Source of the DNA: a virus
Taxonomy: Duplodnaviria; Caudoviricetes
Direction: 5' to 3' (one strand)
Length of the DNA stretch: 64,000 nucleotides
Virus record (IMG/VR): IMGVR_UViG_3300027776_000009
Shown: positions 1 to 64,000 of the stretch, piece by piece
Layout: every line of letters begins with the position of its first letter
How positions within the stretch are numbered: position 1 is the stretch's first letter
Notes under the pieces: generated by a model
Databases searched by the model: none
Told to the model about the DNA's origin: nothing
Seen by the model: the letters and a program-made list of their open reading frames with translations, nothing else
Made by a program: the position numbers and the translations under genes

Positions 1-1577
1 TGGTTGATGAGAATCACCAACCGAGCCAAACGATCTCCGAGGCTAATCGGATCCTGATGCGGGTGCAAACGGATGCGCCCTAGCATGTCCAGTTCAATAC
101 CTGGGTAACGTTTCAATAAGGTCTCTGGCATAGTGCAAACCCAAGGAACCTCATTAAGGAGACCAACCTGCCGTTGGATCTGGACTACCGCGGGATTTCC
201 TTTTGCTCCTCCCTCAGGTAGTGTGTATGGGTAAAGTTTTTGGAGCTGTTCCATGTAGCGTGACGTAATCTTCGCCAACCCCATGGTGTCGGTCATGACG
301 CCGTCTTCCATTTCCATAGGCGCTGCTGTTACGATGGCTGCCAGAAGAGGAAGTTCCCAGTGTAACAACAGCGCTTGAGTAACCCCCATGCAGTTAAGCA
401 GTGCGCCATGGCGTTTGGTAATATAGTCCATGGCCTGAATTGGCAGCCCTTTCCCGCGGCGGCCGGAACACAAAACCCAAGACATCAACTGCATCTGGGC
501 TTCTTCAATCGGACGTATATCCTGTTGATGAGCGTGACCCACACACAGCAACACCAGCTCTTCCGGGATATCTGGATCCATGTCGCGAGCCATGACGACA
601 GGGCTTTCCGCATAAACACCAAACCCCGCTCGATCACCAGCCGGGAGGTCTTCGGCTTTGTTGTAAGCTTCCAGCCGCGATTGATCCTGCATGGGGTCGT
701 CTTCCCCCTTTTGCGGGTTCTTCTCCTTGACCCCGCCAAACTTCTTATCCAACTCCCGGAGCGTGTAGAAGATGAAAGAGTAAATGTTGCTGATAATCGA
801 ACCACGGGTGTCGCCAGCATCGACTTCACCGAGAGCCATACGGCGAACCATTACCAACCCCAGTATCCAGTCAGGGAGATCGGCGCTGGATAATCCATCC
901 AGAATAGCTGCTGCCATCTTGTCGTCCCACGAGGGAGATGACCCAATGGTGGCTTCAATGTAGCGACGCAGACGCAGCACGGGTTCGGAGGTAATCATGG
1001 AGGTCTGTGACAGCAACCCCATGGCGCGGTACTCCTTATACGTGGTTTTGGTTTCCTTCTGGATCAAGGAGAGAAACCATCCCCAAATAGGTACCATCGG
1101 TCGGAGCGCGATGGTTAGTACCACCAACCCGCGATAATCAGACTTCAGATACGTCTTGTCAGGAACCGTGTCCTCTGCATCCAACTCATCCTTCAGTGTA
1201 TCCGGATGCCGGATTTGACCGTGGAGCTCAACCCAGCGCTCTAGTTCTGCGAGCGGCATTTGCTCATACAGCTCTTTGATAATAGGAGCACACACCTCAA
1301 TGAGTTGCCCTAAGGTTGAACGTGTCGCCACCCCACCGCGCAATGCATCTGGCGTAGATGAGATATCTTGAAACACGACCCAAATCTGGCGATATGCTTC
1401 CCAGATTTTCAATCGGCGCTCCAAGGGGAGCCACGCCCAGTACTGGTTGATTTTTCCGAACGCGTCCACCACGGTTCGTAAATTGGTTTTCTCGAAAATA
1501 ACGATTGGCCAAGGGAGCGACTCATTCCCGTTTTCGTTAGTCAGATAGACATAACGCCCTTCTTGATACAGCATCAT
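1..1577 (-). CDS. Non-virion RNA polymerase subunit, phiKZ gp68-like (sigma-like specificity subunit); 3' end runs off the window
   Basis: Missing from the ORF track because it lacks a stop in the window. ATG at 1577 follows a GGAGAG RBS. Segments I translated read MMLYQEGRY...KINQYWAWLPLERRLKIWEAY...TYLKSDYRGLVVLTIALRPMVPIWG...DRLARLVILIN, about 525 codons. It follows the SbcD/gp66/gp67-like genes as in phiKZ-like phages. Confidence 0.75.
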   Translation of the reverse strand, partial: MMLYQEGRYVYLTNENGNESLPWPIVIFEKTNLRTVVDAFGKINQYWAWLPLERRLKIWEAYRQIWVVFQDISSTPDALRGGVATRSTLGQLIEVCAPIIKELYEQMPLAELERWVELHGQIRHPDTLKDELDAEDTVPDKTYLKSDYRGLVVLTIALRPMVPIWGWFLSLIQKETKTTYKEYRAMGLLSQTSMITSEPVLRLRRYIEATIGSSPSWDDKMAAAILDGLSSADLPDWILGLVMVRRMALGEVDAGDTRGSIISNIYSFIFYTLRELDKKFGGVKEKNPQKGEDDPMQDQSRLEAYNKAEDLPAGDRAGFGVYAESPVVMARDMDPDIPEELVLLCVGHAHQQDIRPIEEAQMQLMSWVLCSGRRGKGLPIQAMDYITKRHGALLNCMGVTQALLLHWELPLLAAIVTAAPMEMEDGVMTDTMGLAKITSRYMEQLQKLYPYTLPEGGAKGNPAVVQIQRQVGLLNEVPWVCTMPETLLKRYPGIELDMLGRIRLHPHQDPISLGDRLARLVILIN

Positions 1578-1653
1578 GGTGTTTCTCTCCAGACCCATTG
1601 ACACTTAGGTAGTACGTATGCGTAGTGAATTGTAGTGCCATAAAGCACTATAG

Positions 1654-1679
1654 GTGCAGGGCGTCGAAACGCCCTGCAC
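1654..1679 (-). terminator. Stem-loop with UUCG loop after the 230-aa gene
   Basis: Minus strand reads GTGCAGGGCGT-TTCG-ACGCCCTGCAC, directly after the stop at 1688. Confidence 0.7.
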
Positions 1680-1687
1680 AGTCCTTA

Positions 1688-2380
1688 CTAAAAAGGCAAG
1701 TCATCGTCAAAATCGGAACTTCCGCCGGAAGTCTCGTTATCGTTACCACCGCGGCTGAAGCTGTTGCTGCTGCGATTATTACCCCCGCCCTTACTGGGGT
1801 CCATGGTCTTGTGCACGTAGTGCTGCGATGCAACCACTGGCATCAGTTGACGAAGGGTGTGCACCCACGCCAGTGCTGCACTGTTGGATTGTTCAGCGGC
1901 TGTGATTTCCCCACCCCGGCGGGTGATGCTGTGATACATCCGGGATCCGAAATGGAAGATAACCTTGGGGCGGCTCTTGTCGTAGTGCAGAATAGCGATG
2001 AAGACACGGCCTTCCTTATCGCGTCCCACAATAGTGGTTGTTTCCAGAATGGCTTCCTTGACACGCCCGCCTTGCTCACGACTCCAAGGCTTGTTCTTGT
2101 TCTCCATGGTGTAGCTACACTCATCCGGTGTATGCACCACCTTTTCGATGAGCCCCAAGGTCTCCATGAAAGCGGGCATGTCCAGCCCTGCTTTGATGCG
2201 ACCATAATCCTTGTCGTTGGGGAAGTTTGTTCTCACCAGCAGAAAGGGATGATTACTGGCGTAGCCGGGTTCCAGCGAGGGAGCTTGGTTGGCACCGGGA
2301 AGAGGGGGTGCGTACAACTTCAGCTTGGGGTCATTGATGGCGGTTTTGAGGGCTTGTTGCTGCTGATTTCGGTCATTCAT
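1688..2380 (-). CDS. Conserved chimallivirus protein (phiKZ gp67-like); SSB-like acidic C-terminal tail
   Basis: Synteny. Gly/Ser/Asn-rich linker ending in DFDDDLPF, resembling the bacterial SSB C-terminal tip. Confidence 0.65.
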   Translation of the reverse strand: MNDRNQQQQALKTAINDPKLKLYAPPLPGANQAPSLEPGYASNHPFLLVRTNFPNDKDYGRIKAGLDMPAFMETLGLIEKVVHTPDECSYTMENKNKPWSREQGGRVKEAILETTTIVGRDKEGRVFIAILHYDKSRPKVIFHFGSRMYHSITRRGGEITAAEQSNSAALAWVHTLRQLMPVVASQHYVHKTMDPSKGGGNNRSSNSFSRGGNDNETSGGSSDFDDDLPF

Positions 2381-2431
2381 GATGGGTCTCCAGGTACACA
2401 GAGGATGTGTTTATCTGTAAAAACTTACGCC

Positions 2432-3286
2432 TCAGAACAGTGGCCGGATGGTGGCTAACAGTGCAGGTTCATTAGCGAGCTTAACACTCTGGATAATGCG
2501 ATCTTTGGTGGTGAACGCATTCCAGCGGTATTGTTCTGCAATCTTGAGAATAACATCCCGATAGGGTTTCTGGAAGGGGGCAAAAACCCCGCAGGTGTCT
2601 CCAAAGACTTGCAGTGACATCTTGTTAAACGGGATACGTGATAACTCCTTCCCGCTTTGTAGTTTGGTGTTCCACTGATGGTTCTTCTTAACAGCTCCGG
2701 TGTGGGATTCAAGAAGAACCAGTGTCCCGAAGTTTTTAGCCATCACCAGATCCACGGGGAAGTTTGTCAACATCGCACATCGCTTGACGTGCATCTGTAC
2801 AGAAACATCGTAGACTGTTACCTCCTGCTCAGTCTTGTTCTTTAACACCGTTTCAATGGCTTCCTTTTCCAAGGCGGCATAGAAAAGCTGCCGATCAGTA
2901 CGAGGCTCTTTAAGACGGGCATTAGGGAAATCTCGTCTTAACGACATGTGCGAGCAAACGTAGAAGAAGGTTTTGATTTTCCCAATAGAGAGTTGATCAA
3001 TGGTTTCTTTCAGGATAGTCATCTCTTCCATAAGCGCTAATCCATAACTGTGACCATTGACTTGCGTTGCTCCTTCTGCTTCAACAGAACCCTGCATATT
3101 TCGGAACAGGGTGCGGAGATTGATCCAGACTTCATCGACTTCATAAGCGGGTACTGGATCAGTAGATTTGGGCACCCCCTCAGGGGTTTCCAGGATACCA
3201 AACAGCCCCTCAATAGCAAGACTGGTCGGTATGGAGACGGGTATTTTTCCAGTCTCACGACGCTCCAGTATTACAGCGTCATTCAT
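2432..3286 (-). CDS. Conserved chimallivirus protein (phiKZ gp66-like), probable 5'-3' nuclease/PIN-like fold
   Basis: INLRTLFRN, LLESHTG and FGD motifs; lies directly after SbcD. Confidence 0.6.
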   Translation of the reverse strand: MNDAVILERRETGKIPVSIPTSLAIEGLFGILETPEGVPKSTDPVPAYEVDEVWINLRTLFRNMQGSVEAEGATQVNGHSYGLALMEEMTILKETIDQLSIGKIKTFFYVCSHMSLRRDFPNARLKEPRTDRQLFYAALEKEAIETVLKNKTEQEVTVYDVSVQMHVKRCAMLTNFPVDLVMAKNFGTLVLLESHTGAVKKNHQWNTKLQSGKELSRIPFNKMSLQVFGDTCGVFAPFQKPYRDVILKIAEQYRWNAFTTKDRIIQSVKLANEPALLATIRPLF

Positions 3287-4439
3287 GGAGAACCTCCGTT
3301 AACAGATCCCCGCATCGCTCAACCAGATGGGGGTGCTTATGACGAATGCGATCGAGCAATAACGTCCCGATATTATCGGGTTTAATCGTCAGGCGCTGGA
3401 TTTCATGTCGGTTGTCCACCAGTATAATGGCGTCGGTATTATTTTTCCCCGTTTCGCGAATGGACCAGTGGTAATTGGGGTATTCCAACTCTAAGCGAGA
3501 GGTTAGCGTAATCGCGGGGTCCTGTTTCCTACATGACACTCGGACGTGAGAATCTTTGGGAAGGTTTCGCAAAGCGCGCTGTATCTTAGCCAGAGCTTCT
3601 TCTTGATCCAGTTTCTCACACGCGACTGTGATATACTTCTTAGCACCTCGGTTCTCCACGAAGGTAATGATATCGTCATAAACCTCGTGGCGCTGTACTC
3701 GCAAATGTCCCTTAGGTCCTTCCTCGCCATGGCTTAACCGCTGAGTAGACCCAGCGGACAATATGCGCTGGTACTGTGAATACAGATGCACATGCCCTAC
3801 GAAAATGTACGAACGGCATATAGAGAGATACCGGTCCGCGTTGTGGAGTTGGAGCTTCCCGTGTGTGTGCTTGGGCATCTGGTGTTCGAAAGCGCCATGC
3901 ATTACCACATAGTCAACTTTGTCCAGATTCTTGGCGGCCAGCGTTTGAACAACTTCGTCCCAGACCGCGTCAGTGGTGGAGCGATATTCGTCAGGGATAT
4001 AGAGCACATCAATACCAAATCGATCAATGTGCTCAATTTCCATAGCGCTAAAGTAACGGACATCGCACCCTATCTTCGCGTGTTCATTGAGCTTGATAAA
4101 ACGCTCAGACTGTTTCCAGTCATGTGAAGGAGTCCCTTCCAAAACACGCACGACGACGTCCAGCTTCTTACACAGCCGTAAGAAATACAGGATCCATTCT
4201 TCCACCAGTCGGACGGGGTCGGACGATAGGTAGAGTTGTCGATCGAAAAAATCTCCGGCGATGAAGACAATATCGACTTTAGCAAAATCCTCCGTGTTAC
4301 TGAAGATCTGGTAGAGCGTAGCTAAAACTTCCGGAGTGGTTGTCTTGGGGTGTCCTATATGGACATCGCTCAGTTCCAGAATATCCAGAACCCCCGGGGT
4401 CTTACCGGAGCTCGGCGCCGAAGATATCATCGAACTCAT
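3279..4439 (-). CDS. sbcD: SbcD/Mre11-like metallophosphoesterase nuclease (phiKZ gp65-like)
   Basis: Phosphoesterase motifs DVH, AGDFFD, GTPSHD, MHG, GHVH. Start probably 4439 or 4430 rather than 4532. Confidence 0.85.
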   Translation of the reverse strand: MSSMISSAPSSGKTPGVLDILELSDVHIGHPKTTTPEVLATLYQIFSNTEDFAKVDIVFIAGDFFDRQLYLSSDPVRLVEEWILYFLRLCKKLDVVVRVLEGTPSHDWKQSERFIKLNEHAKIGCDVRYFSAMEIEHIDRFGIDVLYIPDEYRSTTDAVWDEVVQTLAAKNLDKVDYVVMHGAFEHQMPKHTHGKLQLHNADRYLSICRSYIFVGHVHLYSQYQRILSAGSTQRLSHGEEGPKGHLRVQRHEVYDDIITFVENRGAKKYITVACEKLDQEEALAKIQRALRNLPKDSHVRVSCRKQDPAITLTSRLELEYPNYHWSIRETGKNNTDAIILVDNRHEIQRLTIKPDNIGTLLLDRIRHKHPHLVERCGDLLTEVLHE

Positions 4440-4941
4440 CTCGCTTGGGAGGTGCTTTGACAACGGATACATCACCGGGATCCGCTGCTTTGTCACCAGG
4501 TATCGGGATGGTGGGTTTCCCATAACGCGCAAAGATGGTGTTCCACATCTTCACGCTCTTCCAGTCCGGGTCAACGCTCTTGACTTGGTCTGTCAGATAG
4601 CGCTGGATATGGAGCTCGCCCAACATGGGCATGCTAGCTGCCTTTTGCTCAGCCAATTGCATTTGCTGCATGACGCCCACTTTGTTGAGCTGCTCCAGAT
4701 ACGAGTCTGAATCATACAGCAGCGGAGGGACTGTGAAAACCAGCGTTCCGGAGTTGTCATAAACCTCTACTTCACGGAACGCAGATCCAGTCACACGAAT
4801 CCATTCTTCAAAAGTGGCTTCCGTGGGTTCACCGGTAAAGAGGGGGAGATAACGGGTTCGGAAAAGCGCTTCCGGGAGACGATTCAGAGGAGCGTTGAGA
4901 ATCTCATCGCAGGCGCTGAGTACTTCAGTGGAGTTTGGCAT
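4402..4941 (-). CDS. Conserved chimallivirus core hypothetical protein
   Basis: W..V.G...V.V.D..G..F.VPPL and W..IF.RYG pattern; lies between beta-prime and SbcD. Confidence 0.6.
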   Translation of the reverse strand: MPNSTEVLSACDEILNAPLNRLPEALFRTRYLPLFTGEPTEATFEEWIRVTGSAFREVEVYDNSGTLVFTVPPLLYDSDSYLEQLNKVGVMQQMQLAEQKAASMPMLGELHIQRYLTDQVKSVDPDWKSVKMWNTIFARYGKPTIPIPGDKAADPGDVSVVKAPPKRDEFDDIFGAELR

Positions 4942-5191
4942 GATTCACCTGTTCTACGAAGCGGACATGTATCTTAAAGAAATCTTCCTTGTGAGTCCAC
5001 GATGACAATATGCCGTCAATGAACTCACAAAGATCGTCTCTCACCGGCGGTGATAAGGTACCGTCCAAATATTCTTCGTGGTAGTATTCGGTCCTGAGAC
5101 CGTGGTCAGTGTTGCGAATCCATACTTGGAGATCCCCTACGAAGTGTGTATCGAAGGGGTCCAATTGGAGATAGGTTGTAACGTGAGGCAT
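4925..5191 (-). CDS. Hypothetical protein
   Basis: 88 aa ORF with GGAGG RBS, overlapping its neighbour in the operon. Confidence 0.55.
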   Translation of the reverse strand: MPHVTTYLQLDPFDTHFVGDLQVWIRNTDHGLRTEYYHEEYLDGTLSPPVRDDLCEFIDGILSSWTHKEDFFKIHVRFVEQVNHAKLH

Positions 5192-5194
5192 TGC

Positions 5195-5605
5195 TTACCT
5201 CCGCTCAAAGGTCTTGATGCGCTCGATACGTGAATTGGAGATAGTGATCAGTTTACCCAAGCTTTCTTGAACACCGTCCTGGGTCACTAAGACATTGATC
5301 TGGATATTGTACCGAACAGGAGACATTCCAAGATCCGCTTGAGGCTCACCGATACTGACGCTGACGCTGACTTCATCAAAATGCCCCGAGTACAATTGGT
5401 TCAGTGCGTCTTCAATCGAGGCACTCATGGTGTTAAAATCCCCCATGTGGCGCTGAATGAAGTACGTCAAAGACTTAACAGCCCCCGGGAATAATTCGGT
5501 CTGTGAATAATTACTGGTCAGGAAATTGGTTAAGAGCTCAGTGGCTTTTTCACCTATCCCGGCCAGGTATCCGCGTGAGTCCAGAGTGGGTACGACGGCA
5601 GCCAT
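5195..5605 (-). CDS. Conserved chimallivirus protein (possibly virion/baseplate)
   Basis: Start MAAVVPTL after GAGG; VPTL..G, SNYSQT pattern; synteny. Confidence 0.55.
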   Translation of the reverse strand: MAAVVPTLDSRGYLAGIGEKATELLTNFLTSNYSQTELFPGAVKSLTYFIQRHMGDFNTMSASIEDALNQLYSGHFDEVSVSVSIGEPQADLGMSPVRYNIQINVLVTQDGVQESLGKLITISNSRIERIKTFERR

Positions 5606-5672
5606 AAGTGACCTCAATGTGTAAAAAATAATGAACAGGACTGAGGCGGGGAGTTCCCGCCTCATATGCTGA

Positions 5673-6281
5673 TTACAGCGAACTGTTCCATCGTGAGGTG
5701 GGGTCTTCCTTGCGACGCATCAGATGAATACGCATTTGCTCCCAGGTGCGAAGAATGTCGACCTGATCCAGGAACTCCAACTCTCCGGTTCCCGGCAGCA
5801 GGTCTTCATAGTAGGTTGTAGCTACCCATTCCCCCTCTTCCTCCATAAAGACACCATTTACCACACGACGGTAGTCATAATGATCCTCACCCACCTTACC
5901 CGGTTGGTTATCAGTGTAGGATTCAGAATAACCGTCTACTTGTTGCTGATGATACATCCGGCGAACTGTGGGTTCCGCCATCAACATGGCAATCATACTA
6001 CTAGGCGCATGTTGAACTTCCCCAATCGTTCTGAGATACCGGATTTGATCCGGCATAAAGACATTCTCCGTATATCGCAATGCTGCACGAATCACGCGGG
6101 CAGCTCGGGACTCGTCATAGGGACGATAGACATCACGCTCGATGATCTCACGGAAACGTCTTCCACCATCACGCAGTTTGTGCGTAATGTTGTCAACGTC
6201 GCGAGTCAGATACTCCACCGTTCGGTGATGCTTACGTCCGTAGAGTTCCGCGTCAAAGGCATCAGCCGCAGACACGAACAT
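5673..6281 (-). CDS. Conserved chimallivirus core protein downstream of nvRNAP beta-prime
   Basis: MAEP..R, DGYS, HYDYRRV.NG and C-terminal DPTS motifs; GGAGAG RBS. Confidence 0.65.
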   Translation of the reverse strand: MFVSAADAFDAELYGRKHHRTVEYLTRDVDNITHKLRDGGRRFREIIERDVYRPYDESRAARVIRAALRYTENVFMPDQIRYLRTIGEVQHAPSSMIAMLMAEPTVRRMYHQQQVDGYSESYTDNQPGKVGEDHYDYRRVVNGVFMEEEGEWVATTYYEDLLPGTGELEFLDQVDILRTWEQMRIHLMRRKEDPTSRWNSSL

Positions 6282-6302
6282 GTTTCTCTCCTGGGTTGTG
6301 AG

Positions 6303-7724
6303 TTAAGAATACTGATTCGGGTGGTTCAACCAGTTTGAAATCGTAGACACGGAGGGGGACGGCATCTGTAGGTACCCTGACAACTTACGCGGGGTGGCCA
6401 AATCAATGGCGTACAGGTGCGGCGATAGACGCTCCAAGCGGAAAGTCATATCCTTGTCCACGCTGAGGAGGAAATTCATTTCATCCCCATCGAAGTCGGC
6501 ATTTGGAGCTTTCAGGGCTAGCGGAGACATTGAGAATGATGGGTCTCTGACATCCGTTTTGATTTTTGGAACCCAAAGCCCCTGTGCTGATCCGCGACCC
6601 AGTGTAGGATTACGCTGAAACATACACGGGAGTCGACCATGGGTTGAGTTTTCGATCAGTCCTCGGAAAAGCTTGTCGATGGTCGCGTCGTAATTGTTGT
6701 TCGCATAGCTCAAGATCTGATAGATCTCTCGCGGCGAGACGTTCATACGCAGCAACCGATTCTTCAAGTGCAAACGCAGGACTTGGACACTCAGTCCCCA
6801 TGGCATATAAAGATCGTCGTACTTGTGGCGTTCACAAATGGAGGTGATGACTGCACGGGCAGAGAAATGGGTTCGGCCGCCGTATATGTGTTTGCGAAAC
6901 GCTCCACCTTTGCCACCCAAGGTGTCCTTGAAGAACCCCTGATAGTAATTACTCAGGGTGCGAATAGCTTTAGCAACACGGGCCTGCTTGTGGTACATGG
7001 TGGGGGGTGAAATAGTGTTGCTCGCTGATACGATCATTCGCAGTGCGTCGATTGCCTTGGTGATGGATGTGTCAAGACAGGCGCGTTTACCTGCTTTCTC
7101 CACCACAAATCCAGATCGGGACGGCATAGGGAGATGGGTGCAGAAGATGTCGTCTCGACACATCTCGATCCAGTCAAAGACGTCTAATCCATCAGGACCT
7201 GAAGGACTATAGAGTCCACATTCGCGCAACGCTGAAATGATGCGATCAAAGTTGGCATGGAAACTATTGATCCCGCGCTGGAATCCGTACTGGTCGATCA
7301 TTTGGAATCGAGGAGGAGCAGGCGTCCGTGGGTTGTAAGAGGGGTCACAGAACCAATAAATGATATCCCAGCCGTCGTATGTAAACTCGCGGCATAAAAT
7401 GTTAAACGCCACCGGATTGATGAGCGTAGTAACACCAGGAGGAGGACGAACCCACAATTGGCTTTCCAGCGGGCGCTCCAATGCTGCTTGAACCTCGGTG
7501 CCGCACTCGTGACAGAAGACGCCTTCATACTGACCACCGACAAGATGCCCTCCGTCACACGATGGAACCGTGCTAAGGCTATCTCCTTCTTGTCGCATCA
7601 TCAACAACGCATTCAGATGCTCTTGCCCTTCCTGGGTCTCAACGTCCAATTCGTTGGCAATGATGGGTGTATTCCGCAACCGGGCAAACTCCTCATCCAA
7701 GTTTACCAGTTCTTCATAGATCAT
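6303..7724 (-). CDS. Non-virion RNA polymerase beta-prime subunit (phiKZ gp55-like)
   Basis: Catalytic NADFDGD, RNPTL, RKHIYGGR..RAVI, N-terminal Zn ribbon C..C; uninterrupted ORF. Confidence 0.92.
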   Translation of the reverse strand: MIYEELVNLDEEFARLRNTPIIANELDVETQEGQEHLNALLMMRQEGDSLSTVPSCDGGHLVGGQYEGVFCHECGTEVQAALERPLESQLWVRPPPGVTTLINPVAFNILCREFTYDGWDIIYWFCDPSYNPRTPAPPRFQMIDQYGFQRGINSFHANFDRIISALRECGLYSPSGPDGLDVFDWIEMCRDDIFCTHLPMPSRSGFVVEKAGKRACLDTSITKAIDALRMIVSASNTISPPTMYHKQARVAKAIRTLSNYYQGFFKDTLGGKGGAFRKHIYGGRTHFSARAVITSICERHKYDDLYMPWGLSVQVLRLHLKNRLLRMNVSPREIYQILSYANNNYDATIDKLFRGLIENSTHGRLPCMFQRNPTLGRGSAQGLWVPKIKTDVRDPSFSMSPLALKAPNADFDGDEMNFLLSVDKDMTFRLERLSPHLYAIDLATPRKLSGYLQMPSPSVSTISNWLNHPNQYS

Positions 7725-7745
7725 ACTGCCTCCTTATCACTAAAG

Positions 7746-7776
7746 AAAAAATGGGGAGAGCCGAAGCTCTCCCCAT
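7746..7776 (-). terminator. Intrinsic terminator after chimallin
   Basis: ATGGGGAGAGC-TTCG-GCTCTCCCCAT followed by a T-tract on the minus strand. Confidence 0.8.
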
Positions 7777-7788
7777 CCGGGTCGGGGA

Positions 7789-9630
7789 TTAACGACGTCC
7801 CCAGGTGTCACGACGTCCGCTGACGGAGCTGGTATCGCGCTGGCGGCCGGTGTACAGGCTACCGAGGCGACGAGAATCCACGGCGTAATCTGCCATAGCG
7901 CCGGCACGACGACGACCAGAAGTGGCCATGTCTTGCGGCATGTCCGTCCAGGTGATGGCGTGCTCAGTGCGCTGGAAGGCTTCCTCCAGACCGACGATCA
8001 GGGCTTCGTCGAAGGTGTAGCGACGAGCGTAACCCTTGAAGACGATGTCCGGACGAACAGCCAGTTGCAGCTCTTCACGACGCGCCACGCGCAGTGCCAG
8101 ATCCGAGTTGGTCGACCAGGTCGCATCGAAATCTTCGACAGCCGCCATATCGTCGGCGCCGCAGATGTTCAGGAACGCCAGATAATTCAGGCGACGGATG
8201 TCGACGCGCTGACCTTCGCGATTGGTCATATAGCCCAGGCTGATACGCTCGAAGCGCTCACGGATCAGCGGACCCCCGTTGTAGCACTCGCTGAACGCGC
8301 CATCGGTCAGGAAGTCTGCGGCGTCAATGATGACTTGTTCAGCCTTCGTGTTCCGCTTGGCGGCGGCTTCGAAGACACCGGTCAGCATGGACAGCGGACC
8401 AATTTCATCGATATCGATCGAGAAGATCGGATCGCGGCGGATGGCAAACTCCACCATGTCGGAGAAATCCTTCATGGAGAAGCTGTTGGACGTGAAGTCC
8501 GGAACCCGCTTGGGAACATCGTCGTTGTTGGTCAAGCCCGGGCAATCGAAACCGATCGCTGAGAGATCGCGCAGGTTGTCCTGCGCGGCCACACGAGGAC
8601 GATACGCCATCGGCCAGACGTTACCCTTGGCCAAGGCCACCATGCCGTGAATACCCAACAGGATCATGCCAACAGACGGCATGCCCAGACGGGTTTCCAC
8701 ATTGGTCATGATGATTTCCGGAGTCTCGCACTGAGTCTCTTGGATTTCACCACGTCCTGCGGGGCGAGCCGGTTCGTAGATCAGGTTCATCATGGTGTCA
8801 ACCAGGACGATATCACGCTGACCTGTGACACCCATGCCGCGCTGACCATCGTTGGGAGAGGCACCCGAGATCAGAACACTGATGTCGGAAGCAATCGGGA
8901 GGCCGGCAGGGGTTTCGGGTTGCGACGGGGAGATGTTGAAGCGGCCCAGCAAACGATCGTTGGTTTGCAGTTCGCGCACCGAGAACATTTCCTGCGGTTG
9001 ACCAGCCACGCGATCGGCCACGGCTTTGATGGCGATAGCGGCGAAATACATCAGGACCTTGATCTGCTCCTTGTCGTCCGGGGACATTTCGCGACTGATG
9101 ATGTTTTGACCGGCTTCGTACACGTTACTGACCAAGTGCTGGCCGGCGGTGATGTCGTGCACGCGATTCCAATACCAGTCGTCGTACACATCGCTGGTCA
9201 CCAGACGGATCTCGACGCTGCGGCCGTTGATGGTTTCGGTACGCGGGAGCAGTTCGCCGTCGATGGAGTTTTCCACCAGCAGCGTGTGGACCACGGCGCT
9301 GTTGCTGCCGTCCTTTTCAGTGGTCTCGGCAGAAACCAAGATGGCCGAGCAGGCGGCACCGCTGGAGTTCTTGTCCAGCACTGTGAAGCGGTACTGCCCA
9401 ACTTTGTCGCCACAGGCTTCCTTGAGGGCGGTCACGATCTTGGTGATGCCTTCGCCGGCACCGCGGCGATCAAAGGGGGTCGCCATGCGTTCGGACAGGC
9501 CGGTGAATCCGCCGGGAGCGCGACGCGATTCGCTGGGGTTGTCTTGACGGCCGGCGCTGTTGTCCAGATCTTCGGTTTGGGTTTGCGGTGCAGCAGCGCG
9601 ACTGCCGCGATTTCCACGAGTGGCACTCAT
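7789..9630 (-). CDS. chmA: Chimallin, major phage-nucleus shell protein
   Basis: About 613 aa with a disordered N-terminus, immediately upstream of the gp55-like beta-prime gene. Has strong codon bias, its own promoter-like motif and a terminator. Start at 9630 after GGAGAG. Confidence 0.82.
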   Translation of the reverse strand: MSATRGNRGSRAAAPQTQTEDLDNSAGRQDNPSESRRAPGGFTGLSERMATPFDRRGAGEGITKIVTALKEACGDKVGQYRFTVLDKNSSGAACSAILVSAETTEKDGSNSAVVHTLLVENSIDGELLPRTETINGRSVEIRLVTSDVYDDWYWNRVHDITAGQHLVSNVYEAGQNIISREMSPDDKEQIKVLMYFAAIAIKAVADRVAGQPQEMFSVRELQTNDRLLGRFNISPSQPETPAGLPIASDISVLISGASPNDGQRGMGVTGQRDIVLVDTMMNLIYEPARPAGRGEIQETQCETPEIIMTNVETRLGMPSVGMILLGIHGMVALAKGNVWPMAYRPRVAAQDNLRDLSAIGFDCPGLTNNDDVPKRVPDFTSNSFSMKDFSDMVEFAIRRDPIFSIDIDEIGPLSMLTGVFEAAAKRNTKAEQVIIDAADFLTDGAFSECYNGGPLIRERFERISLGYMTNREGQRVDIRRLNYLAFLNICGADDMAAVEDFDATWSTNSDLALRVARREELQLAVRPDIVFKGYARRYTFDEALIVGLEEAFQRTEHAITWTDMPQDMATSGRRRAGAMADYAVDSRRLGSLYTGRQRDTSSVSGRRDTWGRR

Positions 9631-9669
9631 GTTTTTCTCTCCGGTTATGAATGATGACACGTCATGATC

Positions 9670-9690
9670 ATGTCACTAAAATAGTGTGTA
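9670..9690 (-). promoter_or_regulatory. Promoter-like motif upstream of chimallin
   Basis: ATGTCACTAAAATAGTGTGTA, an exact 21-nt match to 45615-45635; member of the recurrent TACAYAYYAY class. Confidence 0.6.
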
Positions 9691-9818
9691 TGTTTTTCCA
9701 TTTGGAATAGGTTTACACATACACCCAAGGTTGCGCCAGATAAATCCGGCGGAGCACTGGCTCTACATAATGTAGTATTGCTGTCATTTTTAACAGCAAG
9801 ACTCTTATGGTGCCAGAA

Positions 9819-10484
9819 TCAGTTAGCCAGAATGGTTTCAATGTTGTCGAGCACCAACTTCGACCAGTTCTCGAACTCCTGTCTTGGGGTTCTGGCTGGC
9901 TCAAGGAGGGTGAGTTCACTGACTTCGTCGGCGTTATTTGGAAGAAAGATATCAGACATCCCCGTGACGCGATAGACAAACCCCAGATGGACTTCACCAA
10001 CGGCGTTACTGTTATCGATCAGAAGACCGGTAAAGTGGGACCTCGGTAACAACGGGGTATCGCCAGTGTTGAGTTCTTCTTGGAGTTCGCGGTACAGACA
10101 GTTGCTCATGATAACCGCTGCGCTCAGCTTATCACCGGTCGCGATATCGCGTGTGTCCGCTGCATCTACATGACCGCCAAAACCCACCGACCGAGCTCCG
10201 CGCAGACGCTCTTCACCGCGTTGCTTGTCCGGTCGGCGATATCCAACAATGTTGCTGAAATCGTCAACAATAACTCCATACGGAATCAGTTGCCAGTAAG
10301 TGGGATCTTTCTCCATCTCGGACCGCTCTTTGATTTCCATGTTCTCCGTGAGGAACTTATCGATTTCAGCACGATGATACGCTGAGACAGGAACGTATCC
10401 CATGGGGTGAGTCGCTTCGAGTCCTAGCGTGATCAGTTTCTGAATCATGCTGTATTTGTCAACCACAACGATGGGTTGTGACAT
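9819..10484 (-). CDS. NUDIX-family hydrolase
   Basis: QLIPY, E.RL....SVGFGGH, RELQEEL Nudix box, VGEVHLG. Confidence 0.8.
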   Translation of the reverse strand: MSQPIVVVDKYSMIQKLITLGLEATHPMGYVPVSAYHRAEIDKFLTENMEIKERSEMEKDPTYWQLIPYGVIVDDFSNIVGYRRPDKQRGEERLRGARSVGFGGHVDAADTRDIATGDKLSAAVIMSNCLYRELQEELNTGDTPLLPRSHFTGLLIDNSNAVGEVHLGFVYRVTGMSDIFLPNNADEVSELTLLEPARTPRQEFENWSKLVLDNIETILAN

Positions 10485-10554
10485 GTTTTCTCTCCTGGGT
10501 TAAAAACTGGCTGCCGTTATTATGTAGGCCATTGAAAAACGACGGAGATCCGCC

Positions 10555-11664
10555 GTGTACGATCTATTTCAAGACACGTTACCCTTGCGTCGTGTCTACC
10601 CGCATTCGCCATTATTCGAAAGAGTTCGTGACCCGCTCCGTCGCGATCTGGAGACCATTGTTAACCACCACCGGCAGAAAGAGGGATGGGTCCAAAACCA
10701 ACATCCCCTCATGAGGTTACTGGGAAGCATCCCGGTTTCCTTCAAACGCGATCCGCAGAACTACGTGGACGCTGTTCGTGATGTGGGATTACGCACCGCA
10801 GGAATGGTAGGGATGACTACCAGCGTTTCCTTTGGACGAATATGGTCACCCGGTCCGTTCTATGGTTCAAAATCCAAAGAGGTCCTCATTGCTCACGGTG
10901 AAGAGTTTGATGTTGATGCGGCTGGAAAAGACTGGAAGAATCTTCAACCTATTCAGGTTATGCGTCACCCGTATTCGGATCTCTCGATAGCTCGACCCGA
11001 TGGACAGTATCTCCCCGGAAGTCTTCCGGGAATATCTGTCATCAGCATCAATGTTCCTATGCTGGCTTTTCAGTATCGATGCTGGTGCGAGGACGCAACG
11101 GTATCTCAATATGACCAGAAAACCTACGTGGCAACCAGTCACTTCATGTACGCATACCCTATCACGAATATGGTATATAGCCATTTAGACGTGGCTTTGT
11201 TTAACCGTATGGCTATCACGTTATTTAGTGATGGTCAGTTGGGTCGATGGGTGAGAGCTCATCCGGTTTACGGGACAGATCGATCCTCCTGGGTGGATAC
11301 CGCGATTACCCAAACCCTAACGGGGGTTAGTCGTGCTTACTTGAGCTTTGATCAGCTTCTGGATAGTTTGCCGCTGATTACCGCGCCTAACCTAAGACAT
11401 CTACTGATGGTTCCAGACACGGCACCCACACGGCAAGTTTCTTGGGCGCTTATCCTAGCACTGCTTCCTTACATCCGTTTCTTGGTTCGAAGTAATCTCG
11501 GTGGGAGGAGCGGTCCTAATACGGCTTACCTCAATCGCATATGGATTTGGTTACGCCGGATTAAAAATGATCGCTTATTGGAAAATCGTTTACCTCCCGA
11601 GATTTATCGAGAGGTGCGAGAGATGATCGAGCGAGAGATAGTGCTTTACATTCCGGGGGCGTAA
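10555..11664 (+). CDS. Conserved chimallivirus virion protein (phiKZ gp52-like)
   Basis: 369 aa on the opposite strand between DNA polymerase and chimallin; TATG upstream at about 10521. Confidence 0.65.
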   Translation: MYDLFQDTLPLRRVYPHSPLFERVRDPLRRDLETIVNHHRQKEGWVQNQHPLMRLLGSIPVSFKRDPQNYVDAVRDVGLRTAGMVGMTTSVSFGRIWSPGPFYGSKSKEVLIAHGEEFDVDAAGKDWKNLQPIQVMRHPYSDLSIARPDGQYLPGSLPGISVISINVPMLAFQYRCWCEDATVSQYDQKTYVATSHFMYAYPITNMVYSHLDVALFNRMAITLFSDGQLGRWVRAHPVYGTDRSSWVDTAITQTLTGVSRAYLSFDQLLDSLPLITAPNLRHLLMVPDTAPTRQVSWALILALLPYIRFLVRSNLGGRSGPNTAYLNRIWIWLRRIKNDRLLENRLPPEIYREVREMIEREIVLYIPGA

Positions 11665-11672
11665 GCCTCCGG

Positions 11673-13826
11673 TTATGCCGCATGACCATAGGTTCGGAAG
11701 GTGTCTGAGATCATGCGGCGATACTTGTCATCCTCGCAATAGAGGCCGAGTGATGCCATCACTAGATAGAAGGGGCGTGTGATCCCCATGGCGGCCTTGC
11801 GATAATGCATGGCGTCACACATCGGAGTCGGCACCCCTCGTGCCTCGATGACTGTCTGCGGGACGTAGAACGTTTCGATGGACGTCTTACCCGACTTGAC
11901 AAGCCACTTACGAAAACGGTCTGCGAGGTCTTTGTCTTGCAAGTCCTCCACCCATTCACGGAGACGCGTTCGGTTCGGAAGTTCGACAGAAACCTTAGTG
12001 GCGTAATAGGGCAGAGGGGGGGCTTCACCGTAGCTTGGACCAAAGACTTCGTTCCAGAACAAATGGTTCTTGTAGAGATTGGCTTCTTCTTCGTCCGCAT
12101 AAGAACTGCTGTCCTTAATCTGTACAGCTCGCATGTACCGAGTTTCTCCTTTCTCCATACTGGTCACAATGTCTTGCTCCAGCTCAACTACCGGTGTCAA
12201 GATTTCTTGTGAACTGAAGCGCTTATTATCCATGATGCCTTCCAAGATCCATCGAATGTACTTGTGCAGTTTCTTGGTGACAATAGGAGGGGCGCTGGAG
12301 TCACGCAAGTGAACACCTTTGATTTCCAGTTCCAGTTCTGGGAGTACGTTTCCTTCCTGGATAGAACGAAGGGCGTAATAGTGTTTAGCCACTGGCGTTA
12401 AGGAATACACCGGGAAGAAGTATTCGTTCTTCATGGAGATACGGTGCATGTGACGCTTGACAATACCCAAATTAGCTGACATGAGTCCCAGTTTGTGTCG
12501 CACTGTTTGAGATGCCAAGAACGTAGTGGCATACGCAGTGCGATACCCTTCAATGCTAAAGTCTTCTGACCCCGTCATCCAATCTGCCCAATACTGATTT
12601 GTAAAGATCGTAGAGTCCGTATCCGAAGTCATCACCACTTCACGAATGATGGTGGGTAGAATCGCAATAGATGTCGGAAGGGTGGTGGGTCTGAAAACCC
12701 CTTTGATGAGTGTTTGGAAATCATCAATGGTGTTGGCGATGTTCTGGATAGTACCACCTAGTAACCCGTAGAGTTCCGGATTTTTGGTTTCCAGATCCTC
12801 CAATTGAATCCCTTGGATTCGATCAGACAGCAGCATCATGGCAAGGGTGAGTGCATCGCCTTTATGTTCCTTGATCAATGCCTCGGTGTTATTCACCGGA
12901 ATCGCAGCGGGTGTGGATAACGCTGATAGGAAGTCTCTAACCACCTGAGGATTGTGTTCCTTCAGGTGATACATGTCGCCAATATACACAAAGGCAGCAC
13001 GCTGCACACCAGTCATCCGGTCCGCATGTTCTCGGAAATGATCCATGTATTTGTCTCCCCGGAAGTAATACCGGGAAGACCTGCGAATACACGCCACGAC
13101 GTCATCCGGCGTGGGGAGATACAGGTTGTACTTGTCGATAGCGGCATGAAGTGCGTCGAAATCCGTGTAGACGGACGCGTTAATCATGCATGCTGTTACT
13201 ACCGCTGGACACCAGAAATGTCGATTCCCCGCCAGAAGCATTTCATTGTTTGCATTGGCATAGCTAGATGAGGTACGGCAGGTGCTGGTTAATGTTGGGT
13301 GTGACGACTTGTTAGCCAACGGTGTTGAGTCGTTTGCATGTGCCCCTGATAGGGAGTTGTTCAGAATCTTGACGGATTCTTGGAGTCCATCGTAATAGTT
13401 GGCGCGGGCGGCATCCTTAGCCATCTTGTACTTGAACTTGAGTTTCTTGAGTGTCCCGCGTCGATCCATATTACCTTGGGCAAACACGGCCAGTAGAGAT
13501 TCCTTCACGTCAGGACTAAGGTATCCTGTCAAGGAGGGTGAAAGAATGATCTTCTTCTCAAGAATCTTGGCGTGGTATTCCCGAAACGGGATGTCTTTCT
13601 TTTCACGGTCTCCGTTCTTACCGCGAACCAACGCACACACGCGACGTTCTTTCAATAGCTGCTGTTGACCGTTCAGACCATAGACACGGTCGTGTACGAA
13701 ACGATGTGCGGTCTCGTAGGGGATGTTTCTGAGTTGATGCAGGTACGTTGCGGATTGTTCGATACTCGCTGAAAGAATATCTACTTTTCGGTCATACGCT
13801 GCGTCGGGGTATATGAAGTGCGACAT
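11673..13826 (-). CDS. Family B DNA polymerase catalytic subunit (split polymerase, phiKZ gp50-like)
   Basis: KILNNSLSG (motif B), SDTDS (motif C), MKNE, KHY, KGV. No exonuclease domain. Start MSHF at 13826 after GAGG. Confidence 0.88.
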   Translation of the reverse strand: MSHFIYPDAAYDRKVDILSASIEQSATYLHQLRNIPYETAHRFVHDRVYGLNGQQQLLKERRVCALVRGKNGDREKKDIPFREYHAKILEKKIILSPSLTGYLSPDVKESLLAVFAQGNMDRRGTLKKLKFKYKMAKDAARANYYDGLQESVKILNNSLSGAHANDSTPLANKSSHPTLTSTCRTSSSYANANNEMLLAGNRHFWCPAVVTACMINASVYTDFDALHAAIDKYNLYLPTPDDVVACIRRSSRYYFRGDKYMDHFREHADRMTGVQRAAFVYIGDMYHLKEHNPQVVRDFLSALSTPAAIPVNNTEALIKEHKGDALTLAMMLLSDRIQGIQLEDLETKNPELYGLLGGTIQNIANTIDDFQTLIKGVFRPTTLPTSIAILPTIIREVVMTSDTDSTIFTNQYWADWMTGSEDFSIEGYRTAYATTFLASQTVRHKLGLMSANLGIVKRHMHRISMKNEYFFPVYSLTPVAKHYYALRSIQEGNVLPELELEIKGVHLRDSSAPPIVTKKLHKYIRWILEGIMDNKRFSSQEILTPVVELEQDIVTSMEKGETRYMRAVQIKDSSSYADEEEANLYKNHLFWNEVFGPSYGEAPPLPYYATKVSVELPNRTRLREWVEDLQDKDLADRFRKWLVKSGKTSIETFYVPQTVIEARGVPTPMCDAMHYRKAAMGITRPFYLVMASLGLYCEDDKYRRMISDTFRTYGHAA

Positions 13827-14124
13827 GATAAAGTCCTCGCTTACATCAGATAACTCAGTCTGTGAAAAAAAAAAGAGACGGCATAAACTCCCCACGGGCG
13901 TGGGGAGAATGGGGAGTTTATACCGGCAGCTTGACGGCGGCGGATCTGTGTAAAAAAGAGCCGGAGTGGATAACGCCGCGGGAGAGGGCACCGCATCACC
14001 ACACCTCCGGCTTAAGCTCGCTCATTTCAAGCGTGGCTGCCTAATGTGACACTTGGAGAATAGCGTCACATATACATACGGCGTATGTTAGAGAGCTGAC
14101 TCCCTCGATGGAGACTATCGCGTT

Positions 14125-14553
14125 TCAGGACGGCTCGTTCCATGAGGGAGTAGTGATGTGAAAGTTACCGATTCCAATCGATAACAGCGCGTTCCGAATC
14201 CGAGGAATGTCACCCAAGGTGATGTTATCCACATGAACGGTACAGGTGGCGGTAGTGACTTCCACGACAGAGTTGGTATCCAGCCATAGCCATCCCAAGG
14301 TATCCACCCGCCCGTCTTCGTATTGGATCTTGATATAGTGATAATCGTTGGATTCCGGTGGGAACGTCGGATCGATAGCGTGGATGGTGGGGTAAATATT
14401 GAGATGCGTGGAGGTAACATCGCGGTAATTCAAGGCAGTATCGCGATCCAAAATCGCTAGCACCTTGACACGATTGAAATTGGTTCCCAGCAAACTGGGC
14501 GCACGGGTGGTAAAGCTGATGACCTTACCGATCAAATCAAACGTCAGGTTCAT
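14125..14553 (-). CDS. Conserved chimallivirus protein (phiKZ gp49-like)
   Basis: Lies upstream of the polymerase; LGT.F..V, H.NIYP motifs. Confidence 0.6.
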   Translation of the reverse strand: MNLTFDLIGKVISFTTRAPSLLGTNFNRVKVLAILDRDTALNYRDVTSTHLNIYPTIHAIDPTFPPESNDYHYIKIQYEDGRVDTLGWLWLDTNSVVEVTTATCTVHVDNITLGDIPRIRNALLSIGIGNFHITTPSWNEPS

Positions 14554-14560
14554 GGTATCC

Positions 14561-14863
14561 TCAGTCAATGTGAATGACAACGGTGCCTAGGGTGTCCACC
14601 ATCCGGAACCGGATAGGGGTGTGTGGGTTGACGGCGCGGGTTAGCACACGCCGTGCTCGCTGAACGAGATAGATGAGACTTTCCCCAACAACGCCTCGGA
14701 GATCACTATTGTCACCACCGGCCAGCAGCAGCAATTCATTAACAATCTCTAGACAGGTCAGTGTAATCCGAATATCGGTTGGAGGAGTTTCTGGGGAATG
14801 CTCATACCGGACAGCATCCAGCAGCTCGATCAGTGTTTCAGATTCGAGGATAATTATTGTCAT
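14561..14863 (-). CDS. Small hypothetical protein, tandem-array member
   Basis: Coupled ORF; start MTIIIL. Confidence 0.55.
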   Translation of the reverse strand: MTIIILESETLIELLDAVRYEHSPETPPTDIRITLTCLEIVNELLLLAGGDNSDLRGVVGESLIYLVQRARRVLTRAVNPHTPIRFRMVDTLGTVVIHID

Positions 14864-15251
14864 CTTGCATGAGCTCCAATATGCTGACGCTCTGTTTGGG
14901 TGATTCAATCCGAGCCATCATAATGTCATCACCAGATAGTCGCTCAAAGCGGTAGTCTAATCGGGTTTCACCAGGCCAGCGATACAAACGGTACTCATGA
15001 AATAGTTCATGGAGCTGTGCCGTGAGTTCTTCCAACCCCACCAAGAAGATGGTTGTAGCGTCTGTATCCCCCAAGTAATTCCGGATGCGATCCAGATCAA
15101 TTCGCGAGGGTGGGCTGGTGCGACACGCAGTGCATGCAACTCCCACATAGTGTTCGAACGATTCGCCGTCAAGATTGTCCAGACTGGTATACAGTTGGTA
15201 GAAACGCTGTATCAATTCCTCGGTTGGGAGGAGATGCGTTACACGACTCAT
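14838..15251 (-). CDS. Small hypothetical protein, tandem-array member
   Basis: GGAG RBS; overlaps its neighbours. Confidence 0.6.
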   Translation of the reverse strand: MSRVTHLLPTEELIQRFYQLYTSLDNLDGESFEHYVGVACTACRTSPPSRIDLDRIRNYLGDTDATTIFLVGLEELTAQLHELFHEYRLYRWPGETRLDYRFERLSGDDIMMARIESPKQSVSILELMQDDNNYPRI

Positions 15252-15624
15252 GGTGGTCTCCATCTACATCATGAAGGGTTACAATGAACGTGTCATCGTA
15301 GAAACCCGATACATTGTAATTAAACTCTGAGTGACCCGAGAGGCTTCGTCGATGCATGGGATCGATCGTTATTGCACGTATCAGTTCATCGACGATGCGG
15401 TACATTTCAGACATCACCTCACAGTCATGATTCTTCGCGGCGTAGGAAATACGCTCACAGAGTAGCTCTTCAACCGCTAAGATATCTGACTCGGGATCCA
15501 GCTTGCGCTTAAACGCGCAGTCTAAGAGTTCCTCAAACTCCAAGTCATTTAGCCGGAGGTTGAGGAAGTTCCCTATTCGACGATGGAGCCAGGCTGGAAT
15601 ATCAATAGAAACAAGCAGGCGCAT
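15169..15624 (-). CDS. Small hypothetical protein, tandem-array member
   Basis: Start MRLLVSID after GGAGAG. Confidence 0.6.
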   Translation of the reverse strand: MRLLVSIDIPAWLHRRIGNFLNLRLNDLEFEELLDCAFKRKLDPESDILAVEELLCERISYAAKNHDCEVMSEMYRIVDELIRAITIDPMHRRSLSGHSEFNYNVSGFYDDTFIVTLHDVDGDHHESCNASPPNRGIDTAFLPTVYQSGQS

Positions 15625-16018
15625 GACTTCTCTCCACGAAGAAACAGACACTGTCTTCATCCAGACTGATGAAACTGTACGCCCAGCGCGGTAACTCTCC
15701 GCTAGGTACCAGATAATCTGTGAAATGATCGGTGAGGCGTACAATAGCCAGTTCTACCTCGTTCCAGAACCAGTTCTGGATACCGCCGACATCCTCCTCC
15801 ATGATCTGATGATCCTCCAAAATCCGGTACGGACCGGCGTGGAACTCAAGTGACAGCATATTGATCAGTTCCTCACTTTCGTAGGAACTGATCAAGGCGT
15901 TTCGGAGAGCTCTAGAGATGAAGACAACAATGTCGTGGGCTTCACCATGAACGTTTAGCAACTCCATGGTCTGGCTAAACCACGATCGATGGTACGGAAG
16001 TGGGAAGTAAACGTACAT
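15602..16018 (-). CDS. Small hypothetical protein, tandem-array member
   Basis: AGGAGG RBS. Confidence 0.6.
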   Translation of the reverse strand: MYVYFPLPYHRSWFSQTMELLNVHGEAHDIVVFISRALRNALISSYESEELINMLSLEFHAGPYRILEDHQIMEEDVGGIQNWFWNEVELAIVRLTDHFTDYLVPSGELPRWAYSFISLDEDSVCFFVERSHAPACFY

Positions 16019-16027
16019 AGCAGCCTC

Positions 16028-16480
16028 CTAAAAAGGTAGGTAATCGTACGTGATAAAGAGTATCAGATCTTCATCCGGAGTGGTATCGATGTCCATCACA
16101 TTGATAGACAGATAGGGGATCTTTATCGTCCCCTCAATCTGATGGAGTTTATCAATCACGGTGTAGAGCTCGTCCTCAAAAGCATCATAGCCAACGGTCA
16201 GTAAACTGATCCATGTATCCATGGCTTCTTCTTCGGATACACTCAGGTTGACCTTCTTGAGGAGCGTGGTAAGCGTTTCTCGGTTGATAGACATGGCGAT
16301 GTCTTCCGGGGTAAGGGCTCGATTTTGCAAATACCCCCGGTTAACTAGCAACATGAGTTCTTCGAAGAAAGCCCTTTCCCCGTGCAGTGTTTCCAGAAAT
16401 CGAATGCCATGGTTTCCCGTGATTCGAAAAAACTTCTCGGCCGATAGATACACGCGAGTGCGTTTACCCTCATTACTCAT
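16028..16480 (-). CDS. Small hypothetical protein, tandem-array member
   Basis: Start MSNEGK after GGAGAG. Confidence 0.6.
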   Translation of the reverse strand: MSNEGKRTRVYLSAEKFFRITGNHGIRFLETLHGERAFFEELMLLVNRGYLQNRALTPEDIAMSINRETLTTLLKKVNLSVSEEEAMDTWISLLTVGYDAFEDELYTVIDKLHQIEGTIKIPYLSINVMDIDTTPDEDLILFITYDYLPF

Positions 16481-16841
16481 GTTTCTCTCCCGTGGAGATG
16501 GGGTATATTTCGATGCGCAACGTTTCACGCGATACAGAAAGCTTCACTGTGGAGGGGTGTTCAGCAATGCGCTCCGCATAGGGTTTCAAGACCGCGTCCA
16601 GTGGAAAGAGAGCGTGACAGATAACAGACCTGGCTCGATCAGGCGCCACTCCCCATGACTGAATCAGTTCTTGTTCTAAGAGCGCCAGTCCGCCTGGTGT
16701 TGTTCCTAATACATATTCCGTGACACGCACCACAATTTCGTGAGCCTCATGACCGCTCCAGGTATTGACGGTGTACCCCAACACGGTCTTGATAGGGTTG
16801 ATCAAGTCATCAATAGCAAGACGCGCAATACAAGGTTTCAT
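16473..16841 (-). CDS. Small hypothetical protein, tandem-array member
   Basis: GAGG RBS; overlaps the next gene. Confidence 0.6.
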   Translation of the reverse strand: MKPCIARLAIDDLINPIKTVLGYTVNTWSGHEAHEIVVRVTEYVLGTTPGGLALLEQELIQSWGVAPDRARSVICHALFPLDAVLKPYAERIAEHPSTVKLSVSRETLRIEIYPISTGEKHE

Positions 16842-16850
16842 GATAAACCT

Positions 16851-17384
16851 CTAGTCGGTAAACCCATCAGTAACTTGGGTGAGGGGGTCGCAGAAGGACT
16901 GAATCACGACAGGGTGCCCGTTAACGGAACGACACTGCCAACCGCTTGGTAGTATCCGCTGTTCTTCTTTGAGTTGTTCGTATTGCAGGATTCGCCAGTC
17001 ATCGATTTTCTCAACCACGACGGTATCATCCTTGAGACTATTAACCGCAACCACATCCCAAGTTTTATTGGGGTATATGGAGTGCGTAGCCAGTCGGACT
17101 TGGCCAAAGACGCGATCCATGACTAATGACCAGTAGCTGTCGGATAACGTATCCATAGCGGCTGGGTGATACCACGGCATCATCGCTTCCGCAACCTTGT
17201 TATAGGAGTGACCTATGGGTGCCCACTGAAGGCGTTCGCTCACGGCGTCATCCAATAGACACCGAATCAATTCCAAAGCCTGTTCCGGTTTGAGGGTCTC
17301 AGTGAGCTGGTGGCGTTGACAAAACGTGAGGGTGGCGTTGACAATCCACTGGACTTCTTCTTGGAACGAAAACATGACGATCAT
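16851..17384 (-). CDS. Hypothetical protein, tandem-array member
   Basis: ATGA overlap with the upstream gene. Confidence 0.6.
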   Translation of the reverse strand: MIVMFSFQEEVQWIVNATLTFCQRHQLTETLKPEQALELIRCLLDDAVSERLQWAPIGHSYNKVAEAMMPWYHPAAMDTLSDSYWSLVMDRVFGQVRLATHSIYPNKTWDVVAVNSLKDDTVVVEKIDDWRILQYEQLKEEQRILPSGWQCRSVNGHPVVIQSFCDPLTQVTDGFTD

Positions 17385-17716
17385 GGATGACTCCCTCTGC
17401 CTAATACTATCCGGTAGTCCCCACCACAGTGCTTCACGTCCTTGAGTGAGAGGTCGGCCGTGTTGTAATGGCTATACATGGACAGCTCTTGGTATGTACG
17501 GACAACGCGTTCAAGTTGTCGATAGAAAAATGGGTTGACCTGAGCGTGGTGCGTATGCTGGCTGATCTCTTTCCAGAACCGGGGTTCTACGGGTAGTATG
17601 AACACGCGGTGACACGCGAGCCCTAGGTGAGCCAAGGTGGCACACGTCGGTATGTCGTTCTGTTCAAAGAGGGGTTCGAGTTCGAGACCGTCCATGAGTA
17701 GGACAAGATCGCGCAT
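17381..17716 (-). CDS. Small hypothetical protein, first of the tandem array
   Basis: GAGGA RBS; promoter-like motifs at 17741-17810. Confidence 0.6.
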   Translation of the reverse strand: MRDLVLLMDGLELEPLFEQNDIPTCATLAHLGLACHRVFILPVEPRFWKEISQHTHHAQVNPFFYRQLERVVRTYQELSMYSHYNTADLSLKDVKHCGGDYRIVLGRGSHP

Positions 17717-17827
17717 TGGAGTATCCTCAATGGATGTATTCTGAAAAGTAGTATATATGCCACGCTCCGTGGCCTTTATGCTATAGGATGTCCTTATCTG
17801 TTATTTTCGACGGCGGGGTTTCTACGC

Positions 17828-18634
17828 ATGAATCCGATCACGTACGCCCTCAATCAAGTCCATTTTCGGATCCCTGATGAGGTTCTGAAAGAGACTTTTG
17901 TCTCTCGACAGTTTAACTTTCAATTCCGCTCAACCCCTGCAACCGTAGATGCTCGTATTCGTGACTTGGTTCTGAATGCACGAGTGATGGTGGATTGTAA
18001 TTTGTTTGGTGGGGTGGAAACAACGATCCCGTTGATCCGTGCTTCTTACGAATACATTGACCCGTATCAGGTGATCTATACGGTCCCAAAAACCTTGACA
18101 CAGGGGCGATCTATTACACGGGCTTTGTCCGTGTCTTTCGGTGATGGTGCCATGGCGGGCATCACGAATCTGGTACCCTCCTATGGGAACAATTTGCTGG
18201 ATGCTGCGCAGGGATTGCTGCAGTCGCACCAACCCATCCCAATGGTTTCTACTGCCAACTGCATATTGGTTGGTGAGAATCAGGTGTTGATCCAGGATAA
18301 CTTCACGTTACCACCCAACATCTATCTTCGCTGCTGGTTGGAAAATGACGCCATGATGTCGCATATCCAACCCACCAGTTATCCGGCGTTTGCTGAGCTG
18401 GTTGTATTGGCGGTTAAGGCCTATATCTACATGAATCTTCAAATCCCGATGGATAAGGGAGTTATTCATGCGGGTGCTGATCTTGGGCGTTTCCGTGAAG
18501 TGGTGGATGGGTACAGCGATGCGGATGAACAGTATCGTGACCATCTGAAGAAGGTGTGGCGCAAGGTGGCCTACCTGAATGATTTCCAAGCGCATCGTCG
18601 CCACATCCAGCGTTTGCTGGGTGGTCCTAATTAA
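17828..18634 (+). CDS. Conserved chimallivirus virion protein (phiKZ gp42-like)
   Basis: MNPI.YAL....F.IP..L, LAVKAYIY, G..LG.F....DGY.DA...Y; diverges from the small-gene array. Confidence 0.7.
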   Translation: MNPITYALNQVHFRIPDEVLKETFVSRQFNFQFRSTPATVDARIRDLVLNARVMVDCNLFGGVETTIPLIRASYEYIDPYQVIYTVPKTLTQGRSITRALSVSFGDGAMAGITNLVPSYGNNLLDAAQGLLQSHQPIPMVSTANCILVGENQVLIQDNFTLPPNIYLRCWLENDAMMSHIQPTSYPAFAELVVLAVKAYIYMNLQIPMDKGVIHAGADLGRFREVVDGYSDADEQYRDHLKKVWRKVAYLNDFQAHRRHIQRLLGGPN

Positions 18635-18651
18635 CTTATTGTTGAGGTCTG

Positions 18652-20170
18652 CACCATGAGCAACAAACTGTTCTATCGCCTGGGTCTTGAAGACCTGGTC
18701 GAAGACGCTCCGGCTGACGAGCCGGAGTCACTGGAAGAAATCGCTGGCGAATCCTCTCCTGAATCTGACGTCCTGGCCGCTGAAGAGCAAGGTGAAGAAG
18801 TCGAAGGCGACGCTGACGATGTTGAAGCGATTGATGCCGACACTGAAACCATGGGTGAAGTGGTGAAGGGTCTGGAAGCTGCGCTGAAGAGCGGTAAGCC
18901 TACCAAGGACGCGATAGTCTTCTCCAACATGGCGATCAACGCCGTGAATCGGAAGTGGTTCGGTGGCACAACCTTGACCGTTTCTACTGAGTCCATCAAC
19001 TCTCCTGAAGATGCGGTTGTCGCTTCGATGGAAGGCGCTCTGGACAAGATCAAGGAACTGGGTCGTGCACTGATCGAGAAGCTCAAGAAGCTGTGGAATA
19101 CCTTCTCCGGTTGGATCAAGTCCGTCTTCGATGGTTCCGCCAAGCTGACAGCCCGCGCCAACGCCCTCGCTAAGAAGGCTGATGAAATGGCCGGTAAAGC
19201 CGCCGGTACAGTTGACTTCAAGGAATCCAACACAGGTTTGCTGGAAACCCTTGAAATCAACGGCAAGCTGAACAAGGCCACTGTTGTGGCTGGTACCGCA
19301 AGCGTGGCCAGTCTGATGGCCGCATTGGGTTCCAGCGCTCTTATTGCTGCCGATATGGGAGCGATCGGTGACAAGGTTTTCAAGGCCACTGACATTGATG
19401 CTGCCAACAGTGCCGCCGGTGAAGGCGTTAAGCAGTTGAACACTGCATACGAAAACGTCCTGAAACCGCTGGATGGCATGGTGGTCATCACCAATCCTTC
19501 CCGGGCCCCTGAGAGTGCCACTGTGGCTCGCGGCAAGAAGATTCTTCCCGGCAACAACGGCCTGTACATTATCATACCTTCTGGCGAAACCCCGAAAGAT
19601 CTGGGTGAAGCCTCCAGAATGTTTGGCAAGTACAAGTTCACCATCATGGATCTGTTGAGCGGCGCTGATCGCAAGCTGGAAGGCGAAGCCATTGCTCCGA
19701 AAGACGTCAAGGTTTTGGCAACTGCTGCTGCCGGCATCTTCGAGAAGATCGGTAGCTACAAGAAGGCTTACGCACAGCGTGAGCATCTGCGTGGCCTCGT
19801 GATCAAGCAACTGGAAAGCTCTGCTAAAGAAGCGACCGGTAATAACGAAGGTGACAAAGCGCGTATCGCTCAGGAACGCAGCAACTTTGCTCGTGCCTTC
19901 GGTACTGCTTGGTCTGCACTGGTGTCTGCTGACTACATGGTTGTCAACTATGTTCAGAAGACTGCCAAGGCCTATCTGGCATATGGCGACCTCTGTCTGA
20001 AGGCAGCCGGTGGCGGTGAGAAAGCCGAAGAGCCGAAGAAGGAAGAGCCGGCAGCTGCCTAAGCCTAACTTCATCCGTTTGCTGTAAACAACGCGGGAGA
20101 GTCATGACTCCCGCATTCAAAATCTCCGTGGAGTAACACCATGAGCAACAAACTGTTCTATCGCCTGGGT
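18652..20170 (+). repeat. 34-nt exact direct repeat at 18652-18685 and 20137-20170
   Basis: CACCATGAGCAACAAACTGTTCTATCGCCTGGGT in both copies. Confidence 0.9.
18656..20062 (+). CDS. Inner-head/ejection protein of the phiKZ internal-protein type, with acidic propeptide
   Basis: Acidic N-terminus, S/G-x-E protease sites (GLE, STE, SME) followed by an amphipathic helix (LIEKLKKLWNTFSGWI); strong codon bias. Confidence 0.7.
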   Translation: MSNKLFYRLGLEDLVEDAPADEPESLEEIAGESSPESDVLAAEEQGEEVEGDADDVEAIDADTETMGEVVKGLEAALKSGKPTKDAIVFSNMAINAVNRKWFGGTTLTVSTESINSPEDAVVASMEGALDKIKELGRALIEKLKKLWNTFSGWIKSVFDGSAKLTARANALAKKADEMAGKAAGTVDFKESNTGLLETLEINGKLNKATVVAGTASVASLMAALGSSALIAADMGAIGDKVFKATDIDAANSAAGEGVKQLNTAYENVLKPLDGMVVITNPSRAPESATVARGKKILPGNNGLYIIIPSGETPKDLGEASRMFGKYKFTIMDLLSGADRKLEGEAIAPKDVKVLATAAAGIFEKIGSYKKAYAQREHLRGLVIKQLESSAKEATGNNEGDKARIAQERSNFARAFGTAWSALVSADYMVVNYVQKTAKAYLAYGDLCLKAAGGGEKAEEPKKEEPAAA

Positions 20171-20338
20171 TTGGAGGAGTTGTCTGAAATCGCTCCGGTT
20201 ACCGAGGTTCCGACTAACTCTGCACAGCAAACAGAACTGGAGCTCAATCAACTGGGGAACGAGCTACATGGTGACGTGCAGTTGGTATTGAGTAACGATT
20301 ACTGGAAGCATCAGCATCTGGTTAACGCAGGCGGTTAA
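20141..20338 (+). CDS. Short paralog (propeptide only, or remnant) of the preceding head protein
   Basis: Identical N-terminus MSNKLFYRLGLE; GGAG RBS. Confidence 0.55.
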   Translation: MSNKLFYRLGLEELSEIAPVTEVPTNSAQQTELELNQLGNELHGDVQLVLSNDYWKHQHLVNAGG

Positions 20339-20388
20339 CATTTATAACAGCATATAACCCCAGGGAGAGATCCCTGGGATTTATGTCG

Positions 20389-20727
20389 TCATTTCTTGGT
20401 TGGTTGCTTGTAGAGAACCCCAATAACACCGGGTAGTTCTACCCACTTTCCATTGACCCACTCGTAGTAAATCCCACCCCGTGTTCCGAACTGGATTCGT
20501 GAAGAACGGCAGATTGTTGGCATGTCCAGGTAGATCAAGTACGCATCCGTCCCCTCGTTGGGAACTGGAATGATTTCCTTTTCCAAGATATAGTCCGTAC
20601 TCTCAACAACACAGAGATTTGGCAGAGTTTCATCCAACGGAGGGACGTCTATCTTAGGGGGTTTGTTAATGTATTGCCATATCCGCGATAATGCCGATAT
20701 GATAATCATGATCAGAACTTTTCCCAT
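20389..20727 (-). CDS. Hypothetical protein with N-terminal membrane anchor
   Basis: MGKVLIMIIISALSRIW hydrophobic start. Confidence 0.45.
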   Translation of the reverse strand: MGKVLIMIIISALSRIWQYINKPPKIDVPPLDETLPNLCVVESTDYILEKEIIPVPNEGTDAYLIYLDMPTICRSSRIQFGTRGGIYYEWVNGKWVELPGVIGVLYKQPTKK

Positions 20728-20780
20728 AGCGGTGTTCCGTGGTGTGAGAGGTTCATAGGAATATCTCACACCAGTGGGGG

Positions 20781-21275
20781 TTATCGTTTGTTATACCGAC
20801 TGATACGGATAACTCCATGATTGGGATCATCCAAACACTCGACGGTTTCACGATCCCAGCCTTCTCCAGTAAACGTTGGGAAGAACGCGTCCCCATCTTT
20901 CACGATCTCCGGGACATGGGTCATGTACACTGTATCAGCAAACGGAAGCGCTTCCTTGTAGATCTCCCCACCTCCGATGATAAACACCGTGCCATCAGCA
21001 GGCAGATGGGGTTCGGCTTCCAGCAGGGCTTGTGTCAGCGTTGTGACGTAGCAGTAACCTGCGCCAGGCTCGCGCGGTGTGCGTGAGATAATGATGTTGT
21101 AACGACCGGGTAGAGGTTTGCCGATTGAGTCAAACGTTTTGCGTCCCATGATCACGGGGTGACGGAGCGTGCTTTCTTTGAAGAAACGCAAATCTCCGGG
21201 AATACGCCACGGTAGTTGACCTTGGCGACCAATACAGCCATTCATACTCATGGCAACAATCAGAGCAATGTTCAC
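20781..21275 (-). CDS. folA: Dihydrofolate reductase
   Basis: IG..GQLPW, DL.FFK..T, MGRKT..SI, LPGR.N, IGGGEIY, GDAFFP. Confidence 0.95.
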   Translation of the reverse strand: MNIALIVAMSMNGCIGRQGQLPWRIPGDLRFFKESTLRHPVIMGRKTFDSIGKPLPGRYNIIISRTPREPGAGYCYVTTLTQALLEAEPHLPADGTVFIIGGGEIYKEALPFADTVYMTHVPEIVKDGDAFFPTFTGEGWDRETVECLDDPNHGVIRISRYNKR

Positions 21276-21803
21276 TTAACGTCTCCCGTCGAGAGCTTCG
21301 GTTGTTGACGTACGTCCTTCCTTCATATCCAACTGTTTCAGATAATCCGAGTACGTCGTCAGGGTAATGTATTTGACACGAGATTTTTTATTAATCCCTA
21401 AAGCAGGCGGTGGTTTAACATATCGCAGAATGGGGTTAGCAACTCCGATAACCGACGACTCACCCGTATCAGGATCTGGTCGATGGATCAAGGGGATTGT
21501 GGGAAACAATCGGTCTCCGAGTAACTTGGGTGCGAGGGCTTGTGTATGTTCCGGAAAGAGTACACCAAACAGCCGAACTTGGATATAGTCCTGATCAACC
21601 TCTATCTCAGTTTGATCATGGTAAATAGCCCCGCAAAGCATACTAATGCCCCGAGTACTTATTTCACTTGCGTAATGGAAAGCCAGATCTTTATTACCCC
21701 CCATCAGTGCTTGATGTATCACGTGAATATCTTGGATACTCAGGTGAGCAGATGGGATGCGAAAGTCTTGTTGGAATCGAAAAAGCTTGGGTATTCTGCT
21801 CAT
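21276..21803 (-). CDS. Hypothetical protein
   Basis: 175 aa ORF, GAGG RBS, abuts DHFR. Confidence 0.55.
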   Translation of the reverse strand: MSRIPKLFRFQQDFRIPSAHLSIQDIHVIHQALMGGNKDLAFHYASEISTRGISMLCGAIYHDQTEIEVDQDYIQVRLFGVLFPEHTQALAPKLLGDRLFPTIPLIHRPDPDTGESSVIGVANPILRYVKPPPALGINKKSRVKYITLTTYSDYLKQLDMKEGRTSTTEALDGRR

Positions 21804-21897
21804 AGTGTCCTCGGTGGCAGAGTCTGTTTCTCAAAAAATCCAGTGAATCAGTTAAAAACAACATAAGTCCTCCCATGAGTGGGAGGGCAATTATGTC

Positions 21898-23055
21898 TTA
21901 CCACTTAGCGCTGGGGGGGAGTATGTCTTCTTGGGACACACTGGGTTGTTGAGTGCCGGCTATCACTTTATCAATAGCTGACCGCATTTCATCGGTAAAC
22001 GTGAAATGGTAAGCGTTAGGAGCCTCTCCTTTCCAAGTCTTCTTTACCGCGTTGTCCTCAGGATGGTTAATCGCGCCATCTATCGATGATCCAAAGGCTA
22101 ACACGGTGACAGTCTTCGGCGCAAAGCGTAGCCGGTCAGTACCTCGACTATGCCCTATCCAGATGTCGGCTGTTTTTGGCAGCGTATAGGGCTCACCCGG
22201 ATCAAAGGATACTTCGCAACCCGCTGACTCCAGATACCTGCGAATTGACTCATAGAACGCCTTAGCCGTCGGGTTTCCTCGAATATACTTCGGATTCCCT
22301 TGGATGATGACAGCAGTGAGGGTCTTATCCGTGCGGTCTTCTTTACTAGCGGTCAGCTTATCGTAGTGTTTCTGGATAAGCAGTTTGGCAGTATCTAGTT
22401 TCTTTTTGTCTGACGTGGTCAAGTTCTTGCCAGCGCGATTGATGTAAAACTGGAGCCGAGCGATCGCCTGTCGTTTATCCTTAGACGCCTTAATCAATCC
22501 ATTGGCAATACTGCTAGCGGATTTCTTAAAGAAGTCTTCAGGAGGATGCCATTTCTCTTTCTTAGTGACATCGTCGGACCACTTCTTACCTTCCATAGAG
22601 GGAGTTGTTGCCAACTCAATTCCCTTGGTGTTTAAGAAGTCAGCTACCTGAGCAAGGTTATCCAGCACTATAGCTCCGTTACGCTTAAGCATTTCAGCAA
22701 CTGCGTCAAGTGACCGACGTTCCCCCGTTGTCCAAGTTGTGCCCAATTCACTATCGAGCAAAGTGAATAGTGTCTGATTGGGTCTACGGTGACTATCGTC
22801 CACAACCTCAGCAATGGAGTAAACTCCTGTCATGAGCGGTGAGATGACATAGAGAGTATAGTCTGAAGATTCACGGACCTGTCGTTCGATAACTTGGTCT
22901 TCCGGTTTCCAGTCAGGCACGACTGGGTCAAACCACCCAACAGATACGATCAGTTCTTTCTTCAACCGATCCCGCCACTGACTGTTGTTACATGTACCAC
23001 CCAGAAAGACTTTCACCGATGAGGAGCTATAGTCCTCAGAAAACGTACCCGGCAT
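21898..23055 (-). CDS. Multidomain probable virion protein: nucleoside 2-deoxyribosyltransferase-like + DUF3175-like + alpha/beta-hydrolase-like
   Basis: VFLGGTCN.S.WR..L, F.PVV.DW, TGVYSIAE (NDT-like); KKWS.DV...L.FYINRAG.NL (DUF3175-like); IGHSRG. S-x-E sites at the domain borders. Confidence 0.7.
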   Translation of the reverse strand: MPGTFSEDYSSSSVKVFLGGTCNNSQWRDRLKKELIVSVGWFDPVVPDWKPEDQVIERQVRESSDYTLYVISPLMTGVYSIAEVVDDSHRRPNQTLFTLLDSELGTTWTTGERRSLDAVAEMLKRNGAIVLDNLAQVADFLNTKGIELATTPSMEGKKWSDDVTKKEKWHPPEDFFKKSASSIANGLIKASKDKRQAIARLQFYINRAGKNLTTSDKKKLDTAKLLIQKHYDKLTASKEDRTDKTLTAVIIQGNPKYIRGNPTAKAFYESIRRYLESAGCEVSFDPGEPYTLPKTADIWIGHSRGTDRLRFAPKTVTVLAFGSSIDGAINHPEDNAVKKTWKGEAPNAYHFTFTDEMRSAIDKVIAGTQQPSVSQEDILPPSAKW

Positions 23056-23112
23056 GTTACACCTCAGGTAAAGCAAAAAAAAAGAAGGGGATCATAAGAT
23101 CCCCCGTTCTAG

Positions 23113-23628
23113 TCAAAGCCAGTTATAGAGCGGACCATAGTGGCTAACCCAGCGATTGGCCACGGCTTCGTAATGTTTCGGACTCAAGAACTCCTTGAGT
23201 GTTTCGAGGAAAGTTTGAAACACTCCTCCCCCACGGATGTGTATCTCAACCAGGCCGGTAACAGGGTCTACCCCTACGTCATTGATCTCAGACATTGAGA
23301 TACCAGCAATGTGGGAAAGCTCTTCACGAGCCTCGCTGGCAGTGAGATGTTGCTCTTGGCAGAGCGCGTCCCAGAAGCGAGAGACATTCCAGAAACCACG
23401 TGGTGCTACCAACATGTTGGCTGGAAGAAGAGTCCTTTCAAGCAGAGCAATATCGGCATCAGTGAGACGCTCGATATCGAAGCCAAATCCAACACCGTCA
23501 GGCTCAATCCAAAAGGCTTTTGGAAACCGCTTGATCAATGCTGCGCGGAAATGTTCACGATCCATCCCATGGTTAGGGATATTACGAACCACCGAAATAA
23601 CGATGTCATGCTTAGTGTTGTTATCCAT
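23113..23628 (-). CDS. Hypothetical (likely early) protein
   Basis: AGGAGG RBS, promoter motif upstream, terminator downstream. Confidence 0.6.
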   Translation of the reverse strand: MDNNTKHDIVISVVRNIPNHGMDREHFRAALIKRFPKAFWIEPDGVGFGFDIERLTDADIALLERTLLPANMLVAPRGFWNVSRFWDALCQEQHLTASEAREELSHIAGISMSEINDVGVDPVTGLVEIHIRGGGVFQTFLETLKEFLSPKHYEAVANRWVSHYGPLYNWL

Positions 23629-23660
23629 TTTGTCCTCCTACGGACAGTTGATTAGATTCA

Positions 23661-23680
23661 CTTAGGTAGTATGTATCTGA
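23661..23680 (-). promoter_or_regulatory. Phage RNAP early-type promoter motif (representative copy)
   Basis: Minus strand CAGATACATACTACCTAAG. Related copies near 1605, 9680, 17747, 24560, 27625, 31995, 39183, 42030, 45625, 58290 and 60963, all upstream of minus-strand genes. Confidence 0.7.
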
Positions 23681-23713
23681 AAAAAAATGGCTTTAACGGC
23701 ATACAACGCAGGC

Positions 23714-24148
23714 CTAAGCCTGCATCAAGTATCCCAAGGTAAACCGGTAGGTATCATCACTGAGGCGCGTAAACCCCTCTACTGAAACTACGTTCATGGT
23801 GCGCTCAATATCACCAATGATTGCACAGAAGTCTTTCTGGACTTGGTCCCAAATGTTGCCATACCGCAGCTTGAGTTGCAGTACCGTTTCAGCCGCTTGA
23901 ACGATAAAACCGCCCGAGTCCTCATCGGGTTCACTGTAGAGCATCTTGAGATGGTTCAGAAAATCCGCATAGGCTTGTTCGCGTGAACTGCTATCAGGTC
24001 TATCGCATGCTAAGTCCTGAAACAAGGTTCTGACAATGTCGTCCACAGTAGCGCCGTACAGATCACGTTGGGATTCAAATCCTTCAGGGTAGTACAGAGG
24101 ACTATCTGGGATGGGAATCAGGCAGACAGCCGTAACGATTTCTGACAT
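23714..24148 (-). CDS. Hypothetical protein, possible dispersed member of the 14.6-17.7 kb family
   Basis: C-terminal RLSDDTYRFTL hairpin resembles array members. Confidence 0.55.
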   Translation of the reverse strand: MSEIVTAVCLIPIPDSPLYYPEGFESQRDLYGATVDDIVRTLFQDLACDRPDSSSREQAYADFLNHLKMLYSEPDEDSGGFIVQAAETVLQLKLRYGNIWDQVQKDFCAIIGDIERTMNVVSVEGFTRLSDDTYRFTLGYLMQA

Positions 24149-24170
24149 GGTTTCACACCCCAGCTAACGA

Positions 24171-24518
24171 TCAGACGACTTCTTTCCCTTCAACCCCACG
24201 CGCCATCCGGCGTGCGGTGCGGACTTCCAGATTCACCAATGCATTCTTCATGTCCGCAATCGCCCGCTTGTTTTCATCACAGGGGAACTGGGAATCCAGG
24301 TGCTCGGTGCGATGAATCAAAATCGCCAACAGCGCTTCATTGGTAACACCGTTCAGTCCATGAGCGGGAATCGGACCTTGCTGAAAACTGATGGTGGTAC
24401 CCGATTGACCATGCATCACTTTGTAAACATGTCCCGTCATATCGCGACCCGCGGCACGTTCATCGGGACCGGAAAAAGCATTGACCATCAACCCGTTGTG
24501 GTCGGTATAAATACGCAT
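24171..24518 (-). CDS. tad1: Tad1-family anti-Thoeris/anti-CBASS signal sponge
   Basis: H.Y, I.FQ.G, GV....LL.I...R, P..EN..A......AL.....R...R..R.V.G match the Tad1 pattern. Confidence 0.75.
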   Translation of the reverse strand: MRIYTDHNGLMVNAFSGPDERAAGRDMTGHVYKVMHGQSGTTISFQQGPIPAHGLNGVTNEALLAILIHRTEHLDSQFPCDENKRAIADMKNALVNLEVRTARRMARGVEGKEVV

Positions 24519-24578
24519 GTGAAACTCTCCTAAGTGGGGACTCAGATGTCCATACCCATGGTGTATATCTGTAAAATA

Positions 24579-24854
24579 TTATTCTTGGAATAGCGTTTTG
24601 AATTGAATATCGCTCATTACTACCGGTCGATTACTCGATAAGTACACGACCCAGTCCCCCGGATAGACGAACAATGGCTTGGGGGTTCTTTCAATAACGG
24701 CATAAGCGCCGTGTCTCAGTTCCATCTGCTGGCGTTGACTTAAACGCGTTAAACCACGGAGCTGTGCTGGGTGTGTCACAACTCCGGGTAAGGTTATCCC
24801 CGTCTTCCATTGCAAACCTAAGGACTGTCGTGTCGCTTTAGGGTCTACTGACAT
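24579..24854 (-). CDS. Small phage protein with QW...PGDWVV...F..LF pattern (PGDYG-like; possible nucleotide sponge)
   Basis: LQW, VYPGDWVVY, VMSDIQFKTLF. Confidence 0.5.
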   Translation of the reverse strand: MSVDPKATRQSLGLQWKTGITLPGVVTHPAQLRGLTRLSQRQQMELRHGAYAVIERTPKPLFVYPGDWVVYLSSNRPVVMSDIQFKTLFQE

Positions 24855-24876
24855 ACCTCTCTCCTAGAGATAATAC

Positions 24877-25110
24877 TCACGCCATGGCCATGACAATACG
24901 ACCCAAGGGGTCACACATCTTGCGATCAAAACCCGATTCTTCCGGGTGCTCCACCTCTTGCGGATTCCGGTCTTTCACCACCGGCGTAGGAAAACGAATC
25001 ACGACACCCAGAACCCGTTCTGGATCCGTATGCAGTTGCAGATGTTGATCAGGCTGCCGAGGAATAGCGTCCAGCGCTACCACCACCGGCGGGGTACGTT
25101 TGTTGCTCAT
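24877..25110 (-). CDS. Hypothetical protein
   Basis: AGGAG RBS. Confidence 0.5.
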   Translation of the reverse strand: MSNKRTPPVVVALDAIPRQPDQHLQLHTDPERVLGVVIRFPTPVVKDRNPQEVEHPEESGFDRKMCDPLGRIVMAMA

Positions 25111-25245
25111 GGTAACTCCTAAGTACGTGTAAGACGAAATGTCTCATAACTAATACCGTGTGTGTAAAAAATAAGCGCATAACCCCCATATGGCCGAGGG
25201 GGTCTTCGGCCAGAGGTTAGCTCAAAGGGTTATACCGTCATGGAT

Positions 25246-25746
25246 TCAGGGAATCGCGGGTTCCGGCGTCAACGCCGACACGTTCACGGAATCAATCACG
25301 TTGTCCGGCGTGGTATACACCTGACCGCCAGTTTCAGCAAGGGCTTCATGGAGCTCTTTCAGGTCCTGATGTTCCGCATCCGAAAGCGGTTCTTCCCCAC
25401 CCGGCACATCCCCCATCACGAGGATACCCGTAGACTCCGGATTACGCACTGCTTCCGCAGCAGCCGCTACAGCTCCAGCATACCCCGTTACTCGTGGCTG
25501 CACCACAAACAGATTCAACACGGCTTCGGTTTCCCGATGCTGGTCTTCCTGCATGGTTTCAGCACTCACCCGCACTCCCATGGGTTCAACTCGCACCATC
25601 GGCATCACGCCAGCGGTCAGCGTGTCACACAGAGATTCCAGACCCACTCCGTAAACACGTACCAGCCGCAGAGGCTTCGCCCCATGACTGCGCTTTGCGC
25701 TGGCCGGTGCTTGACCAGCCAAGATTTCGTTCAGACTGTGACGCAT
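25246..25746 (-). CDS. Degenerate NDT/TIR-like Rossmann protein, paralog of the N-domain at 21898-23055
   Basis: NLFVVQPRVTG vs TLYVISPLMTG, RNPEST vs RRPNQT, ETGGQV vs RNGAIV. Confidence 0.5.
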   Translation of the reverse strand: MRHSLNEILAGQAPASAKRSHGAKPLRLVRVYGVGLESLCDTLTAGVMPMVRVEPMGVRVSAETMQEDQHRETEAVLNLFVVQPRVTGYAGAVAAAAEAVRNPESTGILVMGDVPGGEEPLSDAEHQDLKELHEALAETGGQVYTTPDNVIDSVNVSALTPEPAIP

Positions 25747-25845
25747 GCTGGATCTCCCAGTTTGGTTTTGGAATCACGAATGACTCGTCGCATAGTATCA
25801 CATCAGCAGTTATTTTTCACTGACGATCCAGAGGTCTTCTTCCAG

Positions 25846-26520
25846 TATGTGCGCGAAACTCTATACCGCGCGCAGGTTCCAACTAGCGTGTGCGCATTCT
25901 GCGCATCCGCGTACTCTATACCGCGTGCGCGCACATCACGCCTGCGCCCGCTTCTTTGTAATACTACTACGTAGTATTACGTATAGTAAATTATTTATTG
26001 TTTTAGATTTATATTTTACTAACGTAAAATATCCCCTAAGTTAAGATTATAAATAATCTAAATTGATCACGAGGGGTCAACGACCCCGAAGTGCATCAAA
26101 ATCGATCTGACCAAGGTTTTTGCTCTGGCAAAAACACAAATCTGAACTCTGCCGCCGGGGTTTGAGCCCCGGCTGGTATTCAGATGGTTCGAATTTCGAT
26201 CAGATTCAGTCTGAAATCGTTAAAAACACGCAGTTTTTCCACCAGGGCAACTGCATGTGACAGCCGTCACCCCCAGAATCTATTCAAACACGGCCAGTGC
26301 CGCTACTTGTTTTGTGAGTACTCTTAGGGCGCGCGCGATCCTTCAGTAGCGCGGGCGTTAAGGAAGGCATGGGTTTCGTAACCCGTTTTCAGCCAAAGAA
26401 AAAACTAACACCCTAAACCTAGTTTGAAAATACCGCTAGGACTTCGTACGAGAAGATTCTAGCGGCATAAAACCCCCCGGGAGTACTAAGGTACTACCCA
26501 GGTATTTGAGGGGTCTTAAA
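25846..26520. other. Long non-coding element with direct repeats, AT-rich core and about 15 consecutive hairpins (origin or large structured RNA)
   Basis: ACTCTATACCGCG x2 (25858, 25913); inverted repeats at 25958-25980, 26011-26032, 26063-26099, 26116-26135, 26140-26185, 26230-26254 and 26433-26465. Confidence 0.6.
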
Positions 26521-26543
26521 ACGGCTCCCAGAGAATCATCAAG

Positions 26544-26969
26544 CTAGACGGACCCCTCAACCGTTTCGATGGATCGATCGTTCAGATTCCAGTGAATCGT
26601 TCCCACTAGCGCACCTTCGTCGAAAATTACCCCGAACCCTCGTGGGCTGGCCACCCACTGGACATCGTGTCGACACAAGGCGTTAAGCGCACTGGTGAGC
26701 GCATAGCGATCAATCCGGTTCTCGATACCAATCCGATCCAATGTTCGGAGGATGTCCCAGATCCCCGATCGGGTCAACGAGTATTCCAGGCTCCGGGAAT
26801 GCGAGTGCTGCTTCCAGCGGACGCGATCCAGAAGTTCATCCAGGGTGTTAGCACATGGCTCGATCAAGACCATGGCTCGCTTGATGTCGCAGAGGTATCG
26901 CCAGATGGCGATAGCGATCAACGCGATCAGACAGGTTATCACAACGGTTGGGATCATCTGGGTATCCAT
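26544..26969 (-). CDS. Hypothetical membrane-anchored protein
   Basis: N-terminal TM helix; GGAG RBS. Confidence 0.55.
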   Translation of the reverse strand: MDTQMIPTVVITCLIALIAIAIWRYLCDIKRAMVLIEPCANTLDELLDRVRWKQHSHSRSLEYSLTRSGIWDILRTLDRIGIENRIDRYALTSALNALCRHDVQWVASPRGFGVIFDEGALVGTIHWNLNDRSIETVEGSV

Positions 26970-27106
26970 GAGGATTCTCCGTAAGAGTTGGTATGTAAAA
27001 TTTTACAGCTTTCCCTAGTCATATGCGCTAGAGTACCGCATTTTTTTTTTGCAGTCTCCCAAAACGAATCAGGATCGATTCGTTAGCGCAATGGGGGTAA
27101 GGGGGT

Positions 27107-27592
27107 TTATGCCGTCATTTTTTTTTTAGAACGACGGATGTTGACGTGTTCTTGACTACTCGCAAAGTCTTCACGAGTATGCAGTGCTAACAACGCCTGC
27201 ATTTCAGCCAGCAGGGTTTCTTTCTCACCCGGTTGGAATAGGGGTGACTCTAGACCCTTCAGGCCTTCAGCGAGAGCATCCAGCCGCTTCGCCATGGTTA
27301 AGGACATGATGGTGTACAGTGTTTCATCAGCCTCCACGGGTATGTTATCTCCCGCTTCCATTTTCTGATAGAGATCCATCGTGCGTCGATGCATGTGATC
27401 ACCCACCTGTTTACAGATAAGTATTACGCGCTGAACCACTTCTCTGTAACGCTGTTTCGCTACCCTAGCGGATACACCACATGCTGTCAGTCCTAAGATA
27501 TTACGGCAATAGATGATATAGCGATTCCCGCGCTTGACACGAAATAGCGCAGTGGGGAGTTTGTCGTGACGGAGGTTGACGTATGCAAACAT
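27107..27592 (-). CDS. Hypothetical protein with HicB-like N-terminal motif
   Basis: RYIIYCRNILGLTACGVSARVAKQRYRE resembles the HicB/UPF0150 pattern; AGGAG RBS and promoter motif. Confidence 0.5.
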   Translation of the reverse strand: MFAYVNLRHDKLPTALFRVKRGNRYIIYCRNILGLTACGVSARVAKQRYREVVQRVILICKQVGDHMHRRTMDLYQKMEAGDNIPVEADETLYTIMSLTMAKRLDALAEGLKGLESPLFQPGEKETLLAEMQALLALHTREDFASSQEHVNIRRSKKKMTA

Positions 27593-27726
27593 GGGGGTCT
27601 CCTATATAAGGAAGGAATTCTGATAGGTGATGTGTATCCAACACGTAGTTGAATACCTTTACGCCGTGGTTTGAAGGGTCATCTTATGACGTATTTGTAA
27701 AACACCACCATGGGGGGGGAGTCCAA

Positions 27727-28224
27727 ATGGATGCCCGTACTATTATTCTGCAAAAAGCATGGGTAGAGATTACGGATATTCCGCAAGGCGCCCTGATGCA
27801 GCGGGTGTCAGGTGCACCGGTTCACTACCTATATAGCAATGATCTCCCAAGAGCCAGCGACGAAGGATTCCCGTTGCCAGGAACCATGACTACAATCTTG
27901 GGCGGCTCACGTTTCTTCGTTCGCTCTCGTCTACTCTCCACGGTCACGTATTTACCCGTGGATGTCCAGGCGCTCAATGGGGCTGGATATGACGATTATG
28001 ACTACATCATTACGGACAATGATCTTCAGAACAAGCGATTGATCTTAATCAATGATCCAAGTCGCGACACAGTCCGCATCACGCCGTATCACGGTGATAT
28101 GCAGCGACTGGACGTGGATTACACCGTAACAGGTCGTGAAGTCAACTGGAACAATCTGGCGTTGGAACTCCTTCTCGAAGAAGGAGATGTTGTTAATATC
28201 CGTTACGCCAGAACGGTGACTTAA
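27727..28224 (+). CDS. Probable virion/tail-associated protein
   Basis: C-terminal Q..DVDYTV.....LEEGDVV.I.Y domain, shared in style with the end of 28688-29755. Confidence 0.55.
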   Translation: MDARTIILQKAWVEITDIPQGALMQRVSGAPVHYLYSNDLPRASDEGFPLPGTMTTILGGSRFFVRSRLLSTVTYLPVDVQALNGAGYDDYDYIITDNDLQNKRLILINDPSRDTVRITPYHGDMQRLDVDYTVTGREVNWNNLALELLLEEGDVVNIRYARTVT

Positions 28225-28604
28225 CTAGAGATCAGATGTGTGTAGTATAGAACATTACCTCCCCCATCAAGGACGGCCGTTAACTCATGAGGGGCGTAAA
28301 CCCGCGCCATGTTTCGACATGCGGGTAAGTGCATTTCATTCACCAAGATGATATCATCACCTCCCACGGCGGGCAGCGATACTTGTGAGCGACTGATCAG
28401 CACCGGGGTAATGATTTCAGATACTTCACCTTGCTCTGTTTCTGATGATCGGAAGCTGAACGAAACATCCTCACAGTCGTACAACTCTGTAAGGATCTGT
28501 AGGACAACGACTTGGTCATCCTGATTACGATGTTCTGGAAACACGACACGATGCTGCCCGACTTGATACGGGATAGCTCGACCTGTCAAATTGATAACCG
28601 CCAT
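28221..28604 (-). CDS. Hypothetical protein
   Basis: GGAG RBS; sits on the opposite strand inside the + structural cluster. Confidence 0.5.
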   Translation of the reverse strand: MAVINLTGRAIPYQVGQHRVVFPEHRNQDDQVVVLQILTELYDCEDVSFSFRSSETEQGEVSEIITPVLISRSQVSLPAVGGDDIILVNEMHLPACRNMARVYAPHELTAVLDGGGNVLYYTHLISS

Positions 28605-28687
28605 TGTTATTTCTCCAGCGAATAGTGGTTGGTATCGTAATATGTTGCATTCTGTTTTTTCTCACACCCACCTCATGAGGATTTATC

Positions 28688-29755
28688 ATGACTCAACGCA
28701 CCACGAAGTTCATCCAAGACGACGCCGTGACCGGCGCCAAGATCCTGCTGCGGAACAACGAAACCTTGCGCAGCTTTGCGCAGGACGGAACGACCAAGCT
28801 GGACATTCTGAAGCTCACAACCGCCAACGTTCTGGAGTTCCAACGCATCCCTCAGCTCAACAGTGCTCTGGCCATGCCGTCTGCACCGAAAGATCTGGTG
28901 ACGGTGGAATACATCACCAACTTCGTCGCCGGCAAGACCGATCCCAAGGACGCCGTTAACTTCTACTCCGATGTCAACGTCCCCTTGACTGGCTCGACCC
29001 CGTTGGTGGTCGATAGCGGCACCCTGACCGACGGGATGCGTCTGGGTCTGGGTAACCAAACCACCGGCATCCAGAACGGTGTTTACAATGTGGCAATCTC
29101 GGGGGGTACCTACACCCTGACCCGAGCCGCTGACTTTGACCAAGTGGATGACCCGCTGGGCAAGGAAGTGACTTCCGGCGCCTACTTCAAGATCATTTCC
29201 GGTACGGTGTACTCCGGCTGGGAAGCGATTGTGGCCAACGCTGACCCCATTGTGATCAACACCACGGTGCTGACTTTCACGCTGAACCCGACTGTCCAAG
29301 CTCTGTCTGGCGGCGACATGGTTACCAAGACTGGTAACACGCTGTCTGTCGACCTGGCCTCCCTGGGTGGTTTGGAATCCACTAACCCCGGCAACGTCAA
29401 CGGTCAGTTGCGCGTAAAGGTTGACACTGCTGCGTTGGAGAAAGACCAGACCACTCGCCGGGATTCGTCCACAGGCGCTGTGATGGCGAAGAAGCCCTAC
29501 AAGCAGGCCGTTACGCTGACCGCGCAGGATATCCTGAACGGCTACATCGATGCCACAGTGGTGCTCAGCCAAGGTGGTGTGCAGCTCTGGGTGGCTGGCG
29601 GTGGCTTCCAGCAAGAAACGGTTGACTTCACGGTCAACTACACCGGCGGCGCCTCCAGTAAGACTCGTGTTACCTTTACGGGTGGTCTGGCCATCGGTGG
29701 CGTGTCGGAATTGGTCGCCGGTGACATCGTTGAACTGATCGGTGAGTCCTGGTAA
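28688..29755 (+). CDS. Virion structural protein (tail fibre/decoration type)
   Basis: G.R.....QT...QNGVY......LTRA.DFD motif common in phage structural proteins; Thr/Gly-rich. Confidence 0.65.
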   Translation: MTQRTTKFIQDDAVTGAKILLRNNETLRSFAQDGTTKLDILKLTTANVLEFQRIPQLNSALAMPSAPKDLVTVEYITNFVAGKTDPKDAVNFYSDVNVPLTGSTPLVVDSGTLTDGMRLGLGNQTTGIQNGVYNVAISGGTYTLTRAADFDQVDDPLGKEVTSGAYFKIISGTVYSGWEAIVANADPIVINTTVLTFTLNPTVQALSGGDMVTKTGNTLSVDLASLGGLESTNPGNVNGQLRVKVDTAALEKDQTTRRDSSTGAVMAKKPYKQAVTLTAQDILNGYIDATVVLSQGGVQLWVAGGGFQQETVDFTVNYTGGASSKTRVTFTGGLAIGGVSELVAGDIVELIGESW

Positions 29756-29770
29756 GCCCTGAGGTAAGTC

Positions 29771-30388
29771 ATGACACAGAGACTCTGGAAGTTCATGTCG
29801 ACAGTCACAACGGTCATGACGACTCCGGTGCATAATAGCCTGATCCAGTTGGGTGACACCATTGATCAGGCTATTGGAAAACTCCAGAGTCTTCTATCTG
29901 TACGCACATTACGTACGGTACTGACCTCTCCAGTGACAGGCGGTGCCTCGACCACTGCAAACTTTACGCTGATGACTTTAACAGTTCCGGCTAATCGTTT
30001 GCAGGTAGGTGATGTCTTGGAGTTCACCATACACGGACGTAACACCAAGACAAACTCAGGTGGCTCAGTTATTGAGTATTGGGTATCTATTGGTGGTACT
30101 CAATGTATTACCCTCTCGTTCACACCAGGAACTGGGATCACGAATCAACCTTTTGTAGTTCGCGGACGCATTGTTGTCAGAAGCATAGGTGGTTCCGGTG
30201 CCTTAGTCTGCGCTGCTGATGCACTGTCTCATACCACTGCTACTACAGTTTTTCCCAGAACCAGTGCTCCAACCGTTAACACGCGAGACACAACTACTTC
30301 TCTTGTAGTCGCAGTAGGTGGGCGATATAGCAGCAGCAATGCTGGCAACCTGATGACTGCTGAGCATGGGGAAATCTGTCAGATATAG
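29771..30388 (+). CDS. Tail-fibre-like structural protein
   Basis: DTI.QAIGKLQ coiled segment followed by a Thr/Gly beta-rich domain. Confidence 0.55.
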   Translation: MTQRLWKFMSTVTTVMTTPVHNSLIQLGDTIDQAIGKLQSLLSVRTLRTVLTSPVTGGASTTANFTLMTLTVPANRLQVGDVLEFTIHGRNTKTNSGGSVIEYWVSIGGTQCITLSFTPGTGITNQPFVVRGRIVVRSIGGSGALVCAADALSHTTATTVFPRTSAPTVNTRDTTTSLVVAVGGRYSSSNAGNLMTAEHGEICQI

Positions 30389-30394
30389 GAGTAG

Positions 30395-31042
30395 GTGATG
30401 AGTTATTTTGTTGCAAATGCATTGGGTGACTTAGTCACCGTTTCTGACGAGGCTCTCGATGGCGGGATTGAGTATCAGGATGATGTTCTTTTTGCCTTGG
30501 TCAAACAAGCCCAGTACAACTACAAGTGGTTGAACGACGAGATCGTTCATTGCCCGCGTCCAGATCCGTACCACGCATGGAATGGAACCACGTGGGAGTT
30601 TAGCCCTAAGCTCCTGCAAGACGGGCGAGACACCACTTGGGAAAAGATCAAAGACTACCGCCAGTATCGACAGTATCTGGGTGTGAAGATCATTGTGGGT
30701 GGGAACCCTTATTGGGTTCATTCTGATGAGGTGAGTCGCTCACTGCACCTGGGCTTGCTAGGTGCTGCTATTCTCCACGTGCTGAAGGTAGTGGTTGGCA
30801 TCACAACCCTCCCAGCCTTCCCCAGTGGTAAGCTGTGGAAAACCATGGAAGTTAACGGCGCTGGTCAGCCTATCTTTCTACTCCTTGACTACACCGTGGC
30901 TTTCCAGATCTTTGCGGCCGATATGGATATCACCTCAGCCTGTTTCGCCAAGGCTGAAGAACATCGCCTGATGATGGAAGCCAATCCCGATCCTCTGAAC
31001 TACGACTACACCACCAACTGGCCCCAGGTCTTTGGAGAATAA
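30395..31042 (+). CDS. Tail fibre assembly-like protein (DUF4376-like)
   Basis: PDPYHAWNGTTW, W..IK..R, W.HSD..SR, WKTM, C-terminal YDY..NWP. Confidence 0.7.
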   Translation: MMSYFVANALGDLVTVSDEALDGGIEYQDDVLFALVKQAQYNYKWLNDEIVHCPRPDPYHAWNGTTWEFSPKLLQDGRDTTWEKIKDYRQYRQYLGVKIIVGGNPYWVHSDEVSRSLHLGLLGAAILHVLKVVVGITTLPAFPSGKLWKTMEVNGAGQPIFLLLDYTVAFQIFAADMDITSACFAKAEEHRLMMEANPDPLNYDYTTNWPQVFGE

Positions 31043-31505
31043 CGTGGAAACGATTCGGCTTATATACAGCAAGTCTAAACTTCCTCTGAGTCCTCTGATC
31101 CAGATGGTGACATGGTCCGAGTGGAGTCATGTTGGTATTCTGGTAGGCGACACAGTCATTGAGTCTACATGGTCACACGGAGGAGTCAAGGAAACGTCTC
31201 TGGATGTATTTCTGGAACGCTCCAGCGATTGGATCGTTAAGGAATACCAGTGTCATAGTCGCCAAGCTATTATTGATGCAGCACGCACACAAATCGATAA
31301 ACCGTATGACAAAACGGGGCTGGTTGGTATCTTGATGCGTGACAGGAACTGGCAGGAAGATGACAGCTGGTTCTGCAGTGAGTTGATTGCCTGGGCATTT
31401 GCTGCTGGCGGAACTCCCTTGTTTATGCTGGAAGACGGGTATCGTATTACACCGCAGAACATCTACATGCTGTGGAGTGTTGTGGTGGACAGGAAACCCA
31501 AATGA
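31032..31505 (+). CDS. Permuted papain-like NlpC/P60 amidase (YiiX/YebB family)
   Basis: WSHVG, KPYD, WFCSEL. Confidence 0.85.
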   Translation: MENNVETIRLIYSKSKLPLSPLIQMVTWSEWSHVGILVGDTVIESTWSHGGVKETSLDVFLERSSDWIVKEYQCHSRQAIIDAARTQIDKPYDKTGLVGILMRDRNWQEDDSWFCSELIAWAFAAGGTPLFMLEDGYRITPQNIYMLWSVVVDRKPK

Positions 31506-31570
31506 GGGCAAAAAACAAAGTGACATACAGCTAGGAGAGAGGGGTTACCTCTCTCCTAGCTGCTATGCCG

Positions 31571-31984
31571 TTAGTACGGGAAGACAACGTCGCCTTGTTT
31601 GAAAATGACCTTGTCCCCAACAATGAAGCCTGAATCATTTTCCATGCACTCAGCCATGTTAGCACTGATGCGTTTCCACTTTCCACCGCTGATGCAGATG
31701 AACTCCTTCCACATTTCAACCGCGGAGAATTGCTTCGGTATAGTCGGGTTATTACAATGAGGGCAGATGTTATCATCCACTCCATCAAAACAACCTGTTA
31801 TGGTTTCCTGCTGACACCAGACACAGGGAATAGGATCACCCTGTTTAATGTTGTCATAGTCGCGCACGGTTACCTGCACTGTCTTCGGCGCTGCCACCGA
31901 CTGCACAACACCTCCTTCCACAACAACAAGCACTACAGGTTTACGATTCATGTTGGTACTCCACGTACTACTAGGTTTAGTCAC
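31571..31984 (-). CDS. Hypothetical protein with Zn-ribbon
   Basis: VVVEGGVVQSV N-terminal motif; CxxC...CxxC. Confidence 0.55.
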   Translation of the reverse strand: MTKPSSTWSTNMNRKPVVLVVVEGGVVQSVAAPKTVQVTVRDYDNIKQGDPIPCVWCQQETITGCFDGVDDNICPHCNNPTIPKQFSAVEMWKEFICISGGKWKRISANMAECMENDSGFIVGDKVIFKQGDVVFPY

Positions 31985-32020
31985 ATCAACCTAGTAGTAC
32001 GTAACTAGAAAGTGCTGCGT

Positions 32021-35000
32021 TTAACCACATGCGCCGATAGCACCACAGGAAGTACATTTCTTACAGCCGTCCACCTTGATGACTGCAAACTCGCCACACT
32101 CGCCGCACTTGGCCCCACCCATTACTTGAAGACCCCCTTTGATCTCAGCGTCAGATTGAACGGCATTCTTGATCGCTGCCATGGTGTTGCTGAACATGGT
32201 GAGTGCTTTCATGGACGACATGATCTTCAGATCAACAGTCCGGAAGTTGGTATCCAGAAAACCGCGCTCTTGCAGCATTTCTTGCAATGCGTAAGCCAAG
32301 GCGGCGACTTCCGATTCATGATGGCGGGTACCCTTACTTCCATCCGGCCGATCAATCTGACCATAACGAACCAACCCCTTGTCCCAGACAACTTCACGCA
32401 GATCCGCCAGAGCATCTGCTACCGACGCTCCAGACCTTGAAATCTGAGACAGGAGCCGCATGGTAGCAGCAACCCATTGCTGAGAATCGTCTTGCTGACC
32501 CGCAGGGACAAAGAACTCGATCGGGCGTTCGATCGCGATGGCTTCACCATTGTGAACACCATCTACAACCATGAACGAGACCGAGAGATAGATCTTCTTC
32601 TCGCCTTCCAGCGTGTAGTACACCATTTTGCGAGTAATCGCATTAAGGTCGCCGGCCGGGCGTGATTTGAACTTCACCGTCAGGGGATCCAGATCCTTCA
32701 ACGCACCCACCGGAAATTCGTCTCCCACTTTCGGTTCCTCGGCAACAGACAAGACCGCACCCAGGATGTTGTTGGGGCGATACGTAGCCAAACCTTTCAG
32801 CCCGGCTTTCCAGCCGTTGTAGTACAGGTCCTTGAACTCTTCGTACGGGTAGTCCGCCGGAACATTCACCGTCTTGGAGATGCTGGTGTCGATATAGGGT
32901 TGCACCACTTCCAGCATCCGCATATGGTCGTCAGCCGACATTTCAAGAGCAGTGACGAAGTAGCTCGGCAAATTGTTGACATCCCCACCCAGATGGCGAT
33001 ACAGGCGCCACGCATGGTCTTCAACCGGCAGAATCTTGCTGCTACCATCATCCATTCGCTTCTTGCGATTGTAGGTCCAGCTAAATGCTGGCTCAATACC
33101 ATTGGAGGCGTTGTCGGCGAAGGACAAGGAAATGGTTCCAGTCGGCGCGATCGACAGCAGATGGCTGTTGCGAATACCGTTCGCTCGGATATAGTCGCGG
33201 ATGTGCTCCGGCAGTCGACGTGCGAAGCCGCTATCCAGATACTTGTCGGCATCGAACATCGGGAACACCCCTTTCTCGATAGCCAGCTTCACCGATGCAC
33301 GATAGGCCTCATCACGCATGATTCGAGAGACCTGTTCAGCGAAGTGGAGGCCTTCCGGAGAGTTGTACTTGATTCTCATCATGACCAGAGCATCGCCAAG
33401 ACCGGTGAACCCCAGACCAATCCGGCGTTTGGAGTCAGACTGTTCCTTCTGCTGTTCCAACGGCCAGTAGGTAAGATCGAGCACGTTGTCAAGCATACGT
33501 ACACCAAGCCCAACAACCTCAATGAACTTCTCGGTGTCAAACGTTGCGCGTTCCGTGAAGGGGTCGATGATTAACTTCGTCAGATTGATGGAACCCAAAT
33601 CACAGCAACCATAATTCGGCAACGGTTGTTCCGCACACTGTCCAGTTACCAACCCATTAAAAATGACCGTATTATTGTCGGCCTGAGTGGTATCATAAAC
33701 TGCCTCTACCCCGATATACTCGATGCTGGTGATAGCGGCCGTAAAGGACTGCGTCTTATACAGTTTCTTCCCGTCCATCCAGGCAAGAAGTTTATCGTTC
33801 ATCTCGGGAAGCAGAAAACCGATATGTTGAGCGAATGCATTTCGCGACTCACCATCAACAATCAGTTCATAGCTATCCTTGCAAGGATAGCTGGCGTACC
33901 CTCCGCGCCCATCCGGCAGTTCACGGAAACCGGCAACCCGCGCGAGTCTTATCGTGGAGAAAACCCCGAAGTTAGCCAGCAACATCTGGATCTCACCCAG
34001 ATAGTCCTCGGAGATAGAGGAGAGACGGATGGAACAGGTATTGCTACCTTGATTGACGAGGATGGTTCCGTCCGTTTGAAACAGGCCGTGCAGATAGCCC
34101 CGAACACAGCTCTCAGACCCCTTCCAAACTACTTCAGGTACAACCAGTTTTGTCCGTGCGTTGAAACCGAAATCCCGATCAAGAACACTGGCAAGCACCA
34201 CCGAACGAATGGACTCCATGTCACGACCTTCGATGGAAACGCTTTCAACACGTCGGTAACGCGGTTCATCGCGAATCAAACGGTTGACAGCGGCAACGCA
34301 TTCTGAAGCCACTGCACGATTCTCGCCCCAAAGCCCGACGCAGGCGGCAACTCCATTACCCCGAGCGGTGAAGTGACCATCGCCCGCAATCAGTCCCATC
34401 AGCATCCCGAGTTCGTAACTTCCCTCTGTCCCGAACTGACCAAGCCCGCTTTGCACCAACAAAACGTCATCAAGCGTCAGATCGCGCAGTTTAACCTTAC
34501 CCCGGGTGGTGTAGAAATCGTGCCACTCCGTGGCCTTGATCGTATATCCGGCCTGTGTCGTAATTTGGTAAACATCGGCAAGTTCGGCGGTCATGAACAC
34601 CGGCACTGCCGGGCGGATATCAACACCACGGGGTGCAGTTCCAAGCGCACGCTTGTCGACGGTTACTTGGAGGGTCTCTTGAGACCGATAGAGCTCGTCC
34701 ATCCGAACCAAACCATATTGGGTAGCCAAGCGCGTATCGCCGGTCACGCACGGGTTGGTGGCCTCAATGTCTTCGCAATAGTACAGGTTGTTTTCCTGAT
34801 TCATGCGGTCGACGTAGAGGATACCGGGCTCGGCATGGTCATAGGTCGATTGCATGACCTGATCCCAAAGGGCACGCGCTTTGACCGTTCGATAAACCCA
34901 CATACCGTCTTCACGTTGGAAAGCACCGAGTTCAGCAATGACCTCAGGGTGCGGTTCAGCAACGTGAACCAGTTGGAAGTCGGCATCTTTTTCGACAGCT

Positions 35001-35614
35001 TCCATGAAAGCATCAGTCACGGCAATCGAGATGTTGAAGTTCTTCAGATCACCCGTATCCTTGGCATGAATGAACTCTTCGATGTCCGGATGATCACAGT
35101 TGAGTACACCCATCTGGGCACCACGGCGCGCCCCTGCTGACTCAACGGTCTCACAGGTCTTGTCAAAGACGCGCATGAAACTGACGGGTCCCGAAGAGCG
35201 AGAGTTAGTGGCCGAAACAAAGCCACCGCAGGGTCGCAAATGCGAAAAGTTGTAACCGACCCCGCCGCCGCGACGCAGGGTTTCGGCTGCTTCCTCCAGT
35301 GCTTTCATGATACTCGGGCGCCCGTCCTTTGCCATTCCGCGCATGGCGTCACCGATTGGTTGGACGAAGCAGTTGATCAATGTGGCTTGGATATTCGTAC
35401 CGGCTGCCGAAGAGATACGACCGGCAGGAATGAAGCCACTATCCAGAGCGTAGTAGAAGCGCTCTTCGTAGTCCTCGCGAACATTTTCGTTCTCGACAGA
35501 GGCCAGCGCTTTGGCTACACGCCGCCGATTCTGATCCAGTGTAACTTCGCCATTTTTGGCGTACTTCTCGATGAAAACTTCGATGCTGACTTCCTGGAGC
35601 TGCAGTTGGTTCAT
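32021..35614 (-). CDS. nrdJ: Class II (adenosylcobalamin-dependent) ribonucleotide reductase with intein
   Basis: PAGR, NCFV, GGGVG, RRGAQM, EPG, NP|intein|CAEQ, APTGTIS, SKT.N, C-terminal TSCPD-like domain and Zn ribbon. Confidence 0.93.
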   Translation of the reverse strand: MNQLQLQEVSIEVFIEKYAKNGEVTLDQNRRRVAKALASVENENVREDYEERFYYALDSGFIPAGRISSAAGTNIQATLINCFVQPIGDAMRGMAKDGRPSIMKALEEAAETLRRGGGVGYNFSHLRPCGGFVSATNSRSSGPVSFMRVFDKTCETVESAGARRGAQMGVLNCDHPDIEEFIHAKDTGDLKNFNISIAVTDAFMEAVEKDADFQLVHVAEPHPEVIAELGAFQREDGMWVYRTVKARALWDQVMQSTYDHAEPGILYVDRMNQENNLYYCEDIEATNPCVTGDTRLATQYGLVRMDELYRSQETLQVTVDKRALGTAPRGVDIRPAVPVFMTAELADVYQITTQAGYTIKATEWHDFYTTRGKVKLRDLTLDDVLLVQSGLGQFGTEGSYELGMLMGLIAGDGHFTARGNGVAACVGLWGENRAVASECVAAVNRLIRDEPRYRRVESVSIEGRDMESIRSVVLASVLDRDFGFNARTKLVVPEVVWKGSESCVRGYLHGLFQTDGTILVNQGSNTCSIRLSSISEDYLGEIQMLLANFGVFSTIRLARVAGFRELPDGRGGYASYPCKDSYELIVDGESRNAFAQHIGFLLPEMNDKLLAWMDGKKLYKTQSFTAAITSIEYIGVEAVYDTTQADNNTVIFNGLVTGQCAEQPLPNYGCCDLGSINLTKLIIDPFTERATFDTEKFIEVVGLGVRMLDNVLDLTYWPLEQQKEQSDSKRRIGLGFTGLGDALVMMRIKYNSPEGLHFAEQVSRIMRDEAYRASVKLAIEKGVFPMFDADKYLDSGFARRLPEHIRDYIRANGIRNSHLLSIAPTGTISLSFADNASNGIEPAFSWTYNRKKRMDDGSSKILPVEDHAWRLYRHLGGDVNNLPSYFVTALEMSADDHMRMLEVVQPYIDTSISKTVNVPADYPYEEFKDLYYNGWKAGLKGLATYRPNNILGAVLSVAEEPKVGDEFPVGALKDLDPLTVKFKSRPAGDLNAITRKMVYYTLEGEKKIYLSVSFMVVDGVHNGEAIAIERPIEFFVPAGQQDDSQQWVAATMRLLSQISRSGASVADALADLREVVWDKGLVRYGQIDRPDGSKGTRHHESEVAALAYALQEMLQERGFLDTNFRTVDLKIMSSMKALTMFSNTMAAIKNAVQSDAEIKGGLQVMGGAKCGECGEFAVIKVDGCKKCTSCGAIGACG
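33638..34750 (-). mobile_element. Intein (371 aa) with LAGLIDADG homing endonuclease, inserted at the RNR catalytic NPC motif
   Basis: Begins CVTGDT; block B ATEWHDF; LMGLIAGDG and LHGLFQTDG; ends VYD...NGLVTGQ then extein Cys. Confidence 0.92.
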
Positions 35615-35728
35615 GATATCCCCGTTGGGTTGTTAAAGTGTAGACACGTAGGATGTCCAAAAAAATAAAATCTAACTAGGGCATATGAAAAGGGGACCCA
35701 ATGCCCCTTTTCATGCATGGTGTTGTGA

Positions 35729-36022
35729 CTACGAGTTGCATGTGTTGTATGGTGAGTAGATCTCGTAACGATTAAAATGCCGAATCAACATCGGACTACG
35801 CGTGGGTGGTCGCTCGAAGACATCCCCATGTAGTACTTTTCCATAGAAACCTTTCCAACAGGGTGGGAACCCTACACTAAAACATCCATCTCCACCATTC
35901 AGGAAGAACATGGTTACCGTAGTGGGGAGTGGAATAATACCTTGTTGTAACTTCAGGTTGACACGACGATATTCTGCAATGACAGCTTCGATATCCTCGG
36001 TCGTTGTTATTAACTCGGACAT
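35729..36022 (-). CDS. Hypothetical protein
   Basis: Start MSELIT after GGAGG. Confidence 0.5.
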   Translation of the reverse strand: MSELITTTEDIEAVIAEYRRVNLKLQQGIIPLPTTVTMFFLNGGDGCFSVGFPPCWKGFYGKVLHGDVFERPPTRSPMLIRHFNRYEIYSPYNTCNS

Positions 36023-36023
36023 C

Positions 36024-36227
36024 TTACACCTCCACTTGTTTGAGAATCTGTTCCCAAGAAGCTTCACCCTCCGTATACACCGACCCATCTGTCAGATAAG
36101 CCGTAGCACGCACTCCCGTTTCTACAATAGTGAAGATTTCGGACTCCGTTTCTTCCGTAGCTTGCGTCTTTACCTTCAAGTGGTCTGTTTCAAACCACGT
36201 ATGTCCATCATCCAGAGAAATCAGCAT
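36024..36227 (-). CDS. Hypothetical protein
   Basis: 67 aa ORF in the operon. Confidence 0.5.
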   Translation of the reverse strand: MLISLDDGHTWFETDHLKVKTQATEETESEIFTIVETGVRATAYLTDGSVYTEGEASWEQILKQVEV

Positions 36228-36236
36228 ACCTACCCC

Positions 36237-36755
36237 CTAAAACAATTCCATCATCCAACCATCGCAGCGATCGCACCAGCCGGTTGGCCAGTTGTAAATC
36301 ATACCATCGTCGTCGACAACTATTTGGTGCTCACCCCAGACAAAGATCAGATTCTTGATCACGCCACGCTTGATCAATACGCGCAAGTAACTAACTTCCA
36401 ATGGGCCACCCACAGTAAATCTCGAACCACGCTCGATCAAGCTGTTGATATTCTCTTCAACAACAGCTTCAGGGAAAACCAAGCCGATCTTATCATCGTA
36501 CCCAACACGCATGATTCCATCGTTGTCAACCAGCGGAATCCGACCATGGGTTTCTAGAGTATAGCCGCACTCCGTCACCATATCGGCAATGTGTATCACA
36601 GTGCTTCCACCGACGTTGGGCAAGCATGAGATTCCTTTTCTTCCTCGTGCAATGACATCAGCAAGAGTGTGAGCACCATCCGCCGTCAGTGCATTGAGTG
36701 CCCGAGTAGCAAACCCAATCTCAACGATGGGTGTTGAAAGTGGAACACGATTCAT
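36237..36755 (-). CDS. RNA polymerase alpha-CTD-like domain protein
   Basis: TPIVEIGFATRALNAL...GAHTLADVI......LPNVG..T...I matches the alpha-CTD HhH signature. Confidence 0.7.
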   Translation of the reverse strand: MNRVPLSTPIVEIGFATRALNALTADGAHTLADVIARGRKGISCLPNVGGSTVIHIADMVTECGYTLETHGRIPLVDNDGIMRVGYDDKIGLVFPEAVVEENINSLIERGSRFTVGGPLEVSYLRVLIKRGVIKNLIFVWGEHQIVVDDDGMIYNWPTGWCDRCDGWMMELF

Positions 36756-36816
36756 GGAGCTATCCCCCTTTTATAAGCAATATGCGCCCAACTCCGAAGA
36801 GTTGGGCTATGGTTGG

Positions 36817-37917
36817 TCAAGTAGCAACAGCGATCTTGATTGCCGGGTGAGGATCGTAACCCTCAATACCGTCACAGATGCGCTGAATGATTTCAGATTT
36901 GTCCTCGATGTACGGATTCATGATATCCGACAGATTCACCAAGGCATCCAGGCGGAACTTGGGCATGGGGCGAATGTCGCGCATCATCATGATATCCACC
37001 TCAGCCATCTGGTTGGAGTAGATGTGTGCATCACCAGTACTGATGATCAATTCACCCGGCAGGTAACCACATTCCATCGCCAACAAATGTGTCAACAACG
37101 CGTAGCTGGCGATATTGAAGGGTGCACCCACGGGGACATCCCAACTCCGCTGATACAGATGCAGATCCAGGTAACGGCTGCACACGCCCAGCTTGTCCAG
37201 CAGCTCGTGCGTCGCCGCATGGTCCGTGCTGGCATCTATTCCCAAGCGCATTCCGATACTAGCCAGGTGGGTGTTGTAGTACTCCAACCGTTCTTCAAGC
37301 GTCATGTCACGGACGTAGCACTGCCAAAATGGGTGGCAGGGTGCAAGCGACATCCGACCCTCCAGAACGTTCTGTTGCGGTGATTTGGATTCATCCGGCA
37401 GATCGGTAACGCTCCACGCAGAGACAATGTGCCGCCGCGAATACGGATTGTGTTTCAGGCTATTAACCAACCCACGTATTTGATCAACACGCTCTCTTCC
37501 GACCTGTCCATCGGAAAGATCCGCAACACCGCACCAGTTGCGCCACTGACCGCCGTAAATGGGACCCAGAGAACCGATTCGCCTTGTGTCAATAGCATTA
37601 ACCCCATCGATTGTTACCGGGTTAGCCTGTGCGAATTCTTCAGTAAGGACCCACTGGTCCCAGATCCCGCGTTGATCTTTGTTCACACTAGAAAGCAACC
37701 GCAGGCGGTTGTTACATGTGCTTCCTTCCAGAAACCAAATCAATTCTGCAACAACTGCCCGCCACGGGGTGCGCTTCAGCGTGACGAGCGGAAAACCTTC
37801 CTGTAGATTGAAGGTAAGTTGGCGACCAAACACAGACAGAGTACCGGTACCGGTGCGATCCCCACGACGACGGCCATTGGTCAAAATATCGCGAAGCAGG
37901 TTCTTGTACTGTTGCAT
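36817..37917 (-). CDS. thyA: Thymidylate synthase
   Basis: DRTGTGT, GPIYG.QWR, LAPCH, YQRS.D..G.PFN, DAHIY; has insertions. Confidence 0.96.
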   Translation of the reverse strand: MQQYKNLLRDILTNGRRRGDRTGTGTLSVFGRQLTFNLQEGFPLVTLKRTPWRAVVAELIWFLEGSTCNNRLRLLSSVNKDQRGIWDQWVLTEEFAQANPVTIDGVNAIDTRRIGSLGPIYGGQWRNWCGVADLSDGQVGRERVDQIRGLVNSLKHNPYSRRHIVSAWSVTDLPDESKSPQQNVLEGRMSLAPCHPFWQCYVRDMTLEERLEYYNTHLASIGMRLGIDASTDHAATHELLDKLGVCSRYLDLHLYQRSWDVPVGAPFNIASYALLTHLLAMECGYLPGELIISTGDAHIYSNQMAEVDIMMMRDIRPMPKFRLDALVNLSDIMNPYIEDKSEIIQRICDGIEGYDPHPAIKIAVAT

Positions 37918-37960
37918 GTTGTTACTCCTTGGGTTGTTTTTCCGCCGTTCAAGTCACGGG

Positions 37961-38242
37961 TTATGCTGTTGATGAACGGCGTTTAGTGGTGTGTCGTTCG
38001 CGGATGGTCGATATCCAGTATTTCAAACCTGCCGTACCACCCGGTAGTGTTTTGTCCGAAAGAACCGGTATGGCACCTAACGACCATCGCCAATCCAAAT
38101 ACTGTCTACCGCTTTCTAGGTGAAGTATTTGCACGCGGTAGAAGAAACCAGGCAGGTTACCGTGTTTAAACTCAGCGATGGTTAGTTTGTTGTCAAACCT
38201 GTCTCGGGTTTTTACTTTCCGAACACATGTCAGTTGTTTCAT
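37961..38242 (-). CDS. Hypothetical protein
   Basis: ORF in the operon. Confidence 0.45.
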   Translation of the reverse strand: MKQLTCVRKVKTRDRFDNKLTIAEFKHGNLPGFFYRVQILHLESGRQYLDWRWSLGAIPVLSDKTLPGGTAGLKYWISTIRERHTTKRRSSTA

Positions 38243-38687
38243 ATTTCAAACCCAGAGATGGAATACGTCCTTTCCCGTGACAAGTGTGACAGTGGAGCCC
38301 ATCATCCTTACCAGTCCCACCACACTTACCACATTGGTAAACATCCGCATCAGTCAACGGCATCTTGCGTGCACCGGCTGTAAAGACCCGATACGCACGC
38401 CCTCCCTTATAGGTGCAAGCATTATACCCATCATCACCCCCCACGATGACCTTAGCAGCCATATCCGAACGCAGAAGCGCATCGCGTCCGGACTTACTGG
38501 GGACATCTCCATCATAAAGCGGTCCTCGTTCATACAAAGCAACGAGAGTGTCAATCTCTGCACCAGACATCCGAAGCACGTCACCAATGAGCCTCTCAGC
38601 TTCCAGGACCTCATCAGCGCTGCTCAGTTTTCGATCCATATGCAAGACCTTCAGCAGCGAATCCAGTGTTACAACTTTTTGTTCCAT
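38193..38687 (-). CDS. Hypothetical protein with DnaJ-type Zn finger
   Basis: CGKCGGTG...CHTCHGKG. Confidence 0.6.
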   Translation of the reverse strand: MEQKVVTLDSLLKVLHMDRKLSSADEVLEAERLIGDVLRMSGAEIDTLVALYERGPLYDGDVPSKSGRDALLRSDMAAKVIVGGDDGYNACTYKGGRAYRVFTAGARKMPLTDADVYQCGKCGGTGKDDGLHCHTCHGKGRIPSLGLKYETTDMCSESKNPRQV

Positions 38688-38716
38688 GATGTTACTCCTT
38701 AAAACTTGTGAGGGGG

Positions 38717-39151
38717 TTAGACATCTGTTCCAACCAATGTAACCGAATGAGTACGGATGTTATCCGCAGTCGGTTGCCACGCAGCAATCTTCAAACGGAC
38801 TGCTGGGTCAATATCCATGATCCACGGGATTGTGCTTTCCAGTAGCTTATCAACACCAATGTCACGCACTCCCGCCAGTACCTCACCGTCTGGTACTTTG
38901 TCATCAATGACAAGCATCATGATGCCGTCTTCCAGAGCATTGCAGTACCGCTTCGGACAGCGGTAAGCATTCTGGATAACTGGACTATCAATAGGCGTTA
39001 AGTATTCCCCCAGACCCGATACGAGTTCACCGTAACTGGCTGAGTTACAGTACACCATCATCAGAGGTCGTTGAATCCCTTTATGCGGTCGGATATTCAC
39101 AGACGTTGTGCGAAAACGGTTCAGTAAAGCCGAAATAGAGTTTACACTCAT
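38717..39151 (-). CDS. Hypothetical (likely early) protein
   Basis: AGGAGAG RBS; promoter motif at 39181-39198. Confidence 0.55.
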   Translation of the reverse strand: MSVNSISALLNRFRTTSVNIRPHKGIQRPLMMVYCNSASYGELVSGLGEYLTPIDSPVIQNAYRCPKRYCNALEDGIMMLVIDDKVPDGEVLAGVRDIGVDKLLESTIPWIMDIDPAVRLKIAAWQPTADNIRTHSVTLVGTDV

Positions 39152-39205
39152 GTTATCTCTCCTATGAGGTGTATAGTCAACTAGGTGATATGTATCTGGA
39201 TACGT

Positions 39206-39643
39206 TTACGTTAAGGGTCCGTAAATGTACGCCTTCACTGCGGTCTTATCAAACCGTTCACGAATTAATGCACGCACATCAGCCCAATTAAGTTCCCCAC
39301 ATCCACATCCCAACATGGGTATGGCAATAGTGGGAATATTCTCAGCCTCGCACGCTTTGATGGTAGCGTCTAAACCCGCTGCAATCCACTCAAGTTTTGA
39401 GGGATCACGCCAGTGCCGTTTCGTAGGTAGCGAAATGAAGACTGTCGATTTATCAAGCCAGTACAGCGACACTGAACCAACCTCCAGAAAATCGCAACTG
39501 GCTTTGTAATCTTCTTCCCATCCCGGTACCAAATCAGCAGCCTGTTTTGCCAACCCTTTTCCCGGAACCCCGACAGTGTTAACAGGGATTACAATTCCGG
39601 CTGCCCGTGTCGTAAGGATGTTACCAAAAGCAGGTTCGTACAT
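39206..39643 (-). CDS. Macrodomain ADP-ribosylhydrolase, DarG/TARG1-like
   Basis: VN.VGV.GKGLA.Q, PTKRHWR.PS..EWI..GL, IAIP.LGCG.G.L.W. Confidence 0.88.
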   Translation of the reverse strand: MYEPAFGNILTTRAAGIVIPVNTVGVPGKGLAKQAADLVPGWEEDYKASCDFLEVGSVSLYWLDKSTVFISLPTKRHWRDPSKLEWIAAGLDATIKACEAENIPTIAIPMLGCGCGELNWADVRALIRERFDKTAVKAYIYGPLT

Positions 39644-39700
39644 ATTCGTTCTCCAAAAAAGAAAAGGGAGGAACACCTCCCTTGGTTATGCTGCTATGCC

Positions 39701-41041
39701 TTACATCGCCTTCGGAATAGCGTCGATAAACGCATTGAAGTCGTGACGATTTTCAGACAAAGCCTGCGCCAGATCACACCCGGGGATATCTGAGAAAACC
39801 ACATCAGGGATCGACTTGCCAGGCCAGATCCGCGTGATGTAGTCAACAATGGCCTCGTGATGCAGATGCGGGATTTCAACGGTTACGTCCACCCGCCCCC
39901 AACGCAGGCAGGCAGGATCAACCTGATCGATTGTGTTAGTCGTCATGATGACAACCACATCATCCAGAGGAACCACACCATCAATGGCTTGGAGGAATCC
40001 CTGCAAAGAGCCCAGACTGTAACTCTTCAGCAACGACTCAATCGTCGAATCCTTTCCACCGCCTTCATCCTCGAGTGATAATTGACGCTTTGCCGGAATG
40101 ACCAAAGACCCTCCCAACTTTTCAGCTTCCCGGGCATCTTCAGCATCCGTATCACTTTCACGCTTTGCCTTCAGGCGCTGAGCTTCACCTTCCATACCGC
40201 GACGGATACAGAAATCCCCATTGGCGTTGAAATCATCCATGAACAGGATATCGCCAGGCTGAACCGATGAGATCGCCATGAAAAGCTGCTCTTCCGAGAG
40301 TCCGCTGGGGCTGAGGCGATTGATGTTGCTCTTGTAATGCGTTGCCAGCGCCCGTGTCAGAGAAGTCTTCCCGGTCCCAGGAGGTCCGTAAAGCATGATG
40401 ACCAACTTGTACGGGATACCCGTTTGAACATACCACTCACGCGCCGCCTTGAACTCATCAATCGCGCTGATGATCTTGTTCAACACAGCCTTGTCAATGG
40501 CAATGGTGTCCAAGGGTCGCGGCGCGACTTTGGTTTGATTGCTCCAGCCGTCCCCTTTCCAACTGTAGCTGTAGATGCGTTCACCGCGAGACTCCTTCAC
40601 CTGAAACTCTGCCAAGAGATTCAGCAAGGGTTTCTGGTCACGTCCATAGGTGCTGATCATGACCGTGTTCTGGGTCTCATTCGGCATCTTGTGCGTTTCA
40701 CGATTGAACCAGAACAACCGCCCCTTGTGCCAGAAGTAATACTTGCCGTTGGCTGGACCCAACGCGGTGAGTCGGTTCCAGTCCTCATCGCGATAGTAAT
40801 CCAGCACGATGTTCCGGATCTTCTTGGAAGCGGGATGCTTAAAGAACCACTGCATGAACGCGTAGAAGTTCGGTTCGTTTGAATACTGTCCGGTGGACAG
40901 CGTGAGGGTCACAGTGAGTTGGTCAGTGGTGAAGGTGATCAGCTTATCAGGGATGTTGCTGATCATCCCTTTCATGAAGTCCGATACCACATTAACCATA
41001 ACCTCCGACATCATTGTTGTCGGGGTGACTTTGTTACGCAT
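39701..41041 (-). CDS. BCS1-like AAA+ ATPase
   Basis: WY...GIPY, GPPGTGKT, FMDD, LQAIDG, MTTN, DPA.LR.GR.D; BCS1_N-like region (FWHKGRLFWFNR). Confidence 0.85.
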   Translation of the reverse strand: MRNKVTPTTMMSEVMVNVVSDFMKGMISNIPDKLITFTTDQLTVTLTLSTGQYSNEPNFYAFMQWFFKHPASKKIRNIVLDYYRDEDWNRLTALGPANGKYYFWHKGRLFWFNRETHKMPNETQNTVMISTYGRDQKPLLNLLAEFQVKESRGERIYSYSWKGDGWSNQTKVAPRPLDTIAIDKAVLNKIISAIDEFKAAREWYVQTGIPYKLVIMLYGPPGTGKTSLTRALATHYKSNINRLSPSGLSEEQLFMAISSVQPGDILFMDDFNANGDFCIRRGMEGEAQRLKAKRESDTDAEDAREAEKLGGSLVIPAKRQLSLEDEGGGKDSTIESLLKSYSLGSLQGFLQAIDGVVPLDDVVVIMTTNTIDQVDPACLRWGRVDVTVEIPHLHHEAIVDYITRIWPGKSIPDVVFSDIPGCDLAQALSENRHDFNAFIDAIPKAM

Positions 41042-41112
41042 ATTCCTCTCCTCGGTGGCATAAAAGTTTAGGTCATCACAGAGGATGTCCTAAACTGTGA
41101 AAAGTAACCAGC

Positions 41113-41481
41113 TTACGCTTCTGGGTATGGAAAGAACTTGTCCTTGAACAGCAAAGCGTTTTCCATGCGTTCTCGATCAGCAATTCGCATCCCTTGTTCA
41201 GCCTTCTCCAGCGCGCGCTGGAGATCCGTATTACGATGGTGCAGATAGTTTGGATGCACAGGTCTGGGTGATGCTACTACGCGATATCCGTACCCCACGA
41301 TCTGGACAGGACTCAGTTCGATAACCCCAAATCGCAGACCGAGTCGCGTCTCTTCATAGCGGACCTTCTGCAAGATCCAATCACCATCGCTTGTATGAAA
41401 GTGTTGCGTTTGGTCCAAATAGCGCGGGATAATCTCTCGCGGACCAAACCAATGCGTTAACAATGCATCAAGCAGTTTCAT
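41113..41481 (-). CDS. Hypothetical protein
   Basis: ATGA-coupled ORF. Confidence 0.5.
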   Translation of the reverse strand: MKLLDALLTHWFGPREIIPRYLDQTQHFHTSDGDWILQKVRYEETRLGLRFGVIELSPVQIVGYGYRVVASPRPVHPNYLHHRNTDLQRALEKAEQGMRIADRERMENALLFKDKFFPYPEA

Positions 41482-41726
41482 CCCAATCTTCCCTCAATCC
41501 CAGTTCGTGACATGAAACCAGCCAAAGCAACAGTGGCGTGACAGAACGCTTTACCCCATACCACGATATCCGCACTATTACGAATACGCGTAGTATCGTT
41601 GAAATCAATGTAATTAGCTACAGCGTAGCGATCCTCGGTTGACACACAAACACGCGATCGAGATTTCCGACTGACATCGAAACTAAAAGCAAAACAGACA
41701 GCCATGGCTTGGTCAACGTTGTTCAA
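41478..41726 (-). CDS. Hypothetical protein
   Basis: Coupled ORF. Confidence 0.45.
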   Translation of the reverse strand: MNNVDQAMAVCFAFSFDVSRKSRSRVCVSTEDRYAVANYIDFNDTTRIRNSADIVVWGKAFCHATVALAGFMSRTGIEGRLG

Positions 41727-41968
41727 CGGCTCCCAAAGCTCCGCTGAACCAACCTGATAGACTCCTGAATCTGTCCGCCGAAGTCGAACACCAGCGTGCC
41801 GTCTTCTTCCGCCTTCAGCGTGATGTAGTCACCAGTCTTGACAGCAGTCGGAATGCTGACCACGCCCGTCACAACGCCTTTGCCGGCTACCAGATAGTCG
41901 TTCTCGGTGTCTTCCACTTTCTTGACAACAAGGACACGGTTCTCGGGATACAGATCTTCCAGTTTCAT
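41723..41968 (-). CDS. Hypothetical protein
   Basis: GAGG RBS; promoter motif upstream. Confidence 0.55.
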   Translation of the reverse strand: MKLEDLYPENRVLVVKKVEDTENDYLVAGKGVVTGVVSIPTAVKTGDYITLKAEEDGTLVFDFGGQIQESIRLVQRSFGSR

Positions 41969-42146
41969 AATAACCTCTCACGCGTTATCCGCCAGTATTA
42001 AAGGGGTTGGCGGTTTACCCCATGACACTATTGTAGTGTATACGTACAATTGCGTTCATTCAGAGTCAGATATGCAAACCGTTGCACATCCAATGTCCAT
42101 GTCCGTATCGATTTCCGGATCATAGTCCATTTGGTAACTGGTGAGT

Positions 42147-42389
42147 TCATCGGAATCCATGTTGCAGCTCCGCTTTTGACATATCATCTTTAACACGATC
42201 CCAAGACATGGCTAGCTTCATAGCGGGAACCAATGTCGGATCATTTTTATCAATGGTGGATGAAACACTGAACAAGTAAGTGTAACCACCCGCCAGCAGT
42301 CTGGATAGATAGCGTTCAGGCGCTACATTCCCAACTGCAAGTAACTTCCCAAACCGTCCGCAATAAATAACATCCGGTAAACCAATCAT
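42147..42389 (-). CDS. Hypothetical protein
   Basis: 80 aa ORF. Confidence 0.4.
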   Translation of the reverse strand: MIGLPDVIYCGRFGKLLAVGNVAPERYLSRLLAGGYTYLFSVSSTIDKNDPTLVPAMKLAMSWDRVKDDMSKAELQHGFR

Positions 42390-42460
42390 GCTGTATCCCC
42401 TGGTCTGGTCTAAACTATGTGTTCAGACGTTTTTTCTTACACCCCATGAGTGTGCCCGCA

Positions 42461-43675
42461 ATGAGCAACATCAAGAGTATCCTGGATGAAGCCATGAAGC
42501 ATGTCGTCTTTGACGCCAAGCTGGCTAAGCAAATCCATGACTTCGGTCAACGTTTCGTCAATAAGAATCCCGAGCACTCCCAGTTCTTTGGTGGAAACCT
42601 CACGGGGGTGCAGAAGGTTGCGTTTCTTCCTTCAGACCGCGAAACCCTATTGGAAGATATTCTCGGCATCGATGAGACGCGTATTCGTCCGCAGATCACT
42701 CGCCTACCCGGCATCAAAGCGACTTGGAAGCGAGCCACTGACGTATACAATTTAGCGTGTCTCTATGTTGCCCACCGGTTTTATCACAGCGATTTACCGA
42801 CGGATGTCAAAGAGAAAGCCATGGAGGATGTTCTGCTGGTTTTGCAGTACAAACTTCTAACCAGCCTGCTTCGCCACTACATGCCGTTTCAGGTGGATGA
42901 GCCTAGCGCCATGGCGGTTTACGCTGTCCTCTCCAAGAAGTTTGCTATCAAGAAACACGGAAGTTGGATGGGTCTACTGGTTGCTCGGGCGCAGGATGTC
43001 TATAGTGATTCCAGCATCCATCTGCAAACACTCATTCGCTTTGACGATATCGGTGCAGTGGTCTACATGATCAGTGATATTCAGATTCGGTTGCGCGCGA
43101 TTGTCAAACGCTTGACTAATGTCCTGAAGTTCATTAAACAGCAAAAGACTAAAATCCTGTCTGATAGTGCCCAAGTATCTTTGGATGACAAGACAGTCGT
43201 TAAGGACCTCAGCCGGCTCTATCCACCGTATCGTCGCTATCTGAGCGAAATCGTCATTGATCAACGTCGGTTCATAAAACCGGAGCTCATTACTGTCATC
43301 GGTAATATGGTCACCACTATGCCCGAGAAGCTGTTATATGACGCCTTGCTCTATGTGCACCATGCGGCTGTTAAGCGCGACCCTGTTGTTGATGGCTTGT
43401 TGAATGAAACCCTACTACATGCCTTTGACGCCCTTGCAGAGCAGTTTAAAGGTCGGGGTCCGTTGCAGGATATCTCTGGTATGCTGAGTCGTCTGAAGGC
43501 CCTCTACATGGCTTCTAGGTCATCTGATCCCGTTCTATTGAACATGCGCGATGTTGGTGAGAACATTATCAAGCTCGGGGTTAAAACCAAGAACCCTAGC
43601 GTGATTGCTTCTGTTCGTACTGGCCTGTTTCTTTACGTGGTGTTACGGACTTTGACCAAAGATCATTACGGTTAA
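42461..43675 (+). CDS. Conserved chimallivirus protein near terminase (probable virion protein)
   Basis: FFGGNL.G, KF.IK..GSW, Y.ASRS, A.VRTG..LY; TATG upstream; start uncertain (42419, 42446 or 42461). Confidence 0.6.
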   Translation: MSNIKSILDEAMKHVVFDAKLAKQIHDFGQRFVNKNPEHSQFFGGNLTGVQKVAFLPSDRETLLEDILGIDETRIRPQITRLPGIKATWKRATDVYNLACLYVAHRFYHSDLPTDVKEKAMEDVLLVLQYKLLTSLLRHYMPFQVDEPSAMAVYAVLSKKFAIKKHGSWMGLLVARAQDVYSDSSIHLQTLIRFDDIGAVVYMISDIQIRLRAIVKRLTNVLKFIKQQKTKILSDSAQVSLDDKTVVKDLSRLYPPYRRYLSEIVIDQRRFIKPELITVIGNMVTTMPEKLLYDALLYVHHAAVKRDPVVDGLLNETLLHAFDALAEQFKGRGPLQDISGMLSRLKALYMASRSSDPVLLNMRDVGENIIKLGVKTKNPSVIASVRTGLFLYVVLRTLTKDHYG

Positions 43676-43707
43676 GCATGGGGCGGGTAAACCCGCCCCA
43701 TATGCCG

Positions 43708-44343
43708 TTACCGTACCTCGAAGTAGCTAATCTCAATCTCCGACGCCTCTACGGGTTTGCCCAGCGGGACACCGGGAGTATCCGTTACACTGCTGTACCC
43801 ATGTACGTATTCCATTTTGTGCTTGATCACGTCCCAAACAACATCAAGCACAGGCTGGTAATTGAAGATGTCCGGCAGTGCCTCAATCACCTTCTTGATA
43901 AAGTATTCCGTGGTGACAGCCTGCGTGCTTGTGAAGATAACCGTTTCACCATATTCAAACACGTTGGTGATATTGACTTGACCGGACATCTGCGGTACTT
44001 CACTTGCGCGAAGGTGTGCTACTGTCCGCAATCCCATTTTCGGGACAATGGAAATCTCCATCCGGCGAATCACCAACGGGTCACCATAGTTGGAACGGAA
44101 CTCCAAAGGTGACAAGATAGCTACCACTTGGTCTTCGCTGTAAATCAGCCAGCTATCTGCCTCTGCTCGATGCTCAATCGAAGTCTCGTTATCCATCACC
44201 CAGTACCGCGTTCCATCCTGCCGGACGTAGGGTAGATCTTTAGTGGGATTCGCAGCACGGACTCCCTTTGAAAATGCTGTGGAAAGAAGAGGAATAGCTG
44301 CAATTGCCTCTTTCATAACCGAGTCTTTGCTTTTGTTACACAT
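43708..44343 (-). CDS. Hypothetical protein; N-domain resembles 24579-24854
   Basis: ADSWLIY....VAILSPLEFRSNY parallels PGDWVVY....PVVMSDIQFKTLF. Confidence 0.5.
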   Translation of the reverse strand: MCNKSKDSVMKEAIAAIPLLSTAFSKGVRAANPTKDLPYVRQDGTRYWVMDNETSIEHRAEADSWLIYSEDQVVAILSPLEFRSNYGDPLVIRRMEISIVPKMGLRTVAHLRASEVPQMSGQVNITNVFEYGETVIFTSTQAVTTEYFIKKVIEALPDIFNYQPVLDVVWDVIKHKMEYVHGYSSVTDTPGVPLGKPVEASEIEISYFEVR

Positions 44344-44417
44344 GGTCGTTCTCCTACGAACGTTAATGAATTATTAAGTAGCGGCATAAAAGCAAGGGAC
44401 CCCCGAAGGGATCCCTC

Positions 44418-44836
44418 TTGTGGAGCGTCAGGGTTCCAGCCGCTATGCCTTACTGACTTATGATGATCCTCTGTGCGCACAGAGACATCTCTAGTTTCAG
44501 GCTATAACAGCATGTATCCGACGTGCTCCTTTACGCTGCCTCATGACAACGATTTCAGTGACCCGCGTTTAAGGGTCCTAAAGCATAGCCTGGGATGTTG
44601 ACAACGAGGTAAAGTTTGTAGCTCGTTGACATTGCGGTGGTCAGCCGCTTCATTCAACCGTACTCTTCTTTCACAATCCGGTAGATATGCGCGTATTGCT
44701 GTACGCGACTTTCGCTCATTGCGGCTACAGCCGCACCCTGACCAGGCGGCTCATGGATCGTGAGATCCGACATCCGCCACATGTCAAAACCGAAGTGTAA
44801 AAGACCAAACCCAAAGCCGAGGCCGATTAACGCCCA
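44418..44836 (-). ncRNA. Candidate tmRNA-like/structured RNA
   Basis: UGGGCGU/ACGCUCC-A acceptor-like pairing with G3-U, UAGCC-GCA resume-like site, many internal helices; T-arm and CCA degenerate. Confidence 0.3.
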
Positions 44837-44848
44837 CCGTCTTAGCAT
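44654..44848 (-). CDS. Small hydrophobic hypothetical protein (alternative reading of the structured region)
   Basis: AGGAG RBS before the ATG; hydrophobic N-terminus. Confidence 0.4.
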   Translation of the reverse strand: MLRRWALIGLGFGFGLLHFGFDMWRMSDLTIHEPPGQGAAVAAMSESRVQQYAHIYRIVKEEYG

Positions 44849-44906
44849 GAATGATCTCCTAAATGTAATGCGTGTTTCCTATAATAGTGTTACACGCTGT
44901 AAAAAA

Positions 44907-45590
44907 TTACAGCTCGTTGACCTGTGCCTTAAGATAGTCAGCCGCAATAGCACTCATGTCATAGACTCGCTGAATCCATTCTCCCCAGACACGAACCATA
45001 TCGCTATCGTGTTCCTTCATGAACTCGGGGTCATCCACAACAAAGTGGTCTACATAGACCAGCTCTCCGTTTCGCCGGTACGTAACACACATCCATGGAA
45101 CGGGCATGGTGTAGATGTACGCATCCAGATCTGCCGGTGCTCGCGCTATCATGGATGCATCCGTGTGAAAATGTTCAACGAGGTCTTTGCAGTCATCCTT
45201 CGCATTCGGCACGCGGAATAGACTGACATTCCAGTTCCGATTGGAGATCAGTACGAAATTAGGATGATTGCGGAAATCATCGCAAGTTTCACACTGAGCC
45301 ATCATTTGAACAAAGGTTTCCAGCTCCTCGGTAGCCGCCAGCATGTAGGGTTTATCTGCCGTGATTTCTTCCATCATTTTCAGCGTAGCAGCGCGATTGA
45401 AGTCAAACGGAAGATCGTGGAGGCGGGGGACGTATGACATACCGTCTTTATCCGTGCTGTAATAACAAACTGATGGAATGCCTCGACCAATAGCCATGAA
45501 CATCATGCCACCACCAGCCACTTCACACCAACTGATCCACAGCGGGTTTATACGTGGAACCCGTTTAATTTCCCACTTAGCTAAGCCCAT
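44907..45590 (-). CDS. Hypothetical (likely early) protein
   Basis: AAGGAG RBS; upstream 21-mer identical to the chimallin promoter motif. Confidence 0.6.
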   Translation of the reverse strand: MGLAKWEIKRVPRINPLWISWCEVAGGGMMFMAIGRGIPSVCYYSTDKDGMSYVPRLHDLPFDFNRAATLKMMEEITADKPYMLAATEELETFVQMMAQCETCDDFRNHPNFVLISNRNWNVSLFRVPNAKDDCKDLVEHFHTDASMIARAPADLDAYIYTMPVPWMCVTYRRNGELVYVDHFVVDDPEFMKEHDSDMVRVWGEWIQRVYDMSAIAADYLKAQVNEL

Positions 45591-45696
45591 TTTTTTACTC
45601 TCCTTCGAGTGTTAATGTCACTAAAATAGTGTGTACATATTTTTCACTGCGATTAACCTATTTTATAGTCACCTCACTTACACAGGCGTTGCAATC

Positions 45697-46302
45697 ATGA
45701 TGGCTTTTATTATCTGGGCGAGAAAGAATCGTTCCCTGGTGTTTCACATTGTCAGCGTGCTGACCATCTTGTTGCTGCTTGTGGGTATGTATTGCAAGGG
45801 AAGCTATGACGCTAAGCGTTTGGCTGACCGTGAGATGGCGTTACGTAATGCTCAAGCCGCCCTTCTTCTTGCTCAGGCAGATGCTGCTGCAGCGCGTCTG
45901 GAAGCCCAGCAAACGAAGGTGACGACCCAGGTTGTGACTAAGTACGTGGATCGTGTCAAGGTTATCCACCAAAAGGCTGCAACCATCATTCAGGAGGTAC
46001 CCAAGTATGTCACCCAAGCTGATGATCGCCGCTGTACTATTCCCACTGGTTTTGTCAAGTTGTGGGACATGTCCAACGCCGGTAGTAGCGAAAGTTACGT
46101 TCCCGAAACCACCGGAGATCCTGATGAGAGAACCCCTGGGTCTCTCAACCTTCAAGTTGAAGAAGTCACTTCAGACATCACCCTCTCCGACATTGCCCAA
46201 CAGCATGCGATCGAATCTGAATACACTTTGAGTATCGAAGAGCAGTTGCGCGCATTACAGGAATGGGTGCGTGAGCAAGAGAAGCTGTCACTAACTCCCT
46301 AA
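45697..46302 (+). CDS. Inner-membrane spanin (Rz-like)
   Basis: N-terminal TM, coiled coil, TKYVDRV..I, EVP.YV....D..C.IP.GFV, L.ALQ.W. Confidence 0.85.
   Translation: MMAFIIWARKNRSLVFHIVSVLTILLLLVGMYCKGSYDAKRLADREMALRNAQAALLLAQADAAAARLEAQQTKVTTQVVTKYVDRVKVIHQKAATIIQEVPKYVTQADDRRCTIPTGFVKLWDMSNAGSSESYVPETTGDPDERTPGSLNLQVEEVTSDITLSDIAQQHAIESEYTLSIEEQLRALQEWVREQEKLSLTP
46007..46231 (+). CDS. Outer-membrane spanin lipoprotein (Rz1-like), embedded in the i-spanin in the +1 frame
   Basis: GGAGG RBS, signal peptide with lipobox LSSC, Pro-rich mature part (PKPPEILM). Confidence 0.8.
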   Translation: MSPKLMIAAVLFPLVLSSCGTCPTPVVAKVTFPKPPEILMREPLGLSTFKLKKSLQTSPSPTLPNSMRSNLNTL

Positions 46303-46390
46303 CTCCCTATTCCCCACACTTTCGGGTGTGGGGAATATGCCGTCATAGCACGCCTCTACAGAGCTTACGGGCTCTGTAGAGGGTGTGTGG

Positions 46391-46774
46391 CTAGACTAGC
46401 TGATGGTTACTCATCATCACTGAATCGATGTGTGCATTGACCGCACGCCAGTGGGGGTAGGTTGTGTTGACCATAAACCGGGGACCCATGTGGGGGTAAT
46501 ACCCCACGTGGTGATCCGTAACGGTTTTATTGTCAATACTGACCATTTCCACACGGTAGAGATAGTGTGTTCGGTTTCGCAGATACCATCGACTTCGAGT
46601 GACAATGTACCGAAGCTGCTGACAACGAAAACCCACGAAACGATAAAACCCTTGTCGATTCTGTACTTGGTGTCGACGTTGGTATTCTATCGCAGTTACT
46701 TCAGCCCGAACAGACGTGTCTCCTTCGAGGAGTACACGCATGACGGTCAAGAGAGAGTATAGGAATTGCTTCAT
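46391..46774 (-). CDS. Hypothetical protein
   Basis: Start MKQFL after GGAG. Confidence 0.45.
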   Translation of the reverse strand: MKQFLYSLLTVMRVLLEGDTSVRAEVTAIEYQRRHQVQNRQGFYRFVGFRCQQLRYIVTRSRWYLRNRTHYLYRVEMVSIDNKTVTDHHVGYYPHMGPRFMVNTTYPHWRAVNAHIDSVMMSNHQLV

Positions 46775-46805
46775 GGTGGTCTCCGTCAATAAAGACAGAT
46801 CCTGG

Positions 46806-49007
46806 CTAACGACCCGGGAACCGCCGTGAGAGATTAGTCCCTCGCCAGGGACCGGGGCTCGCACGTGTTTGTATACGAGCCTGCGCCATACGATTACGCG
46901 CTGTCCGCGCATCTTCAAACAGTTTATCCAGCGTCATATAGCCTTGCGACCGTTCTGGGACACGCTCGTAAAGCGCTCTCATCCGGTGTTCCAACTGCTG
47001 AATGCGTATGGGGTCTCGTGTTTCAGAGAGTTCATCCGCGAGTTCTTCCAGTAAGAGTTTCGCCCGTGACTGCTGTTCATCCATGTAAGCATCGTACGGA
47101 GTCACCGCCTTCTTAACCACGCCTACGTCGTCATCAAACTCGCACGATTCCGACAAGGTGTTATCCAATCCATAGAACCGATGATTCTTACTGACGGTTA
47201 GGAACCAAACCCCTAGCAGCCAGGCAATGACTGTATCGTCGTGCAAACCATTCGTGTGATCAATGCGCCCATTCTTTTCAACAAGCGCGGTGATTTCATC
47301 AATGAGGGTTTTATCGCGGCAGTTCTTGGCGCATAGCTTGGCAGCGCGAAGCAGGACGTCCGTGTATAATGAACTTCGACTAAACTTACCCGACCCCGAA
47401 GTAGTAAACCCAAACATAGCCTTTGATAACGTAATGTGTTTAGGATCACGTCGTGAGAGGTTTTGTTGAATGTACCGATAGTCCTTCTCGTGCTCGACCG
47501 AATCATCCACGATTTGGTTGTAGATTCTTCGGAAGGGATCGATTCCGGCGGCAATTAACATCGTGGTAATCATGTCAATGATGGATGGACCCGATGAACG
47601 CCTTTCTGGAATAATGACCATGCGCTCATACTGGATCATTCGGTCTGCTAACCAGCGCGCAAAATCGTACAGATTAGTTTCGTTGACATTGGCGACCGCT
47701 AAAATCTCTACAGTGCGTGGATCCAAAAACACCAACGAAATACCATCCCGACCAACGGCATCGCTAGTATCAATGCCTACCACCGCGCCACGATCCGCTA
47801 ATAGTCCCGCTATTTCGTGTTCCTGAACATACCAACGAATGTTGTACCCTTCCGGGAAGTATTGGGTAAATACCGGTTCTGCTTCAGAATCCCGAATGGC
47901 TTTATTCAGCGAAGCTGAAAGCGGAGAACGCAAACTCCCCGATGTCCAAACGTTGAAGATATCGCGATCAGCCGCCTCCCCCGTCAGATCGTTTTCACGC
48001 ATGACGTTGTATGCCCACTCGTCAGTATACCCTAGCTGACGATGCGATAGTGTAATGTTGACCAACGGTTTGGTCCCCATACTACCACGTTCAACACGAC
48101 GGTGGAGCTGTGCTTCGTCTTCGGAATCCAGTAAGGATTCATTCCACGGGATCCCCCCATGAATCAGATTGAACGCGTACTTACCCTCACGGGAATCCAG
48201 CTTACCAGCCGTGGTCATAAAGACTGACCCATAAGGCATCCCCGCTGCTTTAGCTTCAGCGCGAGCCGCAGTACCCGCAGTGAGCATAGCAGGGATGGAA
48301 ATGTCTACATAGCTGACAAAAGCCACTTCGTCAATCTTACTCAACGGAGCTGTCAGTCCACGACCCACCTTCAGTGCTCCCGCTGGACTGTTCTGAGCCA
48401 CCTTGTAATTAATCCGGTTATTCCATTGCGTACATGCAATTTCGACGGTGTTATCCGGATCTTTCTTTGAGAAGGCTTGTAGATAATCAGGTAACAAAAT
48501 CCGCATCGTCTTAACACGTTCAACGTTTTCACTACGAAGCTCACTATCCTTGGTCAAGACGTTAATCAGCGCGTTACGTGCTCCGATAGTGACCAAATAA
48601 ACATCCAACATATCCGCCCCCGCCGACTTACCTGTCTGACGAGGTTGCACATTAGCGGGTGATACGTGAGCAAAGAAACACCAGTAGAAAGCAATGTTAC
48701 CACGATTCGCTCGAAAGGGTTTCCCATCCATAGACCCTTGAGGCGGGATACGCGCTACTTCTCGAAACCAGTACCACGGATTTCGGAAACATTCCATGGA
48801 GATCTTACTGCGTTGTTCCATGGATAGGTATGGACTGTGTGGGTCCACACCTTGTAATTCTGGTTGGTGCAGTGCAAGCAAAAACTTGTAGTTCTTAACC
48901 CCCATTTTGCGGTACTTCGCCGCAAGGTCAACAAATGTTCTGTTCTTGGTGTTATAATCAGGAATAGCAGTAGGATAGAGCTGCCAGTCTTTTTCAAAGA
49001 GGATCAT
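46806..49007 (-). CDS. terL: Terminase large subunit
   Basis: PRQTGKS, GRG, IDE, TTAG, GIDTS, ERRSSG, RIDH...HDD; start MILF after AGGAG. Confidence 0.93.
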   Translation of the reverse strand: MILFEKDWQLYPTAIPDYNTKNRTFVDLAAKYRKMGVKNYKFLLALHQPELQGVDPHSPYLSMEQRSKISMECFRNPWYWFREVARIPPQGSMDGKPFRANRGNIAFYWCFFAHVSPANVQPRQTGKSAGADMLDVYLVTIGARNALINVLTKDSELRSENVERVKTMRILLPDYLQAFSKKDPDNTVEIACTQWNNRINYKVAQNSPAGALKVGRGLTAPLSKIDEVAFVSYVDISIPAMLTAGTAARAEAKAAGMPYGSVFMTTAGKLDSREGKYAFNLIHGGIPWNESLLDSEDEAQLHRRVERGSMGTKPLVNITLSHRQLGYTDEWAYNVMRENDLTGEAADRDIFNVWTSGSLRSPLSASLNKAIRDSEAEPVFTQYFPEGYNIRWYVQEHEIAGLLADRGAVVGIDTSDAVGRDGISLVFLDPRTVEILAVANVNETNLYDFARWLADRMIQYERMVIIPERRSSGPSIIDMITTMLIAAGIDPFRRIYNQIVDDSVEHEKDYRYIQQNLSRRDPKHITLSKAMFGFTTSGSGKFSRSSLYTDVLLRAAKLCAKNCRDKTLIDEITALVEKNGRIDHTNGLHDDTVIAWLLGVWFLTVSKNHRFYGLDNTLSESCEFDDDVGVVKKAVTPYDAYMDEQQSRAKLLLEELADELSETRDPIRIQQLEHRMRALYERVPERSQGYMTLDKLFEDARTARNRMAQARIQTRASPGPWRGTNLSRRFPGR

Positions 49008-49061
49008 AAGCGTTCTCCTAATAGAGCAGATGTGGTGGTGTACCACCACATCTGCCATAGG

Positions 49062-50723
49062 TCATACCTTGAGTGTGAGTGACCCAATCCCCAACTCATA
49101 GTCCGTACTACCATCCCGAAGGAAGAACTCAAGTCGTACTGGCGTACCCTGTGTCAGGACTCCCGCGATCCCGTCAATCGGGATGTAGAAATCATGCAGA
49201 GCCACTTCTCGCATGAAACCATTAACCCGTATTCGGAAATGGGTTGGGGTTGGTGGAGTTACCTCAACCCCAGGCACCAGCAAGGGCTCTGTCGGGTAAT
49301 AAACCCGATCCAGCCAATCTTGAGTGTCCAGTAGATTCAGCGATACAGTCACCATGTGATCCAACGGATTGGAGGGATCGTCAGCTCGCGTCGCGATCAA
49401 TCCCGTCCCGTAAACGTGTCCGTTACTGTACTCCATTTGCCAGTAGTTTCCCGCCAGCGTGTTGGCGCCAGAAGCCTTCAGTTGAATAGAAAACGTCTGG
49501 ATAAAGCGGTACGGCAAGTACGCACCACTAACGTCGGCTAGATTCAAACTCGCCGTAATCGTTTGCCGGACATTCAGTAACCCTCCATTGAAAACACCCG
49601 TAGAGGGTGAGGTCTCAATAAACGACGTCACATCGATGACCGTTTGACGATTCATGTCGTACAGATAGTAATCCAACACCCAAGTCGAGGTGGGAACGAC
49701 TTGGTATCGCGGGACGATGAAGAGTTTGACGGTGTAGGCTCCATCGGCACCTGTAGTTCGAACACGATACGGAACTTGAATCTGGCGCGATCCCGAGGGG
49801 CCGTTAACACCGTATCCGTACTCATTCGGCTGGAGCGTATAAACCAAAATCAACGGCCTGGTCGGGGAGGGTTGACCTGCAATAGAGGCGCTGTACATAT
49901 CCAGCCCCATGATGCGCGCCCGTGATCCGTCAATGGGTAATGTTTCCACAGACGCGTCACTATAGAGCACCCGGCATTGGAGATTGGCGCTTTGCAGAAT
50001 CGCATTAACCGGGACTTCCAGCATCGAGGTATCTGTAACCGAAAGATACGGGGAAACCAGAGAGACCGACATGACAAAGCGTTTGACCGGATCATTGGAA
50101 TGGATGAAGTTGGTTTCAGCCACAACCAGTTTGTAGACCCCGGTTTTCACCCCGGCGGCTGTGTACACCACCGCAGTTACCAGTTCATTATCCGCCAAGC
50201 TTTCCGTTGCCCAGGCTTGTTCTGCAACCTTGGGTGTCGACACCAGTGGGATGTTCTCCGTAGTGAAGACAGACCCGTTCCACATCCCAGATACCACAGT
50301 TCCCGTCGGTCCGATGTCAGTACCCCGGAAAACCTTGATATAAGAGGCATTAGCGCCCGGGATATAGAGTCTGGATGAAATAGCCAGACGAGGGGGTGTC
50401 TCCCCGTTGTCTACATAGACACGGTAAGAATCGCTATGTCCTCCGGGACCGCTACCCAGCAGAACGTCCTCTTCCAATACCCCGCCATTCATCGTGGATA
50501 AAGGAACAAAGTCCAACGTGCTGAGCAGTGTTAATCCATCCACGCTTACCACGCGATAGAAACCCGTGTCCCAATCCAGCACCATGTCGTCCACATTAGG
50601 GACGTAGCGACCCGGCCCCGCTGGACCCGTGTAGATCTGCGAGATGTTCCACACCCGGAACCCTCGCGCGGCATCCGGTTCAATAGGTACGACCGTAGGC
50701 ATGTTATCCCCCAATATCGACAA
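49062..50723 (-). CDS. Virion (baseplate) protein, phiKZ gp26-like
   Basis: 553 aa, directly upstream of terminase. Confidence 0.7.
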   Translation of the reverse strand: MSILGDNMPTVVPIEPDAARGFRVWNISQIYTGPAGPGRYVPNVDDMVLDWDTGFYRVVSVDGLTLLSTLDFVPLSTMNGGVLEEDVLLGSGPGGHSDSYRVYVDNGETPPRLAISSRLYIPGANASYIKVFRGTDIGPTGTVVSGMWNGSVFTTENIPLVSTPKVAEQAWATESLADNELVTAVVYTAAGVKTGVYKLVVAETNFIHSNDPVKRFVMSVSLVSPYLSVTDTSMLEVPVNAILQSANLQCRVLYSDASVETLPIDGSRARIMGLDMYSASIAGQPSPTRPLILVYTLQPNEYGYGVNGPSGSRQIQVPYRVRTTGADGAYTVKLFIVPRYQVVPTSTWVLDYYLYDMNRQTVIDVTSFIETSPSTGVFNGGLLNVRQTITASLNLADVSGAYLPYRFIQTFSIQLKASGANTLAGNYWQMEYSNGHVYGTGLIATRADDPSNPLDHMVTVSLNLLDTQDWLDRVYYPTEPLLVPGVEVTPPTPTHFRIRVNGFMREVALHDFYIPIDGIAGVLTQGTPVRLEFFLRDGSTDYELGIGSLTLKV

Positions 50724-53418
50724 AATAAGACAAGTCTGTTTGCTGGTTCAGATACAGACGAATAACCGCTTCAACAAAAGCGTATTGCTTGCTGGTCAGC
50801 GTAACGATGTCCGAATACGGATGTGGGTAAACCACTTGATACGCAAAGTCAAACCCCTGAACACAGGGATCAAAGTCCAGCAAATCCTTGTACGGAGTCA
50901 CCCATCCCTCGATGTCACCATCGGTGTACGGAGTATCGAACAAGGTAGCATTGATAGCTCCCGAAAGTACTGCGTGAATAATTGCACTACAGAAGGGACT
51001 AAAGGCTTCCCAACGTTCAGTGACAATGTGCGGATGCAGAGGGGGGACTTCGGGAAGCCGTGTGTTCAGATACGTCATCACCCGTGCATCTAAATCCAGC
51101 GAGTCTTCCCGATAAGGAACCAAAGTTTTATCCGTAAAGTTCTCTACCGGGATCAGGTAGTCCGATACCATGTACGGTCGGCCATCCGTTTGTAATAACC
51201 CTCCCGGTGCTTCGGAGAAACGGACCACGTCACGATCTTTGATTTCGCCGGCGACGCTAACTCGGAATGCACGATCGTTGCGGATATCATACCGTGCGTT
51301 AACCGAGGCAATGCCTTGTTTGATATACCCCACGTCACGAGGTTCGTAAGGCTGACACGTTTGAGGATTAGCAGGTCCATACGCACGAATCACAATGTCT
51401 GAATCATCACCAAGTCCGGCACTTCGCCGATAGATGACAACTCTGGGCCACCGCAGGTAGTAATCCACATTCGGAATTAGCAAGAAGCCATCTAGGTAGA
51501 CATCGACAGCACCTGCGGGAATCGATAGCGGGCGGGTAACAGGACCCCCCATCCACACAGTGTCACCTTCCAAGACAATGTCAATCACGCCATCTGTGGA
51601 CAGAGTGTTTGCGGTTGCAGTATGGACATAGTGGGTCTTCAGGATCTTCACCGCTGGATACATATTGGCGAATGACAACAGGTAGTTGTTCCAGTCTATC
51701 TTGGGTAGGTACCCATTCCCAGCGTCACCCTCGGGGGCGTATGTATAGAACGCAGTATCCGTGACGTCTTCCCAGATTTCTGACGGGACACCTCCCACGA
51801 TAGGGCAAGCGTAGCATCGAAACCCGTACTGAGCGAGTTCCTTAGATGAAACGTCGCTATCAAAGACAACACCGTCATCTGTTCCGCTGATGACCGCGTT
51901 AAAGCATTCCACCAAATCCGCATCGCTGTACAGAGCTGGGAGCTGAACTTCGTCCACCAGCCCGCTGTCTTGAGAGTACCCCACCAGCTTACCTTCTTGG
52001 TAATAGTAGAAGCCCCTAACTCCCATCCCGGTTGCTTTATCCGATATGTTGAGAATGTTCGGGATATTGATGAAGACACGCGGCCCGTCCATATACGTTT
52101 GACAGAGGGGGTCGGCTACTGCTTTCACAGCAGCATTGTACCCATATGCACCCTCCGTCAGGCCGCGCGTGATATTAGCAACCGACGAGCGCATCAGTCG
52201 ATTATAATCCGAGGCCTCAAGCTGTGCCGCCTGCCACTCTGGCACCTGCGTATTCGTGAGACTCATCGCTTCTTTGATTTGGGACAGCGAAAGCTTGTAC
52301 AGTTCATCGACTCGTGATGCCTGAGGATACAATCCTCGCACCATCCCCCCTTCCCGAACAACGACCATTATTTCTACATCGCCGGTCAGTAGGTCGGAGT
52401 GGGCATCGATCAATGTCTGTATCTGAGCAACGTGCACCGAGTAGGCCGTATGGGTCAACTGCCTGACCGATGAAACGGTTTTCCGTGGAAAGTAAACCCC
52501 CTTGAACTCACTTCCCGTTCCGGGTTTTACTAAAAACAGGTCCGCATCATCGTGAAAGTCAATCATGGTGTACGGAGGCGGTAAAACCACGGCACACTTT
52601 TGGACCGTGTGATCCAGTATGCTGGTGAAGACCAAGAGCGACGATAAAGGGGTTCGAACAATCCTTTTAATTGTTGCATCATACACCATGGTGAGTGTTT
52701 TACCTTGCCAGACGGTTGACCAACCAATCGGATCAGAACAGACGTACCCGTCGGTGTAGAACACACCTGCTCCTTGACCATTATACCGAGTTATGATCAC
52801 ACTCTTTTCGTAAGTGAAATCGACAAAATCGGCTTCACTCCCGATATAGCGGGACAGGATTGCGATGGCTGAGGTTGGTAGGGGAGATAGTCTTTCCCAC
52901 TCCAGAGTATCCACTCGTGCGTTGCTGTAAAACCGGATGGTCAGAGCAACATTGTTAAGTGATACGGGGCGAGTATTTACTCCCCCGATGGATTCGTCGT
53001 AGTAAGACTCTGTCCCCAAGTTATAGCCAGCGCGCATTTTGACAGCCACAATCAGATTTTTATCCCGATTCCGGCGGATGTAAATATCGCTAGGCGCCAG
53101 CTTACATCCGTTCTGCACAACCCCCTCAGCAATCATCTCCGTTGAGATCGAAAGAGTAGCGAAGTCTACCCATGTCTCGTAGTCAAGTTCAAACTTGAAG
53201 ATCTCCGGCGGCAATTGTCCAATCTGATAGACGTGGAACAATGCCGAAACCCCCGGCGTATCGAAATCTGGGAGAGGAATAGCTTCACCCAGCACTCTTG
53301 CGTATCGCAGCACGCCGCTGCCCGCGGTGATTCGCGCCGGAGAAAACGTGTACTGATAATCTTGAATCGGCTCACACCAGAGATTAACCAGTGCGTGATT
53401 CCGCAGATAGTCTGCCAT
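50704..53418 (-). CDS. Virion (baseplate) protein, phiKZ gp27-like
   Basis: 904 aa; N.WC.P.QD N-terminus, GYNA; synteny. Confidence 0.7.
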   Translation of the reverse strand: MADYLRNHALVNLWCEPIQDYQYTFSPARITAGSGVLRYARVLGEAIPLPDFDTPGVSALFHVYQIGQLPPEIFKFELDYETWVDFATLSISTEMIAEGVVQNGCKLAPSDIYIRRNRDKNLIVAVKMRAGYNLGTESYYDESIGGVNTRPVSLNNVALTIRFYSNARVDTLEWERLSPLPTSAIAILSRYIGSEADFVDFTYEKSVIITRYNGQGAGVFYTDGYVCSDPIGWSTVWQGKTLTMVYDATIKRIVRTPLSSLLVFTSILDHTVQKCAVVLPPPYTMIDFHDDADLFLVKPGTGSEFKGVYFPRKTVSSVRQLTHTAYSVHVAQIQTLIDAHSDLLTGDVEIMVVVREGGMVRGLYPQASRVDELYKLSLSQIKEAMSLTNTQVPEWQAAQLEASDYNRLMRSSVANITRGLTEGAYGYNAAVKAVADPLCQTYMDGPRVFINIPNILNISDKATGMGVRGFYYYQEGKLVGYSQDSGLVDEVQLPALYSDADLVECFNAVISGTDDGVVFDSDVSSKELAQYGFRCYACPIVGGVPSEIWEDVTDTAFYTYAPEGDAGNGYLPKIDWNNYLLSFANMYPAVKILKTHYVHTATANTLSTDGVIDIVLEGDTVWMGGPVTRPLSIPAGAVDVYLDGFLLIPNVDYYLRWPRVVIYRRSAGLGDDSDIVIRAYGPANPQTCQPYEPRDVGYIKQGIASVNARYDIRNDRAFRVSVAGEIKDRDVVRFSEAPGGLLQTDGRPYMVSDYLIPVENFTDKTLVPYREDSLDLDARVMTYLNTRLPEVPPLHPHIVTERWEAFSPFCSAIIHAVLSGAINATLFDTPYTDGDIEGWVTPYKDLLDFDPCVQGFDFAYQVVYPHPYSDIVTLTSKQYAFVEAVIRLYLNQQTDLSYFVDIGG

Positions 53419-53437
53419 ACCCCCCCCCTACATGTGG

Positions 53438-54442
53438 TTACCAGCTACCTGTAGCCAGATCATACAACCGAGTGGTAAAGTGTTTAGATTCATCACCCTG
53501 ACTACGCATCAGCTGTTGAGCAATATCGCCAATGCCCGTTTTGTTCACACCGCGTTCCTTGGTGGCCAGCAGCACCAGCGTCATCCACGTCGGCAAATGT
53601 TCCATAGCCACCCGCACAACTTCACCCGGAATCCCTCTCAGCCAACTGCCTTCAATAGCCGCATACAACACAGGGAGATTAAAGCGGTCTGCTTCAAAAC
53701 GCAAGCTTTGCGTGTGGTTTACCAACAGATTTACCAGATCTTCCGTATTGTTGGCGCGCGGCAAATCCCCAATCACTGATACGATATCATTCACTGAGAA
53801 ATTGCCGGCGCGACTGATCAAGGTCGATGCGCGCAACAGGTCGCGTTCTGACAACGGATCGCTTGACATGATTTGAGTGTCAAGCGCCATGCAGAAATAA
53901 AAGTACCCTACCAAAATCGCGACTCGCATCTGGACTTCGGGCGGTAAGGCCAAACGGCGCGTCAGCGCTTGACTGATCCAGCGCATGTAAATAGTCATAG
54001 GCCAGATACCCAGACCTAAGATGTCCGACCCCGGGGTGTCGGAGCGCAGCGATTTGTGAATCAGGATAGCACGCCAAGCCCACATTTGGTGCTCGATACT
54101 CCCGCCAATTCGGTACCCCATTCCTTCACCCAGCGGGGTCGTGCACGCCCGCAAGTCCAGATAAATCCCATCCGCCTCCGGATACCCCGGGCGATCGCGG
54201 GACGGACGCATCACCACAATGGGGTGCGCAAAAGGTTTAATACCAGAATCTCCATGTACCAAACCGTAAACTCCCGGCATGGGTTTTCCATCCACCGGGC
54301 TATTCACTGGGAATATCTGATCCTGAGAGGTTAGACGGGTTTCCCGCAGCGCCTTCACCGTGGGCTGAATGACATAATGCAAACACGGAATAGTATCGAA
54401 GGGGTTGATGATCATAACTGCACACTCTCTGTTTGTCCGCAT
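53438..54442 (-). CDS. Virion protein, phiKZ gp28-like
   Basis: PF.T, PFAHP, A.EH.PT motifs; diverges from the sheath gene. Confidence 0.65.
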   Translation of the reverse strand: MRTNRECAVMIINPFDTIPCLHYVIQPTVKALRETRLTSQDQIFPVNSPVDGKPMPGVYGLVHGDSGIKPFAHPIVVMRPSRDRPGYPEADGIYLDLRACTTPLGEGMGYRIGGSIEHQMWAWRAILIHKSLRSDTPGSDILGLGIWPMTIYMRWISQALTRRLALPPEVQMRVAILVGYFYFCMALDTQIMSSDPLSERDLLRASTLISRAGNFSVNDIVSVIGDLPRANNTEDLVNLLVNHTQSLRFEADRFNLPVLYAAIEGSWLRGIPGEVVRVAMEHLPTWMTLVLLATKERGVNKTGIGDIAQQLMRSQGDESKHFTTRLYDLATGSW

Positions 54443-54526
54443 GAATGGCGGTAGAAGTTAACATTATGATGTGTGTCCACCCACACATCGTACATAGAAT
54501 CCGCAACGCTATGGAGACATGCTCCC

Positions 54527-56911
54527 ATGAGTGATAATCTCAAGGCTACACCGCGGGCAATTCTGAGAGGTATCCGAGATACCACTCGCGCCCAAGTTAC
54601 ACCTGTTCCCGAACTGTTGCCGCAGCACCTGCCCCTTGTGTTTCACTTCATGGAGCGGGGCGATGCAACCACCCCTCATATTGCCATCAGCGACGAGTTT
54701 AACCAACTCTTCGGTAGCAAGTCGGTTGACCTGCAAGGCAAATACGCCAACCATGCGACGGTTCTTGCCAACCTGCAAACCAGTACCGGCAACCTGATCA
54801 TGTGGAAGCGCCTGAAGCCCGATGCCGCCAAGACCGCTATGCTGCGGATCTCGGTGGAAGTCATTCCCGCACTGGTTCCCGTTTGGGAACGTGAGCTCGG
54901 TACCGGGGCTTACAAGTACAACGCGCTGGGGCAACGTATCCAGGCAACCCACCTGGTCGACTCGACTCCCACCTATGTGGTCGGCCAGCGGCTGATCTGG
55001 CGCACGGATCTGACCCCGTATGCCACGAATGCGCTGAAAGCATTTGGTGGCGGGGCAACCATCAGTGACGTACGCGACGGCGCCACCACGTTGGATGAAA
55101 CCAACGCTCCGCTGTCCACACTGTTTACCAATCCTGCCTCGGGTGACGGTGTGGCAGTTAAGTCCAAAGTCTATCCTTGGATGGATTTGGAAGTTTCAAC
55201 CTTCGGTGATTACGGCAACAACGTCGGGGTTCGCCTGTGGGCTCCGAACGCAGCGGATCTGCTGCCGGGAAATCCGACACTGATGAATCAGATTCAATCC
55301 TACCTGTACCGGATTGCACTGATTGAACGACCGGACGCCGTATCGTCTTCTGTGGTGCAGGAAACTCTTGCAGGTGACCAATACCTCGATCTGTCGTTCT
55401 TGGACGGCATCGTGCACCCCGTGACCGCGCAGGATCTGTCTGTGGACAGCGCCATCATTGATCGCTACGAATCCAAGAACCTGTCGGGCTTCAACCCGGT
55501 CTACGGTCCCTTTGGTCGCGTTCATGTCTATCGTTCTCAGATTGCTGCCGTATTGCAACTGTTGGCGGATGGCGGCGAAATGGTTCGCAAAACCGCGAAC
55601 GGGACGGGTACACCGACGATCGGCGAAGGGGCTTACGACGAATCTTATATCCCGTTGCAAATCACTCCGACGGCTACCTTCAGCCCGCGCGGCGATAACT
55701 GGCGCTTTGCGACGACCACCAACGCTCCGATTCCGGAACATCGTCCTCTGCTGAATCCCTTCACGGGTAAGGATCAGTACGGAGTTCCCTATTACACCTT
55801 CGACGTGGAAGCTTCCACCAACTTTGGTGGCGCACTGATTGGTCCGAATACAGATCTCTTCGCAGTGGGTGGTGACGATGGTCTGCCATTGGATTCCCAT
55901 GGGAAGCCCGATAAGCTGAACATCCTGAAGCTGTATGACCAGTTGGTCGCGGCTGAACTCACCAACTTTGGCAACGTGGCAGCCACAGGCTGGGCGGGTA
56001 AGGATATGCTGAAGTATCCCTTCCGCTGTATCCATGATACTGGATTCTCGCTGTCTACCAAGATGAAGATGCTCATTCCGGTTTCACGCCGGAAGGATGT
56101 GGGCATTTTCTGGACCCCGCAATCCATCGCTGAATGGTCTGACGCACAGCATCCGTCGGCTGGCGGGAATGTCTGGAGTTATCGTCCGCTGAACACCGCG
56201 GCAGAGGACAACGCAATTGCCAGCATCCTGCGTCAGACGGCACAAGCTTATCCGGAATCGGAAATCTACGGTACTCCGTGTGTCCGCGCGGTATTCTGGG
56301 GTCGAGCAGGCTATCTGAATAACTCGTTGTACACAGGACTGCTCCCGCTGTCCGTCGAACGGGGTTACAAGATGGCGGCCTATATGGGTGCTGCGGATGG
56401 TCGCTGGGCATCAGGTCAGCGGTTCGATGAAAACCCTGGCAACATTGTGTCGCTCTTCCGCGATATCAATGTGGTTTACAGTGACGACGATCAAGCCGAC
56501 AGCGACTGGGAACAGGGGTTGAACTGGGTGCAATCGTTTGATACTCGGCAGGTCTTCTGGCCGTCGTCACAGACCGTCTATCCGGACGATACGTCGGTGC
56601 TGAACAGCGCTCTGATGATGCTGGCTTGCTGTGAAGTGGAGCTGGTGTGCCAGCGCGTCTGGGCTCGTCTGACGGGTAACAGCAGCCTGACGGAAGACCA
56701 GTTCATTGAACGCAGTAATACCCTGATCTCGGAAGCACTGGCTGGTCGTTTTGACAACAACTTTGTCTTCGAGCCGGAAACCTATTTCACCTCGACGGAT
56801 CGTCAGCTCGGCTGGCGCTGGTCCACCAAGGTGAAGATCTATGGCAACACCATGAAGACGGTGGGTGTCATGACGGTCGAATCCCATAACCTGTCGGAGC
56901 TGACGGCGTAA
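54527..56911 (+). CDS. Tail sheath protein
   Basis: PQHLPL...ERG, F..LFG, DTGF....K, C-terminal G.SW/KTV region; followed by the tube gene. Confidence 0.88.
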   Translation: MSDNLKATPRAILRGIRDTTRAQVTPVPELLPQHLPLVFHFMERGDATTPHIAISDEFNQLFGSKSVDLQGKYANHATVLANLQTSTGNLIMWKRLKPDAAKTAMLRISVEVIPALVPVWERELGTGAYKYNALGQRIQATHLVDSTPTYVVGQRLIWRTDLTPYATNALKAFGGGATISDVRDGATTLDETNAPLSTLFTNPASGDGVAVKSKVYPWMDLEVSTFGDYGNNVGVRLWAPNAADLLPGNPTLMNQIQSYLYRIALIERPDAVSSSVVQETLAGDQYLDLSFLDGIVHPVTAQDLSVDSAIIDRYESKNLSGFNPVYGPFGRVHVYRSQIAAVLQLLADGGEMVRKTANGTGTPTIGEGAYDESYIPLQITPTATFSPRGDNWRFATTTNAPIPEHRPLLNPFTGKDQYGVPYYTFDVEASTNFGGALIGPNTDLFAVGGDDGLPLDSHGKPDKLNILKLYDQLVAAELTNFGNVAATGWAGKDMLKYPFRCIHDTGFSLSTKMKMLIPVSRRKDVGIFWTPQSIAEWSDAQHPSAGGNVWSYRPLNTAAEDNAIASILRQTAQAYPESEIYGTPCVRAVFWGRAGYLNNSLYTGLLPLSVERGYKMAAYMGAADGRWASGQRFDENPGNIVSLFRDINVVYSDDDQADSDWEQGLNWVQSFDTRQVFWPSSQTVYPDDTSVLNSALMMLACCEVELVCQRVWARLTGNSSLTEDQFIERSNTLISEALAGRFDNNFVFEPETYFTSTDRQLGWRWSTKVKIYGNTMKTVGVMTVESHNLSELTA

Positions 56912-56940
56912 GCCGTTAGTTCCTCCTTCTGGAGAACGCT

Positions 56941-57810
56941 ATGAGCAGAATCGCTGGAACGATTCTTGGTCAAGAGGCCTACGGCATTGGTCGTGGAACC
57001 CCGATGGTCGACATTCAGCAGGGTGGTCAGTTCGGTTTTCAACCCGAGTTTACCCAGATGGCTTCGAACACGCTGTACGTTCGTCGTAATCTGGTGGCTC
57101 GACTGATCAGTGCCCCTGCTGCCTTCAAGTATCTCCCCAATGCTGACAAACTGAACGCTACGTTGAAAGCACTGGTGGAAATGTGGCCGCAAACCATTGA
57201 AGGGCTGAAGTCTACACTCACCACGGATTACGAAGACACCCCCTTCGGTCCGGCGGGTGAAATGATTCAAGCCTGGAAGAGCACTCGTCGTGCTCGGTCC
57301 GAACCTCAGTTCACCTACGGGGCAGAACTGCTGGGTCGACCGATGACGACCTTCTTCAACTACTGGGTGGAATGGCTGCTGGGTAGCGCCGATACGCAAA
57401 CCCCGCTGATCTCTACCTTGGCGGATAAACCGCTTCAACTGCTTCAGTCCGATGTATCGATGGTGGTTCTGTTCTTTGAACCGAACGCCACGTTCACCAG
57501 CATCGACAAGGCCTGGTTGTCGGGTAACATGGCTCCCATGGGTGAGTTGCCTCCGATTGAAGGAAAGAAAGATCCGACTGCCGAAGGTGAGAAGATCCAG
57601 ATCCAACTCAACTGGACGGCAACAACCATGGTGGGTCAAGGCGTGAACCAATTGGCTCAGAAGTTCTTGAGTCAGATGAGTCTGACGGGTGCTAACCCGA
57701 ACATGCGTCAAGCGTTCATGCAGGATATCTCGGCTGATGTCAAGGCTGCGGATTCCGGCATCGCGGAAGAAATCGCGAATGCTGCGCGCACTGTGGTGCA
57801 ACCGACCTAA
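56941..57810 (+). CDS. Tail tube protein
   Basis: GGQFG, YVRRN, GL.STLT, R.RS.P; follows the sheath gene. Confidence 0.85.
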   Translation: MSRIAGTILGQEAYGIGRGTPMVDIQQGGQFGFQPEFTQMASNTLYVRRNLVARLISAPAAFKYLPNADKLNATLKALVEMWPQTIEGLKSTLTTDYEDTPFGPAGEMIQAWKSTRRARSEPQFTYGAELLGRPMTTFFNYWVEWLLGSADTQTPLISTLADKPLQLLQSDVSMVVLFFEPNATFTSIDKAWLSGNMAPMGELPPIEGKKDPTAEGEKIQIQLNWTATTMVGQGVNQLAQKFLSQMSLTGANPNMRQAFMQDISADVKAADSGIAEEIANAARTVVQPT

Positions 57811-57817
57811 CGGTCAA

Positions 57818-57852
57818 CATAGAGGCTGGGCAGTTGCCCAGCCTCTATGCCG
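57818..57852 (+). terminator. Hairpin + TATGCCG 3' signal after the tube gene
   Basis: CATAGAGGCTGGGCA-GT-TGCCCAGCCTCTATG followed by CCG. Confidence 0.75.
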
Positions 57853-57893
57853 TATACCAAAAAAAAAAGAGTGGGACCCGAAGGTCCCGGATG

Positions 57894-58232
57894 TTACTCC
57901 TCATCCAGCCGGGCAAACAGCCGGCTGGATTTCGCGTCAATCCCGCCAAGGTACAGAAGCCCACAGGCTTCCTCCGGCTGGATACGCTCAATCAATCCAT
58001 TAAGATGACAGGCGGGGAAAACGCCTTTGGTGAAGTAAACACCGTTGAGCGGAATGTCGATGTCACCGTGAGCGATCTCAGCGGGGTGTCGCGTGACCAC
58101 CACGTCGCCGTCCTCCAGACGGATCGCATGGCCGAGGACCTTACCATTGCGGATAGCAACGGAGTCTAGGTCAGTGAAGCAGATAGGCTGATACCGCCCA
58201 TCGCGAGTATTGCCAGCATGGATAATTGCCAT
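57894..58232 (-). CDS. Hypothetical (likely early) protein
   Basis: AAGGAGG RBS; promoter motif at 58288-58305; terminator downstream. Confidence 0.6.
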   Translation of the reverse strand: MAIIHAGNTRDGRYQPICFTDLDSVAIRNGKVLGHAIRLEDGDVVVTRHPAEIAHGDIDIPLNGVYFTKGVFPACHLNGLIERIQPEEACGLLYLGGIDAKSSRLFARLDEE

Positions 58233-58366
58233 TTTCTTTGCCCTCCTTCGGGCGTGGTTAGTGTGAGAGATATTCTCACTTCTCTACCTAAGTGATATGT
58301 ATCTGAAAAAAACTGCATTTAGAGACAAAAAAGAAAAGGGATTGCTCCCTTTCCTTACTACGTTGC

Positions 58367-58870
58367 TCAGTGAGCAACTGGGGCTTGGCGATTCAGCAGA
58401 TGTTCTTCCGCAAACTTACCCGCGATCTCTTTGACAGTATCTGTTGTCAAGTTCTGCGCACCAAAGGCAACCCAGAGTACGTGAGTAGTTTCATCTTCAA
58501 CGGTGTATGCCGCGAACGTCCAGAAGTGATCAGGAACCGGCGAAGTCGTCAGTCGCTGACCCGTAACACCGGGCTTAGACTGTGCGTGAAGCGGAACCAT
58601 CAGCTTGTCCAATTCGGCGTTTATTTCATGGTCCGGCATGTCGAAGATGTGGTCAAAATGCTCACCCAAGAACTGCGCGCCTTCGTCAAACAATTCATCC
58701 ATGAAAGCCGGATCATCAATCCAGAGTTTCGCAACAGCCACAACACCAGGATCCTGATCGTGGTCTGAGTATTTAAACTCAATACACACATCACTTTCGG
58801 TGTCACCACCACCGTTATTAAAGGTTATCCCTTTTTCTTCAAACAAATCATACAAAGTAACGTCAGACAT
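58367..58870 (-). CDS. Hypothetical acidic protein
   Basis: Start MSDVTL after GGAG. Confidence 0.55.
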   Translation of the reverse strand: MSDVTLYDLFEEKGITFNNGGGDTESDVCIEFKYSDHDQDPGVVAVAKLWIDDPAFMDELFDEGAQFLGEHFDHIFDMPDHEINAELDKLMVPLHAQSKPGVTGQRLTTSPVPDHFWTFAAYTVEDETTHVLWVAFGAQNLTTDTVKEIAGKFAEEHLLNRQAPVAH

Positions 58871-59117
58871 TTGTCTTCTCCAGAGAATCAGCATACCACT
58901 GCAAATGCATACGCTGCTCTTGTGTGGCCGTAGCATTGGGCGGTACCAGAACAATCCGGTACGCCCCACCTTCTACGGGGATTTTGAACTTTGCAGCTAA
59001 CTCCTTTTCAAACTCCAGAGCTAACCCCTTACTTGCACCGTGTTCACGACGCATACTCCCTAAGCGCGTAGTGTCTCGCACGCTTAGGGGTTTTTCTGCC
59101 GTTATAAGTGCAGTCAT
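58863..59117 (-). CDS. Hypothetical protein
   Basis: Coupled ORF. Confidence 0.45.
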   Translation of the reverse strand: MTALITAEKPLSVRDTTRLGSMRREHGASKGLALEFEKELAAKFKIPVEGGAYRIVLVPPNATATQEQRMHLQWYADSLEKTNV

Positions 59118-59569
59118 TCTGAACCACCCATCGCTGCCAAAATAGCGTCGATATCTTTCTGGTCCTTCTCACGCCCCAGTCGTTCCAACAACCGGCGCTT
59201 CTGACGCAAGCAGGCTTCGAGGGTGTAAACACGAACCCCATCGATGGACTCCAGATCTTCCCAGGTAGTACCAGCTTCTGTATGGAGATCCGTATCGAAC
59301 TCCGGTATCGGAAGAAGCATGCAGTCTTCGATGTAACCTTCCGAAACCGTTTTGCGGGATGCGGACATCTTTAAGTTATCTTCCAGCACACGCATGGTGC
59401 CGGCTGTGCAGCCAGCGTCCAAATCCATGGTAGTTTCTCGCAGTCCATGAATGATGAGAGCGCTTCCTCCCCCCAGCCAGACCTGACCGGGAGCCAGCTT
59501 GTAGGCCTCGCACATGGCCTTGTAACGATCAATGACTTCCTGACGAGTCAATGGGTGATCAGCTTGCAT
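59114..59569 (-). CDS. Minimal nucleotidyltransferase-fold protein
   Basis: GGSAL..HG.R.T.DLD and C-terminal K......REKD..D. Confidence 0.7.
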   Translation of the reverse strand: MQADHPLTRQEVIDRYKAMCEAYKLAPGQVWLGGGSALIIHGLRETTMDLDAGCTAGTMRVLEDNLKMSASRKTVSEGYIEDCMLLPIPEFDTDLHTEAGTTWEDLESIDGVRVYTLEACLRQKRRLLERLGREKDQKDIDAILAAMGGSE

Positions 59570-59589
59570 GGTGATTCTCCTGTGTGTTA

Positions 59590-60930
59590 TTACTGCGCCA
59601 GTGGTAAGTACGTATCCAACTCTCGGGTAAGAGAAGTAACACCGTTACCCACGGTTGTCACCTTGTTAGTTACCGACTTGATGGTGTTGGTGATACTGTG
59701 GCCGGAAAAGGCAGTCATCAGCAGGACATTACGATCCTTACAGACAGCTTTCAGCCGCTTGTTATCCACGTTCAACGGAAGAATGATCAAGTTAATACGA
59801 CCATTGTATTCCTTGCTAACCCGCTGCGCGGTTTCTGGAACTAAACCGACAATGACAACCTCGGGCAACGTCTTCACGTCAGGCTTCACCTTGGTAGCAA
59901 TCGGCGCTTCAGGCTTGTCATCCTTCGCCGGTTCAACAGAAACCTTAGGAGGTTCCATCTTTTCCAGCTGAAGATCTTCAAGATGCTTGATACGATTCAC
60001 AAGCGATGTGAGCACCATGTCGTATTGAGCATTTTCCTTCTTAGCTGCTTCCACAATTCCCATCATCCGCAACTCTAACCCATTTACCGAGTTACGAAAC
60101 TGTGCAACGGATTTACCAATCTCGGTAATCGTGGAGGGTTTAATCATCTCAACCAGTTTGTCCAGACGAGTTTCAAACTCCCCCATGGAATCCGTGACCA
60201 TCTTGACATCGCGAGTCAGCTCCACTACCTGTTCTTCCACAGTCAGCGGCTTTTCAGGCTCAGCAGGTTTCGGCATAGGAACCGACTTCACCGCTTCCAG
60301 AATGCGGGAATAGAGATGCACCCAAGCCGGAATACGAATCCTCGAAGCTTCTACCACCAGTGATTCTTGAAGATCAAAGTACAACTGGAACAGCACATCG
60401 TCTGACAGCGTATCGTAGTCGTAATTAACCTTCTCGGCAATGGCAACCGTAATAGCGGCATAAGGGTCAGCAGCAACATTACCCGTTTCAGAAGACTCTG
60501 TGGCTTCTTCAGGCTCATACCGGTAATCCCAAAGCAGCGTGCGAATCTTGGGAATGATCTTGAAGAAACCTTCATACTCCCGCATGACAGCTCTCAAGAT
60601 CTCCAGCCGTTGTGTGGGAGTCAACCCCGGCTTTTTGGATAGCAGTGCCTGCCACACCGGCTTCGGCAACATCGCTGATACATCAGGACCAATCCGGTAA
60701 TCGTCATAACCAACGCAGTTATATGCGATGACTAACCCGTCCGTTGTTCCCCGCGCAGTATGCCACCTGTGGAACGAACTATATTCCAGAAAGACCGGAT
60801 CGACTTTCCATCGCTCGTCTCCCTTGGTCATCGTTTCAATCTTCTTCCAGCAGGCATAGGCCGGAACAGCTTTACCCGAGAATGCCGTACGGACGGATCC
60901 GTTGTTGGTAAACACCTGTTTGTTGCTCAT
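59590..60930 (-). CDS. Multidomain protein: degenerate HNH-like N-terminus, coiled coil, DUF2325-like C-terminus
   Basis: Y.CW...W.....F..F..W; C-terminal VVIVG...T.FSGH...G.TSL. Confidence 0.5.
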   Translation of the reverse strand: MSNKQVFTNNGSVRTAFSGKAVPAYACWKKIETMTKGDERWKVDPVFLEYSSFHRWHTARGTTDGLVIAYNCVGYDDYRIGPDVSAMLPKPVWQALLSKKPGLTPTQRLEILRAVMREYEGFFKIIPKIRTLLWDYRYEPEEATESSETGNVAADPYAAITVAIAEKVNYDYDTLSDDVLFQLYFDLQESLVVEASRIRIPAWVHLYSRILEAVKSVPMPKPAEPEKPLTVEEQVVELTRDVKMVTDSMGEFETRLDKLVEMIKPSTITEIGKSVAQFRNSVNGLELRMMGIVEAAKKENAQYDMVLTSLVNRIKHLEDLQLEKMEPPKVSVEPAKDDKPEAPIATKVKPDVKTLPEVVIVGLVPETAQRVSKEYNGRINLIILPLNVDNKRLKAVCKDRNVLLMTAFSGHSITNTIKSVTNKVTTVGNGVTSLTRELDTYLPLAQ

Positions 60931-61019
60931 GAACGTTTCTCCACGTCGTTGATATTCACATCAGTAGTGTGTATGTAAAAAATAATGAAGGCATACGAGG
61001 AGGCCTAAGCCTCCTCGTT

Positions 61020-61451
61020 TTATGCGGTTTTCACCAACCGAGTTGTACCCGCTGGGAACGCGGATAGGGTGCTATAAAGTTCGGTCATCTCCCCCACCAG
61101 TTGCAGAAAACGCTCCTTAACGCGCGGTACGCACGATGGTCCGTTTGATGCTTCGCCTTGATCGTTTGAAAACGATTCATAGAACGCACCGTCATCCATG
61201 TACAGCGTAACAATCATTTGAGTATCTTCAGAGACACCCAACGCCCCTTCATCAGAGACACTGATCGAAATTCCCATATTGGGAAGAATCGCAGAGCGAT
61301 GCCCCCACACGGTCAGAGCGTGGTTGTTGGGAGTTCCGTTATTGTCGAAGAACTGACGAATACTGGTGGTTAGCGCAATGGTGTTCTCCACAAGGGAGGC
61401 ATCCAGTTTGGATCGAACCTTGGCGCTGTCAAAGATATATTGGATAGCCAT
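61020..61451 (-). CDS. Hypothetical protein
   Basis: AGGAG RBS. Confidence 0.55.
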   Translation of the reverse strand: MAIQYIFDSAKVRSKLDASLVENTIALTTSIRQFFDNNGTPNNHALTVWGHRSAILPNMGISISVSDEGALGVSEDTQMIVTLYMDDGAFYESFSNDQGEASNGPSCVPRVKERFLQLVGEMTELYSTLSAFPAGTTRLVKTA

Positions 61452-61494
61452 ACTGGGCTCCTAGTGCGAGTGGGACAGGTACATAAAATGGCGC

Positions 61495-61794
61495 TTACCG
61501 AGGCAGCAAGAGACCTCCCGATTCCGCATAACTCGCGATAGACTCCGGATGATCATCAATCCAGATATCAACCTTAATCCCCAGCGCTTCCATGAAAGGA
61601 CGCTTCTGTTGGTTCTGCGTGCAGAAGACCTCGAAAGAAGGTATACGTTCCCTGCGATCAAAGGTACCCGGCGGTTGATGTCGTGCGGTCGTACAGATGA
61701 CACGGTGTCCTCGACTTGCAGCATGCACGGCAAATGCCTCCCACAAGTCAAAGTCCATGTCATAGGTCTCATCGTAGTCGATGGCGATGATCAT
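61495..61794 (-). CDS. HAD-superfamily phosphatase-like protein
   Basis: IAIDYDET, CTTAR, K, DIWIDD. Confidence 0.75.
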   Translation of the reverse strand: MIIAIDYDETYDMDFDLWEAFAVHAASRGHRVICTTARHQPPGTFDRRERIPSFEVFCTQNQQKRPFMEALGIKVDIWIDDHPESIASYAESGGLLLPR

Positions 61795-62240
61795 GGTAGT
61801 GGAATACCGTGTTGCGCCAACACCGACTTATCATCCTCCGACGGCATGTATTGCCAAGAGCATGTTTCACGGACCAGCGCTCCATCAGCTTGTGACCGGT
61901 TCTTTGTGGTAGTCCATGGCTCAAACAGCATCTTGGCATCATGAACGACCATGGAGCTAGCCATCCGAGGTGGAGCGACCAAAAGAACATCTTCCGGGAA
62001 GAACCCTTCGTATCTCACTCGGTCCGCATTGGGGAGACTATAGATCTTTGACAGGTATTCCGGAGCATACGAAGTCAGGATGACCTTATCACTAAGCCCG
62101 AATGTTAGCACATCCTTCAGGTCAGTAACAAATGTTTGCACCCCATACCGGCGATGCTGTTCATCCATACAAAGTTTCAACACCTTTCCAAGCAGGCGAG
62201 TAAGTTTATCACCCCTTGAATCCATTATCAACACGTTCAT
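61791..62240 (-). CDS. Hypothetical protein
   Basis: Start MNVLIM after AAGGAGAG. Confidence 0.5.
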   Translation of the reverse strand: MNVLIMDSRGDKLTRLLGKVLKLCMDEQHRRYGVQTFVTDLKDVLTFGLSDKVILTSYAPEYLSKIYSLPNADRVRYEGFFPEDVLLVAPPRMASSMVVHDAKMLFEPWTTTKNRSQADGALVRETCSWQYMPSEDDKSVLAQHGIPLP

Positions 62241-62241
62241 T

Positions 62242-62754
62242 CTACTCTCCTTCGGGAACAAGTTCCCAAGTCTTTGAAAGCATAACGCAATGGGTCGGAA
62301 TCCATCCGTAGTGAAAATTCCCATCCTTCGTATAGTACACGAAGGTGTTTTGCACGCTTTCATGACGCCTGCGTTTGGCCGCCAAACGCCGAACTTCAGA
62401 GAACGGATGATCATCCGGAAACAAAACCGCACCCTTAACCAACATGACCCAGGTACCCTTGTCCCGCCATTCATGCATACGGACACGCTTACCGCGCTCA
62501 AGCATAAGTATAGCCCACGCAAAGGTGCCCTCAATGAGTTTCAACAACCCATCCATTGTTTCGGGATGGGTATGCAGTTCCGACTTTGTTTCCAAAACAT
62601 ACCCACGCGGGTCACTGGCTATCGCAGCGCTGGTTCTTTCAATTCCCGTCCACGGATTGTATCGCCATACAGCGTTCAGGAACTTATTCCGATAAATATC
62701 CGGCTCGCACCCAAACGCCACCCCCGTTTTTGGATCATACAGCATCGGTTTCAT
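62242..62754 (-). CDS. Tad2/DUF2829-domain protein fused to a WRYNPWTG module
   Basis: TF.WA...L..G.RV....W..KG.W and W.P....L...W match the Tad2/DUF2829 pattern. Confidence 0.7.
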   Translation of the reverse strand: MKPMLYDPKTGVAFGCEPDIYRNKFLNAVWRYNPWTGIERTSAAIASDPRGYVLETKSELHTHPETMDGLLKLIEGTFAWAILMLERGKRVRMHEWRDKGTWVMLVKGAVLFPDDHPFSEVRRLAAKRRRHESVQNTFVYYTKDGNFHYGWIPTHCVMLSKTWELVPEGE

Positions 62755-62765
62755 GAGAGTTCCCC

Positions 62766-63140
62766 CTACCAGCGATCGCATTCGCAATCTTTACGTGTCT
62801 TTCCGCATTCCATACACGATGAGGAGGTTTGTACCAACACCCCCAGATGCTTAGAATGCCCCTGTACCTTAACCTTTCGCTGTTTGAACCATGTGGTCAA
62901 TTTGTCATGAATCCACATGGAGCCTACGATTCCGATCACTCCTCCAGTAACGGTGTACGGTAAAACCACCCACCCCTTTTGAACCGCAAAGAGCACCACA
63001 GTGATATCAGCAACACACATCGCAGCGGATGTGACCGCTGCTGATATGTAGTGATTGCCGTGAACATTCTTCTGCTGAAACCCTCTCAGAAACACCATGG
63101 AAAAGGTAGCAACGCCCGCTAGTAATAATGAGTTCATCAA
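62766..63140 (-). CDS. Small membrane protein
   Basis: Three hydrophobic segments, VFL..FQQ.NV, C-terminal Cys cluster. Confidence 0.6.
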   Translation of the reverse strand: MMNSLLLAGVATFSMVFLRGFQQKNVHGNHYISAAVTSAAMCVADITVVLFAVQKGWVVLPYTVTGGVIGIVGSMWIHDKLTTWFKQRKVKVQGHSKHLGVLVQTSSSCMECGKTRKDCECDRW

Positions 63141-63146
63141 ATCACC

Positions 63147-63941
63147 TTATCCCACCGCGTTGTGAGACTCGGTCTCAGCAGCTCCACCGTTCAGGTTACA
63201 CCCCACCGGGTCAGTCAGAATTTCATCAGAGGAACGCGACTCGCCGGTCCATGGGTTATACCGCCACACACCCAGTGGGTTTACAGTTCGTACAGATTCC
63301 GCGGTGCGTTTATCCGTATCAAACCGCACTCCCGTGTACGGACTAAAGATAAGCGGATTCTCGACGGGGTCCAGCGAAGTGATGCTCACACGGTCACGAT
63401 AGATACGTTCACCAGAGGACGTATCCCCAGAGAATCCCTTATCCTGATTGTCGTATCCAGCGACAGACACACCATGTTCCGAGATAGACAGCGTAAACGA
63501 TTTCTGATCAATCAGGAAATCACAGAAGTCGGAATCGATATCGTCTTCCGAACAAGATTTCATGATGGAGGCCATCACCAGATCATTGTAGTTAGCTGAG
63601 ACCCCATCCGGTCGCCGGAGTCGATTACCCGCCATCGTATCTCGCATGGTGCGCTCAATGGCGGCCAGCGTGTCGATATAGACATGATCGGGTAGGATAA
63701 ACGTCGCGGTGATGGATTTGTGAGCAGTGAGCGTCACGAACAAGTTGCTACCATGATTGGTATCGCCGGTACTATCGCGCGAAATCGTAATCGTGGTGAT
63801 CGATGGCAGCATCTGTGACAGAGACTCGCGGAAACCTGGCAGCATCTCGATATTGCCATCCAGCTCGAAAGAGCACAAGCAAATCAAGTTCTTAAAATCA
63901 CCGCGTTTTAAAAGCGCTTGCAGCAAGGTCAGCTTATTCAT
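63147..63941 (-). CDS. Hypothetical protein with C-terminal WRYNPWTG module
   Basis: FSPYTG...WRYNPWTG..R....I..DP.G. Confidence 0.55.
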   Translation of the reverse strand: MNKLTLLQALLKRGDFKNLICLCSFELDGNIEMLPGFRESLSQMLPSITTITISRDSTGDTNHGSNLFVTLTAHKSITATFILPDHVYIDTLAAIERTMRDTMAGNRLRRPDGVSANYNDLVMASIMKSCSEDDIDSDFCDFLIDQKSFTLSISEHGVSVAGYDNQDKGFSGDTSSGERIYRDRVSITSLDPVENPLIFSPYTGVRFDTDKRTAESVRTVNPLGVWRYNPWTGESRSSDEILTDPVGCNLNGGAAETESHNAVG

Positions 63942-64000
63942 GAGGTTTCTCCACCTTCACAATTGACAACGTAGGTTTGGTTCTTACTACAGGGGGCGCA

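Follow-up and report, generated by a model that had tools for sequence, protein, structure and literature searches.

Hairpins followed by TATGCCG as probable phiKZ-type transcription terminators in a deeply divergent chimallivirus

The GC-rich hairpins followed by TATGCCG that recur at gene ends in this phage DNA are probably transcription terminators of the phiKZ type, carried by a new, deeply divergent chimallivirus. This reading draws on the enrichment of the tail after hairpins, its orientation relative to genes, its conservation while the stems turn over, the RNA 3' ends mapped in phiKZ and the identity of the phage. A hairpin with this kind of tail is already published for phiKZ, and the present DNA supplies a further example, not a new motif. 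The window is the whole stretch of 64,000 nucleotides that was analysed; counts over the complete 75-kb contig are given as such.

PHROG and Pfam matches in the 75-kb contig include chimallin, an RNAP subunit, a divergent DNA polymerase (divDNApol) and a tail sheath, placing it with chimallivirus genomes that encode their own multisubunit RNAPs. The genome GC content is 51% and the chimallin is at most 27.5% identical to that of any isolate phage. Judged from these matches, the source is a new, deeply divergent chimallivirus, that is, a phiKZ-like nucleus-forming jumbo phage, as an earlier note on this DNA had suspected. A near-identity search of the ribonucleotide reductase (RNR) gene region against isolate phages returned no match, and scanning IMG/VR with the DNA polymerase as the only query protein confirmed no relative; the metagenomic relatives used below (L001–L004, L010 and L011) were found via a protein database and contig look-ups. 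Public runs with matches to the stretch came from wastewater, sludge and freshwater. Rfam and tRNA scans of the window found nothing.

The earlier note had listed 12 positions, all of which were confirmed on inspection. Each has a GC-rich hairpin, a mostly-T spacer of 0–7 nt and then TATGCC(G), the variants being TATGTCG at 20382, TATGCCC at 35685 and TATGCCT at 60995. Stems at the 12 sites are perfect or near-perfect, with loops mostly of 4 nt (GTAA, GAGA, TTCG, TTAG and others). About 10 further sites were found (−20354, −21865/+21892, −25190, −31527, −46347, −57821, +5665, +39687/39695 and +61021), several of which make known hairpins two-sided. At all sites a GC-rich stem-loop of 6–17 bp, with a ΔG of −11 to −32 kcal/mol, lies directly 5' of the tail. 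The putative terminators are:

5642..5671, plus strand: antisense-only member between two minus genes, hairpin + TATGCTG; conserved in L001
11653..11680, plus strand: terminator of the plus gene 10555-11664, hairpin + TTATGCCG
13879..13907, minus strand: hairpin + TTTATGCCGT 5' of the DNA polymerase gene, then a T-run and CACAG
20348..20388, two-sided, convergent gap: plus hairpin 20359-20378 + TATGTCG; minus hairpin + TATGCTG (20354-20348)
21859..21898, two-sided hairpin between tandem minus genes: minus TATGTTG (sense), plus TATGTCT (antisense)
23697..23727, minus strand: hairpin with a stop codon inside the loop, + TATGCCGT, then a T-run and CAGATACA
25184..25212, minus strand: weaker member, hairpin + TATGGGG..TTATGCGC
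26463..26502, minus strand: bulged hairpin + TTTTATGCCGC 3' of gene 26544-26969, then ~720 nt with no called gene
31521..31570, two-sided, convergent gap: stem of 15–16 bp; plus TATGCCG, minus TATGTCA
35680..35714, minus strand: hairpin + TATGCCC, 5' of the ribonucleotide reductase gene
39655..39701, mixed two-sided: minus (sense) hairpin + U-tract; plus (antisense) TATGCTGCTATGCCT
43678..43707, plus strand: hairpin + TATGCCG; the convergent gene 43708-44343 has its stop codon directly adjacent
44382..44420, minus strand: hairpin with a UUCG loop, + TTTTATGCCGC, 5' of gene 43708-44343
46308..46382, two neighbouring hairpins, convergent gap: plus hairpin 1 + TATGCCG, minus hairpin 2 + TATGACG, with overlapping tails (TATGCCGTCATA)
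57815..57852, two-sided hairpin of 14–17 bp, convergent gap: plus TATGCCG, minus TATGTTG
60990..61027, two-sided hairpin between tandem minus genes: minus TATGCCT (sense), plus TATGCGG (antisense)

Two checks proposed in the earlier note, enrichment statistics and conservation in related phages, both came out in favour of the motif. Across the whole 75-kb contig, 21 of 59 hairpin-strands with ΔG ≤ −14 are followed by TATG where 1.8 are expected (~12-fold, p = 1.5e-17); relaxing the threshold to ΔG ≤ −9 gives 28 against 6.0. When words starting within −3 to +7 of a hairpin 3' end were counted in the window, this position was occupied by 8 of the 20 TATGCCG, 10 of the 37 TATGCC and 13 of the 45 TATGYYG words, with expected values of 0.3, 0.55 and 0.67, respectively (p from 3e-10 to 8e-14). 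About five matches lie inside genes and look like the chance fraction. The consensus over 41 sites of the clade is tTATGCCGt, at offsets of −3 to +7, and the tails match TTAT(G/T)YYGT within a few nucleotides of the stem. CCG follows TATG specifically at hairpin sites (C at 27/41, C at 29/41 and G at 28/41), whereas other TATG words show no such bias (~25% each). AGGACATCCT, considered as a possible further motif, gave 10 matches against 4.1 expected, a borderline excess reached in 1 of 100 shuffles.

The class had also been said to sit at terminator positions, and gene orientation, scored with our own codon-usage caller, agrees: of the 24 intergenic sites, 18 follow the 3' end of a gene encoded on the same strand, in sense or convergent arrangement. 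The plus strand has the motif in each of the six convergent gaps and the minus strand in four of them, with two-sided forms at these junctions, where no promoter is needed. The more exact claim placed the hairpins just 3' of stop codons on the strand being transcribed. Ten of the 12 fit it, with the stop 10–75 nt upstream (the distance for the site at 26469 being measured by hand from the gene map), but at 13885 and 44388 no confident stop occurs within 200 nt upstream. In tandem gene pairs, six sites are on the antisense strand, and for two of these, 5665 and 36808, the sense side has no recognisable tail.

Enrichment is also present in other phages. TATG follows 20 of 45 hairpin-strands in phiKZ (100–150 kb; 2.2 expected), 13 of 39 in Erwinia phage RAY, which shares the tail TATGCCG (1.2 expected), and, more weakly, 5 of 34 in EL (0.7 expected). 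Among four metagenomic relatives the counts are 7/30 against 0.8 (L003), 8/26 against 0.95 (L004), 5/12 against 0.7 (L010) and 4/14 against 1.0 (L011). A control scan of T4 gave no enrichment (1/15; 0.9 expected), nor did positions 1–40 kb of Goslar (2/45 hairpin-strands; 1.1–1.8 expected), where there is one perfect site at 3506; either the motif is not universal in the family or the stem criteria miss it there. Sites in sense or convergent arrangement outnumber antisense ones by 16 to 7 in phiKZ, 15 to 1 in RAY and 8 to 0 in EL.

Conservation of individual sites suggests that the tail itself is under selection. At the site orthologous to 13879..13907, TTATGCCGT is kept in L001, L003, L004 and L010, and L011 has TTATGCC; the stems of these five relatives are unrelated in sequence while TTATGCC is retained, although their polymerases are 40–48% identical and one of them has 35% GC. 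The plus-strand tail at 11653..11680 runs into the convergent DNA polymerase gene, overlapping its final codons (Ala-Ala-stop). There, at the polymerase C-terminus, GCGGCATAA/G is kept at the nucleotide level in four members (the window, L001/L002, L003 and L004), two of which are only 46–48% identical in polymerase protein. The last codons of the polymerase would be frozen as GCGGCATAA because the same letters form the tail of the terminator of the convergent gene.

The closest published counterpart is in phiKZ, where a conserved hairpin followed by TTATKYYGT marks 61 RNA 3' ends mapped by ONT-cappable-seq, the MEME motif being derived from those ends (Putzeys et al. 2024, microLife, PMC10914365). 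The proposal of a sequence-specific 3'-end signal has a precedent in these ends. Motif A of phage 201phi2-1 (n = 59) resembles it, and eight 201phi2-1 terminators, chosen to cover that phage's motifs, cut read-through in host cells that were not infected, as seen with a terminator trap (PMC11512511). The suggested specificity of such signals for phage RNAPs is not supported by these eight terminators. The elements described here share with the phiKZ motif and motif A a GC-rich stem-loop, TTAT(G/T)YYGT immediately after it, location at gene 3' ends and frequent two-sidedness between convergent genes; the phages belong to one family and encode their own RNAPs, and the phiKZ scan above recovered the published motif. 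They differ in that the tail is almost fixed as TATGCCG, while phiKZ has TATGYYG with many T, and in that the stems do not conform to the single CCYCCCC/GGGRGG type. The picture published for phiKZ is unchanged by the present result.

Ordinary terminators occur as well, and the earlier assertion of two terminator classes was upheld by five minus-strand sites with a hairpin and U-tract:

7739..7778, minus strand: after the chimallin gene (hairpin 7749-7778)
23076..23105, minus strand (hairpin 23086-23105)
39655..39701, minus side (hairpin 39664-39683)
57859..57888, minus strand: in tandem with the 57815-57852 hairpin (hairpin 57873-57888)
58327..58356, minus strand (hairpin 58331-58356)

Only 5–6 hairpins with a true T-run lie outside the TATG class in the contig. 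The (T)TATGCCG tails do not form a U-tract, taken as ~5 or more U within 8–9 nt after the stem. Like canonical intrinsic terminators, the TATG elements have a stable GC hairpin just 3' of a gene, with release expected a few nucleotides past the stem, and two-sided forms between convergent genes, and a U-tract minority coexists with them in the contig. Unlike in canonical terminators, a heteropolymeric word, with 2–3 U beside the stem and a near-invariant GYYG, replaces the U-tract, and its sequence is conserved, in contrast to that of a plain U-tract. A division of the two classes into early and late genes was considered and gave no clear split. TATG-class ends are found on replication genes (the DNA polymerase region and RNR) and on structural genes (the sheath operon and a head protein). 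The chimallin gene ends in a U-tract in the contig and in TATGCCC in RAY.

We infer which polymerase responds and how it pauses and releases. Once the phage's own multisubunit RNA polymerase had transcribed beyond the stop codon, the RNA would fold into a stable GC-rich hairpin, whose loop is often GNRA or UUCG, and the short tail (U)UAUGYYG(U) would substitute for the usual U-tract. The U/A-rich UUAU may provide a weak RNA:DNA hybrid beside the stem, and YYG would put a pyrimidine at the RNA 3' end, with G as the next nucleotide to be added, 7–10 nt past the stem. Multisubunit polymerases pause at this kind of position. A pause at YYG could then be followed by hairpin-driven release of the transcript. 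Two-sided CATA-hairpin-TATG elements would stop transcription from both sides where genes converge and, within gene arrays, would block antisense transcription. At tandem junctions a separate promoter-like element, a T-run followed by ACA, would come after the terminator.

We argue that the tail is probably read as sequence and not merely as a weak hybrid, because the stems turn over, the last codons of a protein are frozen and the core is shared with the promoter word of the phage's non-virion RNAP (nvRNAP). Purified phiKZ nvRNAP exists, so that the question of tail reading is directly testable. The class II signal of T7 RNA polymerase (ATCTGTT) is likewise a short conserved word read by a phage polymerase; the analogy is one of principle only, as sequence and polymerase family are unrelated and T7 needs no hairpin, while one is always present here. 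A more far-reaching and rather unlikely version is that one word, TATG, serves the phage polymerase as both start and stop, as an ancestral, polymerase-intrinsic termination code of Chimalliviridae. The elongating enzyme would read non-template TATG, just behind the RNA hairpin, in the pocket with which the nvRNAP beta-like subunit reads it at promoters, giving a sequence-specific pause and release in place of a U-tract, with restart at the G at tandem junctions. An ancestral origin would fit the retention of both TATG and YYG between phiKZ and this clade, which are roughly 25% identical. The 75-kb contig, which covers only a portion of the genome, yielded no homologue of phiKZ gp123, the subunit with the TATG pocket, whose pocket residues include Phe151, His185, His331, Tyr399 and Tyr406 (PMC12809450); the best match had E 0.007 over 37 aa.

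The resemblance to a promoter was weighed in its own right. The earlier note correctly named TATG as the phiKZ late-promoter core: G is +1, downstream sequence affects activity (Yakunina 2015, PMC4666361), and the nvRNAP beta-like subunit binds non-template TATG (PMC12809450). The elements could then be cassettes in which the hairpin alone ends the upstream transcript and TATG is the late-promoter core of the downstream gene, with CCG as a conserved initially transcribed sequence. Nine of the 24 intergenic sites do face a downstream gene; these are tandem sites 45–160 nt upstream of a co-directional gene, where TATG is equally readable as part of its promoter. Of 10 T-run+ACA elements, seven have a TATG 6–16 nt before the T-run; two of these are in hairpin-less divergent regions, with a distance of ~10 nt. 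The other 15 sites, however, would fire antisense or into the 3' end of an opposing gene, the motif fills every convergent gap, and no hairpin+TATG occurs in divergent gaps of the phiKZ, RAY and EL samples. Like the late promoter, the elements carry the four-letter core on the non-template strand, but the word here follows hairpins, is extended by CCG and is mostly directed away from gene starts; promoter-only divergent regions here, and phiKZ promoters such as P119L (TATGTAG, with no upstream hairpin), have hairpin-less TATGT or TATGA words and not TATGCCG. The derivation of the phiKZ motif from 3' ends also counts against this reading, which we consider quite unlikely. Re-initiation, raised earlier as a possibility, does not hold as the main role and could occur only at tandem sites. 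Translation starting at the ATG within TATG was rejected, as there is no Shine-Dalgarno sequence and the hairpin occupies its place.

We give still less credence to an RNA processing or stability element, in which the hairpin shields the mRNA 3' end and the tail is a site for a host or phage endoribonuclease. RNase E sites are AU-rich, and the conserved GYYG core is unlike them; the motif is also kept across very different hosts (Pseudomonas, Erwinia and wastewater hosts). GNRA/UUCG-type loops on very stable stems are nevertheless typical of protective RNA hairpins, the observed bias in strand and gene orientation would be expected just as much, and long-read 3'-end mapping cannot separate termination from processing, so that the published ends could be processed. 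The trap results lean towards termination, although cleavage could lower downstream expression likewise. Finally, two further roles are highly improbable, namely a tag by which phage mRNAs leave the phage nucleus, and a site in double-stranded DNA bound by a termination or roadblock protein of the phage. In favour of such roles, the chimallivirus export mechanism is unknown (PMC12908238), the motif is family-specific and absent in T4, and antisense-only sites would suit a strand-independent DNA-binding factor. Against them, the strong orientation bias opposes a purely DNA-level site, genes with U-tract ends (e.g. chimallin) or inside operons would be tagless, and no evidence was found for the export tag floated earlier, as no protein or assay ties 3' hairpins to export and ChmC, the one RNA-binding export-linked protein studied, binds near start codons with no motif (PMC11077065).

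As probable terminators, the elements offer a cheap, strand-specific marker of transcription-unit ends for annotating uncultured chimalliviruses, even at 35% GC and 40–48% DNA polymerase identity. Four metatranscriptome runs contain a strain ~97% identical to the stretch as assembled contigs, some of 15–60 kb, that span both strands and show breaks near 13872-13908, at the position of a variable T-run.

Twelve GC-rich hairpins followed by TATGCCG or a close variant had been described in the earlier note, and reading the sequence confirmed all twelve (GC-rich stem plus TATGCC(G)). A typical site consists of a GC-rich stem, mostly with a 4-nt loop (GTAA, GAGA, TTCG or TTAG), then 0–7 mostly-T nucleotides and the TATGCC(G) tail. 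An unbiased hairpin finder was applied to the entire contig, using perfect stems of ≥6 bp and ViennaRNA energies. TATG started at −3 to +7 from the stem end in 21 of 59 hairpin-strands (one hairpin counted on one strand) with ΔG ≤ −14, against 1.8 expected (P = 1.5 × 10−17), bearing out the proposed enrichment, and the scan added ∼10 sites to the twelve. In the window, 8/20 TATGCCG copies lie 3′ of such a hairpin (0.3 expected); without a hairpin the word is not avoided inside genes (12/20 copies not flagged as hairpin-linked, ∼8 expected by chance for a 7-mer). The consensus from 41 sites of the contig's clade is tTATGCCGt.a; away from hairpins, the three positions after TATG have no base preference. 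Ordinary hairpin plus T-run terminators coexist as a smaller class, so the two classes noted earlier are both present.

Many of the hairpins are two-sided, and two form a facing pair:

20348-20388, two-sided hairpin (CATA before the stem, TATG after)
21859-21898, two-sided hairpin (CATA before, TATG after)
31521-31570, two-sided hairpin (CATA before, TATG after)
57815-57852, two-sided hairpin (CATA before, TATG after)
60990-61027, two-sided hairpin (CATA before, TATG after)
46308-46382, pair of adjacent hairpins facing each other, tails overlapping as TATGCCGTCATA

The CATA flank is absent at one-sided sites, thus the tail is directional and more than a stem extension. Minus-strand gene 57894-58232 has tandem terminators at 57815-57888, a small hairpin with T10 and then the large two-sided hairpin with TATGTTG.

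Position, orientation and conservation of the motif were established in this analysis, and RNA 3′ ends at it were mapped by others in relatives. In phiKZ, 133 termination regions were mapped, 61 with a common stem-loop then TTAT (consensus BCCYCCCCHWWDGGGRRGGBYTTATKYYGT; Putzeys et al. 2024, PMC10914365). The contig tail TTATGCCGT is an instance of the phiKZ tail, TTATKYYGT, and 201phi2-1 motif A (n = 59) is similar (PMC11512511). The hairpin plus TATGCCG finding is real, statistically solid and biologically coherent, and of the same kind as the published phiKZ element; its remaining interest is a tail conserved family-wide and identical with a promoter core. RNA processing rather than termination is a possible source of the mapped 3′ ends, as 3′-end mapping alone does not distinguish the two. 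Eight 201phi2-1 terminators, picked to span that phage's motifs, reduced read-through in uninfected Pseudomonas (PMC11512511), so the signal need not be phage-polymerase-specific.

Orientation was counted on a codon-usage-based gene map. Of 24 intergenic sites, 18 are 3′ of a gene on its own strand, and nine of these 18 fall between convergent genes. The motif is on the plus strand in each of the six convergent gaps and on the minus strand as well in four of them. Since a convergent junction needs no promoter, the tail is part of the stop signal. At nine tandem sites a T-run plus ACA promoter-like element follows, and a terminator–promoter cassette is possible there, but the convergent and antisense sites, which are the majority, are not explained by it. 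Six antisense sites lie within tandem gene pairs; four of them share their hairpin with a TATG or T-run tail on the sense side, making these bidirectional terminators, and 5665 and 36808 are the two unexplained. Divergent promoter-only regions carry TATGTAG, TATGTTG, TATGTGT or TATGTAC without hairpins, resembling the phiKZ late promoter P119L, TGCTATGTAGAC. A tag for export from the phage nucleus found no support.

For termination, the nascent RNA would fold into the hairpin, the adjacent UUAU would form a weak hybrid, and YYG would set a pyrimidine 3′ end ahead of an incoming G, ∼7–10 nt beyond the GC core. This is the type of position at which multisubunit polymerases pause and release intrinsically. 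More speculatively, elongating nvRNAP, the phiKZ-type phage polymerase, might read the non-template TATG with its promoter pocket. Its late-promoter core is TATG, with G as +1 (PMC4666361), and the beta-like subunit GP123 binds non-template TATG in a pocket that is reported to be incomplete when the complex is transcribing (PMC12809450); this weighs slightly against such reading during elongation.

The same scan was run on other phages and on metagenomic relatives located through their DNA polymerase, and the conservation in related phages that the earlier note proposed to check was seen in seven of them (hairpin-strands followed by TATG):

phiKZ, 100-150 kb: 20/45, expected 2.2
Erwinia phage RAY: 13/39, expected 1.2
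EL: 5/34, expected 0.7
L003: 7/30, expected 0.8
L004: 8/26, expected 0.95
L010: 5/12, expected 0.7
L011: 4/14, expected 1.0

There was no enrichment in the control T4 (1/15, 0.9 expected), and the Goslar 1-40 kb sample gave 2/45 (1.1 expected). The RAY tail is TATGCCG, as in the contig. Sites in the phiKZ, RAY and EL samples were sense or convergent in 39 cases, antisense in 8 and divergent in 0.

The 64-kb window is part of a 75,081-bp contig (GC 51%) from a nucleus-forming jumbo phage, as identified by PHROG matches:

6303-7724, minus strand, RNAP subunit gene
7789-9660, minus strand, chimallin gene
11673-13991, minus strand, divergent DNA polymerase gene
32021-35614, minus strand, ribonucleotide reductase gene
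46806-49058, minus strand, large terminase gene
54473-56911, plus strand, tail sheath gene

With this gene set and a chimallin ≤27.5% identical to those of all isolate phages, the phiKZ-like framing was right, and sequence comparison places the phage on a deep uncultured branch. Wastewater, sludge and freshwater runs hold identical or near-identical DNA.

Upstream of the polymerase gene, the syntenic site has unrelated stems (CTCCCCAC, AGCCGCTC, CCCGCAGC, CTACCCGAG and GAGGAGC), all followed by TTATGCC, with the full TTATGCCGT everywhere except L011; one genome keeping TTATGCC has 35% GC. The last codons of the polymerase gene, which read on the opposite strand are the tail of the convergent gene, are GCG GCA TAA in four members (window, L001/L002, L003 and L004), with a TAG stop in L001/L002, although L003 and L004 polymerases are only 46–48% identical to that of the window. 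Retention of TTATGCC behind unrelated stems, and of the end codons, is direct evidence that selection acts on the sequence of the tail and on the structure of the hairpin.

Just 5′ of the polymerase Shine–Dalgarno is TATCTGATGTA (13827-13850, minus strand; TATTTGATGTA in L004), with such words in L001 (∼4235-4260), L003 and L004 (both ∼9975-9995), at 46–89% polymerase identity (L001 89%); it may be a 5′-UTR operator or promoter element. The ∼215 nt at 13908-14124, between an SH3-domain gene and the hairpin plus TATGCCG site, have their own hairpin (14044-14071) and could encode a small transcript ending at the terminator; in L003 the corresponding stretch holds two small ORFs.

A second recurrent element, a run of 6–10 T then (C)ACA, CAGA(TACA) or CTYACACCC, lies 10–75 nt upstream of ∼10 gene starts (minus strand 5610-5640, 13855-13878, 23670-23690 and 60965-60985; plus strand 28650-28675 and 42430-42455), and upstream of the polymerase gene in L001, L004 and L010. 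TATG lies 6–16 nt upstream of the T-run in 7/10, including two hairpin-less divergent regions. The element looks like a promoter class of the clade, perhaps early or middle. Three minus-strand genes have (A/T)GGACATCCT 36–69 nt before their starts (at 17785-17794, 35650-35659 and 41082-41091); its enrichment window-wide with one mismatch is borderline (10 versus 4.1).

Downstream of the 26469 terminator, ∼800 nt (25747-26543) lack a convincing ORF and contain strong hairpins at 26073-26087 and 26154-26173; tRNA and Rfam searches gave no match here, and the region may hold non-coding RNA or small genes. In the 1197-aa ribonucleotide reductase large subunit (32021-35614, minus strand), PHROG covers N-terminal residues 33-291 and C-terminal residues 654-1193, and the ∼360 unmatched residues between may be an insertion, e.g. 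an intein.

Follow-up and report, generated by a model that had tools for sequence, protein, structure and literature searches.

The stretch of DNA analysed here (the window, 64,000 nucleotides) comes from a divergent jumbo phage, a wastewater chimallivirus, which encodes a chimallin (7789-9660) and forms a nucleus. Seven open reading frames, all on the minus strand and all judged to be real genes, occupy positions 21898-25746; they are listed below as genes A to G, together with the signals between them and the modules of gene A.

21898..23055, minus strand: gene A, a single ORF of 385 aa with NDT-like, DUF3175 and GHSRG hydrolase-like domains
21961..22329, minus strand: module 3 of gene A, ~120 aa, predicted from motifs (GNP, GHSRGxDRL, NHPxD, HY) and a model; phrog_30942
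22357..22584, minus strand: module 2 of gene A, DUF3175 helical domain (Pfam PF11373, E 3.4e-8, 34 bits against a cut-off of 27)
22627..23037, minus strand: module 1 of gene A, NDT-like (PF15891-type) by Pfam, homology and fold, with a GGT loop and the SIAE Glu
23086..23105, minus strand: intrinsic-terminator-like hairpin with T8, between genes B and A
23113..23628, minus strand: gene B, 171-aa orphan (one homolog cluster, 87% identity)
23669..23684, minus strand: promoter-like motif, a T-run with TCAGATACATAC, ~50 nt upstream of gene B
23714..24148, minus strand: gene C, 144-aa acidic orphan (pI 4.2), an ORF distinct from tad1
24171..24518, minus strand: gene D (tad1), 115-aa Tad1-family sponge by PDB, PHROG and profile matches and a residue map
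24561..24576, minus strand: promoter-like motif TTTTACAGATATACAC, 54 nt upstream of tad1
24579..24854, minus strand: gene E, 91-aa basic orphan (pI 10.1) with a YPGDW motif, directly upstream of tad1
24877..25110, minus strand: gene F, 77-aa orphan (three of three listed strain differences at third codon positions)
25246..25746, minus strand: gene G, 166 aa, divergent NDT-like paralog without the conserved Glu (hhalign)

The same gene order is found across the block in contigs from three other runs, each belonging to a different study. Strain differences drawn from other wastewater samples (35 listed inside the ORFs) comprise 26 synonymous and 9 non-synonymous changes, with 25 of the 35 at third codon positions, and the promoter-like motif occurs six times in the window against an expectation of 0.29. 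Elsewhere in the window are genes for DHFR (20781-21275, two genes downstream of gene A), ribonucleotide reductase (RNR, 32021-35614) and ThyA (36817-37917), a Tad2-like gene (62242-62787) 38 kb from the tad1 block, and an internal-head-protein gene 2 kb from gene A. A first-pass annotation of this DNA had read it as that of a nucleus-forming phage and had described an NDT/TIR-like domain, a Tad1 homolog given without coordinates, a 91-aa PGDW-type protein beside it, several small unknowns and a degenerate NDT-like paralog; all of these are borne out, as chimallin, the N terminus of gene A, gene D, gene E, the ORFs B, C and F (whose strain differences are mostly synonymous) and gene G, respectively.

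Gene D is, by sequence, a genuine member of the Tad1 family. As a single sequence it matches CmTad1 (PDB 8kbb) with an E-value of 3.3e-11 and phiKZ gp184 with 1.8e-6; its match to phrog_2428 has an E-value of 5e-31, and a profile search recovers CmTad1 (8kbb, 2.8e-23), CbTad1 (7uav, 2.6e-21) and phiKZ gp184 (1.8e-15). The best identity to a cultured-phage protein, from Shewanella phage Thanatos, is ~47%. CbTad1 contacts gcADPR through H29, G55, R57, R78, F82, F87, N92, R109, R113, G120 and N122 (bioRxiv 10.1101/2022.05.03.490397), and eight of these eleven pocket residues are identical in gene D (CbTad1=gene D: H29=H30, G55=G48, R78=R70, F87=F78, N92=N83, R109=R100, R113=R104, G120=G111). The changes are R57 to I, found likewise in CmTad1, F82 to L and N122 to E; the C-terminal lid glycine is retained. 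The residues R90, T97 and W105, which serve the cyclic-trinucleotide site and hexamer interface of CbTad1 (PMC10680739), a trait of some Tad1 members and not of the whole family, are replaced in gene D by D81, A88 and N96, and its nearest relatives (L002 and L004) likewise lack the R and T of this set. By homology, the gene D product would sequester the gcADPR made by TIR proteins, such that Thoeris-type effectors stay off, and it may perhaps also take cyclic dinucleotides in the same pocket; with the trinucleotide and hexamer residues lost, it is predicted not to bind cA3 or cAAG. A Tad1 variant that has the gcADPR pocket and lacks the trinucleotide and hexamer residues should make it possible to test cleanly how the specificity of sponges evolves.

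Gene A starts at ATG 23055: the upstream TTG (23076) lies inside the T-run of a terminator, and the ortholog P0012 (75% identical over the full length) begins at the ATG. Its AF2 model (mean pLDDT 82.5) shows residues 145-170 of the model as a disordered linker. Among 1886 homologs the modules occur independently of one another, and among the 150 best representatives modules 1 and 3 are found together only in P0012. Module 1 scores 27 bits against Pfam PF15891 (Nuc_deoxyri_tr2), below the cut-off of 30, whereas the ortholog scores 30.8 and other family members 35-61 bits (top 60.9); it is 50% identical (E 1e-32) to the "NDT-like domain protein" of phiCD418. Fold comparison matches the module 1 model to 4mcj (Z 11.6, rmsd 2.9 over 124 residues), to YtoQ (8of6, Z 11.3), to NDTs (Z 8-10) and to TIR domains (Z 8-9), the closest folds being NDTs, RCL/DNPH1 and MilB; no sequence match of module 1 to any solved NDT was found. 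Some 89 of the 95 family domains have an S[IV]AE-type motif, whose Glu is retained in gene A. Jumbo phages of Erwinia and Xanthomonas have module 2, the DUF3175 domain, as a gene of its own.

Module 3 has no Pfam match and is predicted, from its motifs and model, to be a minimal, previously unnamed Ser-Asp-His alpha/beta hydrolase. Of 58 family members, 57 carry GHSRG as the nucleophile-elbow motif, and the Ser, the Asp of NHPxD and the His of HY are conserved across the family in that order; in the model the elbow falls at the junction of a strand (298-302) and a helix (303-311). The fold matches include 2qjw (Z 8.3), 5cml (Z 8.2; Foldseek probability 0.98 but E 0.04) and cutinases (Z 7.8-8.1), with PBP-like folds tying at Z 8.2-8.5. 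The GHSRG domain also occurs in PhiPA3 gp373, 201phi2-1 gp429 and many large phage proteins, where its neighbours are Acb1-like, SNF2 and GNAT domains, and a domain of ~120 aa that is so widespread and has no Pfam match deserves biochemical study.

The most informative neighbour of tad1 is a predicted enzyme rather than a sponge. Gene A may be pictured as a 385-aa "mini-polyvalent" enzyme, transcribed separately behind a terminator, whose NDT-like domain, with its Glu nucleophile retained, would act as an N-glycosidase or transferase on a nucleoside or nucleotide. We infer that its job would be to process a host nucleotide or a nucleotide-derived molecule, most likely in counter-defence. A role of this kind, in counter-defence or nucleotide processing, is plausible because the modules of gene A recur beside Acb1-like 2H, 2H-SAK, NUDIX, DHH/DHHA1, SNF2 and GNAT domains: module 1 is joined elsewhere to NUDIX, DHH/DHHA1 and GIY-YIG, and module 3 to an Acb1-like 2H with GNAT (P0135), to 2H-SAK and to SNF2. 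The position of a DHFR gene two genes downstream keeps plain nucleotide metabolism alive as an alternative, in which gene A, with gene G, would do work such as that of a DNPH1/MilB-like (d)NMP N-glycosidase or of a deoxyribosyl transferase for salvage or base modification, and its adjacency to tad1 would be incidental. The ThyA and RNR genes of the window and the nearest folds of module 1 fit this alternative, which we nevertheless hold to be rather unlikely: terminators flank gene A, with no co-transcription with DHFR, ThyA and RNR are 10-15 kb off, ThyX was not found, and the fusion partners of the gene A modules (to which TIR-WD40 may be added) typify conflict proteins and not biosynthetic operons.

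The NDT-like character of gene G comes from hhalign, which aligns it to the NDT-like family with a probability of 90.4% (E 1.4e-6, 113 columns), nine controls giving at most 5.5%. At the aligned position of the conserved S-I-A-E Glu it has Ala94, and its product, which is acidic (pI 4.8) and encoded upstream in the block, would be a pseudoenzyme that perhaps acts as a binder or partner. Predicted active and inactive NDT-like proteins would then be encoded 2 kb apart, on either side of a sponge gene.

The remaining genes, B, C, E and F, are restricted to the lineage of this phage and have no relatives in Pfam, function-annotated PHROG, NCBIfam or PDB. Neither Pfam nor sequence comparison matches them to Tad1, Tad2 (PF11195) or Sequestin (PF21825, in the Pfam copy scanned). 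Phage records, Pfam, PHROG and NCBIfam likewise gave no match for gene B, PDB, Pfam and phage records none for gene C, whose Atlas model is poor (pLDDT 0.41), and Pfam, PHROG and NCBIfam none for gene F. Gene E has five homolog clusters (65-97% identity), every one of 91 aa, and a model of pLDDT 61; PGDYG (PF14083) was considered for it and set aside, with no Pfam match at E up to 0.1 and an Atlas feature score of 0.83 (TM 0.48), too low for the tool to rate it above a lead.

The first-pass annotation had gone further and proposed an island directed against nucleotide immune signals in which the neighbours of tad1 are undescribed inhibitors. In its full form, with the small neighbours (91, 77, 144 and 171 aa), the dead paralog G or both as new sponge families, we consider this improbable. 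Signal sponges are described as small homo-oligomers with positively charged inter-protomer pockets (Tal et al., 10.1101/2025.07.12.664507), and at 77-171 aa the orphans are small by that measure, as well as conserved and lineage-restricted; gene E is basic, genes B and tad1 have a promoter-like motif in common, gene G would be a nucleotide-binding fold minus its catalytic Glu, and anti-defence genes often cluster, Acb4 having been found in a putative anti-defence island (PMC13728456). Against this, the orphans resemble no sponge family or solved structure searched, none of the tad1 neighbours is found with the Tad1 homologs of 10 other viral contigs, genes C and G are acidic where sponge pockets are positively charged, and small jumbo-phage genes mostly have unknown, unrelated roles. 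The inhibitor claim finds no backing in the orphans. Of the island, the Tad1 homolog stands and a counter-signal role for gene A is plausible; with a Tad2-like gene 38 kb away, however, 21898-25746 is not a dedicated, single anti-signal island. Another alternative, which we hold to be highly improbable, is that gene A encodes a polyprotein that is packaged in the head, cleaved between its modules by the prohead protease (at S/A/G-x-E sites) and delivered along with the DNA, after the manner of phiKZ gp184/Tad1 (itself packaged, processed and injected). In its favour, SME (160-162) and SKE (244-246) lie in the two linkers of gene A, the internal-head-protein gene is near and polyvalent proteins are often virion cargo (PMC5512222). 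Against it, the five [SAG]xE motifs in 392 residues are about what chance would give (an estimated 5-6), an N-terminal propeptide is lacking, as the NDT fold begins at residue 7 or thereabouts when the protein is counted from the ATG, and gene A has neither similarity to the MSNKLFYRLGLE head leader nor a MuF/portal link.

We therefore favour, at a probability of about 60%, the explanation that this is a block of co-directional, lineage-specific accessory genes of a wastewater chimallivirus, a figure that applies jointly to the accessory block, the Tad1 sponge, the enzyme of gene A and the pseudoenzyme of paralog G, and in which the gene A score of 27 against 30 bits for PF15891 and the module 3 Z of about 8 were counted on the negative side. 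The activities given to these genes, and every immunity role other than that of Tad1, are readings of the homology, folds and motifs described above. A bolder version, in which gene A would be the first phage enzyme to disarm nucleotide-based immunity by cutting the N-glycosidic bond of a signal or of the nucleotide substrate of an effector, with a new serine-hydrolase domain to assist it, and in which paralog G and perhaps the 91-aa gene E would be a new sponge class or decoys that poison host NDT/TIR effector assemblies, strikes us as a long shot. Should the enzyme reading of gene A be true, it would bring new chemistry to phage counter-defence; should it not, the block would be an unremarkable accessory region in which one gene is known. 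Phages that form a nucleus are protected against DNA-targeting defences and not against signal-based abortive systems, so that their counter-signal genes decide host range.

Among known systems, gene D is like CbTad1 (PDB 7UAV/7UAW), CmTad1 (8KBB) and SBSphiJ7 Tad1 in sequence family, in the C-terminal two-helix half and in the beta-sheet His, but has Leu for the adenine-stacking Phe and is only 115 aa long. Tad1 is already known in chimalliviruses from phiKZ gp184 (PDB 8Y6V chain I), where a nucleus-forming jumbo phage likewise encodes the domain; that minor capsid protein, however, measures 230 aa, has protease sites and a capsid-wedging part at its N terminus, and its C-terminal portion is set free and then injected, whereas gene D stands alone and, since it lacks the capsid-wedging part, its product is presumably made after infection. 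Module 1 resembles the NDT, DNPH1 (RCL) and MilB N-glycosidases and the NDT-like effectors of retrons in its flavodoxin-like NDT fold (Z 8-11.6) and in a Glu that ends the central strand-helix motif, yet is of a separate, PF15891-type family. As in the polyvalent proteins of phages and conjugative elements (Iyer, Burroughs, Anand, de Souza, Aravind 2017, PMC5512222), gene A joins several unrelated enzymatic modules in one chain, and these modules are reused in large SNF2-, 2H- and GNAT-containing proteins; it differs in having three modules only, with no MuF, portal or peptidase module (MuF and portal by Pfam), and that survey names none of its modules (NDT-like, DUF3175, GHSRG). If gene A does attack immune nucleotides, it would resemble Acb1 and Apyc1 by analogy, as a signal-degrading enzyme and not a sponge, but those are 2H or MBL phosphodiesterases, and the folds and predicted chemistry of gene A, N-glycosidic or acyl/ester cleavage, differ from theirs.

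Seven minus-strand ORFs make up the block at 21898-25746, and it includes one Tad1-family gene with an unusual residue pattern, a new three-module fusion and four orphans that match no characterized family. The ORFs are as follows.

21898-23055, minus strand: gene A, 385 aa, with an NDT-like (PF15891-type) module 1, a DUF3175 module 2 and a GHSRG hydrolase-like module 3
23113-23628, minus strand: gene B, 171 aa, orphan
23714-24148, minus strand: gene C, 144 aa, orphan
24171-24518, minus strand: gene D, 115 aa, Tad1 homolog
24579-24854, minus strand: gene E, 91 aa, orphan
24877-25110, minus strand: gene F, 77 aa, orphan
25246-25746, minus strand: gene G, 166 aa, divergent NDT-like paralog, probably inactive

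The order of these genes is the same in contigs of three other public sequencing runs, each from a different study, and same-length relatives of E, G and B occur at 65-99% identity in other metagenomes. Among the 35 listed strain differences that fall within the ORFs, 26 are synonymous and 25 occupy third codon positions; each of F's three differences is among these, as are two of C's three. The mostly synonymous substitutions, the same-length relatives and the conserved order together show that all seven are real genes under purifying selection. Contigs from two RNA libraries (X12 and X17) also cover the block, which is not proof of transcription because DNA can occur in such libraries. Gene A starts at ATG 23055, which is preceded by a GAGGT ribosome-binding site and is the start used in a 75%-identical ortholog; the TTG at 23076 was rejected because it falls within the T-run that belongs to a terminator hairpin at 23086-23105. 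Because terminator-like hairpins lie on both sides of A, it forms its own transcription unit. A motif combining a T-run with a ACAGATAYAYAC-like stretch occurs six times in the window, where 0.29 copies would be expected, and precedes both B and D by about 50 nt, with a similar core upstream of the chimallin gene. Further copies, as a T-run plus ACA(G)ATAYAYAC, lie 45-55 nt before start codons at 2407-2422, 58295-58310 and 60967-60982 (-), and near 9680-9700 upstream of chimallin, a distribution that suggests a candidate class of phage promoter and carries no information on early timing. A scan for sigma-70-type promoters returned only chance levels, as expected for a phage that has its own RNA polymerases. 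Upstream of G, about 800 nt (25747-26543) are devoid of ORFs.

The window belongs to a contig of 75 kb in IMG/VR, about 28% complete, which comes from a divergent nucleus-forming jumbo phage. The chimallin or nuclear-shell protein is encoded at 7789-9660 (phrog_4795, E 1e-64) and is only about 25-27% identical to the chimallins of cultured phages; a multisubunit RNAP beta subunit, a phiKZ-type DNA polymerase, a terminase, a tail sheath and an internal head protein are also encoded. Wastewater and activated-sludge metagenomes (13 studies, 2017-2025) contain near-identical DNA, and none was found in phage records. A gene for DHFR lies two genes downstream of A, and ThyA and RNR are 10-15 kb from A; ThyX was looked for and is absent. 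The ThyA ORF (36817-37917, minus strand) has 378 aa against a family model of 266 positions (E 5.5e-80), and this longer frame may contain an insertion.

Gene D matches CmTad1 (PDB 8kbb) at E 3.3e-11, phiKZ gp184 (8y6v_I) at E 1.8e-6 and phrog_2428 at E 5e-31, and a profile of D and ten IMG/VR relatives matches CmTad1 at 2.8e-23 and CbTad1 at 2.6e-21. With tblastn, D found 191 phage records; one of them carries the Tad1 annotated in Bacillus phage SPG24, and Shewanella phage Thanatos gives the best match over the full length (47% identity). When the ligand contacts of CbTad1 (Leavitt et al., bioRxiv 10.1101/2022.05.03.490397) are mapped onto D, eight are kept (H29=H30, G55=G48, R78=R70, F87=F78, N92=N83, R109=R100, R113=R104 and G120=G111, CbTad1 numbering first) and three are changed (R57 to Ile, as in CmTad1, F82 to Leu and N122 to Glu); D also has the C-terminal lid segment. 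The residue map and the profile matches therefore place D, by homology, in the Tad1 family. The CbTad1 residues R90, T97 and W105, which serve cyclic trinucleotide binding and hexamer cohesion (Li et al., PMC10680739), are replaced in D by D81, A88 and N96, a loss shared by the closest relatives, on viral contigs L002 and L004, and not by more distant ones. We predict that D keeps the gcADPR/dinucleotide pocket and does without the trinucleotide site, so that it would bind gcADPR tightly but not cA3 and would form dimers instead of hexamers. In wastewater run X12, whose strain is otherwise ~95% identical, the place of 24353-24455 (tad1 residues ~22-55) is taken by a same-length block of 101 nt too diverged to align, which suggests that the beta-sheet half of Tad1 has diversified locally or recombined.

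That chimalliviruses encode Tad1 is already known: phiKZ gp184 is a Tad1 made as a minor capsid protein, and the head protease frees its C-terminal part, which is then injected. D lacks the N-terminal part of gp184. Tad1-like domains also stand C-terminal to a cyclophilin PPIase (E 2.5e-44) in Burkholderia phage FLC9 gp131 (contig L012, 15654-16670) and, in the fusion encoded at 65-976 of the IMG/VR contig L004, to a WDGH domain (E 1.4e-23). Tad1 homologs on ten other viral contigs have no counterpart of A, B, C, E, F or G beside them, the sole partial co-occurrence being in FLC9, where gp131 and gp115 (module 3) are 9 kb apart with hypothetical genes around them.

Gene G resembles A only marginally by pairwise BLAST (E 0.003), but when its profile is compared with that of the NDT-like family the probability is 90.4% (E 1.4e-6, 113 collinear columns), whereas controls with reversed profiles and with five pairs of unrelated profiles stay at 5.5% or less. 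Ala94 replaces the conserved Glu of the family and the GGT loop is degenerate, so that G is a diverged and probably inactive NDT-like paralog, as the first-pass annotation had proposed.

Neither Pfam, NCBIfam nor the PDB yields a match to the orphans B, C, E and F, and no PHROG that they match carries a function. The four lack relatives in phage records; when 50,697 such records were searched by tblastn with the 91-, 144-, 166-, 171- and 175-aa proteins, nothing was found, and BLASTP and phmmer detected no paralogs in the window. Membership of C in the small-ORF array at 14561-17716 is unsupported, and an Atlas search with C gave no usable match. For E, no related loci were found in IMG/VR or JGI metagenome contigs, and Atlas offered no more than a lead below threshold, to phage proteins of the PGDYG and DUF1642 kinds whose function is unknown. 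Its AF2 model is weak (pLDDT 61), so Foldseek with that model against the PDB, which returned nothing below E 0.89, is uninformative, and the homodimer prediction scored 0.02, which is evidence for neither side.

The block had been read as a putative island neutralising nucleotide immune signals, in which the small neighbours of tad1 were new sponges or inhibitors. Its listed contents (an NDT-like domain, a Tad1 homolog, a 91-aa protein, small unknowns and a degenerate paralog) are borne out as seven real ORFs; the proposed role is supported in part, with one certain Tad1-family member and predicted sponge (D), a plausible nucleotide-processing enzyme (A) and a probable pseudoenzyme paralog (G), and the analysis gave nothing that ties the four orphans to signal neutralisation. 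The context weakens the island reading further, given DHFR near A, ThyA and RNR farther off and, 38 kb away, a Tad2-like protein of 181 aa (62242-62787, minus strand) whose C-terminal domain scores 37.6 bits with PF11195 (cut-off 25); genes of the Tad1 and Tad2 sponge types thus lie at separate loci in this phage. Searches of the contig for Acb1 (PF23474) and PF13876 found no match, and are uninformative because the control genomes were also silent. The motif VWRYNPWTG..R.S..I..DP.G, which stands N-terminally in the Tad2-like protein, recurs in the C-terminal part of its 264-aa neighbour (63147-63941, minus strand), and may mark a repeated unknown domain. What is new here is the unusual Tad1 variant, the fusion in A and a GHSRG domain that no Pfam model matches.

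An exhaustive HMMER search found 1886 relatives of gene A, with P0012 as the only full-length ortholog; among the best 150, module 1 stands alone in 92 and module 3 in 58. No A-related loci were found in IMG/VR. The family of module 1 is tightly conserved (consensus VFLGGTCN.S.WR ... YVITP.MTGVYSIAEVVDDSNKRP), and A falls slightly below the PF15891 threshold that the ortholog and many family members exceed. Foldseek with the entire three-domain AF2 model (pLDDT 82.5) gave weak rows only, and the fold matches come from a VIA wide search, in which module 1 has the fold of an NDT (4mcj, Z 11.6; YtoQ, Z 11.3), followed by several NDTs, RCL and MilB at Z 8-10 and TIR domains at Z 8-9; the family profile found nothing significant among PDB sequences. 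In other proteins, module 1 is joined to NUDIX, DHH/DHHA1 and GIY-YIG domains and, in bacteria, to three TIR domains plus WD40; Erwinia jumbo phage pEa_SNUABM_54 has it at the head of a protein of 805 aa. Module 3 (phrog_30942) is strongly conserved as AVIIxGNP ... W(I/V)GHSRGxDRLRFAP ... NHPxD ... HY, with Ser, Asp and His in that order, and in the model GHSRG lies where a strand passes into a helix; its fold matches include cutinases and small alpha/beta hydrolases, whose Z of about 8 is equalled by other Rossmann-like folds. It stands alone in PhiPA3 gp373, 201phi2-1 gp429 and FLC9 gp115, is joined in larger proteins to Acb1-like 2H plus GNAT, 2H-SAK, SNF2 helicases, SET and DUF5661, and is inserted at residues 567-694 of the 2123-aa fused RNAP beta/beta' protein P0090. 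Prohead-protease motifs in A do not exceed the count expected by chance. It is plausible that A is a nucleotide-processing multi-enzyme; its modules are not named in the polyvalent-protein paper of Iyer et al. 2017 (PMC5512222), and the syntax in which they are joined is that of the polyvalent proteins described there.
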